From the NCBI GenBank assembly GCA_016432325.1, contig CP066684.1, positions 64,001 through 128,000 of the forward strand: DNA of 64,000 nt, read 5' to 3'. The stretch comes from Candidatus Aenigmatarchaeota archaeon. GTDB lineage: Archaea > Aenigmatarchaeota > Aenigmatarchaeia > PWEA01 > JACQIF01. Each line of letters starts with the position of its first letter. Position 1 is the first letter of the stretch. The notes below the pieces were generated by a model that searched no databases, had not been told where the DNA came from, and worked only from the letters and a program-made list of their open reading frames with translations. A program made the position numbers and the translations under genes. Positions 1 through 64,000 of the stretch are shown here, piece by piece.

Positions 1-13
1 AATGGTGTAGTAA

Positions 14-697
14 ATGGGAAAGGTCATTCGTGCACAGAAGAAGGGCAAGTCGCCGAAGTACTGGGCGCCTTCGCACAGGCATCCGGGCCTGCCCAAGTAC
101 ATCGAAGGAACGCTCGTCGTGAAAGACATAATCCACGGGGTCGCGCGCAACACGCCTCTGCTCAGGGTTCAGGGCGCGAACGCGTCGGCGCTGATGATAG
201 CGTCGGAAGGCGTCGCGACAGGGGACACCGTCTCTGTAGGCGCAGGGGAGACCAAGCCCGGGAACGTCCTTCCTCTCGCGCAGATACCGGAAGGCGTTCC
301 GATATTCAACATCGAGGCCCAGCCAGGCGACAACGGCGCTTACGCGCGCAGCGGCGGTTCATTCGCATTCATAGTTTCCAAGAGCGCGGGGGTTGTCGTT
401 CGTCTCCCGTCCAAGAAGACACGCACGTTCAATCCGTCGTGCCGCGCAACGATCGGAACGCCGGCAGGAGCCGGACGCAAGGACAAGCCCTTCGTGAGCG
501 CAGGCGCGCGCTTCCACTATATGAAGGCCCGCGGCAAGGCGTACCCTGTCGTGAGCGGCGACAAGATGAACGCGGTGGACCACCCGTTCGGCGGCCGAAC
601 CAAGAAGGGAATCCCGAAGACCGTGTCGCGCAACGCGCCTCCTGGCGCGAAGGTCGGCTCGATAGCCGCGAGCCGCACGGGACGCAGGAAGAAGTGA
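14..697 (+). CDS. rpl2: 50S ribosomal protein uL2
   Basis: MGKVIRAQKKG start, MNAVDHPFGG, PPGAKVGSIAASRTG motifs; operon position. Confidence 0.97.
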   Translation: MGKVIRAQKKGKSPKYWAPSHRHPGLPKYIEGTLVVKDIIHGVARNTPLLRVQGANASALMIASEGVATGDTVSVGAGETKPGNVLPLAQIPEGVPIFNIEAQPGDNGAYARSGGSFAFIVSKSAGVVVRLPSKKTRTFNPSCRATIGTPAGAGRKDKPFVSAGARFHYMKARGKAYPVVSGDKMNAVDHPFGGRTKKGIPKTVSRNAPPGAKVGSIAASRTGRRKK

Positions 698-703
698 TGA
701 GAG

Positions 704-898
704 ATGCCAATTTACACAGTTAAGATAACCGCGGAGTGCGAGACGGTATACGAGTTGCGCGACGAAGAAATTGATATCGTTGGCGGTTGGGGCATGGACG
801 CCGAATCTGCCGAGAGTCTCGTAAAGAGGTTGGGGAAGGTTGCGCGAGAGGGGCTGCCCGGGACTACAGGTCCGACAGACATGCATTACGAAATATGA
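704..898 (+). CDS. small hypothetical protein inserted between uL2 and uS19
   Basis: 64-aa ORF exactly filling the gap, co-oriented; no recognisable motif. Confidence 0.55.
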   Translation: MPIYTVKITAECETVYELRDEEIDIVGGWGMDAESAESLVKRLGKVAREGLPGTTGPTDMHYEI

Positions 899-909
899 GT
901 TGACGACGA

Positions 910-1287
910 ATGGCAAAAGAATATCTCTATCGCGGGCGCACGGTTGAAGATTTGAAGAAGCTGAGCCTCGAGGAGTTTGTGACGCTGCTGCCGTCCCGCG
1001 CGCGACGCTCTTTAAAGCGCGGCCTGTCCGACGACCAGAAAACTCTGCTCAAGGACATTCGCGCAAACGCGAGCGTGAAAACGCACGTGCGCGATCTCGT
1101 GATACTGCCCGAGATGGTCGGGAAGAAAATATCGGTGTACAACGGGAAGGAGTTCGTCTCATTCGACGTGATACCGCAGATGATAGGCTTCAGGCTCGGG
1201 GATTTCGCGATAACGATAAAGGAAGTCAAACACTCTTCGCCGGGCATGGGCGCCACGCGTTCGTCCAAGTTCGTGCCGTTGAAGTAA
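910..1287 (+). CDS. rps19: 30S ribosomal protein uS19
   Basis: YRGRTVEDL, KTHVRDLVILPEMVG, GATRSSKFVPLK. Confidence 0.97.
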   Translation: MAKEYLYRGRTVEDLKKLSLEEFVTLLPSRARRSLKRGLSDDQKTLLKDIRANASVKTHVRDLVILPEMVGKKISVYNGKEFVSFDVIPQMIGFRLGDFAITIKEVKHSSPGMGATRSSKFVPLK

Positions 1288-1288
1288 G

Positions 1289-1855
1289 GTGGTTCGTATT
1301 GTAGGATATCCGGTTCAGATAGGGGAAAGGGAAGCGAAGGCCGCGATAGTCTACGCTCCTGTCTCGACCAGAAACTCGCGGGCCGTGTGCAGGCGCATCA
1401 ACGGGATGCCCCTCGAAGCCGCAAAGAAGTATCTGGGAAGCCTGCTCGATGAAAGCGCGAACATAAACGGCCGCCACCACACGTTCGCGGCCGAACAGAT
1501 ACTCGTGCTGCTCGAGAGCGCGCAGAAGAACGCCGAGTTCAGGGGGCTCGGCAAGACGCGCATCCGCACGATAATCGCGGAAGAGGCGCGCCGCATGATA
1601 CGCCGCAAGCGCAAGGGCGGCCGGCAGTTCAAGCTCACGCATCTCAAGGTCGTGCTCCAGGAGGTAGAGAAGCCGAAGGAAGGCGCCAAGAAAGGCCCCA
1701 AGGCAATGGAGACAGCGACCGAAAAGAAAGCAGGCGACGCGGCTGCGGACAAGAAATCAGAAGAGACGGTCGAAAAGCAGACAGGCGAAGAAAAAACAGA
1801 GAAGACCGAACACGCGAAGGAAAAGAAACACGAAAAACACGAACACGCTCACTAG
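1289..1855 (+). CDS. rpl22: 50S ribosomal protein uL22 with Lys/Glu/His-rich C-terminal tail
   Basis: VSTRNSRAVCRRINGM, LLESAQKNAEFRGL, THLKVVLQE; operon order. Confidence 0.93.
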   Translation: MVRIVGYPVQIGEREAKAAIVYAPVSTRNSRAVCRRINGMPLEAAKKYLGSLLDESANINGRHHTFAAEQILVLLESAQKNAEFRGLGKTRIRTIIAEEARRMIRRKRKGGRQFKLTHLKVVLQEVEKPKEGAKKGPKAMETATEKKAGDAAADKKSEETVEKQTGEEKTEKTEHAKEKKHEKHEHAH

Positions 1856-1865
1856 GTGTGACGAT

Positions 1866-2801
1866 ATGGCAAGCATCAAAAAGACATTCGTGAACAAGGG
1901 CATAAGGAAACTGACGATAGAGGAGTACCTCAGGAACAGCTTCCAGAAGGCGGGTTACTCGCACTCGGACATCAGGCGCACGCCTTTGGGGATGCAGATA
2001 ACCGTTCACGCCGACCGCGTGGGCCTCATAATCGGCAGGGGAGGCCAGACCATAAACGCGATGACCGAGAAACTTGAAAAGGATTACGGGCTCGAGAACC
2101 CGAGGCTCAACGTGGAAGAGATAGGCAAGCCGTTCCTCAACGCGAAAATCGTCGCCGAGGAGATAAAGAACGCGGTGGAGAAAAAGGTCAACCACCGCAA
2201 GATTTGCAACATCATGATGCAGAGAATACTTGCAGCCGGCGCAGTCGGATGCCAGATACGCATAAGCGGTCGCATAGGAGGCGCCAAGTCGCGCAGGGAC
2301 AAGTTCAACATCGGTTACCTGAAGCACTCCGGGCAGTATGCGAAGGATCTCGTGGACACGGCCACGGTGGAAGCGCAGACGAAGCTCTCTTCGATAGGCA
2401 TCAAGGTCAAGATAATGAGATCGAAGCCGGAGGCGGACATAGCGTCGCTGCGCGCAATCATGGAGAAGAGACCCGAGGCGGCGCAGGCCGTTCAGCTCAG
2501 ATGCCCTGTCTGCAGCAAGGATTACGACAACGAACGTTCGCTCAAGATACATATCGGTCAGAGACACCCGGAGGCGCAGGCGCCTGTCGCATCCGCGCAG
2601 GCGGACGCGTCGCCGCCTCAGGAAGACACCAAAGTCGCGCAGCTGCTCGAAGGCAACGTCTCAGACGTCAGGAAGAAGATAGAAGATGCCAGAAGGCCGG
2701 ACGTCAAACTGCTGCTCAGGTCCGAAAAGGAAGGCAAGAACAGGAAAGGAGTCGTCGAGTATCTGGAGAGACGCGTTGCGGAGAAGGAGGCGAAATCGTA
2801 A
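1866..2801 (+). CDS. rps3: 30S ribosomal protein uS3 with C-terminal C2H2 zinc finger and helical extension
   Basis: KH motif GLIIGRGG, GCQIRISGRI, GIKVKIM; about 120 extra C-terminal residues. Confidence 0.96.
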   Translation: MASIKKTFVNKGIRKLTIEEYLRNSFQKAGYSHSDIRRTPLGMQITVHADRVGLIIGRGGQTINAMTEKLEKDYGLENPRLNVEEIGKPFLNAKIVAEEIKNAVEKKVNHRKICNIMMQRILAAGAVGCQIRISGRIGGAKSRRDKFNIGYLKHSGQYAKDLVDTATVEAQTKLSSIGIKVKIMRSKPEADIASLRAIMEKRPEAAQAVQLRCPVCSKDYDNERSLKIHIGQRHPEAQAPVASAQADASPPQEDTKVAQLLEGNVSDVRKKIEDARRPDVKLLLRSEKEGKNRKGVVEYLERRVAEKEAKS

Positions 2802-3037
2802 TGAGCATCATACGCGCGAAGGAGATGAGGTCGATGGAAGAGCGGGAACTTCGCAAGCGCGTCGACGAGTTGAGACTCGAGCTTACGAAATCGCAGGCTC
2901 AGGTGGCCATAGGCGGCGCGCCGCCGAATCCGGGCAGGATAGGGGAGATAAAGAGAACAATCGCACGCGCGTTGACGATAAGGAGGGAGCGCGCATCAAA
3001 GTCACAATCGCAGAAACCCGCAAAACGAGGTGCATGA
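2801..3037 (+). CDS. rpl29: 50S ribosomal protein uL29
   Basis: MSIIRAKEMRSM...NPGRIGEIKRTIARALT; TAATG overlap with rps3. Confidence 0.95.
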   Translation: MSIIRAKEMRSMEERELRKRVDELRLELTKSQAQVAIGGAPPNPGRIGEIKRTIARALTIRRERASKSQSQKPAKRGA

Positions 3038-3091
3038 AACATGGTTTCATACCTCCTCGCTTCGAAAAAATCCAGAGGTGACAAGAAATAG
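3034..3091 (+). repeat. gene-start hairpin element before sui1
   Basis: ATGAAAC-ATG-GTTTCAT stem, anti-SD ACCTC, SD GAGGTG; uORF 3041-3091. Confidence 0.7.
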
Positions 3092-3414
3092 CAGAAGTAT
3101 GCCCCAACTGCGGGCTTCCAAAGGCTCTGTGCGTCTGCGAGACGATGGCCAAGGAGAGCGAGAAGATAAAAATCTCCGTGGAGAACAGGCGATTCGGCAA
3201 GGACGTTACGATAGTCGAAAACGTCCTTGAGGGCATGAATCCCCAGATGATAACGAAGACGCTAAAGCAGAAACTCGCGTGCGGCGGGACATACAAGAAC
3301 GGCCGCATAGAACTGCAGGGCGACCACCTGAGACGCGCCGAGGAAATCCTCGTCTCACTGGGGTTCGACAAGGCGCAGATAGAGAAAGGCGGCAGAAAAA
3401 GGATGGGCCGGTGA
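3088..3414 (+). CDS. sui1: translation initiation factor aIF1/SUI1 (apparent ATA start)
   Basis: AEVCPNCGLPKALCVCE zinc knuckle lies in frame upstream of the ATG at 3145; LKQKLACGGT, IELQGDH; SD GAGGTGA 6 nt before ATA; in-frame TGA at 3079. Confidence 0.9.
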   Translation: MAEVCPNCGLPKALCVCETMAKESEKIKISVENRRFGKDVTIVENVLEGMNPQMITKTLKQKLACGGTYKNGRIELQGDHLRRAEEILVSLGFDKAQIEKGGRKRMGR

Positions 3415-3698
3415 TGCGTACGATAACTCCGGGAAACGTCGTGAATCATGAGCTGATAGGGTTGAAGGTGAAGGTCGTGGAAGCGGATAATAAGGCACAG
3501 AAGGGAATCGAAGGCCGCGTCGTCGACGAGACGAAGGGCTCGCTCGTCGTGGAAACGCAAAGAGGAGAGAAGAAAGTGGATAAGAAAGGACGAACGTTCG
3601 CATTCACAATCCCAAGCGGGAAGCGCGTGCGCGTCGACGGAAACGTCATCGCGTATCGACCGGAAGACCGCATCAAGCGAAGATTGGAGAAGTGGTGA
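3414..3698 (+). CDS. rnp1: RNase P protein Rpp29/POP4
   Basis: NVVNHELIGLKVKV, GIEGRVVDET, RPEDRIK; canonical position after sui1. Confidence 0.94.
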   Translation: MRTITPGNVVNHELIGLKVKVVEADNKAQKGIEGRVVDETKGSLVVETQRGEKKVDKKGRTFAFTIPSGKRVRVDGNVIAYRPEDRIKRRLEKW

Positions 3699-3701
3699 AG
3701 G

Positions 3702-3887
3702 ATGAAAGTAATCGAGGTTAGAGACAAGAGGAGAGTCGAACACTATCTGGTTCCCTCCGGAACGCTGGCGGATTTGGAGAGAAAGGCGATAGCGCTCGAT
3801 GACGTGATTCCGCTCTGCGATAGACTGCCCGAATACAAAGGGCATGTCGATTATACAGTAACGCTTGAGAGAAAGGTGGCGAAATGA
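3702..3887 (+). CDS. small hypothetical protein inserted between rnp1 and uS17
   Basis: 61-aa ORF with GGTGA SD and ATGA overlap to rps17. Confidence 0.55.
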   Translation: MKVIEVRDKRRVEHYLVPSGTLADLERKAIALDDVIPLCDRLPEYKGHVDYTVTLERKVAK

Positions 3888-4225
3888 GCGTGCGTGACAT
3901 AGGAATCGACGTGACGAAACCGGCCGGTACGTGCAGCGACGCGAAGTGCCCGTTCCACGGAACTCTGCCCGTGCGCGGTCGAGTCTTCAAAGGCGAAGTG
4001 ATAAGCAGCCTCGCTGCGAAATCCGCCACAGTGCGCTGGGAGTTCGCCCAGTTCGTCACGAAATACGAGCGCTATGCGCGCAGAAACACCAAGGTCGTGG
4101 CTTACAGTCCTTCATGCATAGGCGCCAAGAAGGGCGACATCGTACGAGTCGCGGAGTGCAGGCCTCTGAGCAAGACGAAGCGTTTCGTAGTCATCGAAAA
4201 AGTAACTGCAGGTGAGAAAAAATGA
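3884..4225 (+). CDS. rps17: 30S ribosomal protein uS17
   Basis: CSDAKCPFHG, ECRPLSKTKRFVV. Confidence 0.97.
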   Translation: MSVRDIGIDVTKPAGTCSDAKCPFHGTLPVRGRVFKGEVISSLAAKSATVRWEFAQFVTKYERYARRNTKVVAYSPSCIGAKKGDIVRVAECRPLSKTKRFVVIEKVTAGEKK

Positions 4226-4281
4226 AATGTCAACGCCATTTCAGATTTACCTCACACAAGACACAGGAGGTTCGGTAAAAA
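4222..4281 (+). repeat. gene-start hairpin element before rpl14
   Basis: AAAAATGA duplicated; TGAAATG/CATTTCA stem; ACCTC...GAGGT; uORF 4222-4278. Confidence 0.75.
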
Positions 4282-4680
4282 ATGAGACCCGTCTCGGCCA
4301 GGATAATCAAGGGAATCAACCACAGCGCGTGGCTGGACTGCGCGGACAACTCAGGAGCGAAAATCCTCAGGGTGTTCACGGTGAAAGGTTACAAGGGAAC
4401 CAAGCGCCGCATGGTAAAGTGCGGCGTCGGAGACGTCATAATGTGTTCCGTAAAGCGCGGAACCCCGAAGATGAGGGAAGAGACGCCTCTGGCCGTTGTC
4501 ATACGCCAGCGCAAGGAGTACAGGAGATACGACGGCCGCCGCATAAAGTTCGAGGACAACGCGGCCGTACTGGTCAACGATCGCCTGGAGCCGCGCGGCT
4601 CTGAGATCAAGGGCGCGGTGGCAAAAGAGGTAGTGGTCCGGTTCCCGAGCGTCGGGAAGATGGCCAGCATAGTGGTGTAA
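4282..4680 (+). CDS. rpl14: 50S ribosomal protein uL14
   Basis: CADNSGAK, FEDNAAVLV, IKGAVAKE. Confidence 0.97.
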   Translation: MRPVSARIIKGINHSAWLDCADNSGAKILRVFTVKGYKGTKRRMVKCGVGDVIMCSVKRGTPKMREETPLAVVIRQRKEYRRYDGRRIKFEDNAAVLVNDRLEPRGSEIKGAVAKEVVVRFPSVGKMASIVV

Positions 4681-4682
4681 AT

Positions 4683-5201
4683 ATGCGCATAAGATCCGTC
4701 CAGCCGAGAAAACAGCGCGCGTACGTGTACAACGCGCCCCTGCACACTCGCCAGAAGCTCGTGCACGCGGCCCTGGACAAGAAACTGCGCAAGGAATACG
4801 GTCGGCGCTCGCTCGCGCTGAGGAAGGGAGACAAGGTCGAAGTGATGAGAGGCTCGTTCGCCGGCGTCAGAGGCGAGATAAAGGAAGTGGACCTCAAAGA
4901 CCTGCGAGTTACGGTGGACGGCGTGAAGAGGAAGAAGGCAGACGGAACCGAAGTGCAGGTTCGCATGCATCCCTCGAATTTGAGAATCATCGAAGCCCTG
5001 GTGGACGACAAGAAACGCGCTCGCATAATAGAGCGTTCGGGAGGCAAGGTCACACTCACAAAGAAAAAGACAGAGAAGGAGGCAAAGGCCGCACACACGG
5101 AAGGGGTAAAGTGTCCCCTATGCAGCGAGACGTTCGAAAACAACGCGGCGGCCAACGTGCACGTGACAGAGAAGCACAAGGAGTACGCACAACAGCAATG
5201 A
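4683..5201 (+). CDS. rpl24: 50S ribosomal protein uL24 with C-terminal C2H2 zinc finger
   Basis: QPRKQR, KOW motif KGDKVEVMRG, HPSNLRII; tail CPLC-x12-H-x4-H. Confidence 0.96.
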   Translation: MRIRSVQPRKQRAYVYNAPLHTRQKLVHAALDKKLRKEYGRRSLALRKGDKVEVMRGSFAGVRGEIKEVDLKDLRVTVDGVKRKKADGTEVQVRMHPSNLRIIEALVDDKKRARIIERSGGKVTLTKKKTEKEAKAAHTEGVKCPLCSETFENNAAANVHVTEKHKEYAQQQ

Positions 5202-5211
5202 CGGTGAACAT

Positions 5212-5904
5212 ATGGTTCGTGTAAAAAGGATTTCAGCGCCGGCGACATTCCCGGTACCGCGCAAGACAGGAGGCAGGTTCGCCCCCACTCCCAGCGCAGG
5301 TCCCCATTCAAAGAGCGAGTGCGCTCCGCTCCTGACGGTAATAAGGGACGCACTGAAGCTGGCTTCGACTGCAAAGGAGGCCCGCGCAGCCATAGTCTTG
5401 GGCAAGGTCACTGTCAACGGCGCCGTGCGCAAAGATTACAGGTTTCCCGTCGGGATATTCGACGTGGTCGGAGTCGCAGGCGAACACTATCGCGCGCTCC
5501 CGACTGCCAGCGGACTGGCGTTCATGAAGACGCCGAAGAAGGACGCTGAACTAAAGCTGTACAGGGTTGAGAACAAGACCGTCGTGCGCGGAGGCCGCGT
5601 CCAGATGAACCTGAGCGACGGAACCAACATACTGGCCGATGCCGGCGCGTACGCGACAGGAGACACGCTGGCCCTCAAACCCGATTTAAAGGTTGCGGCC
5701 CACGTGAAACGGGCCAAAGGCGCCGTCTGCGTGCTCATCCGCGGCCGCAACATCGGCAAACTCGCCGTGATTGAGAGCGTCAACCTCGTCCGCGGGACAG
5801 GAGAGAACACGGCGAACCTCAGGCTCGGCGATTCGGTCATACAGGTTCCCGTGAACACGATATTCGTGGTCGGCGACAAGGAGCCGATAATCAAGATGGA
5901 GTAG
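5212..5904 (+). CDS. rps4e: 30S ribosomal protein eS4
   Basis: KRISAP, GPHSK, VRKDYRFPVGIFDV. Confidence 0.96.
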   Translation: MVRVKRISAPATFPVPRKTGGRFAPTPSAGPHSKSECAPLLTVIRDALKLASTAKEARAAIVLGKVTVNGAVRKDYRFPVGIFDVVGVAGEHYRALPTASGLAFMKTPKKDAELKLYRVENKTVVRGGRVQMNLSDGTNILADAGAYATGDTLALKPDLKVAAHVKRAKGAVCVLIRGRNIGKLAVIESVNLVRGTGENTANLRLGDSVIQVPVNTIFVVGDKEPIIKME

Positions 5905-5911
5905 GGTTACG

Positions 5912-6478
5912 ATGCAGGAGACAAAGATGGAAAATGCGATGCGCGACATTCGAACGCGTAGCGTTCGAAGCGCTTCGAACCCGATGTTCGAAGGAGTGCG
6001 CGTGGAAAAGGTGACGCTCAATATAGGAGTCGGAGAAGGAGGAGACAAGCTCCAGAAGGGAGCGACTCTCCTGAACGCTCTCGCCGGCCAGACCGTTTAC
6101 ATGGCCAAGGCGCTGAAGCGAACGACCTTCGGCACGCCGCGGGGCAGGCCCATAGGCGCGAAGGTCACTCTCCGCGGAGCGAAGGCCGAGGAGTTCATAA
6201 AGCTCGCGTTGCGTTCAAAGGACAACAAGATCCCGGAGAAGGCGTTCGACAGCACGGGCAACCTCTCGTTCGGGGTCGCGGAGCACATAGACCTGCCGGG
6301 CGTGCGTTACGATCCCAAGATAGGAGTATTCGGCATGGACGTCTGCATCACGCTGGGAAGGCCCGGATACAGGGTGAAGAAGAAGGCCCGTCCGACGCGC
6401 GTGGGAAAGACGCACCTGTTGACGCGCGAGGACGCGATGGAGTTCATGCGCAAGAAGTTCGGGGCTGAACTCGTATGA
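5912..6478 (+). CDS. rpl5: 50S ribosomal protein uL5 (alternative start 5927) carrying an in-frame palindromic insert
   Basis: [32 protein letters not shown]. Confidence 0.96.
5949..5992. repeat. in-frame double hairpin insert in rpl5
   Basis: two TTCGAAC-n-GTTCGAA hairpins. Confidence 0.8.
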
Positions 6479-6618
6479 CGGAGAAAATGAAGAACGTAAA
6501 GAATTGCAGGCGTTGCGGCAAGAGCAACGGAGGAATAATCACGCGATACGGCCTGCTGTACTGCAGGCAGTGCTTCCGCGAGGTCGCGGAACAGATAGGA
6601 TTCAGGAAGTATGATTAG
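6475..6618 (+). CDS. rps14: 30S ribosomal protein uS14 (zinc type; absent from the ORF track)
   Basis: manual translation [15 protein letters not shown]...[23 protein letters not shown]. Confidence 0.95.
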
Positions 6619-6626
6619 GTGGGAAC

Positions 6627-7013
6627 ATGAGGCACGACACGCTCGCAGACGCGCTTTCGGCGATAAGAAACGCCGAGCACGTGGGGAAGAAGAGTTGCGT
6701 AGTCCCGGCTTCGGCCCTCGTCAAGAACGTGCTGGCGCTGATGCAGAAGCGCGGTTACGTCGGGGAGTACGAGTTCGTGGACGACGGCAAGAGCGGCTTC
6801 TTCCGCATAGCGCTCGCGGGCAAGATAAACGACTGCGGCGTCGTGAGGCCGCGCTTCTCTGTGGAGCGCAACAAGTACGTAAAGTGGGAGAAGAGATTCC
6901 TGCCGTCGGACGGCTTCGGCTGCCTGCTGGTTTCCACGTCCAAAGGGGTCATGGACAACGACGAAGCGAAGAAGGCGCGCACAGGAGGCGTGCTGGTAGG
7001 ATACATCTATTAG
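6627..7013 (+). CDS. rps8: 30S ribosomal protein uS8
   Basis: DTLADALSAIRNAE, VSTSKGVM. Confidence 0.97.
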   Translation: MRHDTLADALSAIRNAEHVGKKSCVVPASALVKNVLALMQKRGYVGEYEFVDDGKSGFFRIALAGKINDCGVVRPRFSVERNKYVKWEKRFLPSDGFGCLLVSTSKGVMDNDEAKKARTGGVLVGYIY

Positions 7014-7022
7014 GTGTTCGGC

Positions 7023-7544
7023 ATGGAAGCGACTATTGAAGTTCCAGAGGACGTCACAGCAGTGATGGAAGGCGCGAACGTGCGCGTCAAGGGACCGAAG
7101 GGCGAACTTTCCAGAAGTTTCAGGAGCCCCTTGGTCAGCGTGGCCCTTCACGACGGCGCGTTCAGGATAACGTCCCGCGACGAGCGACGCGCGACACGCG
7201 CGCTAGTCGGCACGTGGCGAGCGCACCTGCGCAACATGTTCACCGGCGTCACGGCCGGCTACGAGAAGAAGATGAAGATAATCCACGTCCACTTCCCGAT
7301 GAGCGTCAAGATAGAGGGCGCCCGCGTGGCGGTGCAGAACCTGTTGGGACAGAAGAGTCCCAGATACGCGCGCATAGAGACCGGTGTAGAGGCGAACATC
7401 GAAGGCGACGAAATATCGGTAAAAGGAACGAGCAAGGACGCCGTCGGACAGACCGTGAGCAACATAGAGACAGCCACGAAGCTGGCCAACAGGCGCGACC
7501 GCCGCAGGTTTTACGACGGCGTGTATCTCGTGAAGGCGAAGTAG
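7023..7544 (+). CDS. rpl6: 50S ribosomal protein uL6
   Basis: VKGPKGEL, HFPMSVK, DRRRFYDGVY. Confidence 0.96.
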   Translation: MEATIEVPEDVTAVMEGANVRVKGPKGELSRSFRSPLVSVALHDGAFRITSRDERRATRALVGTWRAHLRNMFTGVTAGYEKKMKIIHVHFPMSVKIEGARVAVQNLLGQKSPRYARIETGVEANIEGDEISVKGTSKDAVGQTVSNIETATKLANRRDRRRFYDGVYLVKAK

Positions 7545-7592
7545 TTCAAAAGTTTCCCGTGCGAAGCAAGGGAAGCCTGAAATGGTGAGGAT
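7543..7592 (+). repeat. hairpin element before rpl32e
   Basis: AGTTCAAAAG duplicated; TTCCC/GGGAA stem inside TTCA/TGAA. Confidence 0.55.
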
Positions 7593-7970
7593 ATGTCAGA
7601 AAAGTTCAAAAGGCAGATGTGGTGGCTGAAGAAGCTCGGCAAGAGCTGGAGACGGCCGCGAGGCAAGCAGAACAAGCTGCGCCAGGAGATGAAAGGCAAG
7701 GGCAGGCTGCCCACAGTGGGTTACGGAAGCCCTGCGGCAGAGCGCGGCAAGCACCCCTCTGGGATGTACGAATTCATGGTGTTCAACGTCGCCGATGTCG
7801 CGCGTGCAGACGCGAAACATGCGATTCGCATCGCGGGCTCTGTCGGAACGAGGAAAAGGCTGGACATCATGAAGGCATGCAAAACGAAAGGGCTGACTGT
7901 CCTGAATCCGGGTAAAAAGACGATTGAAATGATGAACCAGAAAGCAGACAAGAAGGAGGCAAAGACGTGA
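7593..7970 (+). CDS. rpl32e: 50S ribosomal protein eL32
   Basis: KFKRQ, SWRRPRG, VGYGSP, HPSG, VLNP. Confidence 0.94.
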   Translation: MSEKFKRQMWWLKKLGKSWRRPRGKQNKLRQEMKGKGRLPTVGYGSPAAERGKHPSGMYEFMVFNVADVARADAKHAIRIAGSVGTRKRLDIMKACKTKGLTVLNPGKKTIEMMNQKADKKEAKT

Positions 7971-8152
7971 TCATACACAGGAGCGAAAATGCGTGCCCGA
8001 TATGCGGCATAGTGGGACAGCCGATCGTCCTGAACGAGGGTTCAAAGGCGCATAAGGCCCACAACTGCCGCACCTGCGGGACCGTGTTCAACGCCTTCGG
8101 CGTGATACTTTCGCCGCACGAACACGCGGCGGATGAGATGGAGCTAAACTAG
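7967..8152 (+). CDS. small zinc-ribbon protein (CxxC...CxxC)
   Basis: CPICG and CRTCG; GTGA overlap with rpl32e; GGAGG SD. Confidence 0.7.
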   Translation: MIIHRSENACPICGIVGQPIVLNEGSKAHKAHNCRTCGTVFNAFGVILSPHEHAADEMELN

Positions 8153-8161
8153 GGTGTACGT

Positions 8162-8214
8162 ATGAACCAAATGAAACCACCGTTTCAAAAGTTCATGCAG
8201 TGCAGGTGAAGAAC
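8162..8214 (+). repeat. gene-start hairpin element before rpl19e
   Basis: ATGAACC duplicated; ATGAAC..TGAAAC-CACC-GTTTCA..GTTCAT. Confidence 0.75.
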
Positions 8215-8685
8215 ATGAACCTGAAAAACCAGCGAAGGATGGCGGCAACGGTCTTGGACTGCGGCAACGACAAGGTATGGATGGACCCAGCGCATGAGGC
8301 CGACATAGCCCAGGCCATAACGCGCGCCGACGTGCGCCGGCTCCTGCTGAAGGGGTACATAAAGAGGGCGAAGGTCAACCTTCAGTCCCGCGGCCGCGCG
8401 CGCGTGCTGCGCCAGAAGAAGCTCAAGGGCCGCAGGAGCGGACCTGGCAGCAGGAAAGGCTCGGCTCTCGCAGGCATGACCAAGAAGCGCCGCTGGATAG
8501 GAACGATACGGCCGCTCAGAGTGCGTCTCCGCGAACTGCGAGACATAGGGGCCCTGAAGGAAGGTTCGTATCGCCACCTCTACCGCATGGCCAAGGCAGG
8601 CGCGTTCCGTTCAAAGTCGCACTTGAACCTGTACATAAAGGAGAAAGGTCTCATGAACGAGACGCCGAGCAAGAAGGTGAAGTAA
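8215..8685 (+). CDS. rpl19e: 50S ribosomal protein eL19
   Basis: MNLKNQRRMAA, KVWMDP, GPGSRKG. Confidence 0.96.
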   Translation: MNLKNQRRMAATVLDCGNDKVWMDPAHEADIAQAITRADVRRLLLKGYIKRAKVNLQSRGRARVLRQKKLKGRRSGPGSRKGSALAGMTKKRRWIGTIRPLRVRLRELRDIGALKEGSYRHLYRMAKAGAFRSKSHLNLYIKEKGLMNETPSKKVK

Positions 8686-8689
8686 CGAT

Positions 8690-9172
8690 ATGGCAAGGTC
8701 AGCGATCCACATAGTTCAGCACAGGCGAAGAAGGGAACAGAAGACGGACTACCAGCTGCGCCTCTCCCTGCTGAGAAGCGGGATGCCCCGCGTTGTCGTG
8801 CGAAAGAGCAACCTGTACGTGCGCGGGCAGATAATAAACTACGAAACCGCGGGAGACCGCGTTGTGGCGCAGGCCGACAGTGCAGAGCTGAAGGCGATGG
8901 GATGGAAGCACAGCTGCGCGAACGTGGCGGCTTCGTATCTCACGGGCCTCCTTCTCGGCAAGAGAGCCGGCGTGAAGGACGCGATCTTCGACATCGGCCT
9001 GCAGAGAAGCACCAAAGGGAACGTGCTCTACGCGTTCCTCAAAGGCGTCGTCGACGCCGGCGTTGCGGTGCCCCACAATCCTGAAATCATGCCCCCGGCA
9101 GACAGGCTGAACGGCAAACACATCAAGGCAGAGGCCGAGTTCGAGACTGTAAAGAAAAAAATATTGGGTTGA
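8690..9172 (+). CDS. rpl18: 50S ribosomal protein uL18
   Basis: RRREQKTDY, RVVVRKSN, AASYLTGLL. Confidence 0.96.
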   Translation: MARSAIHIVQHRRRREQKTDYQLRLSLLRSGMPRVVVRKSNLYVRGQIINYETAGDRVVAQADSAELKAMGWKHSCANVAASYLTGLLLGKRAGVKDAIFDIGLQRSTKGNVLYAFLKGVVDAGVAVPHNPEIMPPADRLNGKHIKAEAEFETVKKKILG

Positions 9173-9176
9173 TGTT

Positions 9177-10001
9177 ATGGCAAACGAAGATGCAAAGAGC
9201 GTTGTGATTCCGGCAGACATTGAGGAGATAGTCGCAGCTCCAGAAGATGCCGCCAAGCCCGAGGCTGTCGAGAAGGTCGAACAAGAAGTGTCTCTCGCCG
9301 CGCAACGAGGGCTGCAGGACTGGGTGCCGAAGACCGAGCTGGGCAGGAAGGTCATGAAAGGAGAAGTCACGAGCATAAATTACATCTTCCAGAAGGGCTG
9401 GACGATATTGGAGGCCGAGATAGTGGACTTCCTTCTTCCCAACATAGAGAACGATATCATACTCATCGGAGGCAGCACAGGCAAGGGAGGAGGCATCCGA
9501 AGAATCCCAGGTCGTCGCACAGCGCGCATGCACAAGAGCGGCCGCCGCTTCAAGACGTCCTGCATGGCCGTCGTCGGCAACAGGGACGGTTACGTCGGCA
9601 TAGGAATGGGCAAGGCCGTCGATTTCAGGCTCGCCGCGGCAAAAGCGGCCAAGGATGCAAAGCTCTCCATAATGCCCGTCCAGAGGGGTTGCGGTTCGTG
9701 GGAGTGCGGTTGCCGCACGCTGCACACGATTCCCGCAACGGTTGACGGCAAGAGCGGCAGCGTGCGCGTCAAGCTGATGCCCGCGCCCAAAGGCGTCGGC
9801 CTTACCGTCAGCGACGAGGCCAAGAAGGTGCTAGGGTTGGCGGGCCTGAAGGATGTGTGGATAAAGTCCCGCGGCCAGACGCAGTCACGCGTCAACCACA
9901 TGCACGCGGTGTTCAACGCTCTCCAGAATCTCAACACCAAGAAGTTCTCCGACGTCGCGAGAGAGAAGTGCGCCATAAAGGCAGGAGCGGCCCTTGGGTG
10001 A
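9177..10001 (+). CDS. rps5: 30S ribosomal protein uS5
   Basis: WVPKTELG, RGCGSWECGC, PAPKGVGL. Confidence 0.97.
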   Translation: MANEDAKSVVIPADIEEIVAAPEDAAKPEAVEKVEQEVSLAAQRGLQDWVPKTELGRKVMKGEVTSINYIFQKGWTILEAEIVDFLLPNIENDIILIGGSTGKGGGIRRIPGRRTARMHKSGRRFKTSCMAVVGNRDGYVGIGMGKAVDFRLAAAKAAKDAKLSIMPVQRGCGSWECGCRTLHTIPATVDGKSGSVRVKLMPAPKGVGLTVSDEAKKVLGLAGLKDVWIKSRGQTQSRVNHMHAVFNALQNLNTKKFSDVAREKCAIKAGAALG

Positions 10002-10006
10002 TGACG

Positions 10007-10381
10007 ATGATGATTGCTGTGGTAAGGATACGGGGGAGCGTCGGTACGCGCACAGACGTTGAGGACGCTCTCATACAGATGGGCCTCAAGGAACAGCACT
10101 CGTGCGTCGTGGTACCTCAGATACCGTCGTATCTGGGAGTGCTGCGCAAGGTAAAGGATTACGTCACTTGGGGAGTCGTGGGCGAGGACGTCGCGAAGAA
10201 GCTCCTCGTCGCCAAGAAACTCAAACATTCGGACGATAAAACGAATCCGTACAAAGGGCTGGTGTTCCACCTGGCTCCTCCGAGGAAGGGTTTCAAGAAT
10301 TCGATAAAGACCCCCTATCCGCGGGGCGAACTCGGGGACAGGAAGAACACGATCGGAGAGCTCATAGAGAGGATGATTTAG
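10007..10381 (+). CDS. rpl30p: 50S ribosomal protein uL30
   Basis: IAVVRIRG, KVKDYVTWG, FHLAPPRKGF; start could be 10001 or 10010. Confidence 0.94.
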   Translation: MMIAVVRIRGSVGTRTDVEDALIQMGLKEQHSCVVVPQIPSYLGVLRKVKDYVTWGVVGEDVAKKLLVAKKLKHSDDKTNPYKGLVFHLAPPRKGFKNSIKTPYPRGELGDRKNTIGELIERMI

Positions 10382-10382
10382 C

Positions 10383-10787
10383 ATGGTTGTTCGCAGAGAG
10401 CGTGCTGTTCGAAAGAAAAGAGGCAGCAAGTGGCACGGCTGGGGAGGCAAGAAGAAGCACCGCGGTGCAGGCTCGCGCGGAGGCCACGGTTTCGCCGGCT
10501 CGATCAGCCACAATCTAATATGGGCCAGCCGCGTTGCGCCGGACCGCATGGGCAAACACGGCTTCTCCAGGCCGCAGAAGGTTCTGACATTCTCCAGAGC
10601 CGCGAACGTGGGAGACATTGAACGCCTCGCAAAAGGCTCGAAGGACGTCGACCTCAACGCGCTCGGCTTCGGAAAGCTCCTGTCAAAAGGTTTCATCACA
10701 AAACCCGTCAAGGTCACTGTCAAGGCCTGCTCTCCGGGAGCCAAGGAGAAGATTGAGAAGGCAGGCGGCTCTGTTATAACGGGCTGA
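10383..10787 (+). CDS. rpl15: 50S ribosomal protein uL15
   Basis: RGAGSRGGHG, KEKIEKAGG. Confidence 0.96.
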   Translation: MVVRRERAVRKKRGSKWHGWGGKKKHRGAGSRGGHGFAGSISHNLIWASRVAPDRMGKHGFSRPQKVLTFSRAANVGDIERLAKGSKDVDLNALGFGKLLSKGFITKPVKVTVKACSPGAKEKIEKAGGSVITG

Positions 10788-10792
10788 GTTTG

Positions 10793-12313
10793 ATGGCAGC
10801 ATATACAACCGCCCAGAACGCCAATGAGGGACCGGTAAACGTCCCACCGCAAACCGTTCAGCCGTCAGCGCAGTCTCCTGTTACACTTTCTCTCCGCGAC
10901 GTATACGTCAAGTTCATCAACTGGCTGCCCGGACTGGACAAGCCGAGGGAAAAGTTGCTGTTCAAGACGAAGCTCATATGGACCGCGGCCATGCTGCTGT
11001 CGTTCTACGTGATGAGCGAAATCCGCGTCTGGGGTTCCGGCGACCCCGCGGGCAACCTTGCCCTCGCAGAGACGGTCCTCGGTTCGCAGATAGGAACTCT
11101 CATGACACTCGGCATCGGGCCCATTGTTACGGCGTCCATAATACTACAGTTGATATCGGGCAGCGGCATGATACGCATAGACACGTCGACCCATCAGGGC
11201 CGCGCCGTTTACCAGGGAACGCAGAAGGTTCTGGCCATCGGCTTCGCGTTCTTCGAGGCGATCGCCTTCGTGATGTTCGGGGCTGTCCCCCCTGCCTCTG
11301 CGGGTCTCGGGCTCGCCGCGGCCGTGATGTTCCAGATAGCTCTCGGAGGACTCATAGTGATACTGATGGACGAGGTCGTCTCCAAGTGGGGCATCGGTTC
11401 TGGCATATCCCTCTTCATCGCCGCAGGAGTCGGCCGCGAGATATTCATACGCGCCTTCAACTTCGTCGGCCAGGGAGGGGTCATAAGGCCCGTCGGAAAC
11501 ATTCCCGTTGCCGTCAGCAGCTTCATGTCAGGGGCTCCGGGCAACGCCTTCATAGCGCTAGTGCCGATAGCCATCACGATTGTCGTGTTCTTCATAGTCG
11601 TCTACGCCCAAGCAATGAAAGTGGAGATACCGATGACGATAAACGCCCTGTTCGGCAAGCGCGTGGCGCCGGGATGGCGCGGCCTCAGTCACAGGTATCC
11701 GCTCAAGCTTCTCTACACTTCGAACATCCCCGTCATACTGATGTCCGCGCTTCTCGCCAACTTCCAGCTGTGGGCGACGCTTCTACAGTCCCGCGGATCG
11801 CCGATTCTCGGTACGGTCGGAGCCAGCGGGATCGCTGAAACAGGACTCATCTCGTGGATATCGCCGCCGACCCAAGTGCCTTTCTCCGAGATAATGATAG
11901 CCGCTCTGGATCCGTCGGTTTCGGTCAACCCCGACGCGTGGAGGTGGATTACGTACGCCATCTTCCTCACGGCCGGCTCCATAATATTCGCGTTCTTCTG
12001 GGTCAACACGGCAGGTCTCGATTCCAAGACGATGGCGCAGAAGATGCATAACGCGGGCTTCGGCGTGCCGGGCTTCCGCAGCGACGTTCGCGTCGTGGAA
12101 CGCGTGCTGGACCGCTACATACCGGCGCTGACCATACTCTCGGGCGCTTTCATAGGGCTCCTCGCGTCATTCGCGGACTTCGCCGGCGTGCTGGGCAGCG
12201 GCACCGGAATCCTGCTCGCAGTCATGATAATATACAACCTCTACGAACAGATAGCCCAGCAGCACGTGGAAGAGATGCATCCGATAATGCGCAAGTTCAT
12301 GGGTGGTACGTGA
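10793..12313 (+). CDS. secY: preprotein translocase SecY
   Basis: LGIGPIVTASII, KWGIGSGISLFI, YTSNIPVIL, GSGTGILL. Confidence 0.97.
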   Translation: MAAYTTAQNANEGPVNVPPQTVQPSAQSPVTLSLRDVYVKFINWLPGLDKPREKLLFKTKLIWTAAMLLSFYVMSEIRVWGSGDPAGNLALAETVLGSQIGTLMTLGIGPIVTASIILQLISGSGMIRIDTSTHQGRAVYQGTQKVLAIGFAFFEAIAFVMFGAVPPASAGLGLAAAVMFQIALGGLIVILMDEVVSKWGIGSGISLFIAAGVGREIFIRAFNFVGQGGVIRPVGNIPVAVSSFMSGAPGNAFIALVPIAITIVVFFIVVYAQAMKVEIPMTINALFGKRVAPGWRGLSHRYPLKLLYTSNIPVILMSALLANFQLWATLLQSRGSPILGTVGASGIAETGLISWISPPTQVPFSEIMIAALDPSVSVNPDAWRWITYAIFLTAGSIIFAFFWVNTAGLDSKTMAQKMHNAGFGVPGFRSDVRVVERVLDRYIPALTILSGAFIGLLASFADFAGVLGSGTGILLAVMIIYNLYEQIAQQHVEEMHPIMRKFMGGT

Positions 12314-12984
12314 TGGAGTTCCTTGTGACGCATGCGGCGCTGTCCATAGCAGTTGTGGCACTGGTCACGTCATTCGCGATAACCCTGATTTACAAGTACA
12401 CGATGGACCAGAACAAGGCGAAAAATATCCGTCTCGAACTGGAGGAGCTCAAGAAGAAGGCGGTGGACGCACAGAAGGAGAACAACCAGAAGGACTCGAA
12501 GAAGTATCAGGACAGGATGATGGAGATTTCCCACGACCAGATGCGCATGAGCATGAAGCCCATGATGGTAACATTCGTTATCGTGATACCCGTCTTCGTT
12601 TGGCTGCTGCCCCTGCTCTATGCGGTGCCGTCCGTGACGCTCACCGAAGGCTCCGGAACGCTCGTTTATCAAGGAGTCGATATTCCTGTTACGCTGACAA
12701 CCAACAGCGATCCTGTTTTGACCATCGGAGCCGTTCCTGTGAACGGCGAGACATACGGCAAGGAGGTGAAGTTTCCCAACACCGTAGTCGTCAATGAAGG
12801 AGGGTATATGTTCCAGCCCGTGTTGTACAACAAGGAGACCTCGCGGCTCGAGGCTAAGCGCATTGTTGTAACGCTTCCCGTACCTCTGCCGTTCTTCGGT
12901 TCTGAGTTGGGCTGGATAGGATGGTACGTATTCTGCTCGTTACCGCTCGGCATTCTCACAAGGAAGCTGATGGGCGTCGTATGA
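12313..12984 (+). CDS. DUF106/EMC3-TMCO1 family membrane insertase (Oxa1 superfamily)
   Basis: TM, coiled coil, KPMMVTF, C-terminal LGWIGWYVFCS; conserved position after secY. Confidence 0.88.
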   Translation: MEFLVTHAALSIAVVALVTSFAITLIYKYTMDQNKAKNIRLELEELKKKAVDAQKENNQKDSKKYQDRMMEISHDQMRMSMKPMMVTFVIVIPVFVWLLPLLYAVPSVTLTEGSGTLVYQGVDIPVTLTTNSDPVLTIGAVPVNGETYGKEVKFPNTVVVNEGGYMFQPVLYNKETSRLEAKRIVVTLPVPLPFFGSELGWIGWYVFCSLPLGILTRKLMGVV

Positions 12985-13943
12985 TGAACAAGGATTGGCT
13001 CGTTCGTTCGGAAGAGATATCAGACATGCGCTTCGGCTGCTATCCCGGCGCGCGTACTGTCGAAAATCACATAAAAAACGGAATCGTCGTCATAGACAAG
13101 CCCCCGGGTCCGACTTCCCATCAGGTTACGGCTTGGGTCCGCGACATGCTTGGTTTGAAAAGGGCGGGCCACGCAGGCACGCTTGACCCCAAGGTTACGG
13201 GCGTGCTGGTGACGGCTCTGGAGAACGCGACGAAGATAATGCCCGCCTTGATGGGCGCGCAGAAGGAATACGTCGCCGTCATGAAAGTTCACCGCGACGT
13301 GACGGACGCGGAGCTCGCGGACGTCGTTAAAAAGTTTCTCGGCAAGATAAGGCAGACGCCGCCGCGAAAGTCCGCGGTCAAACGCGTCGAACGCACACGC
13401 GAAGTGCAAGAACTGGAAATTCTGGAGCGCGACGGCAACGACGTGCTGATGCGCGTTTCGTGCGAGGCCGGAACGTACATCCGCAAGCTCATATCGGACA
13501 TGGGTGTGCTTATCGGCGGTGCGCACATGGCCGAGCTGCGTCGCGTGCGCTCCGGATTCTTCGGCGAAAGCGCGCTCGTGCGCATGCAGGACCTCAAGGA
13601 CGCGTACGACGTCTGGAAGGAGACAGGCAACGAGGACGAAATCCGCAAGCTCGTCATGCCTGTGGAAGAGGGCGTTGAGCACCTGAAGCACGTGATCGTC
13701 AAAGACACGGCCATCGACGCTTTGTGCAACGGCGCGCCGCTTTCGAGCGGCGGCGTGCTGAGGCTTGAAAAAGACGTTCGCGCAGGCGATCTTGTCGCGC
13801 TGCTTTCCGCCAAAGGCGAGCTCGTCGCGATAGGCAAGGCCGCCGCCGGCGCGGAAGCAATCCACAAGGAGCGCGTGATGGCCGTGCGCACAGACCGCGT
13901 GGTCATGGCCCGCGGCGTCTATCCGAGGACGTGGAAGGTTTGA
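12981..13943 (+). CDS. cbf5: H/ACA pseudouridine synthase Cbf5 with PUA domain
   Basis: DKPPGPTSHQV, GHAGTLDPKVTG, EAGTYIRKL. Confidence 0.96.
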   Translation: MMNKDWLVRSEEISDMRFGCYPGARTVENHIKNGIVVIDKPPGPTSHQVTAWVRDMLGLKRAGHAGTLDPKVTGVLVTALENATKIMPALMGAQKEYVAVMKVHRDVTDAELADVVKKFLGKIRQTPPRKSAVKRVERTREVQELEILERDGNDVLMRVSCEAGTYIRKLISDMGVLIGGAHMAELRRVRSGFFGESALVRMQDLKDAYDVWKETGNEDEIRKLVMPVEEGVEHLKHVIVKDTAIDALCNGAPLSSGGVLRLEKDVRAGDLVALLSAKGELVAIGKAAAGAEAIHKERVMAVRTDRVVMARGVYPRTWKV

Positions 13944-13977
13944 TGTTTATATATAATTCAACGGCAAACGTGATTCA

Positions 13978-14154
13978 ATGCCCAAATCCAAACTCGAAAC
14001 CCTTCTCGAAGTGCTGGCCTGCCCCAAGTGCAAGGGCGACGTGCGCCATTTGAAAAAAGAGAGCGTCCTGGTCTGCGAACGGTGCCACCTCAAATACAAG
14101 ATTCTCGAAAATGACGTTCCTGACATGCTCATCAAGGACGCGGAGGCGTACTGA
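13978..14154 (+). CDS. Trm112-family methyltransferase activator (absent from the ORF track)
   Basis: manual translation LLEVLACPKCKGD...LVCERCHLKYKILENDVPDML. Confidence 0.88.
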   Translation: MPKSKLETLLEVLACPKCKGDVRHLKKESVLVCERCHLKYKILENDVPDMLIKDAEAY

Positions 14155-14552
14155 TGTTCGTCCGCGTCGCGGGCGCGCGGCTCGAAGTGGACGAGTCCCT
14201 GATCAGGAACAAGAGCAGGGACGATATCGCGAAGGACGTTGACGCGTACATGAAGCGCAGGCGCCTTACGTTCGAGGACTACGACGTGGACATGAAACCG
14301 TTCACGCACTTCCAGAGGCGCGTGCTCGTGGAGATGCGCCACATACCGTTTGGAATGACATTTTCGTACAAGCGCTTGGCAGAACTGGTGGGCAGGCCGC
14401 ATGCGTACCGCGCTGTTGCAAACGTCTGCGCGACGAACGCTCTGCCGATAATAATTCCGTGCCACCGCGTGGTCGGTTCGCACTCTCTCGGAGGCTACTC
14501 GGCCGGACTCGGCGTCAAGAAGGCATTGCTGAGACTTGAGATGGGTCACTGA
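14154..14552 (+). CDS. ogt: O6-methylguanine-DNA methyltransferase
   Basis: active site PCHRVV, RAVAN, LGGYS. Confidence 0.92.
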   Translation: MFVRVAGARLEVDESLIRNKSRDDIAKDVDAYMKRRRLTFEDYDVDMKPFTHFQRRVLVEMRHIPFGMTFSYKRLAELVGRPHAYRAVANVCATNALPIIIPCHRVVGSHSLGGYSAGLGVKKALLRLEMGH

Positions 14553-14601
14553 CCTGCCTGAAACTGCGCGGTTGCAAAGTCACCTGTCTTCTGCCTGGTA
14601 A

Positions 14602-15000
14602 CTACTCAACCGTCAGAGTGCCTGTATTCTCGTATATCGAGTCTGAGAACGTGTACGTGCCCGGACGCGCGGCGAAAGTGAATGTGCGCGTCTCTTCAGG
14701 CGGGATTATCTGGTCTATGCTGTAATCGGGAAGCGCGAAGCCGTGAGTGCTCGTCGCCGCGTTGCGGACTGTTATTGTAACCTCGCCTGCGGCCAGTGCG
14801 ATTGAAGAGGGCGCGAAGCCGCTGTCGTCTATTACGAGCGAAGCGGTCGACGGAAGGTTGGATTTGGCGTGTCCGGCGCCTTCTGCGGACCCCTGCGTGC
14901 CTCCGAGCGGACTCGTGGCCCCGCCCATGAGCGCGAATGCCAAAGCACCGACAACAATTAGAATGCCAATACCGAGCTCGAGTTCGCGCGTATACTTCAT
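14602..15000 (-). CDS. membrane-anchored cupredoxin-like domain protein
   Basis: N-terminal TM; FAPSSIAL, THGFAL, PGTYTF; the copper-ligand Cys appears to be missing. Confidence 0.7.
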   Translation of the reverse strand: MKYTRELELGIGILIVVGALAFALMGGATSPLGGTQGSAEGAGHAKSNLPSTASLVIDDSGFAPSSIALAAGEVTITVRNAATSTHGFALPDYSIDQIIPPEETRTFTFAARPGTYTFSDSIYENTGTLTVE

Positions 15001-15178
15001 AAACCCTTTACGGACGGCCCATTAATAAAGTTTTAAAAGCGCTATTGCGCGGACAGTCGGGTTTAAATAGCTACTGCGGAGCGCGGTAATTTTAAAACAA
15101 CGCATTGTTTTATATAGGTGCTGTTGCGTACAACGTACAGACCCTTTTTGAGGTTTCAATGTTTCTACGGTGACTATC

Positions 15179-15811
15179 ATGACAGACCAGATGGAAAGCA
15201 AGAAGACCGGGACAACCAACGTTGTGATCAGATACAACGGAGGCATAGTTCTCGGCGCTGAAAAGAAAGTGACGATGGGATACCTCGTGGACGGCACGCA
15301 CGTCAGAAAGGTGTATCCCATAGACGAGCACATAGCCATGACGATAGCGGGCATGGTAGGAGACCTGCAGTCGATCGTACGGTATCTCCGCGCCGAAGTG
15401 AAGCTCTACAAACTCCAGAAGGGCGAGCGCATCGGGGTGCGTTCTGCGGCTACGCTCTTGGCTAACATACTCCAAGGCGCCAAGTACTTCCCTTACATGG
15501 GGCAGTTTCTCCTGGCAGGAGTAGACAACAAAGGACCGCAACTGTATTCGCTGGACGCATACGGAGGCGTGGTCGACGGAGAGGACTATCTGGCGGCCGG
15601 CAGCGGAATGCCGTACGCACTGGGCGTTCTTGAAGACCAGTACAAATCCAACATCACGCGCGACCAGGGAATAACGTTGACACTCAAAGCGCTGCGCGCA
15701 GCCACAAAGCGCGACATAGCTTCAGGCGGCGACGGCTTCACGATAATAGTTATAGACGAGACGGGTTCCAAGGAACTCTCCGAGAAGGAGATAGACTCCT
15801 ATCTTAAGTGA
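15179..15811 (+). CDS. psmB: proteasome beta subunit
   Basis: KTG|TTNV processing site, AMTIAGMVGD, GSG, RDIASG. Confidence 0.96.
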   Translation: MTDQMESKKTGTTNVVIRYNGGIVLGAEKKVTMGYLVDGTHVRKVYPIDEHIAMTIAGMVGDLQSIVRYLRAEVKLYKLQKGERIGVRSAATLLANILQGAKYFPYMGQFLLAGVDNKGPQLYSLDAYGGVVDGEDYLAAGSGMPYALGVLEDQYKSNITRDQGITLTLKALRAATKRDIASGGDGFTIIVIDETGSKELSEKEIDSYLK

Positions 15812-15861
15812 CGGCCAAAAGATTCTCGAAACCGAGATAAGGAAACAAAAGGTGTACTCTG

Positions 15862-17733
15862 GTGAATATAATTGACGAAGTGAAGGCAGGGCTGCCTGCG
15901 GACGCGGACGTCTCTGACATCGCGTTCGAAGGCTCTGAGATTGTAGTATACGTGAAGAACCCCGAGACGTTCACGGCCAACGGGACGTTCATCCGCGCGC
16001 TTGTCTCCAAACTCAAGAAACGCATCGAGATACGGCCGGACCCTTCGATAACGAAGGACATGGAGGAGGTGCGCGAGACGATAAAGAAGGCCATTCCGGA
16101 AGCGGCCGGCCTCGAGGAGATAACATTCGAACCGGCATTCTCGCGCGTCACCATCGAGGCCCTAAAGCCCGGGCTGGTCATAGGCAAGGGTGGCGAGCTG
16201 CTGAGGAAGATAAAGAGCGACACCCACTGGGCGACTGTCGTGAAGCGCGCGCCTGCGATACAGTCGGATGTCGTGGCGACGATACGAAAAGTTCTTTTCA
16301 AGGAGTCCGAGTTCCGCCGCAAGTTTTTGAACGATATCGGCAAGCGCATCCACACGGCGGACAAGAAGGAGATAGACTGGGTGCGCCTGACCGCGCTGGG
16401 GGCGTTCCGCGAGGTCGGCCGCTCGTGCATGCAGATATCCACGCCGAACAGCCGCGTCATCATGGACTGCGGTGTGAAGCCTTCCACGAAGCCGGAGTAT
16501 CCGTATCTGCAGATTCCCGAATTCGACATCCGCGCGCTGGACGCGGTCATAATTTCGCACTCTCACCTCGACCACGTGGGGTTCATGCCCTATCTGTACG
16601 AATACGGTTACGAGGGTCCTGTCTATTCCACGTCGCCGACGCGCGACCTTATGACCCTGCTGTGCCTGGACTACGTGGACATCGGCGAACGCGAGGGCGG
16701 AGGGTCGCCTTACACGACACGGGCCGTCGAAAAGGCGATAAAGCATTCCATAACGCTTGAATACGGCGAGGTCTCGGACATCACTCCTGACATGCGCGTC
16801 ACCCTGCAGAACGCCGGCCATATGCTCGGCTCGGCGCTGGTCCACCTGCACGTCGGCGAGGGGCTGCACAACATCGTCTATACAGGGGACTACAACTTCG
16901 AGCGTTCGAAGCTGTCAGAGCCCACGTTCACGGATTTCCAGCGCATCGAGACCCTGATAACGGAGTCAACGTACGGCGCCGCGAACGCAATACAGCCTTC
17001 GCGCGTCGACGCGGAGCGCAAACTCATCGATAAAGTCATGGCGACTCTGAAGCGCGGCGGGAAGGTGCTGATACCGTCTTTCGCGGTGGAGCGCGCCCAG
17101 GAGATGATGATAGTCCTCGCGACGCAGAAGGACTTCAACTATCCCGTGTATCTCGACGGCATGCTGTGGGACGCGACGGCCATACACACCACGTATCCTG
17201 AATACATGTCGCGCGAACTGCAATACAAGATATTCCACCAGGGCGAGAACCCGTTCCTGAGCCCCATCTTCAAGCGCGTCGGTTCGGCCACGGAACGCAA
17301 GGAGGTCATAAACAGCACAGAGCCTTGCGTCGTGATAGCCACGTCGGGGATGCTCGTGGGCGGGCCTTCTGTCGAATACCTGAAGCACTTCGCCGAGGAC
17401 GAGAAGAATACGCTCCTGTTCGTCAGCTACCAGGCTGAAGGTACGCTAGGCGCGAAGATCCAGCGGGGATGGAAGGAGATACCTCTCGAGGAGAAAGGCA
17501 AGCGCGTGCTCGTGAAGGTGAACATGGAAGTCGACGTGATAGACGGCTTTTCCGGGCACTCCGACAGGAACCAGCTGCTTTCGTACATCCACAGGCTCCG
17601 CGATCGTCCGAAAAGGGTGATATGCGTGCACGGGGAAGAGTCGCGCTGTCTCGACTTGGCGCACGCGATACACAAGAACTTCAGAATAGAGACGCTGGTG
17701 CCGAGGAACTTGGAGACCGTGAGGCTTGTTTGA
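15862..17733 (+). CDS. beta-CASP ribonuclease aCPSF1/FttA
   Basis: KH domains, SHSHLDH, AGHMLGS, GFSGHSD; canonical neighbour of psmB. Confidence 0.96.
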   Translation: MNIIDEVKAGLPADADVSDIAFEGSEIVVYVKNPETFTANGTFIRALVSKLKKRIEIRPDPSITKDMEEVRETIKKAIPEAAGLEEITFEPAFSRVTIEALKPGLVIGKGGELLRKIKSDTHWATVVKRAPAIQSDVVATIRKVLFKESEFRRKFLNDIGKRIHTADKKEIDWVRLTALGAFREVGRSCMQISTPNSRVIMDCGVKPSTKPEYPYLQIPEFDIRALDAVIISHSHLDHVGFMPYLYEYGYEGPVYSTSPTRDLMTLLCLDYVDIGEREGGGSPYTTRAVEKAIKHSITLEYGEVSDITPDMRVTLQNAGHMLGSALVHLHVGEGLHNIVYTGDYNFERSKLSEPTFTDFQRIETLITESTYGAANAIQPSRVDAERKLIDKVMATLKRGGKVLIPSFAVERAQEMMIVLATQKDFNYPVYLDGMLWDATAIHTTYPEYMSRELQYKIFHQGENPFLSPIFKRVGSATERKEVINSTEPCVVIATSGMLVGGPSVEYLKHFAEDEKNTLLFVSYQAEGTLGAKIQRGWKEIPLEEKGKRVLVKVNMEVDVIDGFSGHSDRNQLLSYIHRLRDRPKRVICVHGEESRCLDLAHAIHKNFRIETLVPRNLETVRLV

Positions 17734-17775
17734 GTTTCAAGTTCTGCCATATACGAGGACACGGCCTTTATCTAA

Positions 17776-18444
17776 TTACGTTCGGCCGTATTTACGAACT
17801 TTCTCACAGCGTTTTATTATCCAACCAAATAGGTCGACGAGGGGTTTATACATGGATCCGGTTGCGGTAAGAATAAGAGTAACAAATGCGATGAAAATCT
17901 CTATCGGATAGACTCTTTGCCCAACGTCAGTGCGGATATCATAAGACAACCTCTCAATAGGACAGAAACAGTTAGATCCCTCGCAGCCGTCTTTGCTCTC
18001 TATATAGAGACGATCTATCCCTATACGACATTCCGCCGACTGGTATGGAACCCACATTTCTTCGTGTGCAATCAGGCGAGTTATATTCCCATTCACGATA
18101 AAATTCTTAAACCGCCGGCTATGGTAGACCCTTTTGTATTCTGGTATTGGGTTGCCTGTACCATCAAGACAGCTCCATATAAATGAATATCGAAGGTCTC
18201 TCTCGAATTTCGTGAGGTCGCCATTGATTTCTAATTCCATTGTTGTAAGGGCGCTTTCATGTTCTATCAAGAAAAACGGACTGAATACTCCATACCACGA
18301 AGATGGCCTCGTCGATATGTCTATTCGATTTAGCTCCGCCGATGAAGCTTGACTACAAGATCGATTGTATTCTTCGGCGTTCACGAACTCTGTCTGTAGA
18401 ACGAAGAAGAAAGACAGCAGGAGTAAAAACAGCTTCCACTTCAT
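17776..18444 (-). CDS. hypothetical protein with signal peptide and C-terminal TM (AT-richer segment)
   Basis: 222-aa ORF with hydrophobic N and C termini. Confidence 0.65.
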   Translation of the reverse strand: MKWKLFLLLLSFFFVLQTEFVNAEEYNRSCSQASSAELNRIDISTRPSSWYGVFSPFFLIEHESALTTMELEINGDLTKFERDLRYSFIWSCLDGTGNPIPEYKRVYHSRRFKNFIVNGNITRLIAHEEMWVPYQSAECRIGIDRLYIESKDGCEGSNCFCPIERLSYDIRTDVGQRVYPIEIFIAFVTLILTATGSMYKPLVDLFGWIIKRCEKVRKYGRT

Positions 18445-18476
18445 TAAACAACCCCCATGGATAGGAGAGTTCCTGC

Positions 18477-19001
18477 TTATGTATCTTTCGATGCCATGTG
18501 TCTCTTACCTTCGTGGGGGAATATTCCCAACTTCATTAAAACCACGTCAAAGAAGCTCAACGAAGCGAGCATGAGACTCAGAGAGGCCGTGATGATAAAC
18601 GCGTCTCTAAACATACTCTCCACATAGGGATATTCTACCAAAAACAGGAATGTAAGAGCGGCCATGAAGAACTCCAGAGATGATACTGTTGCCAAAAGAA
18701 GAGCTCGATTCGCCGCGCCCGATATGTTAAGAAGTCCGTACATGAATGACGCGGTCACGAACGCTATAGACCCGAGAGCGAATACGTCCACAGGTTTTAA
18801 TTCTGGTAAACCGAGTCCACTCGAAACGGCAGACAACACGCCAAACCCGACAAGAAGTGTCCCTTGGCCAAGTAAGATCCCTCTCCCGCGTTCTGTTGTA
18901 AGTTGAAAATTGGCCGTGATAGGAAGCGCTATTCTCGCAATACCGTACCCAATAAATAGTATTGAGGCCGCTAGAAGGCCAAGAGTGAACGCGTCAATCA
19001 T
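18477..19001 (-). CDS. hypothetical multi-pass membrane protein
   Basis: about 5 hydrophobic segments; SD AGGTG. Confidence 0.65.
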   Translation of the reverse strand: MIDAFTLGLLAASILFIGYGIARIALPITANFQLTTERGRGILLGQGTLLVGFGVLSAVSSGLGLPELKPVDVFALGSIAFVTASFMYGLLNISGAANRALLLATVSSLEFFMAALTFLFLVEYPYVESMFRDAFIITASLSLMLASLSFFDVVLMKLGIFPHEGKRHMASKDT

Positions 19002-19060
19002 CTGTCAACACCTTTCCTAAGTTACGCTAAACAAAATAAAAAAAGAACGGCCGCGCGTTT

Positions 19061-19435
19061 CTATCGCGCGGCAGGTCCCGGAGCAGGGCCAAGAACGGCC
19101 TGTCCGGGTTCAGAACGATCGACACGCGCGAAGTTCGGCGTGATTATCACGAAGTTCTCATCGACTCCTGCGATGTCTCCGTTTATCGCCATTACCGTCT
19201 TGCGCAAGCGCTCGACCGCGCGCTTGAGTTCGCTCATGTCCTTGTCCTTCAAGCCTTTGATCTTGACGAAGACTATGTTGCCTTCCCTGACCATTTTCTG
19301 GACCGGCTCGACGTCGGCGTAGTCGTTTATCTTCGCGATTCTTATCGGAATCGAGCTCGCGTCGTGCGCGCTGTGGTGCTCGACCTCGACAAAGTCGTCT
19401 TCAGACGCTTCCCTTTTCAAAAAATCCCATGCCAT
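19061..19435 (-). CDS. sepF: cell division protein SepF (DUF552)
   Basis: REGNIVFVKI, GDIAGVDENFVIITP. Confidence 0.9.
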   Translation of the reverse strand: MAWDFLKREASEDDFVEVEHHSAHDASSIPIRIAKINDYADVEPVQKMVREGNIVFVKIKGLKDKDMSELKRAVERLRKTVMAINGDIAGVDENFVIITPNFARVDRSEPGQAVLGPAPGPAAR

Positions 19436-19539
19436 CTCAAATCACCTTCTGTTTTTAATCCTCCCGACTGCGTTTTATTGTGTTCTAGGTGATATTTAAA
19501 GGCTCGGGAGCCCGTTGCGCATTTAAACGGCTTCGGGGT

Positions 19540-20973
19540 TCAGTAGCTCCTTCCGAAGTACGCGGCGTGGCTGGCTCCCTTGCCGCAATACACGCATTCG
19601 CCCTTGACAGGTTTCGTATTGAGTCCGTAGGGCAGGCACGATATCTTGGCGCCCGTCTCCTCCCTGACTCCGTCTTCGCAGGTTCTCGAGCCGCACCATA
19701 GGGCGCGGATGCGATTCCCATCGAGGTGCTTCTTGAGCTCCGTCATATTAGAAGCCTCCTTCGTGTGCTCATCGGCAAATTTCTTTGCCTTGCTGTAAAG
19801 ACTCTTCTGTATCTCCTCGAGCGCGGCCTCCGCCTTCTCGCGGAGTCCCGTGAGCTTCACGGCCGTCTTCTTCCCGTCGTCCCTTCTGACGAACACGGCT
19901 TCCTTTGATGCCATGTCCCTTGGGCCGCACTCTATGCGCAGGGGCACTCCTCGCAGTTCCCACCAGTTGAACTTGAATCCCGGCGTATAGGCGTCTCTGT
20001 CGTCCACGTGCACGCGCAGTCCGGGGAGCTTCTCGGAGATTTCGTGGGCGTATTTGAGAACCTCCGTCTTGTTTTCGTCCTTGTATATTGGAACTATGAC
20101 GGCTTGTACAGGCGCAACTCGAGGCGGTACTATCAGTCCCTTGTCGTCCCCGTGCGTGGCGAAGAGTATTCCCATCGAACGGGTCGTGAAGCCCCATGAG
20201 TTCTGGTAGACGTGCTGGTCCTTCTCGTCTTTGTCCTTGAACGTGATGCCGAAGGGCCTGGAAAAGTTCTGTCCCAGATGATGCGAGGTGCATCCCTGTA
20301 TGACCCAGCCGTCCGGCATCATGATTTCCAGAGTGGTCGTATATTCCGCGCCGGCAAACTTCTCTTTCTCCGACTTGAGACCCGAGACGACGGGGACCGC
20401 CATGAGGTCCTCGTAAACCGCTCTGTAGTCCTCTCTCGCGTCCTCGACATCGCGTTTCGCCGTTTCCTTGTCCGCGAATGCCGTGTGGCCCTCCTGCCAG
20501 AGAAACTCCCGCGTTCTCAGGAAGAGCATGGGATGCTTGAACTCCCAGCGAACGATGTTGCACCATTGGTTTATCTTGAGAGGCAGGTCGCGCCACGAGC
20601 GTATCCATTTGGCGAACGACTCGTACATTATGGTTTCTGACGTCGGTCTCACCGCAAGGCGTTCTCCGAGCTTGGTCTCTCCCGAATGGGTGACCCAGGC
20701 GACTTCAGGAGCGAATCCTTCTATGTGCTCCGACTCTTTCTTGAGCAACGACTCCGGTATGAACATCGGGAAGTATGTGTTCTGAACGCCGCGGGCCTTG
20801 AACCTGTCGTCGAGCGCGCGTTGAATCCTTTCCCATATTGCGTGCGCGTACGGTCTTATCACCATGCAGCCGCTGACCGAGGAGTGGTCGGCGAGCTCGG
20901 CCTTCTGCACGATTTCATTGTACCACTCGCTGAATTCGGATTTCTTGTGCTGCATTCCAAGCTGTTCTGACAT
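19540..20973 (-). CDS. proS: proline--tRNA ligase (archaeal/eukaryotic type)
   Basis: RPTSET, FLRTREFLWQEGHT, C-terminal FGRSY. Confidence 0.98.
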   Translation of the reverse strand: MSEQLGMQHKKSEFSEWYNEIVQKAELADHSSVSGCMVIRPYAHAIWERIQRALDDRFKARGVQNTYFPMFIPESLLKKESEHIEGFAPEVAWVTHSGETKLGERLAVRPTSETIMYESFAKWIRSWRDLPLKINQWCNIVRWEFKHPMLFLRTREFLWQEGHTAFADKETAKRDVEDAREDYRAVYEDLMAVPVVSGLKSEKEKFAGAEYTTTLEIMMPDGWVIQGCTSHHLGQNFSRPFGITFKDKDEKDQHVYQNSWGFTTRSMGILFATHGDDKGLIVPPRVAPVQAVIVPIYKDENKTEVLKYAHEISEKLPGLRVHVDDRDAYTPGFKFNWWELRGVPLRIECGPRDMASKEAVFVRRDDGKKTAVKLTGLREKAEAALEEIQKSLYSKAKKFADEHTKEASNMTELKKHLDGNRIRALWCGSRTCEDGVREETGAKISCLPYGLNTKPVKGECVYCGKGASHAAYFGRSY

Positions 20974-21017
20974 TCACCGAACCTCGTGAGGCAAGTTTGA
21001 AATCCGCATGATTTCAT
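20974..21017 (-). repeat. gene-start hairpin element before proS
   Basis: ATGAAATC-ATGCG-GATTTCA...CCTCAC GAGGTTCGGT, similar to the rpl14 copy. Confidence 0.7.
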
Positions 21018-21074
21018 GCGTACGTCCACCGTCGTACGACAGATATTAAAGCCTACGGAACCTATATAAAACGT

Positions 21075-21344
21075 ATGAACGATCGTGCCTTGAACGTCGA
21101 TGAGCGCGACACGCGCTTCTTCCATTTCAGGCCTTGGGCGCGCGTTTGCGAACGGATGCGCGGGCTCACCACGCACTACGTCGAGGACCACGGGTTTGAC
21201 GCGGTTCCCTGCGGCCAGACGCATCCCGCGCAGGCGGACCTGCGGATGTACGGTCTTGAATTGGGCCACTTCCCCGAGGCGGACTGGGATTTCAAGCCTG
21301 TCTGCTCGCAGGTTGGGTTGGAACATTTCGAAGAGAGCGCATGA
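21075..21344 (+). CDS. hypothetical protein
   Basis: 89-aa ORF filling the gap after an AT-rich TATATAAA element. Confidence 0.45.
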   Translation: MNDRALNVDERDTRFFHFRPWARVCERMRGLTTHYVEDHGFDAVPCGQTHPAQADLRMYGLELGHFPEADWDFKPVCSQVGLEHFEESA

Positions 21345-21378
21345 AGAATCGGCCACAGTTTCGTTTCAAGCTGCTCCT

Positions 21379-22254
21379 CTAGGCGAATTTTGTCGCGTCT
21401 ATCCAGTCGGCCTGCAGGCGCAACGGTTCGATTCTGTCGTGGAGCGATTCGGGCAGTAGCTCCTTGAGGCGTGCCGTCCCGCGTTCTATCGATTCAGTCG
21501 TCGTTTCCTTCCCCCTCCTCGGCGCGAAGCGCATGGAGACTATTCCACGCATCGTTTGTTCAAGGAACTCCCCGTCGACCACGCGAACGTAGTCCGCGCC
21601 CCAGTCGCAGTAGTCCGACCTTAGAACGGAGAAGCCGACGATGAAATCGTTCCGCACGACGTCTGGATCAAACAGGCCGTCCGGGAGGATGCACTCTTTG
21701 GCGAAGCTCTCGAAATCCTCGTACCTTCCTGCCTTCAACTCTTCCTCGCCGGCTCTGCCTTTCTTTATGAGCCCTTGATTCTCGCCGTCGAGGCCGGGTC
21801 CGTAATGGGGACGCGGGATCGTTATGTCGGAGAGGAGTATTGGGTTGCGGATGAACGGTGTGTGCGCTGTTTGGACGATGAGGTAGTTGTTGTGGTCCAT
21901 CATTCCAAGAACTTCGCGTAGCGCGGCTTCTCTTTGCTCCCTCGTGAGATACGGATAGACGGCTCCAACAGCATTGTATATGGGCGCGGTGATGGATTCA
22001 TGCGGCCCGCCTGCCATAGCCATGACGTAGCTGGCACCCAATCCATCTGGTCCGTCATAAGCGTCACGGATCGCTTTGCCCATAGAGGGCCTTATCAATT
22101 TTATGCCTTCTTCCGGATTCCTTTTCATCTCTTCGAGGAGGTGTTTGCCGTAGGCATTGCCCGCATTGTCGTAGTTCTTTAGCGCCCTGTCCAGCCCCTT
22201 CATCATTTTGTCGACATCGTCGCAACTCTCGCCTTCCGGTTCCCCCATGCGCAT
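21379..22254 (-). CDS. hypothetical protein
   Basis: 291-aa ORF with genome-typical codon usage. Confidence 0.75.
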   Translation of the reverse strand: MRMGEPEGESCDDVDKMMKGLDRALKNYDNAGNAYGKHLLEEMKRNPEEGIKLIRPSMGKAIRDAYDGPDGLGASYVMAMAGGPHESITAPIYNAVGAVYPYLTREQREAALREVLGMMDHNNYLIVQTAHTPFIRNPILLSDITIPRPHYGPGLDGENQGLIKKGRAGEEELKAGRYEDFESFAKECILPDGLFDPDVVRNDFIVGFSVLRSDYCDWGADYVRVVDGEFLEQTMRGIVSMRFAPRRGKETTTESIERGTARLKELLPESLHDRIEPLRLQADWIDATKFA

Positions 22255-22302
22255 TCTTGGAAGCGAAAAGATTTATATAAGTTATCGCGCCTTAAGGAAA
22301 CC

Positions 22303-22476
22303 ATGAACGAACTCGTCAGAAACGACCCTCTCCTCTCAAGGCTCCGCCGCGAGTCCGCGGAAGCGCTGGGTGTCGCGCCTGAAGAGATAGACAACATGTG
22401 CCTCTCGGACCTCGAACGCCGGCTGGGTCTTAACAGATACGAACCGGCTTGCGCGTACGCGACCAACGGCCACTAG
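22303..22476 (+). CDS. small hypothetical protein (absent from the ORF track)
   Basis: 57-aa ORF MNELVRNDPLL... with TTTATATAA and AAGGA upstream. Confidence 0.55.
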   Translation: MNELVRNDPLLSRLRRESAEALGVAPEEIDNMCLSDLERRLGLNRYEPACAYATNGH

Positions 22477-22524
22477 AGCCTCCAAAGTTATATCCGTCTT
22501 TCTTCCAATTAACCGGGGGCAGTC

Positions 22525-23709
22525 ATGCGAATAGCTTTCATATCAGACACGCACTTCGGCTTCGGCCGCTCGACAGAGCGAAGCGAAGACGCTTGGGATA
22601 CATTCGAGGAGGCTGTCGCGCGCATCGAAGAGCTGGAGTGCGATTTGATAGTGCACGCCGGCGACATGTTCGACACCAAGCTGCCTAGACCAGAAGAGTG
22701 GTCACGCGCTCTGCGGACATTGGCGAGACTGAAGACGCCGCTTGCAGTCATCCACGGCAACCACGAGCGCCGCGGCAAGGGGCTGACCAATCCTGTCGAA
22801 GGCCTCGCGCAAGGCGGACACTTCGACTACATCAACGCGAACCACAAGCTCTATGAGTTCGGAGGAGCGCGCGTCGCCGTTCACGGCATAGGATGGGTTC
22901 CGGAGGCGTACGCCCGTGACGTTCTCCAGCATTGGAATCCCAAGCCCGTTGAAGGCGCATTCAATATTCTGGTGATGCACCAGTCGATACATCCGTTCAT
23001 CTTCAATCCGATAGAGCCTCCTTCGATACGCTTGGAAGACCTGCCCGCAGGCTTCGACCTGTACGTGGACGGTCACATACACGAGCATCAGGTCACGACA
23101 GCGCACGGCAAGCCTTTCATGATTGTCGGTTCGACGGTGACGACGCAGGTGAACAAGGCCGAAGCGAGCGGGGGCAAGAGCTTTGTAGTCGTGGAAGTCG
23201 ACGGCGCGAAGACCAACATACAGACCGTTCCTCTCCTGTCCGCGCGGCGGGTTTTTTACAAGGAGATAGAGATAAACGACCGCCCGCCCCAGGAGACTAA
23301 GAAGCTCGTGGAGGCTTATGTGGAAGACGTTCTGAAACAACGCTTCGACAGGAAACCCCTTATCCGCGTTCGTGTTAAAGGAAGACTTCCGAAAGGCGTC
23401 TCGTTCTCCGATACGAATCTCAAGGACCTGCGCGACGCGTATGCGGAGAAATGCATTTTGAGCATCGGCTCACGGCTTTCGGAGGAATCATTTGGGCGCC
23501 ACGTACTTCAGGAGATACGCGAACAGCGCCTTTCGCTCGACGAGCTGGGCTTCAAGCTCCTGCGCGAGTTCCTGAAACAGCAGAAGTCGGGCTTCCGTTT
23601 CGAGGATGTCTTCGAGCATCTGGTGGAAGGCGACGCAGAGGCGACTCTTGTGACGTTGCTGGCGGAAAAGAGAGAACAGATGGAAAGACCGATGGGCGTT
23701 CCTGCATGA
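22525..23709 (+). CDS. mre11: DNA double-strand break repair nuclease Mre11
   Basis: SDTHFG, GDMFD, GNHE, GHIH; adjacent to rad50. Confidence 0.94.
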   Translation: MRIAFISDTHFGFGRSTERSEDAWDTFEEAVARIEELECDLIVHAGDMFDTKLPRPEEWSRALRTLARLKTPLAVIHGNHERRGKGLTNPVEGLAQGGHFDYINANHKLYEFGGARVAVHGIGWVPEAYARDVLQHWNPKPVEGAFNILVMHQSIHPFIFNPIEPPSIRLEDLPAGFDLYVDGHIHEHQVTTAHGKPFMIVGSTVTTQVNKAEASGGKSFVVVEVDGAKTNIQTVPLLSARRVFYKEIEINDRPPQETKKLVEAYVEDVLKQRFDRKPLIRVRVKGRLPKGVSFSDTNLKDLRDAYAEKCILSIGSRLSEESFGRHVLQEIREQRLSLDELGFKLLREFLKQQKSGFRFEDVFEHLVEGDAEATLVTLLAEKREQMERPMGVPA

Positions 23710-23737
23710 GTTCCCTGATCAACATGGTGGTTTGGCA

Positions 23738-25744
23738 ATGATTACGAAGCTTACGTTGAAAGGATGGCGCTCTCACTGGGACTCGACGCTCGAATTTTCG
23801 GAAGGCACGAACGCCCTGATAGGCGTGATGGGTTCCGGCAAGTCGAGCGTTCTGGACGCGATATCGTTCGCGCTGTTCGGCACGTTTCCGGCGTTGAGCG
23901 CGCGGCGGCTCGTGCTGGAGGACGTGATAATGAAGCGTCCGCAGAAGAGAGCCGAGGCCGAGGTGAGACTCGAATTCGAATGGAACGGCGTTGCGTACGA
24001 GATAATGCGCAGGATAGACCGCGACGGCAGGCGCGTCGCAGAGATACGCAAGGAAGGCCGCCTGCTCGATTCTGGAGTTACAAAAGTTACGGATGTCGTC
24101 GAGCGCGTGCTGCACACGAACTACGACCTTTTCTCGCGGGCCGTCTACGCGGAACAGAACGGCCTGGACTACTTCCTCACGTTGCAAAAGGGCCAGAGGA
24201 TGAAGCGCATCGATGCGCTGCTTCGCATAGACCGCTTCGAAGCCGCGCGTTCCACGTGTACGACAGTGCTCAATCGCATACGCGACAGCGTCCGGGACAA
24301 GAGCGCGTTTGTTAGAGAGATGGAGAGCGGCGACGGGATGAGGCGTGTCGATGGGATAGAGAGCGAAATGCGCGAGCTTGATGGGAAGCGCAGGAACCTG
24401 AAGCTGAAGGAGATGGAAATAGCGACAGCAACGAACAAGATGGAAGAGGAGATCCAGAACGTGCGCAAGAAGGAAGTTGAGATACGCTCTCTTGATGTCG
24501 AGAAGAGCAGGCTGCTCGGTTCGATAAGGATTCTTGAAACAGACGCCGTTGACGTGCGCGCGGACGTTCTGGCAGAGAAAAAGAAACTTCTCGCAGAAGG
24601 GATGCCGCATATTCAAAAACAAAAGGAGACCAGGGACAGGAAACTGCGCGACCTGACAAATATGAGACAGCGATTCGAGATGGCTATAGAAGAGGCCGCG
24701 CGGCGCATCGAAGCGCTCAAATCGGCAGGCGCAGTATGCCCTACATGCGAGCAGCCCATAGACGAGGCTCACAGGAGTGCGCACGTCGTTGAGAAGGAGG
24801 CCCACATAAAGGAGCTTCGGGGCAATATCGAGCACGCTCTGAAGCATCAGGCGGATGCGGAGAAGGAACTGGCCGAGTCGTCTGAACTGATGGAATCGTG
24901 CAGGGAAGAGCTCCATGAACTGGACAAGAGAATTGCGCTCTGCGAGCAGGCCGCGACAAAAAGGAAACTTCTTGAAGAGAATACGCGAAAGCTTTCCGTT
25001 CTTGAGGTTCGAATGGCAGAGATGCGCGCCGCCATGGACGGGGTGTCCACGGACGGCTTGCAGGACAGGCTGCGCGTGTCGTCTTCGGCGCTGGCGTCCT
25101 TGCGCACAGAGCTGCGGGGCGTTGAGAACGTTCTGATAGACAGAACGAACGAGCTGGCGCGCCTGCGCGAGCGCCAAGCGCTCTTTGACAAGCACCGCGA
25201 ACAGATACAGAAGATGGAAAGCCTGGCAGATGACCTGAGGAAGTTTCAGTCCGCTCTCGAAGAGACGCAGACCGCGCTCCGCCGCGAGTTCGTGGTCGCT
25301 GTGAACGCGACGATGTCGCAGTTATGGGAAACGCTCTATCCGTACGAAGATTACATCGACGTTCGTCTGGGCGTCAGCGATGACTACACGCTCGAATTGA
25401 AAGAGAACGCGGGAGACTGGGTTCCTGTCGAAGGAGTCGCTTCAGGCGGTGAGCGCACGACGGCTCTGCTCGCGCTGCGCATGGCATTCGCGCTCGTACT
25501 CGCCCCCAACCTGCGGTGGCTCGTGCTGGACGAGCCGACGCACAATCTCGATGCGAACGCGGTGGAACAGCTCGCCGAAGTGCTGCGCGACCGCATCGGC
25601 GAGTACGTCGACCAGGTCTTTTTGATAACGCACGACGAAAAGCTCGAAGACGCGGTCACCGGATATTTGTACCGTCTCGAAAGGGAGCGCGAGAAGAACG
25701 AGCCCACGCGCGTCGTGCGCGTGATGAACCCAACAACCGTTTAA
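23738..25744 (+). CDS. rad50: Rad50 ATPase with short coiled coil
   Basis: Walker A GVMGSGKS, zinc hook CPTC, SGGE signature, LDEPT. Confidence 0.95.
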   Translation: MITKLTLKGWRSHWDSTLEFSEGTNALIGVMGSGKSSVLDAISFALFGTFPALSARRLVLEDVIMKRPQKRAEAEVRLEFEWNGVAYEIMRRIDRDGRRVAEIRKEGRLLDSGVTKVTDVVERVLHTNYDLFSRAVYAEQNGLDYFLTLQKGQRMKRIDALLRIDRFEAARSTCTTVLNRIRDSVRDKSAFVREMESGDGMRRVDGIESEMRELDGKRRNLKLKEMEIATATNKMEEEIQNVRKKEVEIRSLDVEKSRLLGSIRILETDAVDVRADVLAEKKKLLAEGMPHIQKQKETRDRKLRDLTNMRQRFEMAIEEAARRIEALKSAGAVCPTCEQPIDEAHRSAHVVEKEAHIKELRGNIEHALKHQADAEKELAESSELMESCREELHELDKRIALCEQAATKRKLLEENTRKLSVLEVRMAEMRAAMDGVSTDGLQDRLRVSSSALASLRTELRGVENVLIDRTNELARLRERQALFDKHREQIQKMESLADDLRKFQSALEETQTALRREFVVAVNATMSQLWETLYPYEDYIDVRLGVSDDYTLELKENAGDWVPVEGVASGGERTTALLALRMAFALVLAPNLRWLVLDEPTHNLDANAVEQLAEVLRDRIGEYVDQVFLITHDEKLEDAVTGYLYRLEREREKNEPTRVVRVMNPTTV

Positions 25745-26382
25745 GCGAATTCTTTGCCGTCGTTGAAGCGGCGATCGTAGTCTCCAAGCCACTCCTCGAC
25801 ATGGTCTTTCATGGCAGCTTTGTGGTCGTCGAGCCTCTTCCTGTAAACATTGATACCCGCAGGAAGCTTGCCCTTCCTTTCAGGAGGTAGCTTGTTGACA
25901 GTGTGACGGAATGCTCCCAGGCTCTGCGACTGAAACGCATGGAAACGATCTACTTTCTCGTCGACCCTATGCAGTTCTGTCATGTCGAATTCGTCGTTTC
26001 GAAGTATTCTCGTTGTTTCACGTTCGTATGCGTTGAGGTTGGAAATCATGCTTTTCACGGAGGATACCATGTCGCTGGCACGGGACACGTAGAGGCGTCT
26101 GCATAAATCGGCGTAGTCGAGAAAACACATTGGCTCGTCCAAGTCGCCTTCCTTCTTCCTCTTCAGACCCAAGTCCTGAAGGGTCTCACCATATGTGAGC
26201 TCGCCGCGCATCCAGGCGCCCAATATGGCACGCCACTCCTCCTTGGTGTTCAGCATGAGTCTCATGAGCTGGGAGTCGGCGGCGACTGTATTCACCATCG
26301 AGTTTTTGAGCACTTGTTTCCTGTCTTGAAGAGTTTCGGCTGTAACGAACATGGAATCGCCTTGCCAGACAAGGTTATGCAT
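25741..26382 (-). CDS. hypothetical helical protein
   Basis: 213-aa ORF. Confidence 0.65.
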   Translation of the reverse strand: MHNLVWQGDSMFVTAETLQDRKQVLKNSMVNTVAADSQLMRLMLNTKEEWRAILGAWMRGELTYGETLQDLGLKRKKEGDLDEPMCFLDYADLCRRLYVSRASDMVSSVKSMISNLNAYERETTRILRNDEFDMTELHRVDEKVDRFHAFQSQSLGAFRHTVNKLPPERKGKLPAGINVYRKRLDDHKAAMKDHVEEWLGDYDRRFNDGKEFA

Positions 26383-26405
26383 AGAAAGCTTTATATGTCG
26401 CTTAG

Positions 26406-26960
26406 TTAACGCTGCACGCCTGCCCCGAACTCAATTCTCTTGTTTGTCCAGAGTTCCCATTCTTTCTGAGCCGCGACATCTTCCTCGGTCTGCGGCTTGC
26501 CGACGAACCTGCCGCCTTCCAAGAGGACGCTGCGCGGCACAGGAGGCGCCCTGTCTCTCGCGGGGTTAAAAAAGCCTGTCCTTTCGTGGTAGCTTCCCAC
26601 GGCATCTGTGTTAAGAAGAACGCTAGCGTAAACCGGTAACATCACGCGCCTTTCTCTGACGCGTTCCAGACTATCCATTACAGGAATCGTTACAGTACCG
26701 TCTTTTATCGTGACTTTTCCGTAGTTCACTCTGCTTGGATCTATCTTGAGAACATCTCTGGCATAGTCTGCGATGAAGGCGCGGCCACCGTCACCAAGTA
26801 CGTCGCCTGGCGTCTCTGTAATTGCCCGCACAACCCTGCCGTTGCGGCTTCTAGGTTCGCTGAACTCATCGTGTTCCATTGAAAAATCGTAATGTTCCAT
26901 CCAGATACCCACAACATGTTTCGGGTCGTGTCCCCGATATGCCGACTGTAGCGCACGCAT
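26406..26960 (-). CDS. hypothetical protein
   Basis: 184-aa ORF. Confidence 0.6.
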   Translation of the reverse strand: MRALQSAYRGHDPKHVVGIWMEHYDFSMEHDEFSEPRSRNGRVVRAITETPGDVLGDGGRAFIADYARDVLKIDPSRVNYGKVTIKDGTVTIPVMDSLERVRERRVMLPVYASVLLNTDAVGSYHERTGFFNPARDRAPPVPRSVLLEGGRFVGKPQTEEDVAAQKEWELWTNKRIEFGAGVQR

Positions 26961-26998
26961 ATTTATAGTACACGCGTGCGAGTCGATTAAACAAACGT

Positions 26999-28534
26999 TT
27001 ACTGTTCGCCGTCGTCCATCAGCGCCGCCGCGTCGCTCTTCCTCTGCGCGCTGCCCTTGGCGTATGCGACGGCCGCCTCTTCAAGAGGCACGCCGCGCTC
27101 GCTTTTCTTGGAGCGGCGCTCGCGCACGCGCACGAATATCGGATAGTTCACGGCCTCTCCCACGATGAGCGCTTCGCCGACGCGCAGGCTCGATATGATG
27201 TCGAGCACGTCGCGCGTCAGTCCTTCGGACGACTTTCCGATGTGGTCGAGGTCGTAGGGATTCGTGACGCGCAGAATTATGTGCGTGTTGCATTGGCTGA
27301 GCGCCGTTGTAGAAAGCTGTATCGGCCTCTGCGAAATCAGGCAGAGCGAGGCGTGGAACTTGCGACCCTCGCGCGCTATCTTCTCTATGACGTTGCGGCT
27401 CAGCGCTCCTTCCTTCGAGACGCCTTCGGGCGCGAAGTTGTGGGCCTCCTCCACGAACAGGACGAACGGCGGCACTCGCCCGTCCATCCGCGCCTGGAAA
27501 AGCTTGCGGCCGAGATACGCCACGAGCATCTGTCTCTTTTGCAGAGATGTCGTGTCAGATACGTCAATGACTGTTAGGTGGCCCGGCTTCGCAAGAACGT
27601 CCATGGACGGGTTGTCGGCCACGCCGAAGAATCCGGTGTTGCGCAGCTTGTAGAGGTTCGCCATCAGAACGTCTTTTGTGTTCGATTTTATGCGCTCGTC
27701 CGCGGCAATCTTGTTCGCAACTTCCGTGAGACCGAAGACCTTCCCCTTGAACTCCTCGCGCATCTCGTCTATGACGCGCTCGAGCTCTCTTTTCTGCACG
27801 GACGTCATTTCAGGAATCAGTTCTTCTATGAGATGCACGGACAGATCAGGCACTCCAATCTTGAAGTCGCGGCCCGAAACCACGGTCGTCTTGTTCCTGT
27901 ATTTTTCGTCTTCTGCGAAACCCATGTATTCGCCGTGCGTGTCTATCATCACTGCGGCGATTTGGCCGTCTTCCGGTTTGCGTTCCAGCAGCTCCTCGAT
28001 GAGAACGGATGTAAGGTAAGACTTGCCTCCGCCTGAGATGCTGAGTATCGCCAGATGCTTCTGGAAAAGCTTGGTGAGGTTCAGGCGAGCGTCAACGTCG
28101 TGATTGCCCAAGTTGCCCATGTGCAATCCTTTCTTGGCGTCGAGTCCTATGAAAGAGGCGAGCATCTTGTCGTCTGCCACGTGCACGGGCGTGCCCGGAG
28201 ACGGGGGGAAGGCCGGCCTTTGAAGCACGGACGAGAACACGGCGAGAGGCTTGGCTTCTCCTATCAGGAACTCCCAGCGGCTCACGGGGAAGAGATCGGA
28301 CATCTTCTTGCCGGAGCGCTCGTATTCGCGCACGGACTCGGCTCGCTGATAGTAGCGGTTCGACTTCACGATGTCAGATACGCGCGCGATGAGAACTCCT
28401 TCGTGGCTCTCCACCGTGACGAACTGGCCGCGCCTTACGGGGTTCGCCTCGTCTATTACGAAAGAGAAACCGGTGACGCTCGGCCCTTCGTCTGTCGAGA
28501 TTACCGTTCCTATCTGGTTTGCCAGAATGCACAC
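26999..28534 (-). CDS. herA: HerA helicase/ATPase
   Basis: HAS barrel, HLAILSISGGGKS, VEEAHNF, IAREGRKF, SQRP. Confidence 0.94.
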   Translation of the reverse strand: MCILANQIGTVISTDEGPSVTGFSFVIDEANPVRRGQFVTVESHEGVLIARVSDIVKSNRYYQRAESVREYERSGKKMSDLFPVSRWEFLIGEAKPLAVFSSVLQRPAFPPSPGTPVHVADDKMLASFIGLDAKKGLHMGNLGNHDVDARLNLTKLFQKHLAILSISGGGKSYLTSVLIEELLERKPEDGQIAAVMIDTHGEYMGFAEDEKYRNKTTVVSGRDFKIGVPDLSVHLIEELIPEMTSVQKRELERVIDEMREEFKGKVFGLTEVANKIAADERIKSNTKDVLMANLYKLRNTGFFGVADNPSMDVLAKPGHLTVIDVSDTTSLQKRQMLVAYLGRKLFQARMDGRVPPFVLFVEEAHNFAPEGVSKEGALSRNVIEKIAREGRKFHASLCLISQRPIQLSTTALSQCNTHIILRVTNPYDLDHIGKSSEGLTRDVLDIISSLRVGEALIVGEAVNYPIFVRVRERRSKKSERGVPLEEAAVAYAKGSAQRKSDAAALMDDGEQ

Positions 28535-28554
28535 CCGTCCCTTATTTAATCGTT

Positions 28555-29385
28555 ATGGATATAAACGGCTCCATGGAAGGAGTCCGCTTTGTCACGAACG
28601 AGGCAGCGATGCTCGTAGATGACGCGCTCGTGATAGGCGAGCTGCATATAGGATACGAGACCGAGCTTTACCGCAACGGCGTCTTCCTGCGTTCGAACAC
28701 CGGAGCGATGCTCAAAAGAATCCAGAAACTGATACGCGAGACGAAGGCCAGGAAGCTGTTTATCATCGGCGATTTGAAGCACAACGTTACGAACATAACG
28801 TGGCAGGAGCGCCGCGAGGTTCCGAAGTTTCTGGAGGAGCTTTCCAAGAGCGTGGAGGTGCATGTCGTTCCGGGAAACCATGACGGTCTTATAAAGGAGC
28901 TGGTTCCGAAGGGCGTGCGTTTGCACAACCAATCAGGTTACAAATACAAAGACGCGTACTTGACACACGGCCACGCGTGGCCTTCCGCGTCCGTGTGCTC
29001 GGCCTCCATGCTCATAATGGCCCACCTGCATCCTGCGGTGGAGTTCCGCGACAAGCTCGGTTTTCGCTCGGTCGAATACTGCTGGCTGCGCGGCGATGCG
29101 AACGCGGACGCTCTGCACAAGAAGTACAGGAAACAAAGAGACAAAATCAAGACCAAGAGCGTCATCGTCGTACCGCCTTTCAATAACCTGACAGGAGGAA
29201 TGCCTGTCAACCGGCCGCTCGCAGAGAATTTGGAATCTCGCGGTTCCAAACTTCGGAACCGCGGTTCCGAAAAGGAGATATCGCCGATAACGCGCAATCA
29301 CGTCGTACGCGTACGCGAATGCGACGTGTTCCTTCTGGACGGCACGCATCTGGGGAAGGCCGGGGAGATTAAAGCTAAGGCTTGA
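28555..29385 (+). CDS. ICC-like metallophosphoesterase (COG1407-like) with in-frame palindromic insert
   Basis: GELHIG, GDLKH, GNHD, THGH, AHLHP. Confidence 0.88.
   Translation: MDINGSMEGVRFVTNEAAMLVDDALVIGELHIGYETELYRNGVFLRSNTGAMLKRIQKLIRETKARKLFIIGDLKHNVTNITWQERREVPKFLEELSKSVEVHVVPGNHDGLIKELVPKGVRLHNQSGYKYKDAYLTHGHAWPSASVCSASMLIMAHLHPAVEFRDKLGFRSVEYCWLRGDANADALHKKYRKQRDKIKTKSVIVVPPFNNLTGGMPVNRPLAENLESRGSKLRNRGSEKEISPITRNHVVRVRECDVFLLDGTHLGKAGEIKAKA
29229..29271. repeat. in-frame double hairpin insert in the phosphoesterase gene
   Basis: TTTGGAA/TTCCAAA and TTCGGAAC/GTTCCGAA. Confidence 0.7.
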
Positions 29386-30082
29386 TCCTCTCCGCCTTCT
29401 CGTAGTACGCAAGGAAGAGCTGCTTCATCAGCTTGGCGAAGGCTTTGTCCCGTATTTGGACATGGACCTCGGTCTTGATGAGCGCTATCAGGACGCGCTC
29501 GTCGTCCTGCACGCTCAAAGCAACGCCTTCATTGTGTATGGGTCGTATGTTCTTGTGTATCTTCAGCCATTTGCGTACGTTCTCTTTCGTCTCTGCGTCG
29601 TATCTCGCAAGCACCTTCAGGTCGATTCCACGCTTGACGCCGCTCGTCGTATCGCGCGTCCATTCCGGCTTGAATTCTGAGGAGTATTTGATGGAATAGC
29701 TGTACTGCTTACTCTCTGGAGCCTCTCTTATCAACCTGTTGAAGTTCGCCTTCTCCTTGGTCACGAACACGGCTTCTGTCGGCCGCGTCTCGTGTGCGGC
29801 CTTGAGTTTCTCGACTTCCTTGCCCAGCTCAAGCAGTTCCGTGACGCGCTTCTCTATGAGGTCCTGTATGGCTGTCGGAGACTCGGGCGTGTACGTCTTG
29901 GGCTTCTCCGGCGTCACCTTGACGAGGCCCTTCAGGACGAGGCTTTCCAGAACGTCGTATATTCTGCCGTATGGCACGCCGGACGCAGCCGAGACCTGCG
30001 CGGCCGTTCCCTTGCCTACGCGCAGGAGCGTCTCGTATGCGTTGCTCTCGAACTTGTTGAGGCCCAGCGCTTTCAGATCCAT
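29375..30082 (-). CDS. TrmB-family transcriptional regulator
   Basis: LGLNKFESNAYETLL, SGVPYGRIYDVLESLVLKGLV. Confidence 0.92.
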   Translation of the reverse strand: MDLKALGLNKFESNAYETLLRVGKGTAAQVSAASGVPYGRIYDVLESLVLKGLVKVTPEKPKTYTPESPTAIQDLIEKRVTELLELGKEVEKLKAAHETRPTEAVFVTKEKANFNRLIREAPESKQYSYSIKYSSEFKPEWTRDTTSGVKRGIDLKVLARYDAETKENVRKWLKIHKNIRPIHNEGVALSVQDDERVLIALIKTEVHVQIRDKAFAKLMKQLFLAYYEKAERIKP

Positions 30083-30170
30083 GCAACCACTAAGGTTGTA
30101 TTTGCGGCTTGCCTGTATTAAAAGGACCATAGCGCTGCGTCGTTCCCTCTGTGCAACCACGCCGGTTGTG
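30082..30170. promoter_or_regulatory. two palindromic operator-like sites TGCAACC-N5-GGTTGT(A/G) between trmB and the divergent nucleotidyltransferase gene
   Basis: sites at 30082-30100 and 30152-30170. Confidence 0.65.
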
Positions 30171-30228
30171 GCAGACCTTTATCTCCTTCTTCGGCCATTG
30201 TGTCATTACCATTTGGGGATGATGGTAA

Positions 30229-30921
30229 ATGCAAACGAATGATGCGCCTCCGAACGTTCGCGTGATAGGACTCTTCAGGCAGGCCATCAAGGAACGCCCT
30301 GACCTCATCGGAGAGTACAAAGCCATAGCTCTTTTCGGTTCCGTTCTGCACAAACCGGACTTCAACGACGTGGACCTCGTGACTTGCGGCAACATAGAAA
30401 ACAACGAGGAATTTCTCATTTATCTAAAACAGTTCCTTGAGAAGGAGGGGTTCGAGGTAGACATTTTCGTCCATGTGGCGCAGGAGCCCAAGAAGCAGCA
30501 CCCCAAACACATAATCATACAGAACGTGAGCCTTCTCCCAACGAAGGATGCCATTATGCAAGATCTATGGCGCAACTGGCCGGACCTCATCAATGAAATT
30601 GTAGAGAACTCGCTGCTTCTGCATGGCTCATGGGACGGCGTTCCGCATTTCGAGGTACGCGAGGTAGACTTCTATAGAGGCTGGTTGGGGCAATGCGGCC
30701 ATATAGACAGAAAGGAAGGCGCAGGCGTTTGCGCCCACTATATCGAAAAGATGCTGTCCAAACTCGCCGAGAGGCATCCGCGGATGAGCGGTGCGCAGGA
30801 GACTGGGAGGAGGCTGCTCGGCGTCTTTGCCAAAGACGACTGGGTCGCCGCGAGGGAAGAGGCGACGATACTACTCGTGCAGAAGATATTGGAAGTCAGA
30901 GGCGAGTCGTCGGCTATATAA
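30229..30921 (+). CDS. minimal nucleotidyltransferase (Pol-beta superfamily) domain protein
   Basis: IALFGS-x7-NDVDLV motif. Confidence 0.7.
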   Translation: MQTNDAPPNVRVIGLFRQAIKERPDLIGEYKAIALFGSVLHKPDFNDVDLVTCGNIENNEEFLIYLKQFLEKEGFEVDIFVHVAQEPKKQHPKHIIIQNVSLLPTKDAIMQDLWRNWPDLINEIVENSLLLHGSWDGVPHFEVREVDFYRGWLGQCGHIDRKEGAGVCAHYIEKMLSKLAERHPRMSGAQETGRRLLGVFAKDDWVAAREEATILLVQKILEVRGESSAI

Positions 30922-30954
30922 CAGATTTAAGAATGTCTCCCCTCAACTTCCCGC

Positions 30955-31809
30955 ATGCGCATACTCGCCATCGGCTGCTTCCACGGCAGGATTCCAACGG
31001 GCTTCAAGAGATACGTAAAAAAGAACAAGATAGACGCGATATTCGCTCTCGGCGACTACCCGGGTGAGCGCATGCGCACTCTATACTTCAAGCACTCAGG
31101 CCTAGCGAAAAGAGACAAATGGGGCTTCTACGACTGGAGTCCCATAGACAAGTTCCTTGGTAAGAGACGCGTCGCGCGCATGGAGGCCTGCGACAGAAAA
31201 GACGGCGTACGTGTTTTGCAGGGCTTGAACGGTTTGGGCGTGCCTGTATACACGACATACGGCAATCACGACAATACTGAACACTGGCCTTACGGCGAAA
31301 TAGGATACAACAGAAGAAACCTTCTCGAAGACGTCATCAAGCCGTTCAAGAACATAACGTTCCTCGATTATGATACCGCGCGGCTGGGCGACTACACGCT
31401 CGCTTTTTCTGGAGTCAAGTACCCGAACTTTTACAAGGAGGATACTAAACGCGTGCACGCGAAGAAGGTTGACGTCCGCGCGGAGGAGAGAAGCAATCTA
31501 CTGAGAATGATAGAGGATCCAGAATTCACCGTGGTCGTAACGCACGCTCCTCCTTACGGAACGGGACTTGATCGTGTCAACGACAGGAAAAAGCCAGGTT
31601 ACGGCCAACACTTCGGCGACGACGTTCTCAGAGGCGTCGTCAAACGCAAGCAGCCTCGCCTCGTCCTCTGCGCTCATTTCCATGAGAATCAGGGAATGAC
31701 GCGCATAGGCAAAACGCAGGTCGTCTGCACGGGTTACGGCAAGAAAGGGCAGGCCGCTTTGATAGAACTGGGCAAGACGCCAAAGGCGCGGTTGGTAAGG
31801 ATACGCTGA
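30955..31809 (+). CDS. Icc-related metallophosphoesterase
   Basis: GCFHG, GDY, GNHD, THAPP, AHFHE. Confidence 0.88.
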   Translation: MRILAIGCFHGRIPTGFKRYVKKNKIDAIFALGDYPGERMRTLYFKHSGLAKRDKWGFYDWSPIDKFLGKRRVARMEACDRKDGVRVLQGLNGLGVPVYTTYGNHDNTEHWPYGEIGYNRRNLLEDVIKPFKNITFLDYDTARLGDYTLAFSGVKYPNFYKEDTKRVHAKKVDVRAEERSNLLRMIEDPEFTVVVTHAPPYGTGLDRVNDRKKPGYGQHFGDDVLRGVVKRKQPRLVLCAHFHENQGMTRIGKTQVVCTGYGKKGQAALIELGKTPKARLVRIR

Positions 31810-31815
31810 ACGCGT

Positions 31816-32208
31816 CTACCACGTCTCCACTTTCAGCCCCTTTATCCTGCCGAAGTGCTTCACGTTTCGCGTGACGAGCGTTTCGTTGTGCGCTATGGTG
31901 ATGGATCCTATAAGCGCGTCCATATTGTCTATCTGCTCGCCGCGCAGTTTCAGATTCCCTATTATCTGTCCGGCCAGGCTGGCCGCCAGACTGTCCAGAT
32001 GAAGCATTTCCAGGGTTGCCAGAAAGGAATCGACCGTGTGGACGGCGCCCTCCTTACGTGACATAACGGCACCCTCGACCAGCTCGACCGCGTTGATGAC
32101 CGTTGTCCTGAGTGGCCCGCCGCGATTCTCGATGTCGCTAAGAGCGCGAATTGCCGCGGCGTCCTTTCTGAGCACACCTATCATCAGGTCGCTGTCCAAG
32201 AACACCAT
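31816..32208 (-). CDS. vapC: VapC PIN-domain toxin
   Basis: FLDSD, DALIG, LVTRNVKHF. Confidence 0.92.
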   Translation of the reverse strand: MVFLDSDLMIGVLRKDAAAIRALSDIENRGGPLRTTVINAVELVEGAVMSRKEGAVHTVDSFLATLEMLHLDSLAASLAGQIIGNLKLRGEQIDNMDALIGSITIAHNETLVTRNVKHFGRIKGLKVETW

Positions 32209-32432
32209 CAAAACCGCCTCGATTTGGAGCGGCGGAACTCGTTCATGGCTTCCTTCATCCTTCGGAACGTGGCATCGTCTATGTCTGCCCATACGCCCGC
32301 GAATTCGAGCGGGGAACGCTTCCGTTCGCCGCCGGTGAGCCTCACGACAACGTCGGAGAAGGACTCGCCATGGCCCTTCCGTTCCTTGAGTCTTCTGTAG
32401 GCGTCGTCGGAGAGAGATACCGGTTTTGTCAT
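32208..32432 (-). CDS. vapB: VapB-type antitoxin (DUF217-like)
   Basis: SLSDDAYRRLK...ESFSDVV; TGATG overlap with vapC. Confidence 0.88.
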   Translation of the reverse strand: MTKPVSLSDDAYRRLKERKGHGESFSDVVVRLTGGERKRSPLEFAGVWADIDDATFRRMKEAMNEFRRSKSRRF

Positions 32433-32440
32433 GGAAATAG

Positions 32441-32460
32441 TATATACGTATACGTATATA
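32441..32460. promoter_or_regulatory. perfect 20-bp palindrome TATATACGTATACGTATATA, likely vapBC operator/promoter
   Basis: immediately upstream of the vapB start. Confidence 0.7.
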
Positions 32461-32554
32461 TATGTTTCCGTGGTGTCGGTGTCACGTATTTAAGGTGGTG
32501 ACATGTGAATCCATTTAAATAGCTTTGCAACAACCTCGGTGGTGGTAGAATGCC

Positions 32555-33466
32555 ATGCGAGTGTTGCACGTTTCGGACATACACGAGGCCCGTCCCAAGA
32601 AGGGCGAAGGCCCCAGCTCTAAGATGCAGGGCATCGCCAGACAGGCCGATGCAAAGGCCATAATATTCCACGGGGACCTTACAGCAGGAATCTGGTGCGA
32701 CCAGAACGGTTCCGGGCAGTTTTTCGACAGAATGGGCGAATTGAAGGGCGAGGCTCGAAATAAGGAACAGGTCATAGGCGACATGGGCACGGTTCTTAGA
32801 AACTTTACTTATGTTGACGGGATGACGGACCCTCTGCCGGTTTATGCGGTTACAGGGAATCACGACGGAATTACGCGCTACGCGGTTTCTGGCGACAGGA
32901 TAATAGGCCAGAAGCACGAGACTGTGGGACTGGATATTGCAAACGAGACTCCAGGAGTACGCTCTTTGAATTTCAGGACAGAAGATATTGGAGACCTCAC
33001 GTACGGCGGCGTTCCGGGCCACAAATGGATAAGACGCGGGGGCGCGACTCCTGTCGAGTTCTCCGAACACGATATTAAGGAAAAACTGAGTGGTCTTGGT
33101 GCGGTAGACGTTCTAGTTGCGCATAGCCAGCCTGCTGGCACGCTTCTGGACAGAACCGCTTTCCCGCCGCTCCCTGAAGATCGTTCGAGCTTCCCTCCGA
33201 TACCGGGCGAGATTCCGATAATGGACGGGTCCGGATACAAATCGCACGGAGGCTCGTACTCCATTAGAAGCTACATAGACAAGGCGCAGCCTCTCGGCTT
33301 CGCAGGCGGGCACATCCACGAAACCAGCGGACAGAGCGACTTGCTCGGTCGCACGAGAGCATACAGCGTTCCATTCCAGCAGCACGGCGGCCACTCGGTC
33401 GCCAACGGAAACGTCTACGTGATAGACTTCGCAGACGGGACATTTGAAAAGATTCCCGTCGCCTAG
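32555..33466 (+). CDS. metallophosphoesterase
   Basis: SDIHE, GDL, GNHD, AHSQP, GHIHE. Confidence 0.88.
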   Translation: MRVLHVSDIHEARPKKGEGPSSKMQGIARQADAKAIIFHGDLTAGIWCDQNGSGQFFDRMGELKGEARNKEQVIGDMGTVLRNFTYVDGMTDPLPVYAVTGNHDGITRYAVSGDRIIGQKHETVGLDIANETPGVRSLNFRTEDIGDLTYGGVPGHKWIRRGGATPVEFSEHDIKEKLSGLGAVDVLVAHSQPAGTLLDRTAFPPLPEDRSSFPPIPGEIPIMDGSGYKSHGGSYSIRSYIDKAQPLGFAGGHIHETSGQSDLLGRTRAYSVPFQQHGGHSVANGNVYVIDFADGTFEKIPVA

Positions 33467-34548
33467 AAAGGCCTGCTCTCTCGCCTCAACTTGTAGAGTG
33501 ACGGAAGGTCTCCCACGCGGTCGACTATGTATGAGTGTATCGTCGTAAGTTCCTCTTCACGAAGCTTGGCGCGCGAATCCGCTTCTATTATCACCGCGGG
33601 AATTCCGTATTCCGCGTTCTGGGACGAAATCGGGAGGATCAGGGACGCGAGCTTGTCCGCAGTGCGTACGGCGTCGCCTTTCGCATAGAACTCCACGCGT
33701 ATCGGACGGTCGTATTCGACGGTCTTCAGGTAGAACGCGTAGAGGTTGTTCGCGTGCTCGCCTAGATCTGCGATAACGGCGTTAGTCGCCGGGTCGCCTA
33801 GACGAAAAACAAAAGAACGCTCTCCGGGCTTCAGGACGTGGAATAGAAGGTTCGTATCACGCGTGCGCGAAAGGATGTCCTGGAGTTCCTTCGTGTCAGT
33901 GCCAACCCTGCTCAATACCTTCGCGGCTATCATTTCGGAAAAGTGCGTGGAACGCGAATCTTCAACCACGCCGGCCAGGAGTTTGTGGGACGCGAACGCG
34001 CGTTTGTACAGTTCGAGAAGTTCCGCATACTTGGGCCACACGCCGTCGCCTTTCTTTGGCCGCGAAGAAGGATGCGGCACGAGCGAACCGTCCGCGAGCA
34101 CGAGGTCCGGCGAGAGCGTGCTCACGTTAGAAAGCACGTGCGCTTCGGTCGCCATTCGTTCGATGTCCGCGGCGTGCGCGAAATCCTGTTCTGAGTAAGG
34201 ATCTGTTATCACAGACAGTCGCGGCGTCGCAAGCGGGTCGGGGAAGTACGTTACATTGGCAAGGTTTCCGTCAGCATAGTCGAAGACGGCCGCGACAGCG
34301 CGCGTCAAAATCAGGTCTATCGCATGGTACGCGTGCTTCACGAGCCCGCCGTCCACGCCGGCGACGCGCAGGCGCTTCAGCGGGTCGGCCGCGACAGGTA
34401 TGGCCATCCTGTCTTCGAGAATCTCCGCGTCCTTGCTTATCGCGGCGCCCTTTATCTCGCGCAGGAAAAGGCCGAGCCTGTGGCGCTTGTCTTCCAGCGT
34501 CTTGACGCGTTCGGCCGCGTCAGAAAGTTCCGACAGTATGCGTTCCAA
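33463..34548 (-). CDS. nurA: NurA 5'-3' nuclease
   Basis: GVDGG, LADGSL, YGIPAVIIEADSRAK; close to herA, mre11 and rad50. Confidence 0.9.
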   Translation of the reverse strand: MERILSELSDAAERVKTLEDKRHRLGLFLREIKGAAISKDAEILEDRMAIPVAADPLKRLRVAGVDGGLVKHAYHAIDLILTRAVAAVFDYADGNLANVTYFPDPLATPRLSVITDPYSEQDFAHAADIERMATEAHVLSNVSTLSPDLVLADGSLVPHPSSRPKKGDGVWPKYAELLELYKRAFASHKLLAGVVEDSRSTHFSEMIAAKVLSRVGTDTKELQDILSRTRDTNLLFHVLKPGERSFVFRLGDPATNAVIADLGEHANNLYAFYLKTVEYDRPIRVEFYAKGDAVRTADKLASLILPISSQNAEYGIPAVIIEADSRAKLREEELTTIHSYIVDRVGDLPSLYKLRRESRPF

Positions 34549-34619
34549 AAGGACACCCCGCCTTGCTGAAGGTTAAATAGACGACTGCTTATTTATAGAA
34601 ACAGTCCAAAGGGCGAAAG

Positions 34620-36671
34620 GTGAATGACCTCAAACATGCGAACGCGTTGAAGAAAAGGAAGAAGATACAATCGAGTTCTAAGAACGCCAAAAAAACCGGA
34701 AAGAAGTTTTACATCACCACGGCTATCGATTACGTCAACGCAAAGCCCCACATAGGCCACGCCCTCGAGAAGACGCAGGCCGACGCGCTCGCGCGGTACC
34801 ACCGGCTGAAAGGGGACGATGTCTTCTTCCTCACAGGCACGGACGAGCACGGTACAAAAGTCCTCAGGGCCGCGAAGGACGCCGGAGTAGAGCCGCAGGA
34901 ATTCTGCGACAGCGTGTCGGAAAGGTTCGTCGAGCTCACGAAGCTGTTGGACATAAGCAACGACGACTTCATCCGCACGACCGATCGCGTGAAGCACTGG
35001 CCCGGCGTTCAGAAGCTGTGGGAGCTTTGCAAGCGCGACATCGTGAAGAGAAAATACAAAGGATTCTATTGCGTGGGCTGCGAAGCGTTCGTGCTGGAAA
35101 AGGATTTGACGGACGGCCTGTGCCCGATACACAAGAAGAAACCAGAGGTGGTGGAGGAAGAGAACTACTTCTTTCTCTTGTCCAGATACGCCAACAGGAT
35201 AAAGGAAGCCATAGAGAAAGACGTTTACCGCGTCGTGCCGCAGTCGCGCAAGAACGAGATACTTTCTCTAATCAAGGAAGGACTGCAGGATGTCAGCGTT
35301 TCGCGTCCGAGACACGTCCTGCCGTGGGGCATCCCCGTTCCGGGAGACCACGATCATACGATTTACGTCTGGATAGACGCATTGCCCAACTATGCAACTG
35401 CGGTAGGATTTGGGCGCGACGAGAAGACATTCGACAAGTGGTGGCCTGCGGACGTTCACGCGATAGGAAAAGATATCCTGCGTTTCCACGCGGCCATCTG
35501 GCCCGGGTTGCTCCTGTCTGCAGGATTGCCCCTACCCAAGACGCTCTTCGTGCACGGCTTCATAACCAGCGGCGGCGAGAAGATGTCGAAGACTCTGGGG
35601 AATGTTGTCGATCCTGTGGAGTACGCGCAAAAATATGGAAGCGACGCTTTGAGATACCACCTGTTGGCAGAACTGCCTTCGCAGGACGACGGCGACTTCA
35701 CAAAAGAGCGCTTCATCAGAGTCTACAACTCGGCACTGGCGAACGAGCTGGGCAACCTTGTGATGCGCGTCACGACTCTGACGACGAAGCATCTCGGAAC
35801 CAAGCACCCGCAGGTCCTCGGAGAGTCTCTGAAGACAACGGCCGAACGTCTGGCTGAAGATTTTGGGAAACATCTGGAAGCGTACGAGTTTGACAAAGCC
35901 TGCGCGGCTGTTTGGACCTTGGTGCGCGCCGCCAATAAATATCTCAACGAGAGCGAACCTTGGAAGATTGCGAAGGACAAGGAAAAGTTCGAGGCTGTCC
36001 TGTACAACATAACGGAGTCCTTGCGCTTCCTGAGCGTCCTGTGCGAGCCGATAATTCCGAAAACGGCCGCGAAGATACGCGAGCAGTTCGGTTTCCCAGA
36101 GCCTTCATTGAAAGAGCTCGAATGGGGTTATGTGTGCAAAGGACAGATACGCGAGGCGCCGCCGCTGTTCCCCAAAATTGAAACTGCGGAGAAGGAAGAA
36201 GACCCATTCGCGGCTTTTGATCTCCGCGTCGCCCGTGTTCTGAGCGTCAGCGAGCACCCTGACGCCGAGAAGCTGTACGTTCTTCAGCTCGATTTGGGCG
36301 AGGAGAAGAGACAACTCGTTGCAGGACTGCGTGCGCACTACGCGAAAGAGGAACTGATTGGAAAGAAGGTTGTTGTAATCGCAAATCTCGAACACGCGAA
36401 GCTGCGCGGCGTCGCGTCCGAAGGAATGCTGCTGGCCGGAGACGATGGTAATCATGTGGGGGCGTTGAACGTTAAGAATGCGGCGCCCGGAACGCAGGTC
36501 AGCGCGCAGGGCATCAAGCCTGCGCCTAAGGCGCGCGTCACGCTGAAAGAGTTCCAGAAGATAAAACTCGTCGTCGGAGACGGCGGCGTCTACTACGGCG
36601 AACGCCCTCTCGTCGCCGGGGCCGAACGAGTAAAAGCCGAACGCGTCGGCAAGGGAGCGCAGGTGCGCTAA
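34620..36671 (+). CDS. metG: methionine--tRNA ligase with C-terminal tRNA-binding domain
   Basis: HIGH, GTDEHG, KMSK, C-terminal OB fold (SEGMLLA). Confidence 0.97.
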   Translation: MNDLKHANALKKRKKIQSSSKNAKKTGKKFYITTAIDYVNAKPHIGHALEKTQADALARYHRLKGDDVFFLTGTDEHGTKVLRAAKDAGVEPQEFCDSVSERFVELTKLLDISNDDFIRTTDRVKHWPGVQKLWELCKRDIVKRKYKGFYCVGCEAFVLEKDLTDGLCPIHKKKPEVVEEENYFFLLSRYANRIKEAIEKDVYRVVPQSRKNEILSLIKEGLQDVSVSRPRHVLPWGIPVPGDHDHTIYVWIDALPNYATAVGFGRDEKTFDKWWPADVHAIGKDILRFHAAIWPGLLLSAGLPLPKTLFVHGFITSGGEKMSKTLGNVVDPVEYAQKYGSDALRYHLLAELPSQDDGDFTKERFIRVYNSALANELGNLVMRVTTLTTKHLGTKHPQVLGESLKTTAERLAEDFGKHLEAYEFDKACAAVWTLVRAANKYLNESEPWKIAKDKEKFEAVLYNITESLRFLSVLCEPIIPKTAAKIREQFGFPEPSLKELEWGYVCKGQIREAPPLFPKIETAEKEEDPFAAFDLRVARVLSVSEHPDAEKLYVLQLDLGEEKRQLVAGLRAHYAKEELIGKKVVVIANLEHAKLRGVASEGMLLAGDDGNHVGALNVKNAAPGTQVSAQGIKPAPKARVTLKEFQKIKLVVGDGGVYYGERPLVAGAERVKAERVGKGAQVR

Positions 36672-36724
36672 AGTCACTTTACCACCGCGGTGGTAGTGCC
36701 TGTTATTTATAGGACGGCAGCCAA

Positions 36725-36988
36725 ATGCGGATTATGGCCAGGCTAAAGACGATAACGCTGCGCGACATACCGCTGGAACAGGCGAAGACGGAGATTCTTG
36801 AGTACGTGCAGAGGAAAAAACGGGTGTGGACATCGGAAATAGTCGACGACTTGGCTCTGGACTTGTTGCTGACGGCAACCGCCTTGGAGGAGCTGGAGAA
36901 GGAACGCAAGATAGAGAGGAAGGACGATGACGATTCTAACGAAGAAAGGCGACATAGTAAAAGGCAAGAAGCTGGTCTGTCAGTATAG
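36725..36988 (+). CDS. small winged-helix-like protein
   Basis: EILEYV...TSEIVDDL...ALEELEKERKI pattern. Confidence 0.6.
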   Translation: MRIMARLKTITLRDIPLEQAKTEILEYVQRKKRVWTSEIVDDLALDLLLTATALEELEKERKIERKDDDDSNEERRHSKRQEAGLSV

Positions 36989-37115
36989 AAAGGAACACAA
37001 AGCCCGTCTTGTCAATCTCACAGGCGGCCACAAAGGAATGCAGAGAGTCGTGGAAGGACTGCCGGCCGAGGCCATCGTAGATCTTGAATGGGGACCTATT
37101 GCAAACCGCGTCTAA
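36927..37115 (+). CDS. small hypothetical protein
   Basis: 62-aa ORF overlapping the preceding gene, purine-rich SD. Confidence 0.4.
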   Translation: MTILTKKGDIVKGKKLVCQYRKEHKARLVNLTGGHKGMQRVVEGLPAEAIVDLEWGPIANRV

Positions 37116-37126
37116 AGAGATGCGTC

Positions 37127-37732
37127 TTAGAGCAACGCCAGCGCGGCCCCTGTAACAATCGGTATCGTCACGTTATCGTCTATTGGAAAGTCGAACGCTT
37201 CTACGAGGCTCGAAACGAACGCTGCCGCGATGGCAAGGCCTATAGGCGCAAAAAAATAGGAGACGCCGAGAACGGAGAAGAACATCGCCGCCGTGCCTTC
37301 CCAGCTCTTGTGGTTGCTGATGAATCTGGGAAGCTTGTGAGTGCCGTGATGGACGCCGACGAGAGTCGAAACGGAATCGCCTATGGACAACGCGACGATG
37401 GAGAGAGTCGCGATCTGCGGCGCAAACAATATCATACTCGCTCCGATGCCGAGACCGAATGTCATCGCGCCCTTCATCGGCCGCACGTTCGGGCGTTCGC
37501 ATGCCTTTACAATAGTACAGACCGCGTCTTCTGCGAGGCTCAACGGCCAAGGCACGTATCTCTGAAGCGCCTTGCGGCGCATGAAGAATTCGGAGTACAA
37601 TAAAGAGAGCCCCGTTGCCAGAATGAGCAGCATACCCATTGTTTTGAAGTCAATGCCCCACGGTATCAGTACAAGCAGGATGCCGCTCATGTGAATGAGC
37701 TGCCTGGAAAACTCGCGCCTGTTGACTGTCAT
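37127..37732 (-). CDS. dolichol/phytol kinase-like (SEC59 family) membrane protein
   Basis: RQLIH, GDSVSTLVG, KSWEG, IDDNVTIP. Confidence 0.88.
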   Translation of the reverse strand: MTVNRREFSRQLIHMSGILLVLIPWGIDFKTMGMLLILATGLSLLYSEFFMRRKALQRYVPWPLSLAEDAVCTIVKACERPNVRPMKGAMTFGLGIGASMILFAPQIATLSIVALSIGDSVSTLVGVHHGTHKLPRFISNHKSWEGTAAMFFSVLGVSYFFAPIGLAIAAAFVSSLVEAFDFPIDDNVTIPIVTGAALALL

Positions 37733-37765
37733 ACGCTTAATAATCGGCCTTTGAATATAACCGAT

Positions 37766-38839
37766 ATGCGTCCGAAGGGAGTCTCGCCTGTTATTGCGTC
37801 CATAATCCTCGTTCTGATAGCGATAGCCTCAGGGGCCGCTTTCCTGACTTTCACTGGAAGACTCGCCGGGCAGTCGCAGGCCGCGGGAGAAGAACAGACT
37901 GTGCGAGCAGTGGAACTCACGGCCACCACATTCACCATAGGCTCTGTGAAAGACCAGCGCATTTTCGTAACGAACACAGGCGGCGCGGATATCGGCACCA
38001 ACAGCCTCGACGTGCGCATCGACGACACGCGCGTCAACTATACGCAGGACGAGACGATAGAAAAGGGCGGCTCCGGTACGATAACGCTTGCCGGCTTGTG
38101 GAGGTTCGGTCTTGGAGAGCATACGCTGAAGGTTTCTGGAGCGGCCTACTCGGTGACGAAACAAATCAGAATCGTGCCCGCGGACGGGCGCGTGCTGGAT
38201 TTGCGTTTTGAGGAAGGTTCAGGCACGGTCGCCAACGATTTGAGCGGCAACGGCAATACAGGAACGCTGACCAACGAACCGGCATGGACGAAAAGCACGC
38301 CTTCTCGGAGCTCGCAGAACGCGCTCGGATTTGACGGGAACAACGACTATGTCAGCATTCCTGACAGCCAGCTGTTCAACATAACGTCGATAGATTTCAC
38401 GATAGAAGGCTGGGCGTACGTGCCTGCGGTCGGCGCAAACGGCTACGCAATATCCAAGGGCGAGTCGGGCTACTCCCCGCCGGCGACCAGCATGTGGTAC
38501 GTGTACGTAACAGAGAATGGGCCGAGCCTGAGCAGGCGCGCATTCGGGGCGGGCAGCGACGAGAGCATAGCAGGCCCCACCGTGTTGCATGGCATAGTCG
38601 GCAAGTGGTTCCACTTCTCCATCTCCCGCCAAGGAAGCACGTACACGCTGTACCAGAACGGAGTCACTACCGGCACCGCCTCGACAGCCAACGCGCCTTA
38701 CAGCAACACGCAGCCGCTCTGGATAGGCGCCAGAAAACACGCCGGCACGACCTACGCGTTCGAGGGGACGTTAGACGAGATTCGTATCTACAACCGCGCG
38801 TACACTCCAGAACAGCTCTACGTAATGGAAGAAGTCTGA
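37766..38839 (+). CDS. pilin/archaellin-like class III signal peptide protein with LamG domain
   Basis: KG|VSPVIASIILV; FEEGSG, ALGFDG, GTLDEIRIYNRA. Confidence 0.88.
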   Translation: MRPKGVSPVIASIILVLIAIASGAAFLTFTGRLAGQSQAAGEEQTVRAVELTATTFTIGSVKDQRIFVTNTGGADIGTNSLDVRIDDTRVNYTQDETIEKGGSGTITLAGLWRFGLGEHTLKVSGAAYSVTKQIRIVPADGRVLDLRFEEGSGTVANDLSGNGNTGTLTNEPAWTKSTPSRSSQNALGFDGNNDYVSIPDSQLFNITSIDFTIEGWAYVPAVGANGYAISKGESGYSPPATSMWYVYVTENGPSLSRRAFGAGSDESIAGPTVLHGIVGKWFHFSISRQGSTYTLYQNGVTTGTASTANAPYSNTQPLWIGARKHAGTTYAFEGTLDEIRIYNRAYTPEQLYVMEEV

Positions 38840-38883
38840 TTACTTTATGAATAGTTCAAAGAAAGTTTGAAACCGCCGTTTCC

Positions 38884-39657
38884 TTACTTCTTGCCTTTCT
38901 TCTCGGTCTTGACGCCTTCCACGATGCGCGCCAGTTCGCGCACGTTGTCCGTCAGCGCCGGCAGGAAGTCCTTGAACGCGCGTTCCACAGAACTGACGCG
39001 TCCTTCCAACGACTGCAAAGATTCGCTGGTTTCGGTCAACAGCGTCTTCATCTCCGCCTTCTCCGTGTCTTGATTATCCATCATCTCGTTGAGCTTCCCT
39101 TCCAGAGAGTCCATCCTCTCCATCGATGCGCCGTAGAGGCGGTCCAGTTCCGCGAGATGCGCTTCGACGTCTTTCCACTTCTCGTTGATTACCTCTTCGA
39201 TAAGCTCTTCGAGAGCGACCTCCTCGTGCGCTGTCATTTCGACAACGCCTGCGCCTGACGGAAGCTCCTCGAGCTCTCTGGGATACTGTTCCTGAGGCAT
39301 CTGTATGCCGAAATCGTCAGGAGGCGTCTGCGCCTGCGGCGCGGGCGGTGGCAGAGGCCCTTGCGGAGGAGCAGGCATCCTCTGCATCTGTAGAGGAGGA
39401 CCCTGAACGCGCGGCATTGGAGGAGGGGAAGGCATGCGCAGTGCTTGCTGAGGCGGCGCCACGGGTTGCTGAATAGCGGGCTGCGGCGCAACGTCGCCGC
39501 CGACGGTGAACTTCAAGACGCGGTTTAGCGCCTTCGCAACCTGTTCGTTGGAAAATCCTTGTGACCGTAAGGTCGTTATTATCTCGCGCTCGCTGCGGCC
39601 TTCAGACGCGAGTCTCTGGACCTCTTCGACCGGCACACGCTCTTCCTGCTGTTCCAT
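38884..39657 (-). CDS. coiled-coil protein with Pro/Gln linker, probable pilus accessory
   Basis: 257-aa ORF adjacent to the pilus locus; EELIEEVINEKW. Confidence 0.75.
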   Translation of the reverse strand: MEQQEERVPVEEVQRLASEGRSEREIITTLRSQGFSNEQVAKALNRVLKFTVGGDVAPQPAIQQPVAPPQQALRMPSPPPMPRVQGPPLQMQRMPAPPQGPLPPPAPQAQTPPDDFGIQMPQEQYPRELEELPSGAGVVEMTAHEEVALEELIEEVINEKWKDVEAHLAELDRLYGASMERMDSLEGKLNEMMDNQDTEKAEMKTLLTETSESLQSLEGRVSSVERAFKDFLPALTDNVRELARIVEGVKTEKKGKK

Positions 39658-39783
39658 TTACTGGTCCCTCCTCGCCTTTCCGAGTGTACGAGACTGCGGT
39701 CTCGACATGTTCGGCCGAGGGCCGAACTTTTCGAACCGCTGTTCGAAAATGTCGAAACTTTGTTTCGTACACGGTAAATCCAT
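39658..39783 (-). repeat. multibranch gene-start element
   Basis: TAAATGGA duplicated; four nested hairpins; 41-aa uORF ends in TAA abutting the ATG. Confidence 0.85.
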
Positions 39784-39787
39784 TTAA

Positions 39788-40186
39788 TCACTTTTTCGGT
39801 TTGGGACGGTCGGCCAACTCTTCCCTTACAATCGCTTTTACCTCTGTTTGCGTCGCATAGTGGGTGCGCAGGGGGCTGAGCAGGTCTATGTAGCTCTTGA
39901 ATTCCTCGAGATCCGAGCGAAGCGAGACCTTGTTCAAGAACTTCTTCGTGTTGGATACCTCTGTTTCCAGTTTCAAAATCTTGGTATTTAAATCTTCCAG
40001 AGCCTGCTCGAGCGCGCCGGCGCGCGTGCGCATCTCCTCGGTTCGCTTGAGGGAGGTGGTCTCGACGCTCATCTGTTTGGCTTCCATGCTGCGCGCAATC
40101 TCCTCGAGGTTGCGTATGCGGCGCATAGCCTCCTGCAGGACGCGGACGACTTCCCCAAAAGCCTCTTCGGCCGTGCGGGCGGCCAT
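39788..40186 (-). CDS. coiled-coil protein, probable pilus accessory
   Basis: 132-aa heptad-rich ORF; strong SD. Confidence 0.75.
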   Translation of the reverse strand: MAARTAEEAFGEVVRVLQEAMRRIRNLEEIARSMEAKQMSVETTSLKRTEEMRTRAGALEQALEDLNTKILKLETEVSNTKKFLNKVSLRSDLEEFKSYIDLLSPLRTHYATQTEVKAIVREELADRPKPKK

Positions 40187-40254
40187 TTACCGGTCCCTCC
40201 TCATGCTTCTAATAGGTAAATATGAAACGGCAGTTTCATGCATGTCCTTCCCAT
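40187..40254 (-). repeat. gene-start hairpin element
   Basis: ATGAAAC-TGCC-GTTTCAT; ATTTACC/GGTAAAT; 3' end GAGGAGGGACCGGTAAATGG. Confidence 0.75.
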
Positions 40255-40365
40255 GTAATGTTCTTTAACCCGCCATAAAAAGGTTCTAAAAGGTTTAACG
40301 CGCGGCGCGGTACGCTTAAAGCAACAGCTTTAAAGGTTAATTAGCCGTTGTGCGAAAATCAACAT

Positions 40366-42006
40366 ATGCGTCTCAAGGGCATCTCGGGCCTTATGGTTGC
40401 CATCTTCCTGACGCTGATAGCCGTAGGACTGGCCTTCGCTTTCCTTGTCTTCGGTCGTTCAACTCAGGAGACCTTCGAAAAGGAGGTAGGCGGAGGAGTG
40501 GAAGGGCAGATAAGCTCTCTGCAGAGCGGGTTGGCAATAGCGAACGTCAACGCGAACAACGTCACTGTGAAGAACACCGGTCGCACGAACCTCGACGTCT
40601 CTAAGATTGACGTGCTTCTGGACGGGAAAAAGGCGTCGACGTCCGCGACAGCTGCCACGATTGTTCCGGGCGGCACTGCGGTCCTAACGTTGACGGGTTT
40701 TGTTCCTGGTGTGCATGCAGTTCGTGTGACAGGACCCGGAGGCGTCGGAGACGAAGGCGACTTCGGAGTCGCACCGTCTGGCGTCGTCGCGCTGTGGGAT
40801 TTTGAAGACGAAGACGCGAATCCGGACGATTCGGTCGGGACGAACAACGGCAGACTCAACGGTTCGACCGTGCTGCTCTTGCACTTCGACGAGGGCGCCG
40901 GAACAAAGGCTTACGACTCGACAAACTACAAGAACGACGGCACGTTTGTGAATAATGCTCTTTGGGGAGCCGGAGTGTCCGGCAACGGCGTGAAGCTCGA
41001 CGGCGTCGCCGCCAGCATTACGGTGCCGAATTCGCCTTCAGTAAACAATATTGGACTGTTCACAACAGAGGCGTGGTTCAGGTGGGACGCCCAAGGAGTC
41101 TCTCAGGTTCTCGTAACAAAATCAGACGCCCATCTCTACATAAGCGGCGCAAACGTGCTGAGCTCGTACTTCGGGGGATCCCCGTGCGCTTCCGGCGTCT
41201 CAATATCCAGAGGAGCGTGGTACCATAGCGCCGTAACTTTTGACGGCACCAACGTGAGGATTTACGTCAACGGGGACCTCAAGGCCACGTGCGCGCGGAC
41301 AGGCAACACAGGCACCGCGAACCTATTCGTCGGGCAGAACGGAATAGGCGGCCAGTTTTTCAACGGCACAATAGACGAGGTCGCGATACATGGGCGTGCA
41401 CTGTCTGCGGACGAAGTTGGTTCGCACTACGACGCGAAGCGCGCGCTGTTCTCCGAATACGTCAAGGGCTTCGCAGGAACGGCCGTGCGCTTTGACGGGG
41501 TTAATGATGATGTGGAAGTGCCCAAATCTGCCGCGCTCGATCCGGGCGCGCAGGTCAGCCTTGAAACGTGGATAAAGAGCGATCCGTCGAATCCCATGAA
41601 CACGTGCTGCCAGGGTCTTGTATCGACGGACTTCTACAACATCGGCGTGTCGACCGGCGGCGTTTATTTCGCCATAAGCTCGAACAGCGGAGCCAGCTAC
41701 CCCTTCACCGGCACGGTCGCGGTCTCCTCGGGCGTGTGGCACCATATCGTCGGAACCTATGACGGCACGGCTGTGCGGCTGTACGTTGACGGCGCGCAGG
41801 CGGCGAGCGCTCCGGCCTCTGGCGCGGTTTCGCCGATGATGGCCAACAGTTTCCTTACCGTGGCGTCCGAGGACGGTAGGACAGCATGCGGCGCTCAGTG
41901 CATAGGCGTCCGCTACTTCAGGGGCGACGTGCAATACGCCGCGGTCTACAATCGCGCCCTGAGTGCGCAGGAGATAAAATCCATATACGATGCATCCACG
42001 GCTTGA
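40366..42006 (+). CDS. class III signal peptide protein with two LamG domains
   Basis: KG|ISGLMVAIFL; two WxHxxxTxDG / AxxxRALS sets. Confidence 0.88.
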   Translation: MRLKGISGLMVAIFLTLIAVGLAFAFLVFGRSTQETFEKEVGGGVEGQISSLQSGLAIANVNANNVTVKNTGRTNLDVSKIDVLLDGKKASTSATAATIVPGGTAVLTLTGFVPGVHAVRVTGPGGVGDEGDFGVAPSGVVALWDFEDEDANPDDSVGTNNGRLNGSTVLLLHFDEGAGTKAYDSTNYKNDGTFVNNALWGAGVSGNGVKLDGVAASITVPNSPSVNNIGLFTTEAWFRWDAQGVSQVLVTKSDAHLYISGANVLSSYFGGSPCASGVSISRGAWYHSAVTFDGTNVRIYVNGDLKATCARTGNTGTANLFVGQNGIGGQFFNGTIDEVAIHGRALSADEVGSHYDAKRALFSEYVKGFAGTAVRFDGVNDDVEVPKSAALDPGAQVSLETWIKSDPSNPMNTCCQGLVSTDFYNIGVSTGGVYFAISSNSGASYPFTGTVAVSSGVWHHIVGTYDGTAVRLYVDGAQAASAPASGAVSPMMANSFLTVASEDGRTACGAQCIGVRYFRGDVQYAAVYNRALSAQEIKSIYDASTA

Positions 42007-42049
42007 TATTTTATAGTGGTTCGTACATACGTGATAGGAGTTGCACGAA

Positions 42050-44311
42050 ATGGCAGACGCCGTCCCCGAAGCCCCGCCGAGATACGAGCTAAAAGACACC
42101 ACGCTGCGCGTGCGGCCTGCAGGACTTCTGTACGAGTCTGGCGTTGAGGACTCTGATGCGTGCATGGCGCAGGTCGTGGACGCGCTGGCGAAGAACAAGA
42201 GCGCGCAGAGCGTTGCGGTCGTGGGAACGCGCGAGTACGAGTACAGCCTTGAAGAGACGCAGATGCTCAAGGATGTCGCGCGCGCCCTTGAAGAGATAAT
42301 CCGCGGGGCGTATCTCAGCGTCCACACGCTCGGAGAGTACAGAGACTACGTCGCTGACGACTTTGCGTACGTGCAAGCGCTCGTGATGACGAAGCTCTTG
42401 GGCGACCCTCTGGGCGTCTACGTCGACCTCAAGCGCCGCACCCGCCACATCAACGTCCGCGCGCGTTCCGTGGAAGGCAAGCGAACGGAGGCGTACAACT
42501 CCCTTATGAACAACGTCATCGTCCCTGTCCTGCAAATATTGGAGAACACGTCTCTCGTGCGCAACGCGAAACCGTTCCTCACCGGCTACAAGATAGGCGA
42601 TCGATCGGCGTACCGCCAGCTTTTCCACCCGACGGTGCGGCCCGTATTCATGCAGACGCGCTACCAGACGGAGATGCCGGAAGGCGCGGAGATAGTGGAT
42701 CGCTATGCGCTTCGGGACGGCGTTGAAGTTGAAATCTACCGCGTACGCGGCTCCGTGCGCTACGTGTACCACGCGATTCCGCCTGAGTTCCGCCTGAGCG
42801 AGGATCAGTATACGATTCTGGACGCGGCCCGGCGCTATATGATAGAACACAAGCCGCGGGAGATCGAATTCGCAGACCCCGAACGCATGCGGGAGATCTT
42901 CGCGAACATAGGCCGCGATCTCGTGACGGACATAGCAAACCAAATGGGACTGTCGCTGACACGCGATGAGACGGAACGCCTGACGTCCATACTGACGCGC
43001 TACACGGCGGGTCTTGGAGTCCTGGAGATACTGCTCTCCGACGAGAAGATACAAGACGTCTACATCAATTCGCCCATCGGGCAAAATCCGATATACGTTT
43101 TCCATCAGGACTATCAGGAGTGCGTAACGAACTTCATACCGACGCAGGAAGACGCGGAGTCCTGGGCCACGCGCTTCCGCCTCGTCTCCGGACGCCCGCT
43201 GGACGAAGCAAATCCCGTTCTCGATACGGAAGTGGTCGTGCCGGGAGGACGCGCAAGGGTCGCGATAGTGACGCGCACGCTTTCGCCGCAGGGGCTCGGG
43301 TTCTCGCTGCGCAGGCACAGGGACGATCCGTGGACCTACCCGCTGTTCATACACCCGAAGACCAGATATTTCAACGAGTTGTTCGCCGGACTCATGTCTT
43401 TCATCGTAGACTATTCGCGCACGTTCTTGATAGCGGGCACGCGTTCGTCGGGCAAGACGTCGCTGCTCAACGCCTCGCTGCTCGAGGTGATGCGCAAATA
43501 CCGCATCGTCACTGTGGAAGACACGCTTGAAATTCCTGTCAACCGCCTGCGCGCTCTTGGCTACAACGTGGAGTCATTGAAGTCGCGTTCTGTGATAACG
43601 CAGGTCGAGACCGAATTGCCGGCGGACGAGGCGATACGCACGTCGCTGCGTCTCGGCGACTCTGTCCTCATAATAGGAGAAGTGCGTTCACTCGAAGCGA
43701 AAGCCCTGTACGAGGCGATGCGCATCGGCGCTTTGGCAAATACGGTCGCAGGAACGATACACGGCGACTCTCCTTACGGCGTGTTTGATCGCGTCGTGAA
43801 CGACCTCGGCGTTCCTCCCACCTCGTTCAAGGCGACGGACCTCATAATAATATGCAACATGATGAAGAGCGCCGACGGCATCCACCGCTTCCGTCGCGTG
43901 ACGAGCGTGACGGAAGTGCGCAAGCACTGGAAGAACGACCCCCAGGAAGAGGGAGGGTTCGTGCCTCTCTTGCAGTACTCTTCCAAGGAAGACATTCTCA
44001 AGCCGACGGACACGCTCCTGAACGGCGAGTCTTTCATACTCAACGAAGTCGCGTCGTCCGTGCGCGAGTGGTCGGGCAACTGGCAGGACGTCTGGGAGAA
44101 CATCCTCTTGCGCGGCAGGATAAAGAAAGCAATAACAGAATACGCGATCGCGAGCGGCAAGCCGGACTTCATGGAAGCGCCCTTCGTCGTCGAGTCGAAC
44201 GACATCTTTCACCTCGTTTCCGAGCAGCTGCGCGCGGAAACAGGCTCGATACCGGCGGAGCGCGCGTACAACGCGTGGTACGACTGGTTCAAGGCGCGCG
44301 TGAAGTACTAG
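42050..44311 (+). CDS. type II/IV secretion ATPase (VirB11/TadA/ArlI family)
   Basis: Walker A GTRSSGKT, TVEDTLE, IIGEVR, GTIHG. Confidence 0.95.
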   Translation: MADAVPEAPPRYELKDTTLRVRPAGLLYESGVEDSDACMAQVVDALAKNKSAQSVAVVGTREYEYSLEETQMLKDVARALEEIIRGAYLSVHTLGEYRDYVADDFAYVQALVMTKLLGDPLGVYVDLKRRTRHINVRARSVEGKRTEAYNSLMNNVIVPVLQILENTSLVRNAKPFLTGYKIGDRSAYRQLFHPTVRPVFMQTRYQTEMPEGAEIVDRYALRDGVEVEIYRVRGSVRYVYHAIPPEFRLSEDQYTILDAARRYMIEHKPREIEFADPERMREIFANIGRDLVTDIANQMGLSLTRDETERLTSILTRYTAGLGVLEILLSDEKIQDVYINSPIGQNPIYVFHQDYQECVTNFIPTQEDAESWATRFRLVSGRPLDEANPVLDTEVVVPGGRARVAIVTRTLSPQGLGFSLRRHRDDPWTYPLFIHPKTRYFNELFAGLMSFIVDYSRTFLIAGTRSSGKTSLLNASLLEVMRKYRIVTVEDTLEIPVNRLRALGYNVESLKSRSVITQVETELPADEAIRTSLRLGDSVLIIGEVRSLEAKALYEAMRIGALANTVAGTIHGDSPYGVFDRVVNDLGVPPTSFKATDLIIICNMMKSADGIHRFRRVTSVTEVRKHWKNDPQEEGGFVPLLQYSSKEDILKPTDTLLNGESFILNEVASSVREWSGNWQDVWENILLRGRIKKAITEYAIASGKPDFMEAPFVVESNDIFHLVSEQLRAETGSIPAERAYNAWYDWFKARVKY

Positions 44312-44604
44312 CGCACTCCAATCCCGAACATCACACGCAGTTCTTCCGAAGGCTGCCACGGCGGGTCGAAGACCACTTCCACGTTTACGTCGCTGACGCC
44401 TTCCAGAGCGCGCACGCGTTTCTTCATGTCGTCCACGAGAGCGGGTCCGTACGGGCAGAAAGGAGTCGTGAAGGTCATCCTGATGTAGACGGAGCCGTTT
44501 TCGACGCGCACTTCATAGACCAGATTGAGCGTTATGATGTCCATTCCTATTTCAGGGTCCTTGACCTGTTTCAGGACGTTCGTGACCTCTTCTTTGGTCG
44601 GCAT
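44308..44604 (-). CDS. DUF59/SufT-PaaD Fe-S assembly protein
   Basis: VKDPEIG, TTPFCP, FDPPW. Confidence 0.92.
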   Translation of the reverse strand: MPTKEEVTNVLKQVKDPEIGMDIITLNLVYEVRVENGSVYIRMTFTTPFCPYGPALVDDMKKRVRALEGVSDVNVEVVFDPPWQPSEELRVMFGIGVR

Positions 44605-44670
44605 GAGAAGGATAGGAAAGGCACGCTTAAATATTGACTTTTATTAACCGCCCGCTTCAAGTTAGACAAT

Positions 44671-44727
44671 ATGGCAGAAACAGATGTTTCGTATCTACAG
44701 CTCAGATACGCAAAGAGGGACCCGTAG
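44671..44727 (+). repeat. gene-start hairpin element before the tadC-like gene
   Basis: ATGGC duplicated; GAAAC/GTTTC and CGTATCT/AGATACG; GAGGGACCCGTAG-ATG. Confidence 0.8.
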
Positions 44728-46809
44728 ATGGCCGGCGATAAGAAGAAAGGACCTTCTCCGGAAGAGATAAGACGGGAAGAGATTACGCGAATCCTGCGGG
44801 AAGAACGCATGCGGCTGCCCGTGCGCGAGTCGCAAGCCGCTCCTAACACGGCGTTTACGAGTAGGGAGTACCAGACGTTCATGGCGGAGGAGCGCTTCAG
44901 GGAGAAGCCGACCCTGTACGAGCGCGCAGCGCGCCTCGCCGGCCGTCTGAATCTGGAGCCCGACGCCGATACGAAAAAGCAGATGGAAGAGAACATAAAG
45001 TTCGCGCATCTTGACGTTACGCCTGCCGGAGCGTTCTCCCTTGCAATAGTAACGCCGATGCTGATAGCGGTCTTCGCGACTCTCGTGTTCTTCCTGCGGG
45101 TCGTCGGACTCACGGAGACGATGACTCTGTTCATGGGTTCGATTATCGCGTTTTACCATCTCTACAACTATCCGAAGAGCGCGGCCAAGATATTCCGCGT
45201 CAAGGCGGCGTCCGAAATAATACTTGCAGTAATCTACATGGTCATCTACATGCGTTCGTCTCCGAACCTCGAGGGCGCGATTAGATACGCGGCCGTCAAC
45301 CTGACGGGCCCGTTGGCGTACGATCTTCGCAAGCTCCTGTGGGACGTCGAAACGGGAAGGTACGCGACGATGGAGGACGCGCTCGATACGTACCTCTTGA
45401 GGTGGAAGACCAACGAAGAGTTTATAGAGTCGATAAATCTGATTCGCAATTCGATGGAGCAGCCGGAGTCGCGGCGCCACGCGGTTTTGGACGAGGCGGT
45501 GAACGTCGCTCTTACAGGAACGCGGGAGAAGATGCAGAAGTATTCGCAGTCTCTGAGAATGCCTGTGACGCTCATCCACACGATGGGCATCATCCTTCCG
45601 ATACTCATACTGGTTATGTTCCCTGTTCTGATTTTGTTCCTGGGAAAGCAGCTGAACCCGTGGGTTCTCGTGATCGGTTACGACGTCGTGTTGCCGATAA
45701 TAATCTACCTGCTGATTATGCGCGTGATGGAGAGCAGGCCCGTGGGGTTCTCCGTTCCTGACGTGTCTCTGCATCCGAAGTTCACGCCTCTCGGCAAGGT
45801 GAAAATCGGGGGGAAGCTCTACCAGATGTGGCCGTTCACAGCGGCGCTGACGTTCGCGCTCGTCGGGATATGCGCGTATTTCCTGGTGCCCGTGTACGAC
45901 AAGATAACCCTTGAGGCCCTAGGCCTTTCTGTGGCCGTGACCTGGGCGCTGGGCATCGGCATGATGGTCCACTTCCTGACCGGCACATCAGGACTGCTCA
46001 AGATACGCGGAGAGATAAAGAAGATTCAGGATGAGTTCGGCGAAGCACTGTTCCGTCTCGGAAACACGCTCTCTCTTGGAGCGCCTCTTGAAAAGGCGAT
46101 AGAAGACACCGTGCAGAAGTCCGCGGACCTGTCGATATCCGAGCTCTTCAGGCGCGTATTGAACAACGTGCGCCAGGGCCAGCTAAGCTTCGAGGCCGCG
46201 TTCTTCGACAAGCGCTACGGCGCGATATGGGACTATCCTTCGAAACTGATAATCAACGTGATGCACATCGTGATTGAAGCGACAAAGAAAGGGGTGCGCA
46301 TCGGCGCGAACTCGGCGATCGCAATTTCAAAATACATCCGCCAGATCCACGCCATAGACGAGGATCTGCGCGACATGCTTTCCGAGGCGACGACGAGCAT
46401 GCGATTCATGTCCGCGTTCCTCGGGCCTATGATAGCCGGCGTCACGGTCACGATGGCCGGCGTGATGATGCTGATATTCCAGCAGCTCGGCGCGAGTATC
46501 GCGGGCCTGCAGAACACGAACGTCCCGGGCTTCAGCCAGCTGCTGATAGGAGGCTGGGGAGAGTCCGTGGCGCAGATGCCCATCGCGGTCTTCCAACTCG
46601 TTGTTGGAATCTACATCCTTGAGATGATTTACCTCCTGTCGGTTCTGGAGATAGGAATAGAGAGCGGACCCGACGACATCGTGCAGATGCGCCACACCGC
46701 GGCGTGGTCTATATTAATAGGACTTTTGGTATACAGTTTCAGCCTCGTGATAACATGGTCCATCTTCGGAGCGTCTATACAATCCTTGATAACAGGAGGC
46801 GCGCTTTAG
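44728..46809 (+). CDS. TadC/ArlJ-like pilus membrane platform protein
   Basis: two T2SSF-like halves with multiple TMs, downstream of the ATPase. Confidence 0.85.
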   Translation: MAGDKKKGPSPEEIRREEITRILREERMRLPVRESQAAPNTAFTSREYQTFMAEERFREKPTLYERAARLAGRLNLEPDADTKKQMEENIKFAHLDVTPAGAFSLAIVTPMLIAVFATLVFFLRVVGLTETMTLFMGSIIAFYHLYNYPKSAAKIFRVKAASEIILAVIYMVIYMRSSPNLEGAIRYAAVNLTGPLAYDLRKLLWDVETGRYATMEDALDTYLLRWKTNEEFIESINLIRNSMEQPESRRHAVLDEAVNVALTGTREKMQKYSQSLRMPVTLIHTMGIILPILILVMFPVLILFLGKQLNPWVLVIGYDVVLPIIIYLLIMRVMESRPVGFSVPDVSLHPKFTPLGKVKIGGKLYQMWPFTAALTFALVGICAYFLVPVYDKITLEALGLSVAVTWALGIGMMVHFLTGTSGLLKIRGEIKKIQDEFGEALFRLGNTLSLGAPLEKAIEDTVQKSADLSISELFRRVLNNVRQGQLSFEAAFFDKRYGAIWDYPSKLIINVMHIVIEATKKGVRIGANSAIAISKYIRQIHAIDEDLRDMLSEATTSMRFMSAFLGPMIAGVTVTMAGVMMLIFQQLGASIAGLQNTNVPGFSQLLIGGWGESVAQMPIAVFQLVVGIYILEMIYLLSVLEIGIESGPDDIVQMRHTAAWSILIGLLVYSFSLVITWSIFGASIQSLITGGAL

Positions 46810-46934
46810 GCGGAAAGGGAGACATTTCGATAGGACTGACCAAGTGGCTTGAGCTGATCGTAGCGGCTATCGCCGTGGTCTTGGTGCTGATAATGGCGTG
46901 GGGCCAGCTGTGCCATCTCGCCAACGCGTGTTAG
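46806..46934 (+). CDS. small pilin-like protein, start codon uncertain
   Basis: KG|DISIG plus hydrophobic helix; no ATG/GTG/TTG after the GGAGG SD. Confidence 0.55.
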   Translation, partial: LGGKGDISIGLTKWLELIVAAIAVVLVLIMAWGQLCHLANAC

Positions 46935-46943
46935 GTGGTTATC

Positions 46944-47039
46944 ATCGAACTATTGAAACTGCGTCTCGGAACGCCGCGTTCCGAGTATTTCGAACCGAAG
47001 TTCGAAAAGTTTCAAAGTTCCTCCAGAAGGTGCGTATAA
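46944..47039 (+). repeat. multibranch gene-start element before a pilin
   Basis: ATCGAACTA/ATGGAACTA duplication; TTGAAACT/AGTTTCAA enclosing two hairpins; TAA abuts the ATG. Confidence 0.85.
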
Positions 47040-47183
47040 ATGGAACTACCGACAGGAATAATAGTAGCGGTCGTCCTGATAATAGCAATGGCAGTCTTGC
47101 TGCTGTCTGCCGGCGGACAGGTGGCGCAGGCCGGCGTCAAGGTCATAAGCGACTGCGGAATATACTGCGCTATAAAAGGGTGA
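47040..47183 (+). CDS. small pilin-like protein lacking a basic leader (absent from the ORF track)
   Basis: MELPTGIIVAVVLIIAMAVLLL...CGIYC; compare KG|LELPTN at 54075. Confidence 0.7.
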   Translation: MELPTGIIVAVVLIIAMAVLLLSAGGQVAQAGVKVISDCGIYCAIKG

Positions 47184-47187
47184 TTGA

Positions 47188-47379
47188 ATGGCGTACAACT
47201 GGACGACCATCGCGTTGGCTGTCATACTGTTCCTGATAGTCGCCGTGGTCGTGATAGCCGGCACAGCGCAGGCAGGACAAGCGGTCGGCCAGTCAGGCGG
47301 CGGAGGCGCATGCAACATCTACTGCGTGATGAGAGACGCGATACAGCCTCTTCCGGCGCCGGGCTTCTGCGGGTGTTGA
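47188..47379 (+). CDS. small pilin-like protein
   Basis: hydrophobic helix plus CNIYC; resembles 47040. Confidence 0.7.
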   Translation: MAYNWTTIALAVILFLIVAVVVIAGTAQAGQAVGQSGGGGACNIYCVMRDAIQPLPAPGFCGC

Positions 47380-47380
47380 T

Positions 47381-47587
47381 ATGAAGTTACGTCTCAAAAA
47401 TGGCGCGTCGGGCCGGCAAACGGGCGCAAAAGGAGATTCGAACATAGTCTGGTGGCTCGGCGCATTCCTGATAGCGTTGATCGTTCTGGTTGTTATCGTG
47501 CTGCTCACGCAGAACACGCAGAGTACGGCGCAGGCCGGTTGGGAAGGCGTAAAGGACCGTCTGCGGGGCATAACGGGGTTGGGCTGA
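47381..47587 (+). CDS. small pilin-like protein
   Basis: KG|DSNIVWWLG plus TM. Confidence 0.7.
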   Translation: MKLRLKNGASGRQTGAKGDSNIVWWLGAFLIALIVLVVIVLLTQNTQSTAQAGWEGVKDRLRGITGLG

Positions 47588-47757
47588 TGGACTCCAGAGG
47601 AGACGTGCAGTACTTCATGCTGGCCATAGTATCTTTCGTTATAATCCTTCTCGTGGCGATATCCCTGCTGATACTGTTCGGCGGTGACGCGGGCAAGCAG
47701 ATGGAATGCGCCATTGGATTGTTCCAGGCCACGGGCTGCCCGACGCAGGTGACGTAA
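47587..47757 (+). CDS. small pilin-like protein
   Basis: MDSRG|DVQYFML plus TM; TGATG coupling. Confidence 0.7.
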   Translation: MDSRGDVQYFMLAIVSFVIILLVAISLLILFGGDAGKQMECAIGLFQATGCPTQVT

Positions 47758-47921
47758 TGGTGTTCTCGGCGGCAGAAAGCAAGTTCGCGCTCGTGATAGG
47801 GATAGTCGTGATGCTCATAGTCATCGCGGGAATCTTCATCTTCCTTTCCACGCAGCTCTCGCCCGAGTTCGGAACGTACGTCAATAACCTGAACTTCAAC
47901 TTCGAACTGCGGCACAGATAG
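47757..47921 (+). CDS. small single-TM pilin-like protein
   Basis: TAATG coupling; hydrophobic helix. Confidence 0.6.
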   Translation: MVFSAAESKFALVIGIVVMLIVIAGIFIFLSTQLSPEFGTYVNNLNFNFELRHR

Positions 47922-48004
47922 AACTCATAAACCCCCTTTCCACTCGACGTGGTTTTTAAACGCGACGCGCGAACTATTAAATCCTCCTTATCCGTACTAG
48001 GCGC

Positions 48005-48454
48005 ATGGCCGCTCTCAAGTACATAATAATAGCTGGTCTTCTCGGCGCCGCGCTTGCCGTGGCGGGCTTCGCGGCGGCGACAGGCGGCTTCGAGAGGGAG
48101 GCGGAGCGCAGCGCGCTAATCGCGGCTTTCCCGATAACAGAACGCATAACCTCGGGCGTGAACCTGATGCTCTCTCAGGAGGAAACGGGTTTCATCGAGG
48201 TCGCTCTGCCGCCGATAAGATGCGAGATTGCGTTCAACGAGCCTTATGTCGAAACGACCGTACGCAGAGGCGATATTTCTCAATCGTACGGCCTGTTCGT
48301 TTTCGGTGGCGTCAATCTGAACGTGAATCCGATAGAATGCCCGACAGAGGCCGAGCTTAAGGACGGCAAGAAGGTGCGCGTCAATATTACGCGCATTGAC
48401 GTCGGCGGGCCAGTGTTCGTCAAGAGAGTTGTCCTGGAGGGGACGGTCTTATGA
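48005..48454 (+). CDS. pilin-like/secreted protein
   Basis: N-terminal hydrophobic helix, within the pilus locus. Confidence 0.7.
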   Translation: MAALKYIIIAGLLGAALAVAGFAAATGGFEREAERSALIAAFPITERITSGVNLMLSQEETGFIEVALPPIRCEIAFNEPYVETTVRRGDISQSYGLFVFGGVNLNVNPIECPTEAELKDGKKVRVNITRIDVGGPVFVKRVVLEGTVL

Positions 48455-49224
48455 AAGGCGCTGCTCTATCAAAGCCGATCTTCCTCTTTTTCGCAATTCT
48501 GTTCTTCGTGATAATGATGGTCTTTCTCATAGCCAGCTTCAACATCACGCCTACTGAAATCAATACCGCATCGAAAGAGATCGTTGCCGTTGACATACTT
48601 CACAGGCTGACGTCGTCGGATGCGTGCCTGAGTACGGGAGAGGCAGGAATACTTGACGCCGTCAAACTTCAGGACGCGGTCAACGGCGGCAGGGAACATA
48701 GTTGCGCGTACGTTCCTAATGCGGGCTACCACGTGCACGTCACAGACCTTCGCACGGATGACGAGTGGGCTTTCGGTTACGACACACCCGACGACTCTAT
48801 AGAAACGAAACACGCAGTCGCAATACAATACAACGACGGTTCTGTGAATCCCGGAGAGCTCACGTTCGCGTACTCGTACAGGGACGCGGATCTGCTTTTG
48901 TTCATAACAGGCCAGGCTTCGCAGACGTTCTACAGAGGGGACAATTACGACAACAGGAGAAAGGCCGAGTTCACGATAGGAAAGAGAGAGACCTTCAGCA
49001 GAAACGGCGTGTACAACGAAGTCTCGACTCTCTGCATGACGCGTCAAGACGAGGAGGAGAGATGCAAGGACCTGCCTGCCGGAGTGCGTGTCATTGTCGA
49101 TGGAGTGTTGCCGGCATACCCTTCTGTTCTTGAACAGACCAAAAACAAAATAATAACGTGGAGGGAAGGAGACGTGGTCCATGTGGTCGTCTGCGGCGTC
49201 ACAAGCTGCGGAACATACGGTTGA
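48451..49224 (+). CDS. pilin-like protein
   Basis: MKG|A plus TM. Confidence 0.75.
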   Translation: MKGAALSKPIFLFFAILFFVIMMVFLIASFNITPTEINTASKEIVAVDILHRLTSSDACLSTGEAGILDAVKLQDAVNGGREHSCAYVPNAGYHVHVTDLRTDDEWAFGYDTPDDSIETKHAVAIQYNDGSVNPGELTFAYSYRDADLLLFITGQASQTFYRGDNYDNRRKAEFTIGKRETFSRNGVYNEVSTLCMTRQDEEERCKDLPAGVRVIVDGVLPAYPSVLEQTKNKIITWREGDVVHVVVCGVTSCGTYG

Positions 49225-49228
49225 TATC

Positions 49229-49678
49229 ATGAAAGGACAGATAGTTACGAATCTCGTGATGATAGCGATACTGGCGATAATGGCAGTCGCCTCCATAGGC
49301 TTCTTCATATGTGTGAACGTCGGCGACGCTTGCAGCCTCGCCAAGAAGGGCGGCTTTGAGAGCGAGGTGACGGAGAACTTCCTGACAGACTCGCAGGCGC
49401 AGTCGGAGCTCAACGCATATCTTGCCGTTAAAGACATGGACGATAACGTCGCGACTCTCTGGCTGCTTTACAAGACTACAGGCGACGCCGGCTACAAGGA
49501 CCGCGCCAAGACCGTTTATGAAACGATGTTCGCCAACAGGCAGACGCGTCTTTTCGTCGATAGAGAATCGTTTGCGACGCGAGACTGTTCTCCTGAATTG
49601 AACGACCCGTCGGCCACGCGCAAGATTCCGCTGCCGTCGGGCCAGCAGATGTCAATGACGCTGGGGTTGTGTCGATGA
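49229..49678 (+). CDS. pilin-like protein
   Basis: MKG|QIV plus TM. Confidence 0.75.
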   Translation: MKGQIVTNLVMIAILAIMAVASIGFFICVNVGDACSLAKKGGFESEVTENFLTDSQAQSELNAYLAVKDMDDNVATLWLLYKTTGDAGYKDRAKTVYETMFANRQTRLFVDRESFATRDCSPELNDPSATRKIPLPSGQQMSMTLGLCR

Positions 49679-51981
49679 GTAAAGCGCAGATAGCAGAGAT
49701 GACGTGGATAGCCATAGGCGGCATACTGATGGTCGCCCTCGTGTTGGGTTTGACCGTTTCTGCGATTCTGGCCGGCCAGGCAGGCGACGCAGAGGACGAG
49801 GCGATAGGAGTCAAGACCGCGCTCGACTACTCCGACGATTACGGCTCGCTCGCGGCTCGTTCGTCGCTGCACGGCTCGCTATACGAGAACGGTTTGAACG
49901 GCGGCTTCTACACCGCCGCGCCGCCTGCAGGCACGGAAACGATAGGCGGCGTTGCGTACGTCTACTGGAAGAGGGGAGACACTACAGGAGTCCCATCCGC
50001 AGGCACTATCACAAAAGAACTGCATGCGGGAACGCAAGCCCTTTTTTCAAGCCACATTTCAAATGAGGGCGTTGAACTGCGAACTCCTCCGGGAGCCGCA
50101 GTCGCGCTCGATCTGGACACGTCAGGAGTTTCTGGGGAGTTCCGTGCTGAAATCGTAGACCGCGGCAAGGCGCCTGCGATAAGGATAGGAGGCGACGGCC
50201 GCGTCGCCGAAACAGAGAGCGTCGCAGCCCGTTACCTGCGGCTGCGCAGGGTCGGCGAAATACTCACGCAGCACTCCTCGGGTCTCATCGATTCGCGCGT
50301 CCACGATGCCGTTCGGAGCGTTCAAGACCACCAGACGAACAGCGAGAGCACATGCGGACCTTCTTCATGTGACGCGTCGCTCAACTCCTGCGGCGGCCAG
50401 GACCGCTTGTGCCCGGGTAACCAGATAAGCGGAGACCCGCACGCGGCCGCGCAGAGCGCCGTTACGTCATTACAGAATGACTTGAACGCGCGGTTCGCGT
50501 CAGAGAACATCCGCTTCGAGATTTCAGTCGTGAAAAACGCCGTGAACAAAGTTCCGATAACGCATGTCGAGGACAACAGCGGCTCTGGAACGTACTATCG
50601 TTGGCATACGACTGAGACAGAGCCGGTCGAGACGTGCAGACCCGCAACGACAGCCGACAAATGCGCCAGCATAAAGGGCGCCGGCTGCTTGACGAGAAGT
50701 AAGTGTACTACGGAATCAGGCAAGCCGACGAGGACGCGCGAGTGCACAGGAGGGAAGGTGTGTTGCCTGCTGCCGCCAGAGACGTCGCCTCGCGTGTGCA
50801 CGACAGCTCCGGGATCCACGACTTCGGACTGTTCCGCGAACGCGGCATACGCATGCCCCTGCGCGTACTGCGCGAACGCGCATTATGATATGGCCTATCA
50901 GTACGACTACACAGTTCGCGTCAGCGTGATAGATTCGAATGTTCAACTACTGACAAAAGACGGCCTGCAGAATCCGAAGATGGTCTTCCTTGTGGAAGGT
51001 TTGCACGTAGACGACAACGCGTGCGGCAGCGACGGCCACGACTGCGGCGCGCCGTTTGCGTCCACCACGCCTCTGGAGTCGGAGACCGTGAACTCCATCG
51101 ATTGGCTTACAGGCGTCTCGGAGACGCCTACGTCTTCTGGAGAGATTCCTCCGGAACTCGGCGGTCCTGAAGACGCTGTGTGGTTCGCTTACAACAGCGA
51201 GTCTTACGCGTGCACTGACAACATCCCGCTCTCTGCCGCATACTTCCACGGCAACCGCACGGCGTTCTACGAAATCGGCTGGAGCTTCAACAACGACCAT
51301 CCGAAGACGGCGAACGTGACGGCCACAGTCGCCCGTTTCGACGCTCATTCCTGCAACAATTTCGCTTCCTCGACAGACATCCGCACAGCCGCGTTCCATC
51401 TTGGTTCAGCGCGTGCGGGCACCGCGAACTCGGGGCTCTACACGATACGGATGAGCGCCTCTGATCTCAACGCATACAGGGACGGCTACGTTGTGAAGGT
51501 CGCGGTGGATTTGTACGACTCGGATACAGGCGCGCGCCTGCTGCAGAACACTACAACAGGATACTACGCCGTCTTGCCTGTCCCGAATTCGGAGTACAAC
51601 GTCAGGTGGACCAACCACTCGGACGGCGTCGCGCACTTCTACAAGGGCTTCACGCAGTCAGGGACATGGAGCAGCGCTGCTGCTAGGTGCGATGCGGACG
51701 AGGCCAGCCTTGCAACAATAACAAACGACGAGGAGAACACGCGAGCGTTCCTCGCCGCAGGCGTGCCCTCGAGCGGCCGATATTGGATTGGGGCCACGGA
51801 TACGGCTGCAGAAGGAACGTGGATATGGGTTACAGGAGAGCTCTGGAGCTTCACGAAATGGGCAGGCGGGCCGAGCGCCGAGGACTGCGCCGCCCTGATA
51901 GGTTCTACGACCACGCAGGCCAGCTACTGGGAATCTCTGGGTTGCGGTGTGCCCCAGACGGGCTTCGTCTGCGAAAAGTAA
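49675..51981 (+). CDS. large pilin-like adhesin with Cys-rich region and C-terminal C-type lectin domain
   Basis: MSKA|QIAEM; TWSSAAARC, LATITN, YWIGATD, EGTWIW, FVCE. Confidence 0.85.
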   Translation: MSKAQIAEMTWIAIGGILMVALVLGLTVSAILAGQAGDAEDEAIGVKTALDYSDDYGSLAARSSLHGSLYENGLNGGFYTAAPPAGTETIGGVAYVYWKRGDTTGVPSAGTITKELHAGTQALFSSHISNEGVELRTPPGAAVALDLDTSGVSGEFRAEIVDRGKAPAIRIGGDGRVAETESVAARYLRLRRVGEILTQHSSGLIDSRVHDAVRSVQDHQTNSESTCGPSSCDASLNSCGGQDRLCPGNQISGDPHAAAQSAVTSLQNDLNARFASENIRFEISVVKNAVNKVPITHVEDNSGSGTYYRWHTTETEPVETCRPATTADKCASIKGAGCLTRSKCTTESGKPTRTRECTGGKVCCLLPPETSPRVCTTAPGSTTSDCSANAAYACPCAYCANAHYDMAYQYDYTVRVSVIDSNVQLLTKDGLQNPKMVFLVEGLHVDDNACGSDGHDCGAPFASTTPLESETVNSIDWLTGVSETPTSSGEIPPELGGPEDAVWFAYNSESYACTDNIPLSAAYFHGNRTAFYEIGWSFNNDHPKTANVTATVARFDAHSCNNFASSTDIRTAAFHLGSARAGTANSGLYTIRMSASDLNAYRDGYVVKVAVDLYDSDTGARLLQNTTTGYYAVLPVPNSEYNVRWTNHSDGVAHFYKGFTQSGTWSSAAARCDADEASLATITNDEENTRAFLAAGVPSSGRYWIGATDTAAEGTWIWVTGELWSFTKWAGGPSAEDCAALIGSTTTQASYWESLGCGVPQTGFVCEK

Positions 51982-52326
51982 TCACTTCGAGGACTCCACT
52001 TCCCTTGTCCTTCTTTCCAGAAGCTTCCTGCAGTCTTCCGTGGTGTCGCCTATTTCATTTATGAGCGTCTTTTGTGAAGGCGTCGCTGTGAATAAGACTT
52101 TTCTCAGAAGAGTGTCGTAAGTATTCAGCCACGTTAAACACCGTTTCGCCTTTGAAATGAATCCCCTCCTAATCTCTTTGGGTTCCCACGCTCTTGAGGC
52201 CTTTTCCAGATTCTCGTGGAACTCCCTCTCGTTCTCGCGGAATGACTCGACGCAACTGTCTATGTCTGTCTCCTTTTCTATGCCCTTTGAAGACGGTTTG
52301 CGTCCGAAGATGTTAAAAAGTCCCAT
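51982..52326 (-). CDS. hypothetical protein
   Basis: 114-aa AT-richer ORF. Confidence 0.55.
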   Translation of the reverse strand: MGLFNIFGRKPSSKGIEKETDIDSCVESFRENEREFHENLEKASRAWEPKEIRRGFISKAKRCLTWLNTYDTLLRKVLFTATPSQKTLINEIGDTTEDCRKLLERRTREVESSK

Positions 52327-52385
52327 AGACTCATATTGGCCGCGAACTATTTAAATACCGCCGCATAATTTCACGCGGTTCTTCC

Positions 52386-54074
52386 ATGGCCAAGGAGATA
52401 CTCGCGGCAATGATAGTCGCAATAATCCTCATGCTGCTCGCCGTGACGTCAGGCTCGCTGTTCGTTGCGGAGGGCCAGGCCAAGGGCACGGCCTCGCTGA
52501 CCATCGCCAACGAGGCTACGTGCGCGCTCGCTCCGTGGCTGCAGGAGTGCAAGGAACTTGAAGAGAAGAAGGCGCGGGAGGAGGCGACAAGCGACTTGCA
52601 GAACGTGTTTATTGCGGCCGCGACGGACGCTGATAACGTGGAGCGAGACGCGTACACATATTCTTATGCAAAAGGTGAGACAATTTCAACAGGCGTCATC
52701 AACGACGATGCGGCAATCAAGACGGGCTCTGCCGTGACGGTTGTGCCTTACGGCACGAACAGACTCTTTGTTGCGTATGCGAGGAAAAGTCAGAGCAACA
52801 CGAACGACGAGGGTTATTATTATAGCGCGTACACCGTGAATCAGGATGGTAGCATATCCCCTTCGGGAAACGGTGTGATAGACGATAGATGCGATATGCA
52901 ATCCGAGCCTGCTATGGACGCGGCCGCTTTCGATAGCAACTCCGACGGCACCATAGACGGCATACTCGTGGGGCTGACGTGCAACGGCGACGGGTACGAT
53001 AACAGCGACCAGAACGATAACAATGACGAGTATACTTTCTACCGATACGTCATCCAAGAGGACGGTTCTCTGACAAGGCAGGACGCGGGCTCCGACAGGG
53101 TACCATCTTTCGTCGCTGAGAATGCGGCACAGCAGCATATTTACATAAAACCTTCCATTACGATGACGGCGTTTAGTTCTGCAGGCGGCGCGCCGAACAA
53201 GGTCTTTATAGCATATGCACGGGAGGCGGATGGCGGAGGAAAGCCCATAGGATCGCCAGGAGACTACTATGCCTACAGAATCTACGATCCATCCAACCCG
53301 CCACCTGCCACGGCGAACGGCTGGCAGGCGGGATGGAGGAACCTACATACAGGGAAGACCAACGATCAGGCCGCAGGCTCCAAGCCCTGCAGCTTGGGCA
53401 GCGGAAGTACGATAGACTCCGCGCTTTACACAGATAACGCCGCCAATTCCGTAATAGTCGCTTATGCGTGCATATCGGACAACAACAAGGACGGCGGGAA
53501 CGACAACTACGAATACAGAATATACAGCAGCGGCGCAGAGAACATTCAGGGCGTAAAGCCGTTGTCAGATGCCCGACAGATAGAAACGTCTCTAGATTTC
53601 ACAGCCGCCCCCGAAGATCGCGCTAACAGAGTCCATACGATAGCGGTTGCGAGAATCGGACATAGAAAATCCTTTGTCGTTTATACGGAAACGATAAGTA
53701 ATCGTAATGGCAACGGTCCCGGACGCTACAAATATCGGGTTATCGATAACGGAGTGCTGACGCCAGAAGGTGACGCGCCAGACCTGCACGGTGGGGACTG
53801 CCACATATGGGATCCAAACGAGGATCTCTCCGGAGCGGGACCAAAAAAACAGCGAGGCGGAGCCTCGGTAAGCCTGTCGTATGACGTGCAGGGAAATAAG
53901 GTCGTCGCAATATACTCTTGTGATTCTGACGGCAAAGGTTCGCAGGACTCCTACAGCTACGCAATCTATAATGTCGCCACAAATGTTATAGAGAAGAGAG
54001 GCTATGCCATAACTCCTGCACAATTGGACAACGGCCCGTCAGTCGCGAGCGTCTACGTGCCAGGAGGCGGCTAG
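52386..54074 (+). CDS. secreted repeat protein (possible beta-propeller)
   Basis: N-terminal TM; repeated hydrophobic-VAY(A/S)C...Y-x-YRIY units. Confidence 0.75.
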   Translation: MAKEILAAMIVAIILMLLAVTSGSLFVAEGQAKGTASLTIANEATCALAPWLQECKELEEKKAREEATSDLQNVFIAAATDADNVERDAYTYSYAKGETISTGVINDDAAIKTGSAVTVVPYGTNRLFVAYARKSQSNTNDEGYYYSAYTVNQDGSISPSGNGVIDDRCDMQSEPAMDAAAFDSNSDGTIDGILVGLTCNGDGYDNSDQNDNNDEYTFYRYVIQEDGSLTRQDAGSDRVPSFVAENAAQQHIYIKPSITMTAFSSAGGAPNKVFIAYAREADGGGKPIGSPGDYYAYRIYDPSNPPPATANGWQAGWRNLHTGKTNDQAAGSKPCSLGSGSTIDSALYTDNAANSVIVAYACISDNNKDGGNDNYEYRIYSSGAENIQGVKPLSDARQIETSLDFTAAPEDRANRVHTIAVARIGHRKSFVVYTETISNRNGNGPGRYKYRVIDNGVLTPEGDAPDLHGGDCHIWDPNEDLSGAGPKKQRGGASVSLSYDVQGNKVVAIYSCDSDGKGSQDSYSYAIYNVATNVIEKRGYAITPAQLDNGPSVASVYVPGGG

Positions 54075-54380
54075 ATGTCCCGCAAAGGACTCGAACTGCC
54101 GACCAACACTCTCATAGTCATGGCCGTCGCAATCGTGGTACTGCTGGTCATGATAGTGTTCTTCACCAGCTCGTCGCAAACGTCCACCGGCGCCACAGAA
54201 CTGCAGAACCGCTTCCGTTCGGAATGCGTGACGTTCGTCAGCAGGAACTGTTGCGTGTCCGGGACGGACGTCACGTCCGGCACGTGCGACGCGTCTGCCG
54301 TGGCGCCGAGCGCAGGACTGGCCATCGGAACGACGGACGACACAAAGATAAAAGAGGCATGCTGCATAATCAAGCCATAG
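54075..54380 (+). CDS. class III signal peptide pilin, 6-Cys family
   Basis: RKG|LELPTN; C..CC..C..CC. Confidence 0.8.
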   Translation: MSRKGLELPTNTLIVMAVAIVVLLVMIVFFTSSSQTSTGATELQNRFRSECVTFVSRNCCVSGTDVTSGTCDASAVAPSAGLAIGTTDDTKIKEACCIIKP

Positions 54381-54388
54381 GTGTTTGG

Positions 54389-54682
54389 ATGTCAAAGAAA
54401 GGAATCGAACTGCCGGTGAACGCGCTGATAATCATGTTCCTGGCCGTGGTAGTTCTTGCCGGAGTCATCGCGATATACACGGGTGTCTGGCAGCCGTCCC
54501 AAAAGACGACGACGCAGGCCTCGGATTTCAACGCCGAATGCGCGAAGTACTCGGCTATTGGATGCTGTGGTGACGATACGCTGTCTGGATGCTCCACGCA
54601 GAAGAGCCAGGTCGTGAGCAAAGCATCGACGTTGGGAATAACGAGCGCGGCAGACGCCGTCAAGCGCTGCTGCGGCGAGTGA
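54389..54682 (+). CDS. class III signal peptide pilin, 6-Cys family
   Basis: KKG|IELPVN; C..CC..C..CC. Confidence 0.8.
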   Translation: MSKKGIELPVNALIIMFLAVVVLAGVIAIYTGVWQPSQKTTTQASDFNAECAKYSAIGCCGDDTLSGCSTQKSQVVSKASTLGITSAADAVKRCCGE

Positions 54683-54686
54683 TACC

Positions 54687-55019
54687 ATGGACAACAAGGG
54701 AGCTGAGATAGCGGTCAATGCCGTGATAGTCATGGTGCTCGCGGTGCTGGTTCTGGGAGCGGCCATAGGAATCTTCACAGGAGTCTGGAACCCGGGCAAG
54801 AAGACCACAGAAGGCATAGGCGACTTCAGCTCCGCGTGCGGCTCTTTCGCGGCAGCCGGATGCTGCAGGGACCCGCCTGCGGGCGGCTCTCTGCCTGCGA
54901 CGTGTACGGACACCGCAACAGCCGGCACGCTGGCCAAGAAGCTGCTCGATGCGGCAGGCGGCTTGGGTCTTTCTGCGACAGATTTCCCCGCGGCAAAGGA
55001 AAGGTGCTGCAAGGGCTAG
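54687..55019 (+). CDS. class III signal peptide pilin, 6-Cys family
   Basis: NKG|AEIAVN; C..CC..C..CC. Confidence 0.8.
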   Translation: MDNKGAEIAVNAVIVMVLAVLVLGAAIGIFTGVWNPGKKTTEGIGDFSSACGSFAAAGCCRDPPAGGSLPATCTDTATAGTLAKKLLDAAGGLGLSATDFPAAKERCCKG

Positions 55020-55130
55020 ATTTGGGCGCAGACAACCCCACCAAAACCTTTAAAAAGACCTGTGTGGAACAGAAAGCAGTAAAATTGAAGGGTGTAATAC
55101 TCTGGTTTTACGTTAAGGAGTTGACAATCG

Positions 55131-55200
55131 ATGCCTGAAATTTCCGAAACAAGTTTCGTCATTCCAGCCATGGGAGGTTTGAGATATGCCTGAAATCCCC
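55131..55200 (+). repeat. gene-start element at psmA, 67/70 identical to 60374-60443
   Basis: ATGCCTGAAAT duplicated at both ends. Confidence 0.92.
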
Positions 55201-55902
55201 GGAATGGGAAAACTGGGATACGACCGCGCAATAGTCACGTTCAGCCCCGATGGACGACTATTCCAAGTCGAGTACGCACGAGAGGCAGTTAAGAGAGGTT
55301 CGACTGCCGTAGGAATCACATTCAATGGCGGAGTCGTTCTGGCTTCCGTTCGCCTTGCAGACCCGCTGAGCGCGTCAGGCACCACGAACGAGAAGATACA
55401 GCAGGTAGACGATCACATAGGAATCGTTGCAGCGGGGCTCCTCGGAGACGCGCGCGTGCTCGTCGACAAGGCCCGCGTCAAGTCGCAGGTTCACAGAATA
55501 ACATATGACGAATCGATAGACGTTCCGGGTCTCGTCCGCTTCCTCGCCGACCTCAAGCAGGCTCACACGCAGTATGCCGGTCTGCGTCCGATGGGAGTAT
55601 CGTTCCTGATAGGAGGCGTCAACGATAATGCGTATCTGTTCGAAACCGATCAGGGCGGCTCGATATTCCAGTGGAACGCGCACGTCATAGGAAGAGGCGC
55701 GGACATCGTGCGCAAGGGATTGGAGAAGGACTGGAAGGCGGGCATGGACAGGAAGACTGCCATAGACGTCGCCGTACGCACGCTGAAGAAGGCCGAGAAA
55801 GACATATCGAAAGACAACATAGAAGTCGTAGTCGTCGACAAGGCAAAGGGATTCCAGAAGCTGTCTGGAAAGGACAGAACCGAGGCCTTGAAGAGTTGGT
55901 GA
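55186..55902 (+). CDS. psmA: proteasome alpha subunit
   Basis: GYDRAIVTFSPDGRLFQVEYA. Confidence 0.97.
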   Translation: MPEIPGMGKLGYDRAIVTFSPDGRLFQVEYAREAVKRGSTAVGITFNGGVVLASVRLADPLSASGTTNEKIQQVDDHIGIVAAGLLGDARVLVDKARVKSQVHRITYDESIDVPGLVRFLADLKQAHTQYAGLRPMGVSFLIGGVNDNAYLFETDQGGSIFQWNAHVIGRGADIVRKGLEKDWKAGMDRKTAIDVAVRTLKKAEKDISKDNIEVVVVDKAKGFQKLSGKDRTEALKSW

Positions 55903-56020
55903 GAAAATAGCATGCAGCCAAAGCGCCATTCCTTCTGTGGGTATCGGCGCGGAGGCAAAACGTAAAAACGAAACGCACGAAGCGTTTCAATCTTGCCGCG
56001 TTATGCGGCAAAGTGATTCG

Positions 56021-56719
56021 ATGGTAAGCACGGAGAAAGCGGTTGTTGCACGTCTAGAGTCACACGGGAAAAAGTTCGAGATACTCGTCGATCCGGACGC
56101 AGCGGTTCGGGTCAAGAAGGGAGACGACGTCACGGTCAAAGACCTCGTGGTGTATGAAAACGTCTACGAGGATGCAAAGAAGGGTACGCGGCACACCGAC
56201 GCGGACGTGCGTGCCGTGTTCGGCACGCAGGACTTCAAGGAGATCGCGTACCGCATAATCCGCAAGGGCGAAGTGCAGTTAACGACCGACCAGCGGAGGA
56301 AGATGAAGGAAGCGAAGGTCCTCGAAATTGCGGCGCTGATATCCAAGCGCGCCGTCGATCCGAAGACCAAGGCGCCCCATCCCGCGCAGAGAATCATAAA
56401 CGCGATGGAGCAGGCTCACGTGAATGTGAACGAATACGAGCCGGCCGTGTCGCAGGTGGAGCGCGTGATAGACGCGTTGCGGCCGATACTGCCGTTGAGC
56501 GTGGAACAGCTGGACTTGCAGGTTCGCATCCCGGCGTCGTACGTGGGAAAAGCGTACGGCCGCGTGCGCGATTTCGGCCACCTGAAAAAAGAGGAGTGGC
56601 GAAGCGACGGCTCATGGGTCGGCACGGTGGAAATTCCCGCCGGCATGCAGGGAGACTTCTACAGTCTCCTGAGCGGCCTGACTCACGGGGAAGGAGAGGC
56701 AAAGCCTCTCGCAAAATAA
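56021..56719 (+). CDS. ribosome maturation factor SBDS/Sdo1
   Basis: KFEILVDP, VDPKTKAPHP, IPAGMQ. Confidence 0.95.
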   Translation: MVSTEKAVVARLESHGKKFEILVDPDAAVRVKKGDDVTVKDLVVYENVYEDAKKGTRHTDADVRAVFGTQDFKEIAYRIIRKGEVQLTTDQRRKMKEAKVLEIAALISKRAVDPKTKAPHPAQRIINAMEQAHVNVNEYEPAVSQVERVIDALRPILPLSVEQLDLQVRIPASYVGKAYGRVRDFGHLKKEEWRSDGSWVGTVEIPAGMQGDFYSLLSGLTHGEGEAKPLAK

Positions 56720-56745
56720 CGATCAAAACACGAGGTGTATGAAAG

Positions 56746-57492
56746 ATGAATGGAACTATGGAAGAGAACGTGGAGAGCGCGCCGGCGCCTATGGATCCCG
56801 GAAGCGTTCTGATTGCAAGCAACAAGAGTATCGTCGTACCGGGCGAGCTCATCGCCAAAGGCGTTGACTTCTTGCCGGGCAGCGGCACGTATAAGGAAGC
56901 CGGAGAAGTGCGCTCGAAGGTTCTGGGCCTCGTCCGCATAAAGAGCGACAGGCTCATCAGCGTCGTCCCTCTTTCTGGCCAGTACATGCCTTTCGCAGGC
57001 GACGGAGTGATCGCAGTCATCGCGGACGTTCAGATATCGTCCTGGATGGCCGACGTCAACGCGCCTTACGTGGCGTTCTTGTCGCTCTCCGAGGGCGTAG
57101 AGGAGTACGTCGACTTGCAGAAGTCTGACCTCACGCACTACTACGACGTGGGCGACGTGATATACGCCAAGGTGCTGAGCGTTTCGAAACGCAAGGACGT
57201 GAAGCTCACGATGAGAGATCGCATGTGTCGCAAACTTCACGGCGGCAACACGATGAAAATAACGCCGACGAAGGTCCCGCGCCTGATAGGCAAGGGCGGT
57301 TCGATGATAGAACTGATAAAGCAGAAGACCGGATGCCACATAATCGTCGGCCAGAACGGCCTGGTCTGGATAAAAGGAGAAAAACAGGATCTGGCCGCGG
57401 AAGCCGTGCTGCTCGTTGAACGCGAGAGCCACGTGGAAGGGCTGACGGATCGCATGACGGCCTTTCTCGATTCGATACAGCAGGTGATATGA
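56746..57492 (+). CDS. rrp4: exosome RNA-binding subunit Rrp4
   Basis: IVVPGE, S1 domain, KH motif KVPRLIGKGGSM, GQNG. Confidence 0.95.
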   Translation: MNGTMEENVESAPAPMDPGSVLIASNKSIVVPGELIAKGVDFLPGSGTYKEAGEVRSKVLGLVRIKSDRLISVVPLSGQYMPFAGDGVIAVIADVQISSWMADVNAPYVAFLSLSEGVEEYVDLQKSDLTHYYDVGDVIYAKVLSVSKRKDVKLTMRDRMCRKLHGGNTMKITPTKVPRLIGKGGSMIELIKQKTGCHIIVGQNGLVWIKGEKQDLAAEAVLLVERESHVEGLTDRMTAFLDSIQQVI

Positions 57493-57493
57493 T

Positions 57494-58264
57494 ATGAGCG
57501 AAGAACACAAGAAGATTATTGTTGGAGACAGAAGGCCCGACGGCCGCGCACTCGACGAGATGAGACCCATAACAGCCAAGGCGGGCGTGATTTCGCGCGC
57601 CAACGGCTCCGCGCATTTCGCCATGGGCAGTACCGTCGCAATCGCCGCGGCATACGGCCCGCGCGAGCTGCACCCCAAACACCTGCAGGACCCGGTCCGT
57701 GCGTATCTCAAGTACGTCTACGCCATGGCGCCGTTCTCCACGCAAGATCGCGTAAAGCCCGGCCCGTCAAGACGCTCGACTGAGATAAGCGAAGTCTCTC
57801 GACAGGCGTTCAACTCCGTGATATTCCTGGAGGAGTTCCCCAAGGCAGGGATTGAAGTCTTCGTCGAGATACTGCAGGCCAACGCCTCGACGCGATGCGC
57901 AGGAATAAACGCCGCGTCAATCGCGCTCGCCGACGCAGGCGTGCCGATGACCGATCTCGTATCCTCCTGCGCCGCAGGCAAGGTCGACGGAAAGATAATC
58001 CTGGACGTCGCGGGAGAGGAAGACACGGAAGGAGAAGTGGACATGCCGATAGCGTACATACCCCGCAAGGACGAGATCGCGCTGCTCCAGATGGACGGCC
58101 TGCTGACTCTCGACGAGTTTAAGGAGGCGCTTGAACTGGCGAAGAAAGGCTGCATGCAGATACACGAAAAGCAGGTGGCCGCGCTGAAGGAGCGCTACGT
58201 GCGCGTCGCCTCTGAGATAGCGAAGAAGGGGCCTGTGCGCGAGAGCGCAGAAGAGGTGGCTTAA
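57494..58264 (+). CDS. rrp41: exosome exonuclease Rrp41
   Basis: RPDGR, YGPRE, PSRRSTEIS. Confidence 0.96.
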   Translation: MSEEHKKIIVGDRRPDGRALDEMRPITAKAGVISRANGSAHFAMGSTVAIAAAYGPRELHPKHLQDPVRAYLKYVYAMAPFSTQDRVKPGPSRRSTEISEVSRQAFNSVIFLEEFPKAGIEVFVEILQANASTRCAGINAASIALADAGVPMTDLVSSCAAGKVDGKIILDVAGEEDTEGEVDMPIAYIPRKDEIALLQMDGLLTLDEFKEALELAKKGCMQIHEKQVAALKERYVRVASEIAKKGPVRESAEEVA

Positions 58265-58320
58265 ATGATAACCAAAATCTTGAAACTCTGTTTCAAATTT
58301 TCGTACCAGAGGTGGATGAT
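58265..58320 (+). repeat. gene-start hairpin element before rrp42
   Basis: ATGATAAC(C/G)AAAATC duplicated (14/15); TTGAAAC-TCT-GTTTCAA. Confidence 0.88.
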
Positions 58321-59109
58321 ATGATAACGAAAATCGACAAGGAATTCATAAAAACGCTCGCCCGCGAAGGCAAGCGCGAAGACGGCCGCGCGTTCGACCA
58401 GTTCCGCGACCTGAAAATCGAGACGGGCTTCGCCAAGAACGCAGAAGGCTCGGCGCTCGTGACTCTCGGAGAAACGCGCGTGCTCGCAGGCGTGAAGCTT
58501 TCGGTCGGAACGCCGTTCGCCGACACGGCGAACGAGGGCGTGCTGATGGTGAACGCAGAGCTTGGCCCGAAGGCTTCGCCTGAATTCGAGACAGGCCCTC
58601 CGAAAGAAGGAGCCATCGAACTGGCCCGCGTCATAGACCGCGGCATCCGCGAATCGAAGTGCATCGATCTGGAAGCGCTTTGCATCACGCCGAAGGAAAA
58701 GGTCTGGATGGTGTCGGTGGATATAGACCCGATAAACGACGGCGGGAACATACTGGACGCCGCAGGCATAGCCGCGATTGCCGCACTGCACGACGTCAAG
58801 ATACCGAAACTCGACGAGGATGTAAGACCAATATTCGGCACGAACTCGGGAAAGCTCAAGCTGCGTCACATACCGATACCCGTCACGACATTCAAGGTCA
58901 ACGGGGCGCTCGTGATGGACCCTGACTTCGAGGAAGAAGCGTCTGCCGAGGCGCGTCTGACCGTGACGAGCGTCGAGGGTTTCCTCTGCGCGATGCAGAA
59001 GGGCGGCGAGAGCAACTTCAAGACAGAAGAGGTAGTGCGTGCCGCAGAGACGGCGTACGCCAAGGCGACGGAACTGCGTGAAGTCGTAAAACAGGCCGTC
59101 GGCCTTTGA
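58321..59109 (+). CDS. rrp42: exosome subunit Rrp42
   Basis: REDGR, AEGSALV, ELARVIDRGIRES. Confidence 0.96.
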   Translation: MITKIDKEFIKTLAREGKREDGRAFDQFRDLKIETGFAKNAEGSALVTLGETRVLAGVKLSVGTPFADTANEGVLMVNAELGPKASPEFETGPPKEGAIELARVIDRGIRESKCIDLEALCITPKEKVWMVSVDIDPINDGGNILDAAGIAAIAALHDVKIPKLDEDVRPIFGTNSGKLKLRHIPIPVTTFKVNGALVMDPDFEEEASAEARLTVTSVEGFLCAMQKGGESNFKTEEVVRAAETAYAKATELREVVKQAVGL

Positions 59110-59179
59110 CGTTTTACACTTCCCGCAGGAAGCTGTATATGCTTAAATAGCCTACATTGAAACAGAATCACGTGATGAT

Positions 59180-59434
59180 ATGCCGGCCAAGAAGATAGGC
59201 TCTGCAGGACGCTTCGGTTCGCGCTACGGACGCAAACTGCGCAAGGACGTCTCTGATATTGAGGCCGTTCAGCGCGCTTTCCACGAATGTTCGTCGTGCC
59301 GCAAGGTCGCGGTCAAGCGCGTTGCGTTCGGAATCTGGCAGTGCCGCTCGTGCAATCGCAAGTTCGCCGGAGGCGCGTTCAAGCCTCAGGCCCATCCTTT
59401 CAAAGAGACGATACAGAAAGCGGCGGGTGCGTAA
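59180..59434 (+). CDS. rpl37ae: 50S ribosomal protein eL43 (L37ae)
   Basis: GRFGSRYG, CxxC...GIWQCxxC, FAGGAF. Confidence 0.96.
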   Translation: MPAKKIGSAGRFGSRYGRKLRKDVSDIEAVQRAFHECSSCRKVAVKRVAFGIWQCRSCNRKFAGGAFKPQAHPFKETIQKAAGA

Positions 59435-59435
59435 T

Positions 59436-59576
59436 ATGCCTTACAAATGCCTTTCGTGCAGGAAAGAAATATCGACAGAAGACGTGAAGAAGCGCGTGCG
59501 CTGCCCGTACTGCGGCTACAGGATTCTCGTCAAGACGCGCGCGGCCGTGAAAACAGTGCACCTCAAGACTGGTTAG
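59436..59576 (+). CDS. rpoP: RNA polymerase subunit Rpo12 (P)
   Basis: YKCLSC...RCPYCGYRILVK. Confidence 0.93.
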   Translation: MPYKCLSCRKEISTEDVKKRVRCPYCGYRILVKTRAAVKTVHLKTG

Positions 59577-60066
59577 CCTTCACGGTCAGCACCGCTTTCA
59601 AAACGCCTGACGACGGCCAATACGATTTTACTTCGAAGTCCGTGTCCATCTCGAATTCCGGAGAAGTCCACTCGCTCTGAGGCGGAACCTTCGGAGAATT
59701 GAACTTTGCGCTTTTGAAGTCCAGACCGCCATAATAAACGTCTTCGGTCGTCTTGAACTTTATTTTTGCCTTCGTCTGTGCTATCGTGATGCTCGAGATG
59801 CGCGTGCCGTCCTCCCTGTAGAAGCCGTTGTCGTCTGCGAGGACCGTGTACGTCACGGTCTCGGGAGGCTGTTGCTCCTGTTGGGTCCGATTCTGTTCCA
59901 CCAGAGGTTCCTGCGGCGTTGTGTTCTGCTGCGCGGTTTCGTTGGCCATTTCCTGCTGTTCTATCTCTCCAGCGGCGTCTTGCCGAGCCTCTTCGCTCGG
60001 CGTCTGGTAGCCGCCTGTGCAGCCTGCCACGAGAACCAGAAGTGCAATAAAGGCGAGCTTGTTCAT
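59563..60066 (-). CDS. putative lipoprotein
   Basis: MNKLAFIALLVLVAG|C lipobox, Gln-rich linker. Confidence 0.75.
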   Translation of the reverse strand: MNKLAFIALLVLVAGCTGGYQTPSEEARQDAAGEIEQQEMANETAQQNTTPQEPLVEQNRTQQEQQPPETVTYTVLADDNGFYREDGTRISSITIAQTKAKIKFKTTEDVYYGGLDFKSAKFNSPKVPPQSEWTSPEFEMDTDFEVKSYWPSSGVLKAVLTVKANQS

Positions 60067-60114
60067 ACGCCACGTTGGCAAGCCCTATATAAAAAACCCG
60101 CGCGTACCAAACGC

Positions 60115-60333
60115 ATGCGCGCGACACTTGAGATAAAGACGAAGCATCCGAAGGCCGTTCTGGAAGCGATAGCCGTGGACGAAGAGACGTCGAAGCGCGT
60201 TCGCATCAGGCCAGGCGCGAAGGACGGCGTGTTGCGCGTTGTCATAGAGGCCGACGACTTCTCTGCGTTGCGCGCCGGCGTGACGACTTACATGCGTTTG
60301 GCCAAGGCAGCGCTTGCGGGTCTGGGCGAGTGA
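60115..60333 (+). CDS. pcc1: KEOPS complex subunit Pcc1
   Basis: IEADDFSALRAGVTTYMRL; position between rpoP and prefoldin. Confidence 0.85.
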   Translation: MRATLEIKTKHPKAVLEAIAVDEETSKRVRIRPGAKDGVLRVVIEADDFSALRAGVTTYMRLAKAALAGLGE

Positions 60334-60373
60334 TTTCCCGAACGTATAAATAGCTGCATATTCGTTTCGTTTT

Positions 60374-60443
60374 ATGCCAGAAATTTCCGAAACAAGTTTC
60401 GTCATTCCAGCCATGGGAGGTTTGAGACATGCCTGAAATTCCC
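60374..60443 (+). repeat. gene-start element at pfdB, 67/70 identical to 55131-55200
   Basis: direct sequence comparison. Confidence 0.92.
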
Positions 60444-60794
60444 CAGCAAGCGCAGCAGATGATAATGCAACTGCAGGCCGCGCAGCAGCAGTTGCAGGCG
60501 TTCGCCATGCAGAGGCAGTCGCTCACCATGCAGAAGCACGAGATTGAAAAGGCGACAGAAGAACTCACGAGCGCGAACGACAAGGAAGACGTCTACAAGC
60601 TATCCGGTCCCATAATGGTCCGTTCGACAAAATCAAAACTTCTGGACGAACTCAAGGAGCGCATAGCAAAGATAGATTCCGGAATCAAGCGGCTTGAAGA
60701 CCACGAGAAGAAGATAGCCGAAAAGGCGCAGGAGAACCAGACCAAGCTCGAAAAGATGTTTGCCCCGCCTGAAACCAAGGGACAGGCCGGTTAG
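60429..60794 (+). CDS. pfdB: prefoldin beta subunit
   Basis: coiled coils flanking VYKLSGPIMV. Confidence 0.93.
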   Translation: MPEIPQQAQQMIMQLQAAQQQLQAFAMQRQSLTMQKHEIEKATEELTSANDKEDVYKLSGPIMVRSTKSKLLDELKERIAKIDSGIKRLEDHEKKIAEKAQENQTKLEKMFAPPETKGQAG

Positions 60795-60835
60795 GCGCCC
60801 GATTTGTTTATTAATAAACCCGGACCATTCTAACC

Positions 60836-61177
60836 ATGGCTCTCGTGCTGGACCCGCTGACGCTGGGCGACACTCTCTCGGCGATAATACTGATAATCGC
60901 GGCCGTCATAAACTGGAAAGTATTCCACATGTACTACAAGTCTGCGGTAAAGCCGAAGGGCAGGTACTTCCTGACCCTCGGGCTTCTGCTGTTTGCCATA
61001 CTCAACCAGGGCGTCGCAGTCATACTGGTTTACAGCGGACTCGTCACCATAGAACTGACAAACACGAACCAGGCCGCTTACATAGTCTTCGTGCTGCTCA
61101 AGTCGGTGGGACCGATAGTGATATTTTACGCGAGCCTCCTGATGTATCAGGAAGCGAAGAGGCTTATCGTGGTCTAG
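60836..61177 (+). CDS. small membrane protein
   Basis: 3 hydrophobic segments. Confidence 0.65.
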   Translation: MALVLDPLTLGDTLSAIILIIAAVINWKVFHMYYKSAVKPKGRYFLTLGLLLFAILNQGVAVILVYSGLVTIELTNTNQAAYIVFVLLKSVGPIVIFYASLLMYQEAKRLIVV

Positions 61178-61545
61178 CCGCTCAGCAGCGCATAGTATTT
61201 CTCGACGGCACGACGGTCTATCTTCTTGTCGAAGAACGCGTGCGGCCGCGTCGCTCCGGAAAAAGTCTTGGGGATGTGGAGAAGTTCGTGTATCAGCGTC
61301 TTTGTCTGTTCCTCGAAGGACTGCTTGTCGAAATGTTCTGACAGCACTTCGATCACGTAGTGCGGACGCACGGCAAGCGCCTTCTGCCACACGCGCGGCA
61401 AAGACCATATCCGCGCGTACGCGCGCGCTTTCGAGCCGTGCGAACGGAAGCACTTGATGCGGAAGGGGTCCACGTGCTTCAGGTCGAGACGGTTCACAAG
61501 AGTATGCACGCGCGCTTCTATGTCCTCTGCTTTTTCGAATCTCAC
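61174..61545 (-). CDS. putative metallopeptidase
   Basis: HELLH motif, YARIW, YVIEV. Confidence 0.82.
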   Translation of the reverse strand: MRFEKAEDIEARVHTLVNRLDLKHVDPFRIKCFRSHGSKARAYARIWSLPRVWQKALAVRPHYVIEVLSEHFDKQSFEEQTKTLIHELLHIPKTFSGATRPHAFFDKKIDRRAVEKYYALLSG

Positions 61546-62138
61546 AGTATCTCCTCCGCTATTTCGAGCAGCCCGCGCAGGCTGTCTATGGCGTAGTCGG
61601 CCTTGTATTCGTTCTTCTCGGGTTCGACGAGATGGAACACCGTTGTCATTCCAAGGTCTTTCGCGGTTTCAAGATTCTCCTGCCTGTCGTCCACGAAAAC
61701 GCATTCGCTGGCGTTGACGCCTAGGGCCGCGCATGCCTTTCTGTAAATCGCAGCGTCCGGTTTCGCGCTCTTCACCTCCTCGCTGATTACCACGGCTTCG
61801 AACGCGTCCGCAATGCCGAAGCGCTTCAGCAGGGAGCGCAGGAGGAACGCGTCCGCGTTGGAGACGATGGCTATCGCATAGTTCTTCTTCAGCTCTTCAT
61901 GGACTGCTTTGAAGTCCGCGTCGAGTTTGAAGGTTTCGATGAGTCTCTGTTCGATACGCGCGTGGTCTTTGACGCCCATCTTTTTCCAGAACGCCTCGCG
62001 CGTGAGCTCGCCGCGCTCGTACGACTGGTAAATGGGCCTCACGCCGGCCATGTCCTTCTTCAGGAAAGCCGCGATCGTGTTTGTTATGTAGCGGGGCTGC
62101 GCTATCACTCCGAAGAAGTCCAGCAGGATCGCTTGCAT
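61542..62138 (-). CDS. HAD-superfamily hydrolase
   Basis: LLDFFGV, SNAD, KPDAAIY, FVDDRQEN. Confidence 0.9.
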   Translation of the reverse strand: MQAILLDFFGVIAQPRYITNTIAAFLKKDMAGVRPIYQSYERGELTREAFWKKMGVKDHARIEQRLIETFKLDADFKAVHEELKKNYAIAIVSNADAFLLRSLLKRFGIADAFEAVVISEEVKSAKPDAAIYRKACAALGVNASECVFVDDRQENLETAKDLGMTTVFHLVEPEKNEYKADYAIDSLRGLLEIAEEIL

Positions 62139-62170
62139 ACGCGTGTTTCCGCGCGCGAGGATAAATCCGT

Positions 62171-63178
62171 TTAGTCGTGCACGAGAGGCGCAATCTTGCG
62201 CGGTTCAAAGCCGTTGCCGTTGGTGGTGTCCTTGTGTCTAATTTCCACCCACCCCGCGACGCGCTCGGCAATAGCATCTGGAGTGAAGCCGGCCTTGCGG
62301 TACAGGTCTTTCGGCGAGCCGGTCTCCCCCTTCTCGGCCCCTATTCTGCGCATGTGGGTCGGATACCTCTCCGAAAGCACGTCAGATACACTGCTCCCCA
62401 GCCCGCCGTCTATGCTGTGGTCTTCTGCTGTTACGACAAGACCGGTCTTCCTTGCATACTGTTCGATAAGCAAAGAGTCTATCGGTTTTATGGACGAGAT
62501 GTTTATCACCGCCGCACTCACGCCAGATCCCTCCAGCAGTGCTGCGGCTCCCAGCGACGGTTCTATCAGCGCCCCATAGCTCATTATCGCTACGTCGTCG
62601 CCGTCGCGAAGCACCTCGCCCTTTCCTATAGACCATTCCCAGTTGTCGTCGTGCAACGTCAATACTTCTGCGCGGGTCATGCTCATCGTCGCGGGTCCCG
62701 CGTATTTCGGGTCTTTTACGTTTGCGAGTTTGACTGTCATCTGTTTCGCTTCAACCCAGTCCGCCGGGCATAACACGGTGTCCGAGATCGCCTTGTTGTA
62801 TGATAGATAGTTGAGAACCTGGTTGCTCACGCCGTCTTGTCCGACCTGCAAGCCGACATGGCTGCCTACCTTGCAGACGTTGAGCTTCGCGCGCCTGACT
62901 ATCTGTTCGAACGGTTCGGCGGCGAGTTTGGAGAATCCCTCGAAGGTGGCGTAATAGACGCGTTCGCCTGTACGATGCGCCGCACCAGCCGCCATTGTGA
63001 CGCTGTCCTGTTCCGCTATGCCCGCATCAACGATGCGCCGCGGGTACTGTGCAGCGAAGTCCGCGAGGGACATGGAATTGCCAAGGTCCGATACGTAAAC
63101 GCGGATATTGTGCGTCTTGGCCGCTTCCACAGCGCCCCGACCGAGGCCGCTTCTCATCGATTCGTGCTGGCCCTTCAT
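62171..63178 (-). CDS. transketolase C-terminal (pyrimidine-binding/C) subunit
   Basis: GIAEQ, GQDGVSNQ, SIKPID, AEDHSIDGGLG. Confidence 0.93.
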   Translation of the reverse strand: MKGQHESMRSGLGRGAVEAAKTHNIRVYVSDLGNSMSLADFAAQYPRRIVDAGIAEQDSVTMAAGAAHRTGERVYYATFEGFSKLAAEPFEQIVRRAKLNVCKVGSHVGLQVGQDGVSNQVLNYLSYNKAISDTVLCPADWVEAKQMTVKLANVKDPKYAGPATMSMTRAEVLTLHDDNWEWSIGKGEVLRDGDDVAIMSYGALIEPSLGAAALLEGSGVSAAVINISSIKPIDSLLIEQYARKTGLVVTAEDHSIDGGLGSSVSDVLSERYPTHMRRIGAEKGETGSPKDLYRKAGFTPDAIAERVAGWVEIRHKDTTNGNGFEPRKIAPLVHD

Positions 63179-63372
63179 GCGCGACTCCCTCCTTCTCCGC
63201 GCTGCACGGGAACCGCAGTCCCCGGCATTTTCGAACAGCGGTTCGAAACTTTACGAATAGCTATTCGTAAACTTGCGACCGCGTCGCAAGAGTTCGACCG
63301 AAGGCCGAACATGTCGGGAAGCTCCACTTCCCGTACAGGGAAGGATGAAACCGCGTGTTTCGTGCCCTTCAT
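63179..63372 (-). repeat. 194-bp multibranch element between the transketolase subunit genes
   Basis: ATGAAGGGC 9-bp direct repeat; seven hairpins; shares modules with the 39658 element. Confidence 0.9.
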
Positions 63373-64000
63373 AGTATCCCCTTGTTGACAAGCCGCCTGC
63401 GGAACTTCTCCTTACCGATATTGGTTTCTATCATGGCCTCTTCCATCTCCCTGTCGTCCAGACAGCGGCCGTGATATTTCGCGCCGCCCTTCTGCATGAA
63501 TCTGACGCCGCTTCCTTTGATCGTATTGGCGACTATTGCTTTCGGTCCTTTCTCGCGCACCCACGCCCAATCCAGCGCGTGCTTTATCTCGCCGTAGTTA
63601 TGGCCGTTTATCTGCATAGTCCTCCAGCCGAATGAGTCGAGTTTCATGTCCAACGGCTCCATATCCTTCGTGCGCCGCGTGAAGTCATCGTTCTGCGCTC
63701 CGTTCTTGTCTACCCATAGAATCGTTTCGAGCTTGTAGTGCGCGGCTGTCGCGACGGCTTCCCACACCTGTCCCTCATTCATCTCGCCATCTCCGACGAT
63801 TGCGATGACGTGCGGTCTCTTCATGGGATTTTTGATTTCGTCGCGCAGAGTGTGCTCAATGCCGTTCGCGAACGAAAGACCCTTGCCCAGACTGCCCGAC
63901 GGGAACTCGACTCCGGGCGTGGTCGTGTCGGCGTGGCCCGGCAATCCCCCGAGGGTGCGGAATGTAGGAAGAGAGCCATAGGGAATGTATCCCTGATGCG
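63369..64000 (-). CDS. transketolase N-terminal (TPP-binding) subunit, 5' partial
   Basis: LPGH, SGSLGKG, GDGEMNEGQVWEA, TIKG; frame stays open to the window end. Confidence 0.93.
   Translation of the reverse strand, partial: HQGYIPYGSLPTFRTLGGLPGHADTTTPGVEFPSGSLGKGLSFANGIEHTLRDEIKNPMKRPHVIAIVGDGEMNEGQVWEAVATAAHYKLETILWVDKNGAQNDDFTRRTKDMEPLDMKLDSFGWRTMQINGHNYGEIKHALDWAWVREKGPKAIVANTIKGSGVRFMQKGGAKYHGRCLDDREMEEAMIETNIGKEKFRRRLVNKGIL

Follow-up and report, generated by a model that had tools for sequence, protein, structure and literature searches.

Short hairpin inserts occur at dozens of gene ends in the genome of a tiny DPANN archaeon, a member of the Candidatus Aenigmatarchaeota. They raise the question of where such inserts come from and how genes are translated when one lies directly before the start codon. 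We analysed a window of 64 kb (64,000 nucleotides), and compared the host genome (G000, 90% complete) with a genome of the same genus (G001) and with further members of the order; genes were called crudely by us, and the relatives are draft MAGs. The first-pass annotation of this window had listed 13 inserts, and all 13 were found at or close to where it had placed them. To these we add an in-frame insert in rpl5, an insert in the SBDS leader and an insert at a gene 3′ end. The inserts are about 45-190 bases long (Table 1), and every module has the orientation of its gene. The window contains eight GAAAY-N3-6-RTTTC hairpins versus 0.98 ± 0.94 in dinucleotide shuffles, none of which (0/100) reached eight. 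A search of the whole window against Rfam gave no match at the gathering score.

Table 1. Hairpin inserts in the window, with the state of the corresponding site in the congener G001. SD, Shine-Dalgarno sequence; T1, H, T′ and T2 as in the text.
Feature	Position	Strand	Description	State in G001
rpl29 tail insert, upstream of sui1	3034-3096	+	hairpin ATGAAAC-ATG-GTTTCAT at 3034-3050, then ACCTCC; 15-codon ORF at 3034-3081, ATGA-coupled to new rpl29 stop; SD AGAGGTGA	rpl29-sui1 gap of 5 nt only
rpl14 module	4222-4281	+	T1 AAAAAATGA overlaps rps17 stop; hairpin TGAAATG/CATTTCA at 4223-4243; ATTTACCTC pairs with GAGGT..GGTAAA; decoy stop TAA at 4276-4278	empty; rps17/rpl14 overlap as ATGA
rpl5 in-frame insert	5947-5994	+	48 nt, double TTCGAAC/GTTCGAA hairpin, +16 residues; MENAMRD[[16 protein letters not shown]]VRVEK; Pfam L5 match	MQNAMREVRIEK
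rpl32e leader insert	7543-7592	+	hairpin TTCCC..GGGAA at 7553-7575; spacer 48 nt	spacer 14 nt
rpl19e module, canonical type-A	8162-8214	+	T1 ATGAACC at 8162-8168; H TGAAAC-CACC-GTTTCA at 8172-8187; T′ GTTCAT at 8191-8196; SD AGGTGA at 8204-8209, its TGA closing the decoy ORF; T2 at 8215	empty
proS leader insert	20974-21017	-	old leaderless ATG at 21017; hairpin GAAATC-ATGC-GGATTTC at 20999-21015; CCTC/GAGG; SD GGTGA	leaderless, no insert
Gene-end hairpin GAAAC-N4-GTTTC	38869-38882	.	convergent 3′-3′ junction; AAGTAA stop region repeated
Module before coiled-coil gene 39657	39658-39783	-	126 nt, branched, multi-hairpin; 41-codon decoy ORF, TAA then ATG; type-B 3′ end GAGGAGGGACCAGTAA; four-copy family with covarying stems
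Type-B module	40187-40243	-	57 nt; ATGCATGAAAC-N4-GTTTCAT ATTTACC..GAGGAGGGACCGGTAA, ATG immediately after
Type-B module before TadC/T2SSF-like gene	44671-44727	+	57 nt; TAG then ATG; 5′ arm ATCTAC, a compensatory change
Nested module before 47-aa pilin-like gene	46944-47039	+	96 nt; T1 ATCGAACTA, decayed start; outer stem TTGAAAC/GTTTCAA around two hairpins; T′ AGTTCC; SD GAAGGTG; T2 ATGGAACTA
psmA module	55131-55185	+	T1 ATGCCTGAAAT; hairpin CGAAAC-AA-GTTTCG; SD GGGAGG; T2	no module; starts MAEIPGMGKL
SBDS leader	55970-56012	+	two hairpins, without start duplication; Pfam SBDS match	hairpins missing from leader
rrp42 module, type-A	58265-58320	+	T1 ATGATAACCAAAATC; H TTGAAAC-TCT-GTTTCAA; T′ ATTTTCGT; SD GAGGTGG	empty
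pfdB module	60374-60428	+	copy of psmA module, 97% identical, both repeats included	leaderless, no module; starts MAEIPPQAQQ
Transketolase-subunit intergenic array	63179-63372	-	190 nt, at least 6 hairpins; ATGAAGGGC at each end; 65-codon ORF ATGA-coupled at both ends

The modules have a common order: the old start (T1), a hairpin (H), a segment T′, a Shine-Dalgarno (SD) block and the true start (T2). Their period is about 51-60 nt, where the ATG-to-ATG distances cluster. H is usually TGAAAC-N4-GTTTCA and can mostly be extended to (A)TGAAAC-N4-GTTTCA(T). T′ matches the start in reverse complement and thus forms an inverted target copy, which the first-pass annotation had missed; most of what had been labelled anti-SD is complementary to the duplicated start, or to stop plus start (ATTTAC/GTAAAT), rather than to the SD. 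Both copies are gene-specific. Complement length between T′ and its own gene was 5.6 versus 3.86 nt (0/2000 permutations), and direct-repeat length between T1 and its own gene was 6.12 versus 4.0 nt (0/300 permutations). A search that ignored H still found 16 modules versus 3 in controls. The direct copies reported earlier are indeed present at rrp42 (ATGATAAC(C/G)AAAATC, 15 nt with one synonymous difference), psmA (ATGCCTGAAAT, shared by pfdB), tktC (ATGAAGGGC), rpl19e (ATGAACC), the pilin-like gene at 47040 (AT(C/G)GAACTA) and the tadC-like gene (ATGGC), and the rpl14 copy (AAAAAATGA) was checked as well. Two inserts differ from their earlier description. The one before sui1 holds no copy of the sui1 start; its hairpin sits in the former 3′ tail of rpl29, which it truncates. 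The rpl32e leader lacks the upstream start ascribed to it, and its repeat is AGTTCAAAAG at 7543-7552 and 7603-7612.

Every T2 is an ATG or GTG preceded by an SD. The upstream (decoy) ORFs, 4-65 codons long, were described as ending at or near the real start, and this was borne out when the stops were checked locus by locus. A TAA or TAG immediately precedes the main ATG at genes 39657 and 40186 and at tadC, whereas the decoy stop lies within or adjoining the new SD at sui1, rpl14 and rpl19e. The rrp42 decoy ends in an ATGA overlap, and tktC has such an overlap at both ends. The NTGA (-4) overlap occurs only at these two genes; the other stops are at -3, at -7 to -10 (in the SD) or, at psmA and pfdB, in an 8-nt overlap with the gene. 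At proS the decoy continues out of frame, as had been claimed. The type-B ATG-to-ATG lengths (54, 57, 87 and 126 nt) are all multiples of 3, and hence every type-B decoy ORF has its stop at -3. Decay of the decoy start is seen in some copies (ATC at 46944, ATA in the distant genome G019).

Genome-wide, 34 of 75 GAAAC hairpins lay within 70 nt upstream of a start, versus 3.8 expected: 29 before a start only (3.1 expected) and five at stop/start junctions (0.7 expected). Another 12 lay after a stop only (0.9 expected), and 12 were within genes versus 62.7 expected. The enrichment is thus about 9-fold before starts and about 13-fold after stops. The proposed targeting of start codons therefore holds in so far as starts are enriched, but it is not specific: enrichment after stops is as strong, and the family also occurs within coding sequence and in leaders without duplication. 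The motif TGAAAC-N4-GTTTCA was counted 21 times in the host and 0-5 times in each of 21 relatives, and its reversed control gave zero. H and the SD block recur near-identical at unrelated genes and across families, and the same T1-H-T′-S-T2 layout (S being the linker) occurs in other families of the order, i.e. its spread is order-wide. The 16-mer TGAAACTGCGGTTTCA occurs at least seven times; together with the 97% identity of the psmA and pfdB modules, this is a copy-paste signature.

The inserts are gained or lost on a species time-scale, as the filled and empty sites are reciprocal between host and congener. The search for empty sites proposed in the first-pass annotation found G001 empty at rpl14, rpl19e, rpl5, rpl32e, sui1, proS, psmA, pfdB and rrp42, and at about ten further sites. 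Conversely, G001 alone carries modules at sites that are empty in the host at positions 553101, 98548, 60017 and 653211. The rps4 module, by contrast, has been kept in the host, in G001 and in the distant G019, which counts against the insertion reading given below.

The organism is mostly leaderless, with a TATA box peak at -32 to -29 from the ATG. At module genes it is T1 that stands at the TATA-to-start distance (judged by eye), and hence at the old leaderless start. A displaced start in a mostly leaderless organism would for that reason need a supplied SD. We give about an even chance to the explanation that these inserts are an insertion module, gained and lost within an order-wide family of small hairpins, that rebuilds the initiation region and so leaves the gene functional. 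The earlier suggestion of a non-autonomous mobile element survives to that extent: the units come and go, direct target repeats flank them, they carry an SD and a start, and their decoys end at the start. It does not survive as a start-specific element, and the repeats, of about 3 to 27 nt, do not have the fixed length of target-site duplications.

In such an insertion module, T is the host gene's own end, and the linker carries the SD at 5′ ends. Units come and go between species, surviving only in frame or at gene boundaries. T1 would stay behind as a decoy; in most cases it would be either the AUG at the 5′ terminus of a leaderless mRNA or one that is coupled to the preceding cistron. The AUG of T2 would become internal and depend on the new SD for initiation. 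Because decoy ORFs are closed by the TGA of GGTGA, by an abutting TAA/TAG or by an ATGA overlap, ribosomes might also reach T2 by termination-reinitiation. Pairing of T1 with T′ may hide the decoy start.

T′ is complementary to T1 as well as to T2, which makes mutually exclusive pairings with the initiation region possible. The main alternative explanation is that the three segments form a translational switch used by the host: pairing of T′ with T1 would expose the true start, and pairing with T2 would mask it and place the SD in a loop. Ribosomes translating the decoy ORF, or a protein that binds H, would decide between the two states, and mobility would merely spread the switch. Predicted folds use T1 as the partner of T′ in some modules and T2 in others. 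In the rpl44e modules of three congeners, all stem differences are compensatory (H stem GGGAC/GTCCC versus GGAAC/GTTCC), and T1, T′ and T2 change jointly. G017 and G015 (ATGAAAAT / TTTTCAT / ATGAAAAT) differ from G019 (ATGGAAAT / ATTTCCAT / ATGGAAAT) at one position, changed in all three segments, and T1-H-T′ is much better conserved than the linker. This covariation points to host-level constraint or templated homogenisation rather than to neutral junk, and so speaks against the insertion module. Among type-B modules, 90% of helix cells were paired versus 84.5% in shuffles, double-sided changes filled 10 cells versus 3.4 (0/500 shuffles), changes in the 5′ arm go together with the stop (TAA/TAG) and with the start codon (ATG/GTG), and the lengths keep the decoy stop at -3. 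However, related copies are non-independent, so that these covariation counts are overstated, and sense-orientation G.U and A.C mismatches numbered 8 versus 15, i.e. there was no G.U excess. The majority of sites are empty in the congener, including those of housekeeping genes with no common theme; the same units occur after stops, in frame in rpl5 and in leaders without duplication; and decoy starts have partly decayed. A host-used switch is therefore possible, but we regard it with some doubt.

No enzyme that could move the modules was found among the families searched in the host genome, which is 90% complete. PF01797 (RAYT/TnpA, Y1 HUH transposase) had no match there, while control matches were obtained in 6 of 14 genomes; PF07282 (TnpB) and PF00078 (reverse transcriptase) likewise had none. 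The only two integrases are ordinary and tRNA-adjacent. We therefore rejected assignment to REPIN/RAYT (no cognate Y1 HUH transposase encoded), to IS200/IS605-derived palindromic elements (PF01797 and PF07282 both missing) and to retroelements such as group II introns or retrons (PF00078 missing). A classical MITE was rejected as well, as there are no common terminal repeats and the direct repeats have no fixed length. These empty searches would suit an origin without any mobile element, in which adjacent sequence would be duplicated and inverted on the spot while DNA is replicated or a break is repaired, whether by template switching, by fold-back synthesis or by slippage at hairpins. T and T′ are copied from local sequence, the repeats vary from 3 to 27 nt and reach about 40 nt at host position 321359, and tandem units occur at that position and at rpl44e of G001. 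Yet the near-identical H and SD block is not local, A-rich unpaired spacers between H and the T:T′ stem are not expected from simple fold-back extension, and pfdB carries a copy of the entire psmA module. We consider a purely local origin improbable.

Translational bypassing, named as a third option in the first-pass annotation, would have ribosomes start at T1, hop the insert and land on the matched T2 codon, as in T4 gene 60 or the yeast mitochondrial byp elements. The modules do resemble gene 60, whose bypass features are listed in bioRxiv 10.1101/2022.08.31.505936, in their matched codons on either side of a gap that spans about 50 nt and contains a 5′ hairpin and an SD, and the T1/T2 differences at rrp42 and pfdB are synonymous. 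But hopping is unneeded, as T2 is in each case equipped with a start codon and an SD; the take-off codon is not generally followed directly by a stop or rare codon, several T1 starts have decayed, and no stop occurs in the in-frame rpl5 insert, so that we attach hardly any probability to bypassing.

Several known systems share part of this anatomy. The MobA-associated gene 60 cassette and byp elements are likewise mobile inserts, about 50 nt long, that combine a hairpin and an internal SD with matched codons on both sides, but the landing site here is a complete initiation site, and neither a stop codon at take-off nor a signal in the nascent peptide is evident. REP/REPIN and IS200/IS605-derived elements are also dispersed extragenic hairpins in many copies, but REPs lack the target-derived repeats present here. 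Rickettsia palindromic elements and other 'codogenic' repeats are small palindromic inserts tolerated in frame in essential genes. The 48-nt rpl5 insert is by description of the same kind, whereas most copies here lie outside coding sequence and rebuild a gene end. In ermC-type attenuators, a leader peptide is combined with alternative hairpins, which mask the SD and start. The modules resemble these in having a short leader ORF and a middle segment able to pair upstream or with the real initiation region, but attenuators are fixed and gene-specific, in contrast to a dispersed family with a common hairpin that comes and goes between species.

The first-pass annotation knew of no family that targets starts while preserving coupling, but mycobacterial MIRUs had already been described in such terms: according to a review (PMC12548453), they are short, apparently mobile repeats that insert at start codons and carry an internal ORF whose coupling to the gene, at -4 nt, does expression little harm. 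By analogy, MIRUs are the nearest described parallel, and they provide a published example of insertion at start sites. The rrp42 and tktC modules likewise couple by a -4 overlap, although bacterial MIRUs and these archaeal modules are likened by description rather than by sequence. In contrast to MIRUs, the modules combine a conserved hairpin with two target copies, one direct and one inverted, and with an SD of their own; most of their decoy stops are at -3 or in the SD rather than at -4, and they also occur at gene 3′ ends.

The insertion module favoured here may have a more specific form, which we put forward tentatively. It would be a self-fitting movable leader, arriving by a templated route not yet described and moved by no known transposase, that has the host's start written both direct and inverted around a protein-recognised hairpin. 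We know of no mechanism for writing an inverted target copy into an insert. The result would be a three-segment bistable leader, kept by three-way covariation. If this is true, the movable leader would in effect be a transposable riboregulator.

Inspection of the sequence recovered all inserts listed in the first-pass annotation, and the duplications and decoy-ORF stops described there (a decoy ORF is the reading frame opened at the upstream start copy) were all seen by direct reading. GAAAY-N3-6-RTTTC hairpins, hereafter GAAAC hairpins, occurred eight times in the window against 0.98 expected, a number reached in 0 of 100 shuffles, and 75 times across the whole genome. Perfect hairpins with a stem of at least 7 bp numbered 545 genome-wide, compared with ~370 in two of three Markov controls, and 294 of the 545 were intergenic, whereas intergenic DNA amounts to 16% of the genome by crude gene calls. 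The inserts are a real and unusual family.

We assigned all 75 GAAAC hairpins of the genome to positions relative to genes. The family had been called start-codon-targeting, and hairpins were indeed enriched within 70 nt before a start only (29 observed, 3.1 expected at random) and at stop/start junctions (5 versus 0.7). The family is not exclusive to starts, however, since hairpins within 30 nt after a stop only were also enriched (12 versus 0.9); inside genes there were 12, with 62.7 expected. Hence, the hairpin family marks gene ends, 5' and 3' alike.

Coordinates of the inserts and of neighbouring or related features (window positions unless G000, the genome under study, is named)
Feature	Position	Remark
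Hairpin insert in rpl29	3035-3091	
Zinc knuckle of sui1/aIF1, CPNCGLPKALCVC	3079-3147	
C-terminal extension of rpl24 (172 aa)	5100-5201	
In-frame insert in rpl5, 48 nt	5947-5994	new beside the first-pass list
61-aa ORF with four cysteines	7967-8152	between rpl32e and rpl19e
Leader of proS	20974-21017, minus strand	
Hairpin at convergent 3' junction	38869-38882	new beside the first-pass list
'Pilin' insert, exact site	46944-47039	before 47-aa gene at 47040
Pilin-like small gene, MELPTGIIVAVV..	47040-47183	
Pilin-like small gene, MSKKGIELPVNALII..	54389-54683	
SBDS leader, two hairpins		new beside the first-pass list
Sites empty in G000, with module in G001	G000 positions 553101, 98548, 60017, 653211	
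Tyrosine recombinases	G000:C1:289077-290255, 782962-784149	

The G000 genome is a single contig of 874,869 bp with 56% GC, of which the window covers bases 64001-128000. By Pfam, the window contains an archaeal ribosomal-protein operon, proS, pilus genes, psmA, exosome genes, pfdB and a split transketolase; the closest named relatives of PsmA are 'Candidatus Aenigmatarchaeota' MAGs (61-63% identity). Gene coordinates beyond the first-pass list come from a crude purpose-made caller with a simple ORF score, which overlooked both pilin-like small genes. The rpl24 extension resembles a C2H2 zinc finger (CPLCSETFENNAAANVHVTEKH); the congener G001 has an equal-length ORF at the same position, and Pfam sees only L24/KOW. 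The four-cysteine ORF, also conserved in G001, matches no Pfam family. ARAGORN reported only 3 plain tRNA genes on the whole of G000, or 12 with introns allowed, several of them doubtful; this low count agrees with heavily interrupted tRNA genes.

Among genes with a second copy of their start region further upstream, all of which were listed, the repeat distances clustered sharply at 51-60 nt. The modules share the plan T1 (start copy) - H - T' (reverse complement of the start) - S - T2 (true start), where the inner hairpin H is mostly (A)TGAAAC-N4-GTTTCA(A/T) and S is a linker bearing the Shine-Dalgarno sequence (SD), often (T)TGGTGA(A/T)GT. The model case is rpl19e, with ATGAACC / TGAAAC-CACC-GTTTCA / GTTCAT / AGGTGA / ATGAACC. 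A subtype, type B, comprises g40186, tadC, the 3' part of g39657 and seven copies elsewhere in the genome; it reads ATG-CATGAAAC-N4-GTTTCAT-ATTTAC..CTCAGA..GAGGGACC.GTAA followed directly by ATG, and ATTTAC pairs with GTAAAT, formed by the stop and the start's first two bases. Bigger copies with extra TTCGAAC-type hairpins, nested or strung, precede g39657, tktC and the pilin-like gene. Roughly 25-35 start modules are present in the genome, including ~10 type-B copies.

T and T' are gene-specific. We took 25 genes by a sole criterion, a GAAAC hairpin located 18-40 nt upstream. For these, the 16 nt 3' of the hairpin matched the complement of the gene's own start over a mean of 5.6 nt, against 3.86 +/- 0.20 nt for permuted genes (0/2000), and the 16 nt 5' of the hairpin repeated it directly over 6.12 nt, against 4.0 +/- 0.24 nt (0/300). 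A search for T1, T' and T2 that ignored H returned 16 genes, compared with 3.0 in controls of equal score. An element-borne SD block was not adopted, as its signal was weak (AGT after GGTGA in 4/14 module genes versus 5/98 others).

Gain and loss were studied against the whole genome of G001 (same genus, 540 kb, 69-75% nucleotide identity in matched stretches). Empty sites, which the first-pass annotation had proposed to seek in relatives, were found at rps17/rpl14 (with an ATGA overlap), rpl19e, rpl5, rpl6/rpl32e, rpl29/sui1, proS, psmA, pfdB, rrp42 and about ten genes outside the window, and G001 has modules at sites that are empty in G000. The native starts in G001 are MAEIP in psmA, ATGATTACTAAATTG in rrp42 and ATGAAGTGC in the gene at 298041; T is thus native sequence. 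The native N-terminus MAEIP is common to psmA and pfdB, and the psmA module recurs in pfdB as a copy with 97% identity; the common N-terminus may have made this copying possible.

TGAAAC-N4-GTTTCA was counted 21 times in G000 and twice in G001, and the remaining 20 genomes of the order have 0-5 copies each; it is present in 16 of the 22 genomes, and a reversed control pattern had 0 occurrences. In other families of the order the plan is plainer still, with T spanning SD, spacer and ATG, e.g., GGTGATTAAATG or the 18-nt GGTGAAGTTTATGCAAAA. A metagenome search for close strains with recent polymorphism (query rpl19e with 5.6-kb flanks) found no relatives, and viral contigs scanned for ATGAAAC-N4-GTTTCAT gave single chance-level matches per contig and no multi-copy carrier. 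No genes for Y1 transposase, TnpB or reverse transcriptase were found in G000. An autonomous element was rejected, as nowhere do two H hairpins enclose a gene within 3 kb, except for two copies 155 nt apart. Two 44%-identical tyrosine recombinase paralogues each adjoin an interrupted tRNA gene and have a common upstream motif (..CATTCTATGG..ACTATATA.TCCGGCGGAGGTTA). They probably belong to two integrated elements, and were rejected as the responsible enzyme since they are tRNA-adjacent as is typical of such elements and nothing ties them to the hairpins.

In G000, the TATA box of first genes in transcription units starts at -32..-29 from the ATG, so that most transcripts would lack a leader, and SDs are largely confined to operon-internal genes or modules. 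In promoter-proximal modules, T1 lies at this same distance from a TATA box (judged by eye). An insert behind the start codon makes the real AUG internal, so that it needs an SD. In operon-internal modules, T1 still overlaps the upstream stop as the old start did. The decoy stop directly abuts the main start in nine of nine type-B copies, with ATG-to-ATG lengths of 54, 57, 87 or 126 nt, each a multiple of three. In type A, the canonical module, seven decoy ORFs are closed by the TGA of GGTGA. The decoy ORFs of rrp42 and tktC form ATGA overlaps. Termination-reinitiation across comparable distances is documented in archaea (review PMC12548453).

In the proS leader, the hairpin loop holds another ATG, which opens an 11-codon ORF (MRISNLPHEVR) whose TGA directly abuts the proS ATG; it could fit an amino-acid sensor, but a single Pro codon among 11 is not significant. 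In rpl29 the insert brings in a TGA and removes the lysine-rich tail, and the old end (..SKKSRGDKK, then stop) can still be read in frame and corresponds to that of G001 (..NKKTGGGKK, then stop). The sui1 zinc knuckle precedes the first in-frame ATG (3145). G001 has a GTG start directly before the first Cys, where G000 has GTA (3097-3099); G000 has gained an ATG where G001 reads ATC, and its only SD-spaced start candidate is ATA at 3088. The sui1 start is thus either non-canonical or recently shifted with the zinc knuckle dropped.

The best reading, to which we give about an even chance, is an insertion module that is gained and lost and rebuilds the gene end. The insert would supply a spare ribosome-binding site, re-create the start, and silence or couple the old start. 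A movable translational switch is the serious rival, with a lower probability. In type B, 90% of the cells of the two helices are paired (84.5% in shuffles), two-sided changes affect ten cells (3.4 in shuffles, 0/500), and the 5' arm covaries with TAA/TAG and ATG/GTG. Modules at rpl44e occur in 6 of 17 compared genomes of the order, with T1 and T' each matching the gene's own codons 2-3. Within one genus, G017 and G015 differ from G019 by one T position that has changed in each of the three segments; H shows a compensatory pair change and the linker has freely diverged. This pattern possibly reflects re-insertion in which T and T' are templated, homogenisation, or selection favouring a switch; the tree of the rpl44e module in genus g4, by which single origin and re-insertion were compared, is small and its pairwise identities are ambiguous. 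Predicted folds used T1 or T2 as pairing partner about equally often, and a small sense-strand sample of 8 G.U-type versus 15 A.C-type mismatches lends no support to RNA-level selection.

Translational bypassing had also been offered as an option; gene-60 bypass cassettes are mobile too (bioRxiv 10.1101/2022.08.31.505936), but the modules here do not need bypassing. A BHB-intron reading was rejected because, by eye, the inner and outer helices are parted by a 4x3 internal loop rather than by two 3-nt bulges around a 4-bp helix, and a tRNA or Rfam identity was rejected because the 64-kb window contains no tRNAs and no Rfam families.

We came across no published account of such elements from DPANN archaea. 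The MIRUs, according to review PMC12548453, are mobile repeats whose insertion sites are start codons and which bring a coupled ORF; the earlier statement that no start-codon family is known therefore needs correction. If the modules are what they seem, they show how a selfish insert can hit a gene where it is most sensitive while the gene keeps working. This has special relevance to a mostly leaderless organism, because each insertion turns a leaderless gene into an SD-led one. For annotation, the start codons of about 30 G000 genes are easily miscalled. No route of transposition or repair described so far accounts for the inverted segment derived from the target or for the way it covaries with both start copies. 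Hence, the family may indicate a novel mechanism at the DNA level or a novel class of mobile translational control.

Follow-up and report, generated by a model that had tools for sequence, protein, structure and literature searches.

The window, that is, the whole stretch of 64,000 nucleotides of DNA that was analysed, carries on its + strand an archaeal ribosomal-protein cluster with the gene order S3-L29-aIF1-Rpp29-S17-L14. The S3 gene (1866-2801) is followed by that of L29 (2801..3037; Pfam PF00831, E 6.1e-16), which has an ATG start and a TGA stop at 3035-3037 and lies directly 5' of the gene encoding aIF1 (SUI1). The aIF1 coding sequence (3088..3414) comprises 108 codons plus a TGA stop, and its product matches the Pfam SUI1 family (PF01253) with an E-value of 2.4e-18 and a score of 66.8 bits against a cut-off of 25.5. 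It is the only copy in the genome of this member of the Aenigmatarchaeota, a single contig of 874,869 bp (0.87 Mb). Next comes the gene of the RNase P subunit Rpp29 (3414..3698; Pfam PF01868, E 8.9e-25), whose ATG overlaps the aIF1 stop codon as TGATG at 3412-3416. The place of aIF1 between L29 and Rpp29 is kept, and the called genes of related contigs appear in the same order. The S3 protein of the cluster, with 311 aa, is long, and its C-terminal extension contains a C-x2-C...H-x4-H motif (CPVCSKDYDNERSLKIHIGQRH).

The aIF1 frame reads TGA (3079) CAA GAA ATA (3088) GCA GAA GTA TGC (3100), then the zinc knuckle CPNCGLPKALCVC (3100..3138), E and T, and finally ATG (3145). Direct reading of the sequence bore out what a preliminary description had said of this region: not a single ATG, GTG or TTG codon is found between the in-frame TGA at 3079 and the knuckle, which has the motif CX2CGLPX3C-phi-C and lies 5' of the first in-frame ATG (3145..3147). 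The ATA codon (3088..3090), located at the position homologous to Met1 of the relatives, begins 6 nt after the end of a Shine-Dalgarno (SD) sequence, GAGGTGA (3075..3081), whose own TGA is the in-frame stop 5' of aIF1. This spacing, also pointed out before, was confirmed, and the SD is complementary over all of its 7 nt to the 3' end of the genome's own 16S rRNA (GGATCACCTCCT). The proposal that aIF1 starts at the non-canonical ATA is strongly supported by the comparative data given below, and translation very probably begins at this codon (AUA, 3088). A tRNA-Met(CAU) with an A1:U72 end was detected in the genome with ARAGORN; an odd initiator tRNA was sought with the same program, which revealed nothing unusual and reported no tRNA within the window. 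As an observation of a different nature, ARAGORN reported only 12 tRNA genes in the 0.87-Mb genome, most of those listed carrying introns; many tRNAs of this organism are probably multi-intron or split and for this reason were missed by the program.

The order to which this genome belongs was represented by 22 species genomes from six families and nine genera, and an aIF1 match was obtained in all of them. A survey of the start codons of relatives, which the preliminary description had proposed as a check, gave ATC in 17 species, ATA in four, ATT in one and ATG in none at the Met1-homologous position. An SD match of at least 5 nt was in register in 20 of the 22 species, with its GGTGA ending about 6 nt 5' of the ATH codon, and in 18 of the 22 no ATG, GTG or TTG occurs between the upstream in-frame stop and the first cysteine of the knuckle (Cys1). 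The remaining four carry a canonical codon directly before Cys1, at 15 nt from the SD (GTG in the sister species G001; ATG in G004, G015 and G017), which could be an alternative start. Within the genus, ATA is present in all four species, two of them represented by further metagenomic contigs (L296 and L297) with the same arrangement of SD, 6 nt and ATA. The lack of ATG in 22 related species is, however, only moderately improbable when their common descent is considered. At one locus (L008, from G011) three tandem copies of the aIF1 leader, the SD, the ATC and the first four codons lie around a run of N, owing either to an artefact of assembly or to a tandem duplication of the start region.

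The reading of the codons downstream of the ATA bears on where the protein begins. The knuckle residues C, C, G, P, L, C and C, plus the following T and A, are invariant across the order, and the synonymous alternatives are all used at their codons (TGC/TGT, GGG/GGA/GGT, CCN, CTN, ACN and GCN). Residues that stay fixed while their codons vary synonymously indicate that the region is translated, and the knuckle is thus under purifying selection at the protein level; over the whole order, pairwise codon differences were 1774 synonymous versus 803 nonsynonymous. When this genome (G000) was compared with G001, nucleotide identity started some 6 nt 5' of the ATA; farther 5', the leader could not be aligned. 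The same CX2CGLPX3C-phi-C knuckle binds zinc in the aIF1 of Methanocaldococcus jannaschii (PMC6237735). All of this speaks against a protein that begins at the internal ATG at 3145 and leaves the knuckle untranslated, as automatic gene calling has it: the public aIF1 call of this genome is an 89-aa product (P0004) without the zinc knuckle. No SD precedes that ATG; among the 22 species, methionine occupies the position in this genome alone, with Ile or Leu in all the others, and in most of the species the nearest canonical codon downstream in the frame is 20-45 codons away, inside the fold. A start at 3145 was rejected on the basis of this lone methionine and of the selection on the knuckle, and we regard it as very improbable. 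An error of sequencing or assembly, or a gene in decay, would have nothing in its favour beyond the oddity of the codon itself, and it can hardly be true: the reading frame is intact, the gene is single-copy, and the same codon class (ATA, ATC or ATT) is kept in 22 independently assembled species genomes and in the two metagenomic contigs, which led us to reject a sequencing error.

Neither the other genes of the operon nor the other initiation factors checked share the weak start of aIF1. The aligned start of L29 is ATG in 30 of 30 loci of the class, and that of L14 in 27 of 27 of the same loci. Every member of the order has an ATG at the aligned start of S3, Rpp29 and S17 or beside it; Rpp29 was examined in 30 loci, of which 22 belong to the order, and each of them showed an ATG at or near that position. 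The L29 start was also canonical (ATG, GTG or TTG) in 27/27 loci of a second order of the class and in 30/30 loci of Hadarchaeia, a group in which most of the L14 matches were partial at the N-terminus. In this genome, the genes for aIF1A and aIF2-beta also begin with an ordinary ATG. Two genome-wide screens of G000 for ATH codons behind SD-like motifs gave no enrichment over ordinary sense codons; these screens were of low power, as there are few SD genes, and their crude ORF picker replaced aIF1 by a longer antisense ORF.

Beyond the order, 133 of the 371 species of the class Aenigmatarchaeia were sampled. In the second order, the aIF1 start was read in 35 of 42 genomes and was mostly CTG or ATA. 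Ten of these genomes have an unambiguous CTG, several directly after an in-frame stop, and four, comprising one family (4/4), have ATA, again after GGAGGTGA plus 6 nt; twelve have an ambiguous CTG, with a GTG or TTG two to three codons upstream inside the SD, and nine have canonical starts. The remaining orders of the class were canonical in 72 of 76 cases, with three possible ATH starts in one family. Eighty loci were also sampled from across Archaea, with Woese-, Pace-, Nanohalo-, Micr-, Alti-, Iain- and Bathyarchaeota, Archaeoglobi, several methanogen orders, Methanomethylicia and Nitrososphaerota among the groups represented, and 59 of the 60 species outside Aenigmatarchaeota and Hadarchaeum had canonical starts, 56 of them ATG; two Hadarchaeum loci of this sample read TGA-GCA-CTG. 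Hadarchaeia (loci L234-L295, genomes G371-G435) start aIF1 with CTG in 34 of 62 species, with ATG in 23 and with GTG in four. In 27 of the 34 CTG species the stretch from the stop to Cys1 is free of canonical codons, the context being typically GGAGGTGCA-TGA-GAG-CTG, and Hadarchaeia are in this way a second phylum with a near-cognate aIF1 start. SD matches were longer in the genes with near-cognate starts (mean 6.9 versus 4.8 nt; Mann-Whitney p ~1e-10, with species that are not independent). A tree of aIF1, built from 97 columns and weakly resolved, grouped the order of this genome into one clade (SH-aLRT 91) and required at least six changes between near-cognate and canonical states. These comparisons point to weak starts (AUH or CUG) that recur in separate lineages. 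Some aIF1 genes of Aenigmatarchaeota (L128, L142, L143 and L067; family f28 and relatives) were also seen to carry an extra CxxC pair 5' of the usual knuckle, e.g., MAVCPKCGSQATANTCSKCGLP, that is, an N-terminal extension with a second half-knuckle.

Public annotation treats these starts unevenly. In NCBI records of relatives the protein is given, with no remark, an initial M at ATA (P0002), ATC (P0006 and P0007) or CTG (P0018), and gene callers truncate or misplace such aIF1 genes, as a result of which published counts of knuckle-bearing aIF1 and the rules of archaeal annotation may be biased. The names given to aIF1 in public records are also unreliable, since P0018 is called tRNA lysidine(34) synthetase TilS and many others bear the bacterial name 'stress response translation initiation inhibitor YciH'.

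The leader between L29 and aIF1 (3034..3087) contains a perfect 7-bp hairpin (ATGAAAC-ATG-GTTTCAT) followed by ACCTCC...GAGGT, and the L29 stop lies 50 nt before the ATA. Hairpins of the form ATGAAAY-loop-RTTTCAT are found at about nine loci of this genome, in many cases with a second stem and an SD behind them, immediately ahead of a start codon; the other copies are at genome positions 104222, 178689, 297995, 467596, 556226, 802651, 843550 and 862898. The element is inserted between L29 and aIF1 here and in L296 and is absent from G001 and L297. The leader folded no better than shuffled sequence (z = -1.26) and, given this value, the absence of the hairpin from G001 and its character of dispersed repeat, a hairpin sequestering the SD was rejected as a conserved regulator. 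Two mini-ORFs cross the leader. The first (3034..3081, 15 codons) overlaps the L29 stop as ATGA, shares the frame of aIF1 and terminates at the TGA within the SD. The second (3041..3091, 16 codons) is the uORF of the preliminary description, and its TAG overlaps the ATA as ATAG. Both this uORF and the overlap exist as described, but they are not conserved across the order, and in two of the four species of the genus it is L29 itself that makes the ATAG. Thus, in G001 and L297 the TAG of L29 overlaps the ATA, and in L296, where the element is present, a 9-codon ORF ends at ATAG and the SD is AGGTGG, so that the counterpart of the first mini-ORF continues from its upstream in-frame ATG into aIF1; the product called for L296 has 124 aa. 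All four species of the genus therefore have an ORF that terminates on the ATA, and in the families that start with ATC an ATAG overlap is impossible. From these comparisons, the overlap is an inherited L29-aIF1 coupling, a remnant at genus level, and not a dedicated uORF. The inserted hairpin repeat has pushed L29 away in this genome, with the mini-ORFs left as a bridge.

Limiting the synthesis of a start-fidelity factor through its own poor start is a textbook circuit of bacteria (the AUU of infC) and of eukaryotes (the context of eIF1). A 2014 review describes how IF3 controls its own synthesis through an AUU start and eIF1 through an AUG in a poor context, and it counts the part played by non-AUG starts in archaeal regulation among the open questions (PMC4705826). 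Ribosome profiling of Haloferax shows near-cognate initiation sites (PMC7261190). Our full-text literature search found no paper on a near-cognate aIF1 start, nor any case of a self-limiting start-fidelity factor in the archaeal literature searched; a study of aIF1 discusses the autoregulation of eIF1 and not the start of the aIF1 gene itself (PMC6237735). The bacterial infC gene offers a close parallel, as the factor that rejects non-canonical starts begins itself at an AUH codon (Butler et al., 1987, as related in PMC4705826), the codon stands after an SD in a polycistronic message and its class is conserved across a large clade. However, IF3 and aIF1 are unrelated proteins with different folds, aIF1 uses AUA and AUC besides AUU, with CUG in sister lineages, and the feature is confined to some archaeal lineages, most archaea sampled having AUG. 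Feedback has been demonstrated for infC, whereas for aIF1 we infer it. eIF1 (SUI1) has the homologous SUI1 fold, the same fidelity role and a suboptimal start of its own (Ivanov et al., 2010, in the accounts of PMC6237735 and PMC4705826). It keeps an AUG in a poor Kozak context within a scanning system, in contrast to the near-cognate codon behind a strong SD found here, and it lacks the archaeal N-terminal zinc knuckle. Canonical aIF1 proteins, such as those of M. jannaschii, Pyrococcus abyssi and Sulfolobus solfataricus (PMC6237735), belong to the same family and their genes have the same position in the ribosomal-protein cluster, and the M. jannaschii protein shares the knuckle motif. The difference lies in the start, canonical in nearly all the species sampled outside the two phyla and AUA in the present case.

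From these data, a working model can be outlined. The aIF1 gene would be translated from the polycistronic ribosomal-protein mRNA starting at the near-cognate AUA at 3088, which the initiator tRNA(CAU) would read with a mismatch at the third position, giving a 108-aa protein that begins with M-A-E-V-C-P-N-C. The strong SD, GAGGUGA, 6 nt upstream would position the 30S subunit on the weak AUA, and ribosomes finishing L29 or, in this genome, the bridging mini-ORFs, probably add to the supply. Owing to the TGATG overlap at the other end of the gene, synthesis of Rpp29 may be coupled to the weakly initiated aIF1 ORF. It is reported that, with the aIF1 of S. solfataricus, the complex of 30S, aIF1A, aIF2 and Met-tRNAi binds an AUG mRNA and not an AUU mRNA in vitro (Hasenoehrl, 2009, as presented in PMC4705826 and PMC6237735), and aIF1 destabilises complexes on non-AUG mRNA (PMC6237735). 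Because of this destabilisation, initiation at the gene's own AUA should respond inversely to the level of aIF1: when the factor is plentiful, less initiation would occur at its AUA, and when it is scarce, more, which would be a negative feedback. By analogy with the two known circuits, and in view of the restriction of the weak start to aIF1, its recurrence in separate lineages and the published rejection of AUU, we lean towards autoregulation of the infC/eIF1 type as the best reading of the aIF1 start, with somewhat more confidence than doubt.

Other explanations of the weak codon have to be weighed with this one. Even with no feedback, less aIF1 would be made from a weak start in a highly expressed operon, so that the AUA could simply set aIF1 below the ribosomal proteins with no sensing of its level. 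The location of the gene, packed tightly against L29 inside a highly expressed ribosomal-protein operon, agrees with such a static attenuation, and the pairing of a strong SD with a weak codon resembles fixed tuning. Nevertheless, Rpp29, presumably also needed in small amounts, keeps its ATG at or near the start in all loci examined, and aIF1 is the only gene on which weak starts recur, which they do in two phyla and by way of different codons (AUH and CUG); the rejection of AUU by aIF1, in the form in which it is published, also makes some dependence on the aIF1 level hard to avoid. We therefore consider a purely static effect rather unlikely, and it should be noted that attenuation and feedback are not mutually exclusive. 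Drift of a coupled restart codon was also taken into account. L29 terminates on the SD's own TGA, 6 nt 5' of the ATH, in seven species of the order, and in 13 of 22 its stop lies at most 11 nt from that codon, because of which reinitiation, and not de novo initiation scrutinised by aIF1, may dominate. If ribosomes restart after L29 or the mini-ORFs, the restart codon would matter little and could have drifted from AUG, and the ATAG overlap with a terminating ORF throughout the genus fits this explanation. On the other hand, the L29-aIF1 junction is just as tight (0 to -8 nt) in relatives whose aIF1 starts with ATG, the other overlapping gene pairs of the operon keep ATG, and several species of the order retain the ATH across L29-ATH gaps of 31-50 nt. 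Drift should moreover have yielded ATG in part of the species and ATG is found in none, for all of which we judge it improbable, and less credible than static attenuation.

Returning to the autoregulation of aIF1, its wider form is that several archaeal lineages, among them Aenigmatarchaeota (AUA/AUC/AUU and CUG) and Hadarchaeia (CUG), make this factor from a near-cognate codon that aIF1 itself polices, a convergence of the three domains of life on one circuit, and for this broader proposal we find the arguments evenly balanced. A near-cognate aIF1 start that is conserved, specific to the gene and repeatedly evolved makes the question directly testable with the existing archaeal in vitro systems. 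If the proposal is true, these archaea would have a homeostatic control of initiation stringency that evolved repeatedly and independently of bacterial infC and of eukaryotic eIF1.

Follow-up and report, generated by a model that had tools for sequence, protein, structure and literature searches.

A two-hairpin palindromic repeat inserted in frame in the ribosomal protein uL5 gene of an Aenigmatarchaeota archaeon

Can a short palindromic repeat settle in frame within an essential gene, that of a ribosomal protein, in a very small archaeal genome, and is it then read as protein? The question is raised by the gene of ribosomal protein uL5 in the window analysed here, a stretch of 64,000 nucleotides from a genome that consists of a single 875-kb contig with 56% G+C (hereafter G000). 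The gene stands in the usual order uL14-uL24-eS4-uL5-uS8-uL6, and the nearest uL5 proteins in the databases are named Candidatus Aenigmarchaeota or Aenigmatarchaeota, of the DPANN lineage. A start codon at ATG 5927 has AGGAG just upstream and is the one used in the 183-aa database copy. Searches of the window gave no family match in Rfam at gathering thresholds and no tRNA with ARAGORN.

The initial annotation had described about 16 extra residues between MRDI and RVEKV, encoded by four TTCGAA hexamers within 44 bp that form two tandem hairpins. This description proved accurate, with exactly 16 additional residues (Table 1), hexamers at 5949, 5964, 5974 and 5987, and two perfect hairpins whose arms are TTCGAAC/GTTCGAA in both cases. 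The loop and 3' arm of hairpin 2 encode the residues NPM..FEG. The uL5 junction shows no clear target-site duplication, and within 5945-5995 the stems have neither a GTAG nor a CGTC head beside them. The insertion point falls in the loop of a small hairpin that the native sequence forms in empty alleles by means of a 6-bp palindrome.

Table 1. Location of the uL5 insert, its parts, and related hairpin elements. Positions with two dots are in the window; the others are in G000 or in contigs of the same-genus genome G001.
Feature	Location	Strand	Remarks
uL5 (ribosomal protein L5) coding sequence	5912..6478	+	Pfam Ribosomal_L5 and Ribosomal_L5_C
In-frame insert, 48 nt (16 codons)	5947..5994	+	Excision gives the 15-nt junction sequence of the congener
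Hairpin 1	5949..5969	+	9-bp perfect stem, 3-nt loop
Hairpin 2	5973..5993	+	8-bp perfect stem, 5-nt loop
18-nt perfect palindrome across the hairpin 1/hairpin 2 junction	5963..5980	.	Alternative pairing; matches its own reverse complement
5' arm of native 6-bp palindrome flanking the insertion point	5939..5944	+
3' arm of native palindrome	5998..6003	+	One G-T wobble in G000
ATG in frame within the loop of hairpin 2, encoding the Met of the re-created NPM	5984..5986	+	Possible alternative start; no Shine-Dalgarno upstream
GAAGGAG at 3' edge of insert, 5 nt ahead of in-frame GTG 6002	5990..6004	+	Possible alternative start
Intergenic array, four hairpins	39689..39767	.	One TTCGAAC hairpin
Intergenic array, two hairpins	46965..47007	.	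One TTCGAAC hairpin
Intergenic array, five to six hairpins	63229..63343	.	One TTCGAAC hairpin
CysRS insert, 45 nt, double hairpin	G000 191295-191339		Directly before KMSKS-type motif; absent from four relatives; gene not found in G001
L7Ae insert, 48 nt	G000 384450-384497		After codon 7; no start codon downstream; absent from G001 and four others
ArgRS insert, 45 nt	G000 492392-492436		N-terminal domain; absent from four relatives
Lhr helicase insert, 48 nt			Absent from G001 and three others
PolB (family B DNA polymerase) insert of G000, 54 nt	G000 40416-40469		Before KKRYA motif; absent from G001
PolB insert of G001, 48 nt, TTCGAAC	G001 L103:2996-3043		Different site; absent from G000
ATP-grasp protein insert	G000 582364-582409
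Single hairpin, 21 nt (7 codons), in frame	G001 L143:2137-2157		Orthologue of G000 gene 439324-440133

Comparison with relatives showed that the segment was inserted. The same-genus genome G001 is uninterrupted at the site (NAMREV-RIEKV, without a gap), and removal of the 48 nt from the G000 gene leaves the same junction. In the uL5 proteins of 38 relatives (G001 and 37 other genomes) no extra segment was present in any, so the segment is not one that relatives conserve at protein level while lacking the palindromic DNA. Among the best 120 homologues from 5.8 billion proteins, the insert occurred only in the window's own protein, and four lineages at 66-76% identity had uL5 without it. Two more empty alleles were read as DNA, in contigs L175 and L176, and the native palindrome, with the insertion point at its apex, is present in these two and in G001. 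A search of genome contigs for related loci returned distant archaeal uL5 genes only, none of them informative. Taken on sequence comparison, the uL5 insert most likely arose after the lineage split from its sequenced congener.

The insert was also found, without a single difference, in contigs of four groundwater metagenome runs from a single study, whose samples may be those from which the genome came. It is therefore not an artefact of a single assembly. No insert-less allele was seen in the contigs of these four DNA runs; since contigs drop rare variants, they speak to presence only. One metagenome assembly breaks within the insert, as repeats tend to cause.

When about 25 genes in the ribosomal protein cluster were set against the contigs of two relatives, no second hairpin insert was found, and uL5 alone carries one. 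Two other features of this region were recorded. In uL24 (window positions 4683-5201) the C-terminus is extended and bears a zinc-finger-like CxxC...HxxxH motif; the extension aligns in L175 and L176 and appears to be typical of the clade. At 11651-11677, SecY contains a 9-residue insertion that is specific to G000 relative to G001 and L175; it looks unlike a family hairpin and has a fold energy of -8.7 kcal/mol.

The two hairpins of uL5 belong to a dispersed family. Five occurrences of TTCGAAC-N(1-12)-GTTCGAA were counted in the window, where shuffled sequences led us to expect 0.01. The view that the same module recurs in three other elements of the window was borne out by copies at 39730, 46989 and 63230. 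Genome-wide, G000 contains about 600 perfect short hairpins with a stem of at least 7 bp (about 230 in shuffles), and 110 arrays of two to five hairpins, 61 of which are intergenic by crude gene calls. Stems vary within the family, a common pattern being pyrimidine-CG-purine-AAC, a loop, and GTT. The TTCGAAC hairpin is found 14 times in G000, 8 times in G001 (a 540-kb assembly) and once in G003, a genome of the same order, and not at all in the other 38 genomes. Near-identical copies of uL5 hairpin 1, loop included, lie at G000 position 522065 (21/22) and at G001 L117:1463 (22/23). Hairpin arrays are poor in stop codons, with 4.8 of 6 frames open; the figure is 3.2 for shuffled sequences and 3.6 for intergenic DNA outside the arrays.

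Within G000 we also noted an intergenic sub-family of arrays, each of four hairpins, in which the stems are conserved and the loops vary (13806-13896, 273227-273270, 370026-370070, 448810-448853 and 607609-607678). They are bracketed by TTTAAA-type boxes and may be promoter regions. Further arrays (546725-546765, 441671-441755, 424122-424209 and 703833-703898) lie directly upstream or in the leaders of several prepilin-like genes, which have the look of class III signal peptides.

Profile searches of G000, which is 90% complete, gave no match to Y1/RAYT (PF01797), where the positive controls were detected, nor to TnpB or DDE_Tnp_1. With no transposase of these three families at hand, the argument for mobility is the pattern of presence and absence between genomes.

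This pattern extends well beyond uL5. The family has entered other essential genes in frame, with parallel inserts, absent from relatives, in the genes of CysRS, L7Ae, ArgRS and PolB, and it has likewise entered Lhr. A survey of 313 orthologue pairs between G000 and G001 showed that hairpin inserts account for 4 of the 7 indels of at least 15 residues. Every verified insert has a length divisible by three (21, 45, 45, 48, 48, 48 and 54 nt). Their peptides differ in sequence between copies and are hydrophilic in every copy, rich in Ser, Arg, Lys, Asn and Glu, because of the TTCGAA/CGGAA word content. PolB carries inserts reciprocally, with each genome having its own and lacking the other's, which argues for movement of the family in each of the two lineages.

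We consider it reasonably probable that the uL5 insert, a copy of a genus-restricted palindromic repeat, is read through as part of an N-terminal tail and represents selfish or neutral DNA. A 48-nt, two-hairpin copy of the dispersed repeat has entered the 5' part of the gene and would persist there because its length is divisible by three, no in-frame stop interrupts it, and it lies in a flexible N-terminal tail. Ribosomes starting normally, at ATG 5912 or ATG 5927, would read through it and produce a uL5 with about 16 extra hydrophilic residues before the first beta-strand. The comparisons establish the insertion, its place in the repeat family and the in-frame inserts in other genes; from these we infer that the insert is translated and that the ribosome tolerates it. 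An AlphaFold2 model of the 183-aa form, built from a 15-sequence alignment, gave residues 1-21 a pLDDT of <50, with the fold beginning at about residue 23, and the insert is thus most likely a disordered N-terminal tail as modelled. The solved uL5 of Pyrococcus has about 18 residues ahead of its PM motif, which makes a longer N-terminal tail plausible for the ribosome. Selfish or neutral DNA is the most likely status of the insert, rather than adaptation, and on the simplest reading such DNA persists at sites where frame and fold stay intact.

One feature of the insert complicates this account. Its last residues (NPM and three more) are placed by protein aligners on the conserved NPM-R-x-x-R motif, and the spacing from Met to NIG is 12, compared with 11 in 106 of the 120 homologues. 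Judged by the alignment, the gene product may be described equally well as an N-terminally extended protein with a re-created NPM motif, and the insertion may in the end have lengthened the N-terminal tail instead of splitting the motif with a loop. Such an echo at the end of the insert is not predicted by a simple model of selfish insertion. In uL5 the echo pairs NAM with NPM, and similar ones accompany other N-terminal inserts: L7Ae repeats EDLSK, ArgRS repeats EPPE, and the ATP-grasp protein has a near-repeat of 7 residues. In each case the echoed residues are spelled with different codons.

The placement of the motif also bears on whether the insert is translated at all. It is unlikely that the inserted DNA is bypassed, with uL5 being made from the in-frame ATG 5984 or GTG 6002; the hairpins would then stay untranslated or belong to a leader ORF, and might tune how uL5 is expressed in the operon. 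With protein aligners and with phmmer, the residues that follow the insert fall on the conserved NPM-R-x-x-R-I-EKV motif, and one close homologue (P0004) is called from exactly that Met, but ATG 5984 has no Shine-Dalgarno sequence and lies partly within a stable stem. At its 3' edge the insert creates GAAGGAG 5 nt before GTG 6002, and GGAG-type motifs are enriched before G000 starts (199 of 560, versus 99 in the control). However, the upstream start with its good AGGAG is intact and in frame, so that ribosomes starting there must read through the insert. Di Nocera et al. caution that a REP in the 5' end of an ORF is frequently non-codogenic (PMC3733652), a point that applies to N-terminal copies such as this one; against it, the same family lies unavoidably within the reading frames of CysRS, Lhr, PolB and L7Ae. 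In these frames as predicted, no alternative start can avoid the internal inserts, nor the L7Ae insert, which has no start codon after it.

A different origin for the segment was considered in view of the echoes, namely that it was built in situ from a shared core hairpin together with inverted and direct copies of the local target. Construction of this kind would explain why the end of the insert re-creates the residues just before it, at uL5 as well as at L7Ae, ArgRS and the ATP-grasp protein. It would also suit the native codons of ArgRS, which themselves form one hairpin arm, and the position of the uL5 insertion point at the palindrome apex in every empty allele. We nevertheless regard it as quite unlikely. 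Both uL5 stems are the commonest stem of the family (TTCGAAC) and are not specific to the target, and the CCGATG motif of the loop is seen again in the Lhr insert, and almost so in the PolB insert of G001, so NPM may come from the family itself. Genome-wide, the upstream flanks and the 3' ends of arrays showed no excess DNA similarity (mean 4.55, versus 4.24 in the control), and a mirror comparison of flank with array likewise gave no excess over permuted pairs; a model of target copying was for this reason not adopted as the main reading. We know of no DNA process that recodes synonymously, and this counts against construction in situ. A native palindrome was tried as a general target and rejected, being clear at uL5, weak at L7Ae and the G000 PolB site, and absent at Lhr and the G001 PolB site. 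There is some chance, though a small one, that an undescribed mechanism makes or places the hairpin modules, targeting the apex of small native palindromes and copying the displaced residues, sometimes with a start codon, to a position beside the protein core, so that insertions in essential genes 'heal' themselves.

Removal of the 48 nt from the mRNA by the tRNA-splicing endonuclease, as an intron of the bulge-helix-bulge type, appears very improbable. G000 does have a splicing endonuclease gene, archaeal pre-mRNA introns are known for cbf5 (PMC2738675), and a relaxed hBH motif (a 4-bp outer helix, a 3-nt bulge, a 4-bp helix and a 3-nt bulge) brackets exactly 48 nt at 5944/5992. Yet this motif has no inner helix, competes with hairpin 1 and lies outside the minimum-free-energy fold, while its outer helix is the native palindrome that is also present in empty alleles. 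No such motif was found at the borders of the five other in-frame inserts, and freedom from stops and a length divisible by three are needed for translation but not for splicing. It is hardly credible, finally, that an ancestral segment disappeared from the relatives, or that the segment is an assembly artefact. In favour of these readings, it occurs in a single species-level lineage, and one study is the source of all the DNA evidence. But an ancestral segment would have had to be lost precisely and independently in the congener, in three other close lineages and in all outgroups, and against an artefact the contigs of four separately assembled runs agree base for base.

Reading the insert as a translated copy of a dispersed repeat would have several implications. 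The invasion of essential genes by coding palindromes, seen so far mainly in Rickettsia and Wolbachia and in one methanogen, would extend to the very small genomes of DPANN archaea. The inserts amount to natural loop-insertion experiments on core machinery, including a ribosomal protein, two aminoacyl-tRNA synthetases (in one of which the insert adjoins the KMSKS catalytic loop), the replicative polymerase and L7Ae. They also offer a tractable case of tiny hairpin repeats that move without a recognisable transposase. For annotation they carry a warning, as genes in DPANN metagenome assemblies can be miscalled on account of such inserts and the start codons within them. Our literature search found no prior description of such elements for DPANN or Aenigmarchaeota.

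Among known systems, archaeal bulge-helix-bulge introns such as that of cbf5 share with the uL5 insert a short structured segment in an archaeal coding sequence and the presence of the endonuclease, but the uL5 borders have no canonical bulge-helix-bulge and the other inserts lack even the relaxed motif. MITEs resemble the family in being small, non-autonomous-looking and multicopy, with presence/absence variation between related genomes. We rejected assignment to MITEs: no core is bounded by distinct terminal inverted repeats, the uL5 junction shows no clear target-site duplication, and searches for a parent IS or transposase (Y1, TnpB, DDE_Tnp_1) found none.

The behaviour of the family also matches that of intragenic dimers of the GTAG- or CGTC-tagged REPs, hairpins of 20-40 bp that often occur as dimers or clusters and are mostly intergenic; a minority lie inside genes, where the dimers encode 20-30 aa (Di Nocera et al. 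2013, PMC3733652). Hairpin size, dimers and clusters, the mostly intergenic distribution with a minority in genes, and the N-terminal caveat are all matched here. The family was not classed as REP/BIME, as it has no GTAG/CGTC head, G000 has no Y1/RAYT, and the host is an archaeon.

A further match in behaviour is provided by the coding palindromes of Rickettsia (RPE, about 100-150 bp; PMC10969869), Wolbachia and M. jannaschii (Ogata 2000/2002 and Suyama 2005, going by the summaries in PMC10969869 and PMC2996958). Like these, the family is a dispersed repeat in a reduced genome that is inserted in frame in unrelated housekeeping genes; it shares with the RPE type its absence from orthologues, its typically unstructured segments and the lack of a known dedicated transposase. 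The differences from RPE are a size of 45-54 nt (15-18 aa), two small hairpins with stems that vary between copies, a DPANN archaeal host, the absence of a conserved encoded peptide, and the echo of target residues at several inserts. Membership of the Rickettsia RPE families proper was rejected, the uL5 insert being 48 nt long and the peptides differing between copies. The family is thus set apart from RPE and REP by its size, the missing GTAG/CGTC tag and RAYT, its DPANN host and its variable stems, while the M. jannaschii elements enter this comparison by description only. What the uL5 insert has in common with the RPE-like class as a whole is that it belongs to a dispersed palindromic family and is a stop-free, in-frame insertion absent from orthologues.

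Follow-up and report, generated by a model that had tools for sequence, protein, structure and literature searches.

Selfish DNA is expected to be almost absent from the very small genomes of symbionts. The closest described systems are found in proteobacteria, where REP hairpins form the inverted pairs known as REPINs or BIMEs (PMC3116915, PMC3337134) and carry a conserved GTAG or CGTC tag at the hairpin foot (PMC3733652); in Rickettsia, whose palindromic elements measure about 100-150 bp and belong to a single sequence family, according to the summary in PMC10969869; in organelles, with the yeast mitochondrial GC42 element (PMC4478555) and the double-hairpin elements of Allomyces (Paquin et al. 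2000, as cited in PMC4478555); and among archaeal miniature elements derived from IS200/IS605, which depend on TnpA/TnpB.

Here we analysed a stretch of 64,000 nucleotides (the window) from an Aenigmatarchaeota genome that consists of one contig of 874,869 bp with 56% G+C, is estimated to be 90% complete and codes for archaeal type IV pilins and a split transketolase. An 89-base element in the window, which the initial annotation had read as a conserved branched scaffold, is most probably a stack of nested miniature palindromic DNA cassette insertions and not a purpose-built RNA. A literature search found no description of such hairpin cassettes in DPANN archaea, and the family is apparently undescribed so far. 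The load carried by the host genome is unexpected, with about 60 hairpin clusters that reach into a universal ribosomal protein, pilin leaders, operon junctions and a tRNA gene.

Results

A hairpin stack between two minus-strand genes

The element occupies positions 39684-39772 (+) of the window and consists of 89 bases comprising outer words, two side hairpins, the words CGACAT...ATGTCG and two inner hairpins; the sequence there reads exactly as the initial annotation of 39658-39783 gives it. It is flanked by two coiled-coil ORFs (39788-40186 and 38884-39657), both on the minus strand, and lies within a short upstream ORF (uORF) that starts 4 nt past the stop codon of ORF 39788-40186 and whose terminal TAA directly abuts the ATG of ORF 38884-39657. 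The features of the locus are the following:

39658 to 39783, minus strand: uORF of 126 nt (41 codons plus stop), the frame of a 39-nt junction cassette carrying an 87-nt insert
39685 to 39771: hairpin stack of 87 nt (29 codons), a layer-1 twin hairpin with a layer-2 twin inside; the 'scaffold' of the initial annotation
39685 to 39707: left side hairpin, foot TGT(A)CG...CGACA, stem AGAC/GTCT
39708 to 39749: inner twin-hairpin cassette of 42 nt, exactly between both side hairpins
39750 to 39771: right side hairpin, foot TGTCG...CG(T)ACA, stem AAAC/GTTT
39667 to 39671, minus strand: GGAGG ribosome-binding site of the downstream gene, within a junction cassette common to other genes

The 42-nt inner twin is composed of T, the GTTCGGCC hairpin, T, the TTTCGAAC hairpin and A. 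When 39684-39772 was folded as RNA, the predicted energy was -48.5 kcal/mol on the plus strand and -46.6 kcal/mol on the minus strand, with z-scores against shuffled sequences of -5.6 and -5.8, respectively, and none of 200 shuffles equalled either strand. Searches of the window with Rfam 15 gave no match at the gathering score and none in a permissive search either; the sole match under E = 10 was CRISPR-DR19, at 15.8 bits against a threshold of 40 bits. A 23-nt core word was present twice in the window, at 39729-39751 (+) and 63226-63248 (-), where no occurrence was expected, and the genome contained two further near-copies with 1 and 3 mismatches.

Base pairing is kept within the side hairpins

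The sub-family to which the element belongs is defined by constant words in the order TGYACG, hairpin, CGRCATGYCG, hairpin, CGTRCA, with variable hairpins between them. Since the Y/R positions of the constant words vary among 37 parsed copies from four genomes, we used them to compare two models of pairing. In the self-closing model, in which TGY pairs with RCA within each hairpin, 72 of 74 cells were Watson-Crick, with one G·U and one mismatch. In contrast, the multibranch model, with an outer stem and a CGRCAT/ATGYCG stem, gave 56 Watson-Crick cells of 74, 9 G·U and 9 mismatches, and its pairing broke in every copy with unlike halves. The same result was obtained when the five filled copies, those with hairpins between CGRCA and TGYCG, were aligned. 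Both informative foot pairs of the self-closing model were paired in 5/5 copies with two double-sided changes each, the Y3-R pair at the foot of the left side hairpin being CG in three copies and UA in two, whereas the corresponding pairs of the multibranch model were unpaired or G·U in three to four of the five. In the copy between the two halves of the split transketolase (tkt) and in that at 441 kb, the multibranch fold cannot form cleanly. In the 37 parsed copies the inverted doublets were also asymmetric, the left unit having an extra A in its 5′ foot and the right unit, its mirror image, an extra T in its 3′ foot.

The compensatory changes sought in the hairpin stems were thus found, but the conserved multibranch scaffold with its pairing kept was not borne out. 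That the variable foot positions covary within the side hairpins, and not across the closing stems, indicates that the branched fold favoured by RNAfold for the window copy is incidental, a by-product of two similar hairpin feet that arises there because both halves happen to be of the T/A type.

The stack is built of nested layers

The 'branched scaffold' can be resolved, with good confidence, into three layers of tiny DNA hairpin inserts nested in one another between two genes. Layer 0 is a stop/uORF/start junction cassette of about 39 nt that is common to several unrelated genes; it contains a start just past the upstream stop, a 12-codon uORF (MNLPLR..RDQ), a GGAGG site and a TAAATG stop-start, and is found uninterrupted at 596 kb of the genome. 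Layer 1 is a twin hairpin of 45-56 nt, each half of which closes on its own foot, TGY(A)CG...CGRCA and the mirror of it. Layer 2, a twin hairpin of 42 nt, sits exactly at the junction of the two layer-1 hairpins. In empty scaffolds CGRCA is joined directly to TGYCG, and relaxed matching recovered 16 empty scaffolds versus 5-6 filled ones in the host genome. The inner inserts of six filled copies measured 42, 42, 42, 45, 84 and 87 nt. At 653 kb, an empty scaffold of 48 nt occupies a position in the junction cassette (TTTACCG^CTC) identical to that of the window copy, and its first stem is also the same. The host genome therefore contains a series that runs from the junction cassette alone, through a 48-nt scaffold added at the same position, to the window copy.

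Junction cassettes ending in GACCAGTAAATG were seen at 488120-488190, 392925-392995, 596610-596685, 421855-421975 and window 39658-39783, with unrelated genes downstream. They carry a short uORF ending in (R/G)DQ and behave like a portable ribosome-binding site plus start.

The second copy of the core word in the window belongs to a larger stack:

63203 to 63337: tkt copy, stack of 135 nt (45 codons), with the side hairpins and inner twin of the window copy in opposite orientation
63175 to 63372, minus strand: uORF through the tkt stack, 198 nt

This copy is located between the N and C halves of the split transketolase, on the minus strand. The ATG of its uORF overlaps the tktN stop (ATGA), the TGA overlaps the tktC start (ATGA), and the gene start ATGAAGGGC is duplicated, with one copy on either side of the stack. 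According to the initial annotation, the two loci share a core that is inverted between them, and both points were confirmed: the 23-nt word is found in each, and the core strands are opposite although both copies lie between minus-strand genes. It had also assigned two extra modules to the tkt copy. The additional sequence is present, but the alignment showed that the tkt copy equals the other copies plus one 42-nt twin between the two inner hairpins (layer 3). The closing stems proposed there each carry a non-Watson-Crick pair, in the outer as well as in the inner stem, that had been overlooked. As for the gain or loss of whole hairpin modules, the emptier forms in the host genome and the 42-nt block of tkt agree with it, and such gain or loss is real and quantised. 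The proposal that the core moves at the DNA level holds as far as DNA-level gain is concerned; the mobile unit, however, is not the core but the separate 42-56-nt twin-hairpin cassettes.

Cassettes differ from relatives as DNA insertions

The genes that flank the window copy are syntenic in 10 relatives of the order, in which they overlap (ATGA) or are 1-22 nt apart. In the host genome the same two genes are separated by 130 nt, and therefore the stack is a derived insert. When the 87-nt stack is removed from the window uORF, the remaining MDLPLGKARRDQ is similar to the way in which the relatives' proteins begin (MISVPGFGKKKEPA and the like), a likeness suggesting that the window stack was inserted into what used to be the 5′ end of the downstream gene. 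In about half of the relatives (loci L022-L026 and others), the orthologue of ORF 38884-39657 was matched in two separate pieces, which may reflect a low-complexity linker or inserts.

The nearest genome available for comparison was that of a congeneric organism (G001; 90 contigs), whose conserved genes share about 65-73% DNA identity with those of the host genome. Both flanks were matched in G001 for 23 of 66 host-genome cassettes, and at least 12 were absent at the matching site, presence/absence differences most of which cannot be polarised as gain versus loss at 65-73% identity. At one site a twin hairpin occupied the place of a resident hairpin's 5-nt loop, and G001 lacked the filled scaffold of 441 kb at the matching site. 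The gene of ribosomal protein uL5 (Pfam L5, L5_C; window 5912-6478) contains a twin-hairpin insert of 48 nt, or 16 codons, after codon 7 (about 5934-5993), which is missing in G001: the protein reads MQNAMREVRIEK there and MENAMRD, 16 residues and VRVEK in the host. Two scaffolds (424118-424213 and 703852-703902) are in frame in type IV pilin-like leader peptides, upstream of the KG cleavage motif. The first of them, a filled scaffold of 96 nt, is missing in G001, and its removal restores MSKG/VSPLIA (MKSVKG/ISPLIA in G001). At 618860-618966 (L170, L173), a resident hairpin in a 268-aa protein of unknown family has a twin-hairpin insert on each side, of 42 and 45 nt; both inserts are in frame and both are missing from G001. 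Simple inserts compared with empty G001 sites showed target duplications of 0-1 nt, none of them consistent. Hairpins are in excess in G001 too (283 versus 156 in shuffles), and at least one 48-nt cluster is private to it, being missing at the tightly flanked matching site of the host genome; a second, shorter cluster shows the same 48-nt difference to the host genome. All in all, cassettes are gained or lost as DNA.

Larger composite inserts were flanked by direct repeats of 8-17 nt (8, 9, 10 and 17) of the gene start or target:

window copy: TAAATGGA, includes the gene start
tkt: ATGAAGGGC, includes the gene start
759 kb: 10 nt
467 kb: 17 nt
158 kb: ATGGGAAC, single copy in G001

L047:16100-16270 of G001 has three tandem copies of the gene start TATGGTAAAC, with a small hairpin after each extra copy.

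Cassettes were also seen at tRNA genes. Those at 829953-830160 (L248) and 641100-641230 consist of three hairpins between direct repeats of a tRNA 3′ end (GGTCCACCA), and the first GGTCCACCA repeat of the 830-kb cassette is the real end of a tRNA gene with a 34-nt intron. At 851590-851870 (L246), a tRNA gene is split at the T-loop region by an insert of about 140 nt that contains scaffold 851740-851791. This interrupted gene escapes the Rfam tRNA model; the G001 tRNA (L057:2134-2244) has an uninterrupted T-loop region and only a 38-nt intron in the anticodon loop. ARAGORN reported no tRNA in the four loci checked, two of which were detected by the Rfam tRNA model.

Regarding closer relatives, a protein scan of genome contigs found none, and a metagenome scan gave one locus, 34% identical; two proteins that were 59-60% identical were also found.

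Inserts in translated DNA keep the reading frame

All eight scaffolds located in ORFs or uORFs had lengths that are multiples of three (48, 48, 51, 51, 87, 93, 96 and 135 nt), compared with 3 of 13 scaffolds elsewhere (Fisher test, p ~0.0008). Inserts anchored on both sides measured 48, 51, 87, 96, 42, 45, 48 and 48 nt, and those in frame relative to G001 were found in uL5, a pilin leader and two other proteins. In the uORF family (MNLP...RDQ, then stop), the same first and last residues surround inserts of 0 nt at 596 kb (12 codons), 48 nt at 653 kb, 51 nt at 421 kb and 87 nt in the window. The lengths in translated DNA, all multiples of three, argue that the mRNA retains the stacks and that they are translated. 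We infer a ribosome relay through the bridging uORF, in which ribosomes that end the upstream gene would restart on the uORF, read through the stack and melt its hairpins, and ribosomes that end the uORF would restart at the start of the downstream gene. In translated DNA only frame-keeping inserts would survive. The conserved uORF frame suggests that the junction cassette may serve the host and not merely be tolerated.

Multi-copy scaffolds were seen in a few genomes

The host genome contained 545 perfect hairpins of at least 7 bp versus 314 in the shuffled genome; 245 of the 545 fell in the 13.6% of the genome that is non-coding by our ORF calling, and 61 clusters had two or more adjacent hairpins. 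Exact matches to the scaffold pattern numbered 12 in the host genome, one in G001 and 6 in G045, which belongs to the same class. A further 58 relatives had none, and a reversed-pattern control gave zero in all genomes. When 185,579 species were searched, with one genome each, the matches listed (80 of 100 matching stretches) were multi-copy only in JBAQNA01 and DAIDAN01, both Aenigmatarchaeota assemblies; bacterial records among the listed matches had a single match each, consistent with chance. The scaffold is therefore multi-copy in only a few Aenigmatarchaeota genomes, among the matches listed. Two scans of IMG/VR viral contigs for the scaffold returned two chance matches only, without hairpins.

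A second recurrent twin, with stems CTTACGAAC and TTTGCGAAC, was seen at 13806-13896, 273227-273270, 370026-370097, 448810-448853 and 607609-607709. It is accompanied by a palindrome with two TTTAAA words that may be TATA-box-like promoter elements.

Discussion

A dedicated cis-acting multibranch RNA in the operon mRNA, serving as a processing site, stabiliser or translational regulator with a conserved fold, would agree with the very stable fold predicted on either strand, the location of copies inside two probable operons, the compensatory changes in the hairpins and the CCTCC/GGAGG words that flank the stack in some copies and could pair. In imperfect intergenic hairpins, a test of G·U against A·C also placed G·U on the sense strand in 10 cases versus 3, a small excess from few informative hairpins that weakly hints at RNA-level tolerance. 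We consider such an RNA quite improbable nevertheless, as its closing stems show no covariation and are disrupted in the tkt and 441-kb copies, the same cassettes are found in divergent promoter spacers, coding sequence and a tRNA gene, the orthologous junction in 10 relatives is without cassettes, and Rfam has no match. The orientation relative to transcription is likewise arbitrary: the inner twin runs one way at 3 loci, the other way at 2 and both ways at 1, so that the tally proposed in the initial annotation revealed no strict strand bias. Hairpin clusters were distributed over divergent spacers (20), co-directional spacers (15), convergent spacers (5) and ORFs (21). Neither the orientation tally nor the context tally fits a strand-specific RNA function. 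If the stacks acted instead as arrays of operator-like, protein-binding palindromes in double-stranded DNA, the palindromic constant words (the 10-bp centre CGRCATGYCG and the TGYACG/CGTRCA ends) would be accounted for; but copies also lie within coding sequence, and the sequence between the constant words varies freely yet stays self-complementary, which matters for a hairpin and not for recognition of a duplex. This reading is barely plausible.

The stacks could also be RNA-level spacers, excised from transcripts like archaeal bulge-helix-bulge introns and harmless whatever their position in the DNA. Scaffold 851740-851791 points in this direction, because it is part of the insert of about 140 nt that interrupts a tRNA T-loop region and, the tRNA being uninterrupted in G001, must be removed from the RNA; animal cells, moreover, cut transposons out of mRNA via paired inverted repeats (PMC12779559). 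Yet no such motif (3-nt bulge, 4-bp helix, 3-nt bulge) was seen when the borders of the window copy were inspected by eye in the predicted folds, and excised stacks need no length in multiples of three, which every copy in translated DNA has. We therefore regard excision as very improbable. Movement as REPIN- or IS200/IS605-type elements, by a Y1 (HUH) transposase supplied in trans or since lost, would explain hairpin units with an asymmetric bulged foot, inverted doublets, insertion without target duplication and a position beside hairpins. In G045, the other lineage with the scaffold, a divergent Y1 protein gene lies 3 kb from a scaffold copy; as a mobilising enzyme it was rejected, since it has inverted ends of its own that are unrelated to the scaffold. 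No match to the Y1 transposase (PF01797) was found in the host genome, in G001 or in the 22 genomes searched of the order, the 12 genomes that have Y1 genes (present in 13 of 61 relatives) but not the scaffold also speak against it, and the GTAG or CGTC tag is missing. Such an origin is unlikely.

Searches of the host genome for TnpB (PF07282) and reverse transcriptase found none, and a search for viral Rep, which was run without a positive control, gave no match. A 395-aa integrase was rejected as the mobilising enzyme because its family is present in 27 of 61 relatives and the scaffold in 3, so that the two do not track each other. Resident hairpins are the targets of the cassettes, which enter at the foot or into the loop, in either orientation. 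They might be inserted by a copy-in guided by the structure of single-stranded DNA hairpins, with a logic like that of REPINs or IS200, by an enzyme that would not be recognisable in the host genome; alternatively, template switching during replication, at stalled forks, could generate them. Our best guess is one or the other of these two routes, because of the absence of target duplication, the hairpin foot and loop targets and the indifference to orientation. The 8-17-nt direct repeats of composite inserts are not explained by a simple copy-in model. The reading as a whole, that self-nesting miniature hairpin cassettes spread in DPANN archaea without a recognisable transposase by copying themselves to hairpin feet and loops, so that palindromes grow fractally while the host tolerates the bridging ORFs or uses them as ribosome carriers, is put forward tentatively, as possible rather than probable.

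If the cassettes move without a known transposase, a mechanism of hairpin-directed insertion that is not yet known would be implied. Frame-keeping together with bridging uORFs provides a testable rule for the tolerance of inserts in a gene-dense genome. For RNA motif hunting, the locus is a warning that a stable, seemingly 'covarying' branched fold can come purely from nested palindromic DNA.

By their defining features, the cassettes are neither REPIN/RAYT elements nor IS200/IS605 derivatives nor classical MITEs. Like the REPINs and BIMEs of proteobacteria (PMC3116915, PMC3337134), they are short inverted-paired hairpin units, present in tens of copies, mostly intergenic, in mosaic clusters whose stems are kept while the loops drift. 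Unlike REPINs, they have no RAYT/Y1 transposase, their foot is TGYACG / CGRCA without a GTAG or CGTC tag, each doublet is made of two hairpins of unlike sequence, the cassettes nest in one another and in coding sequence, and the host is a DPANN archaeon. With archaeal IS200/IS605-derived miniature elements (PATE-type, and the archaeal MITEs in the list of PMC10969869) they share hairpin ends and the absence of target duplication, but neither of the proteins on which those depend, TnpA or TnpB (PF01797, PF07282), was found in the host genome. The fixed-length target-site duplication of classical (DDE) MITEs is not seen either, with 0-1 nt for simple inserts and 8, 9, 10 and 17 nt for composite ones. 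The yeast mitochondrial GC42 and the Allomyces double-hairpin elements are similar in being double hairpins of about 40 nt that encode no enzyme, in presence/absence polymorphism, in substitutions concentrated in loops and in the merging and shuffling of hairpin modules (PMC4478555). They are organellar and not archaeal, however, and GC42 duplicates an AG target dinucleotide (PMC4478555), whereas simple inserts here show no consistent duplication. As in the Rickettsia palindromic elements (summarised in PMC10969869), palindromic sequences are inserted in frame into unrelated protein genes of a reduced genome and are translated; the units here are 42-56 nt long, modular and self-nesting, and also occupy stop/start junctions with a bridging uORF. 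The behaviour typical of those elements is nevertheless present, as the inserts within ORFs keep the reading frame in 8/8 cases.
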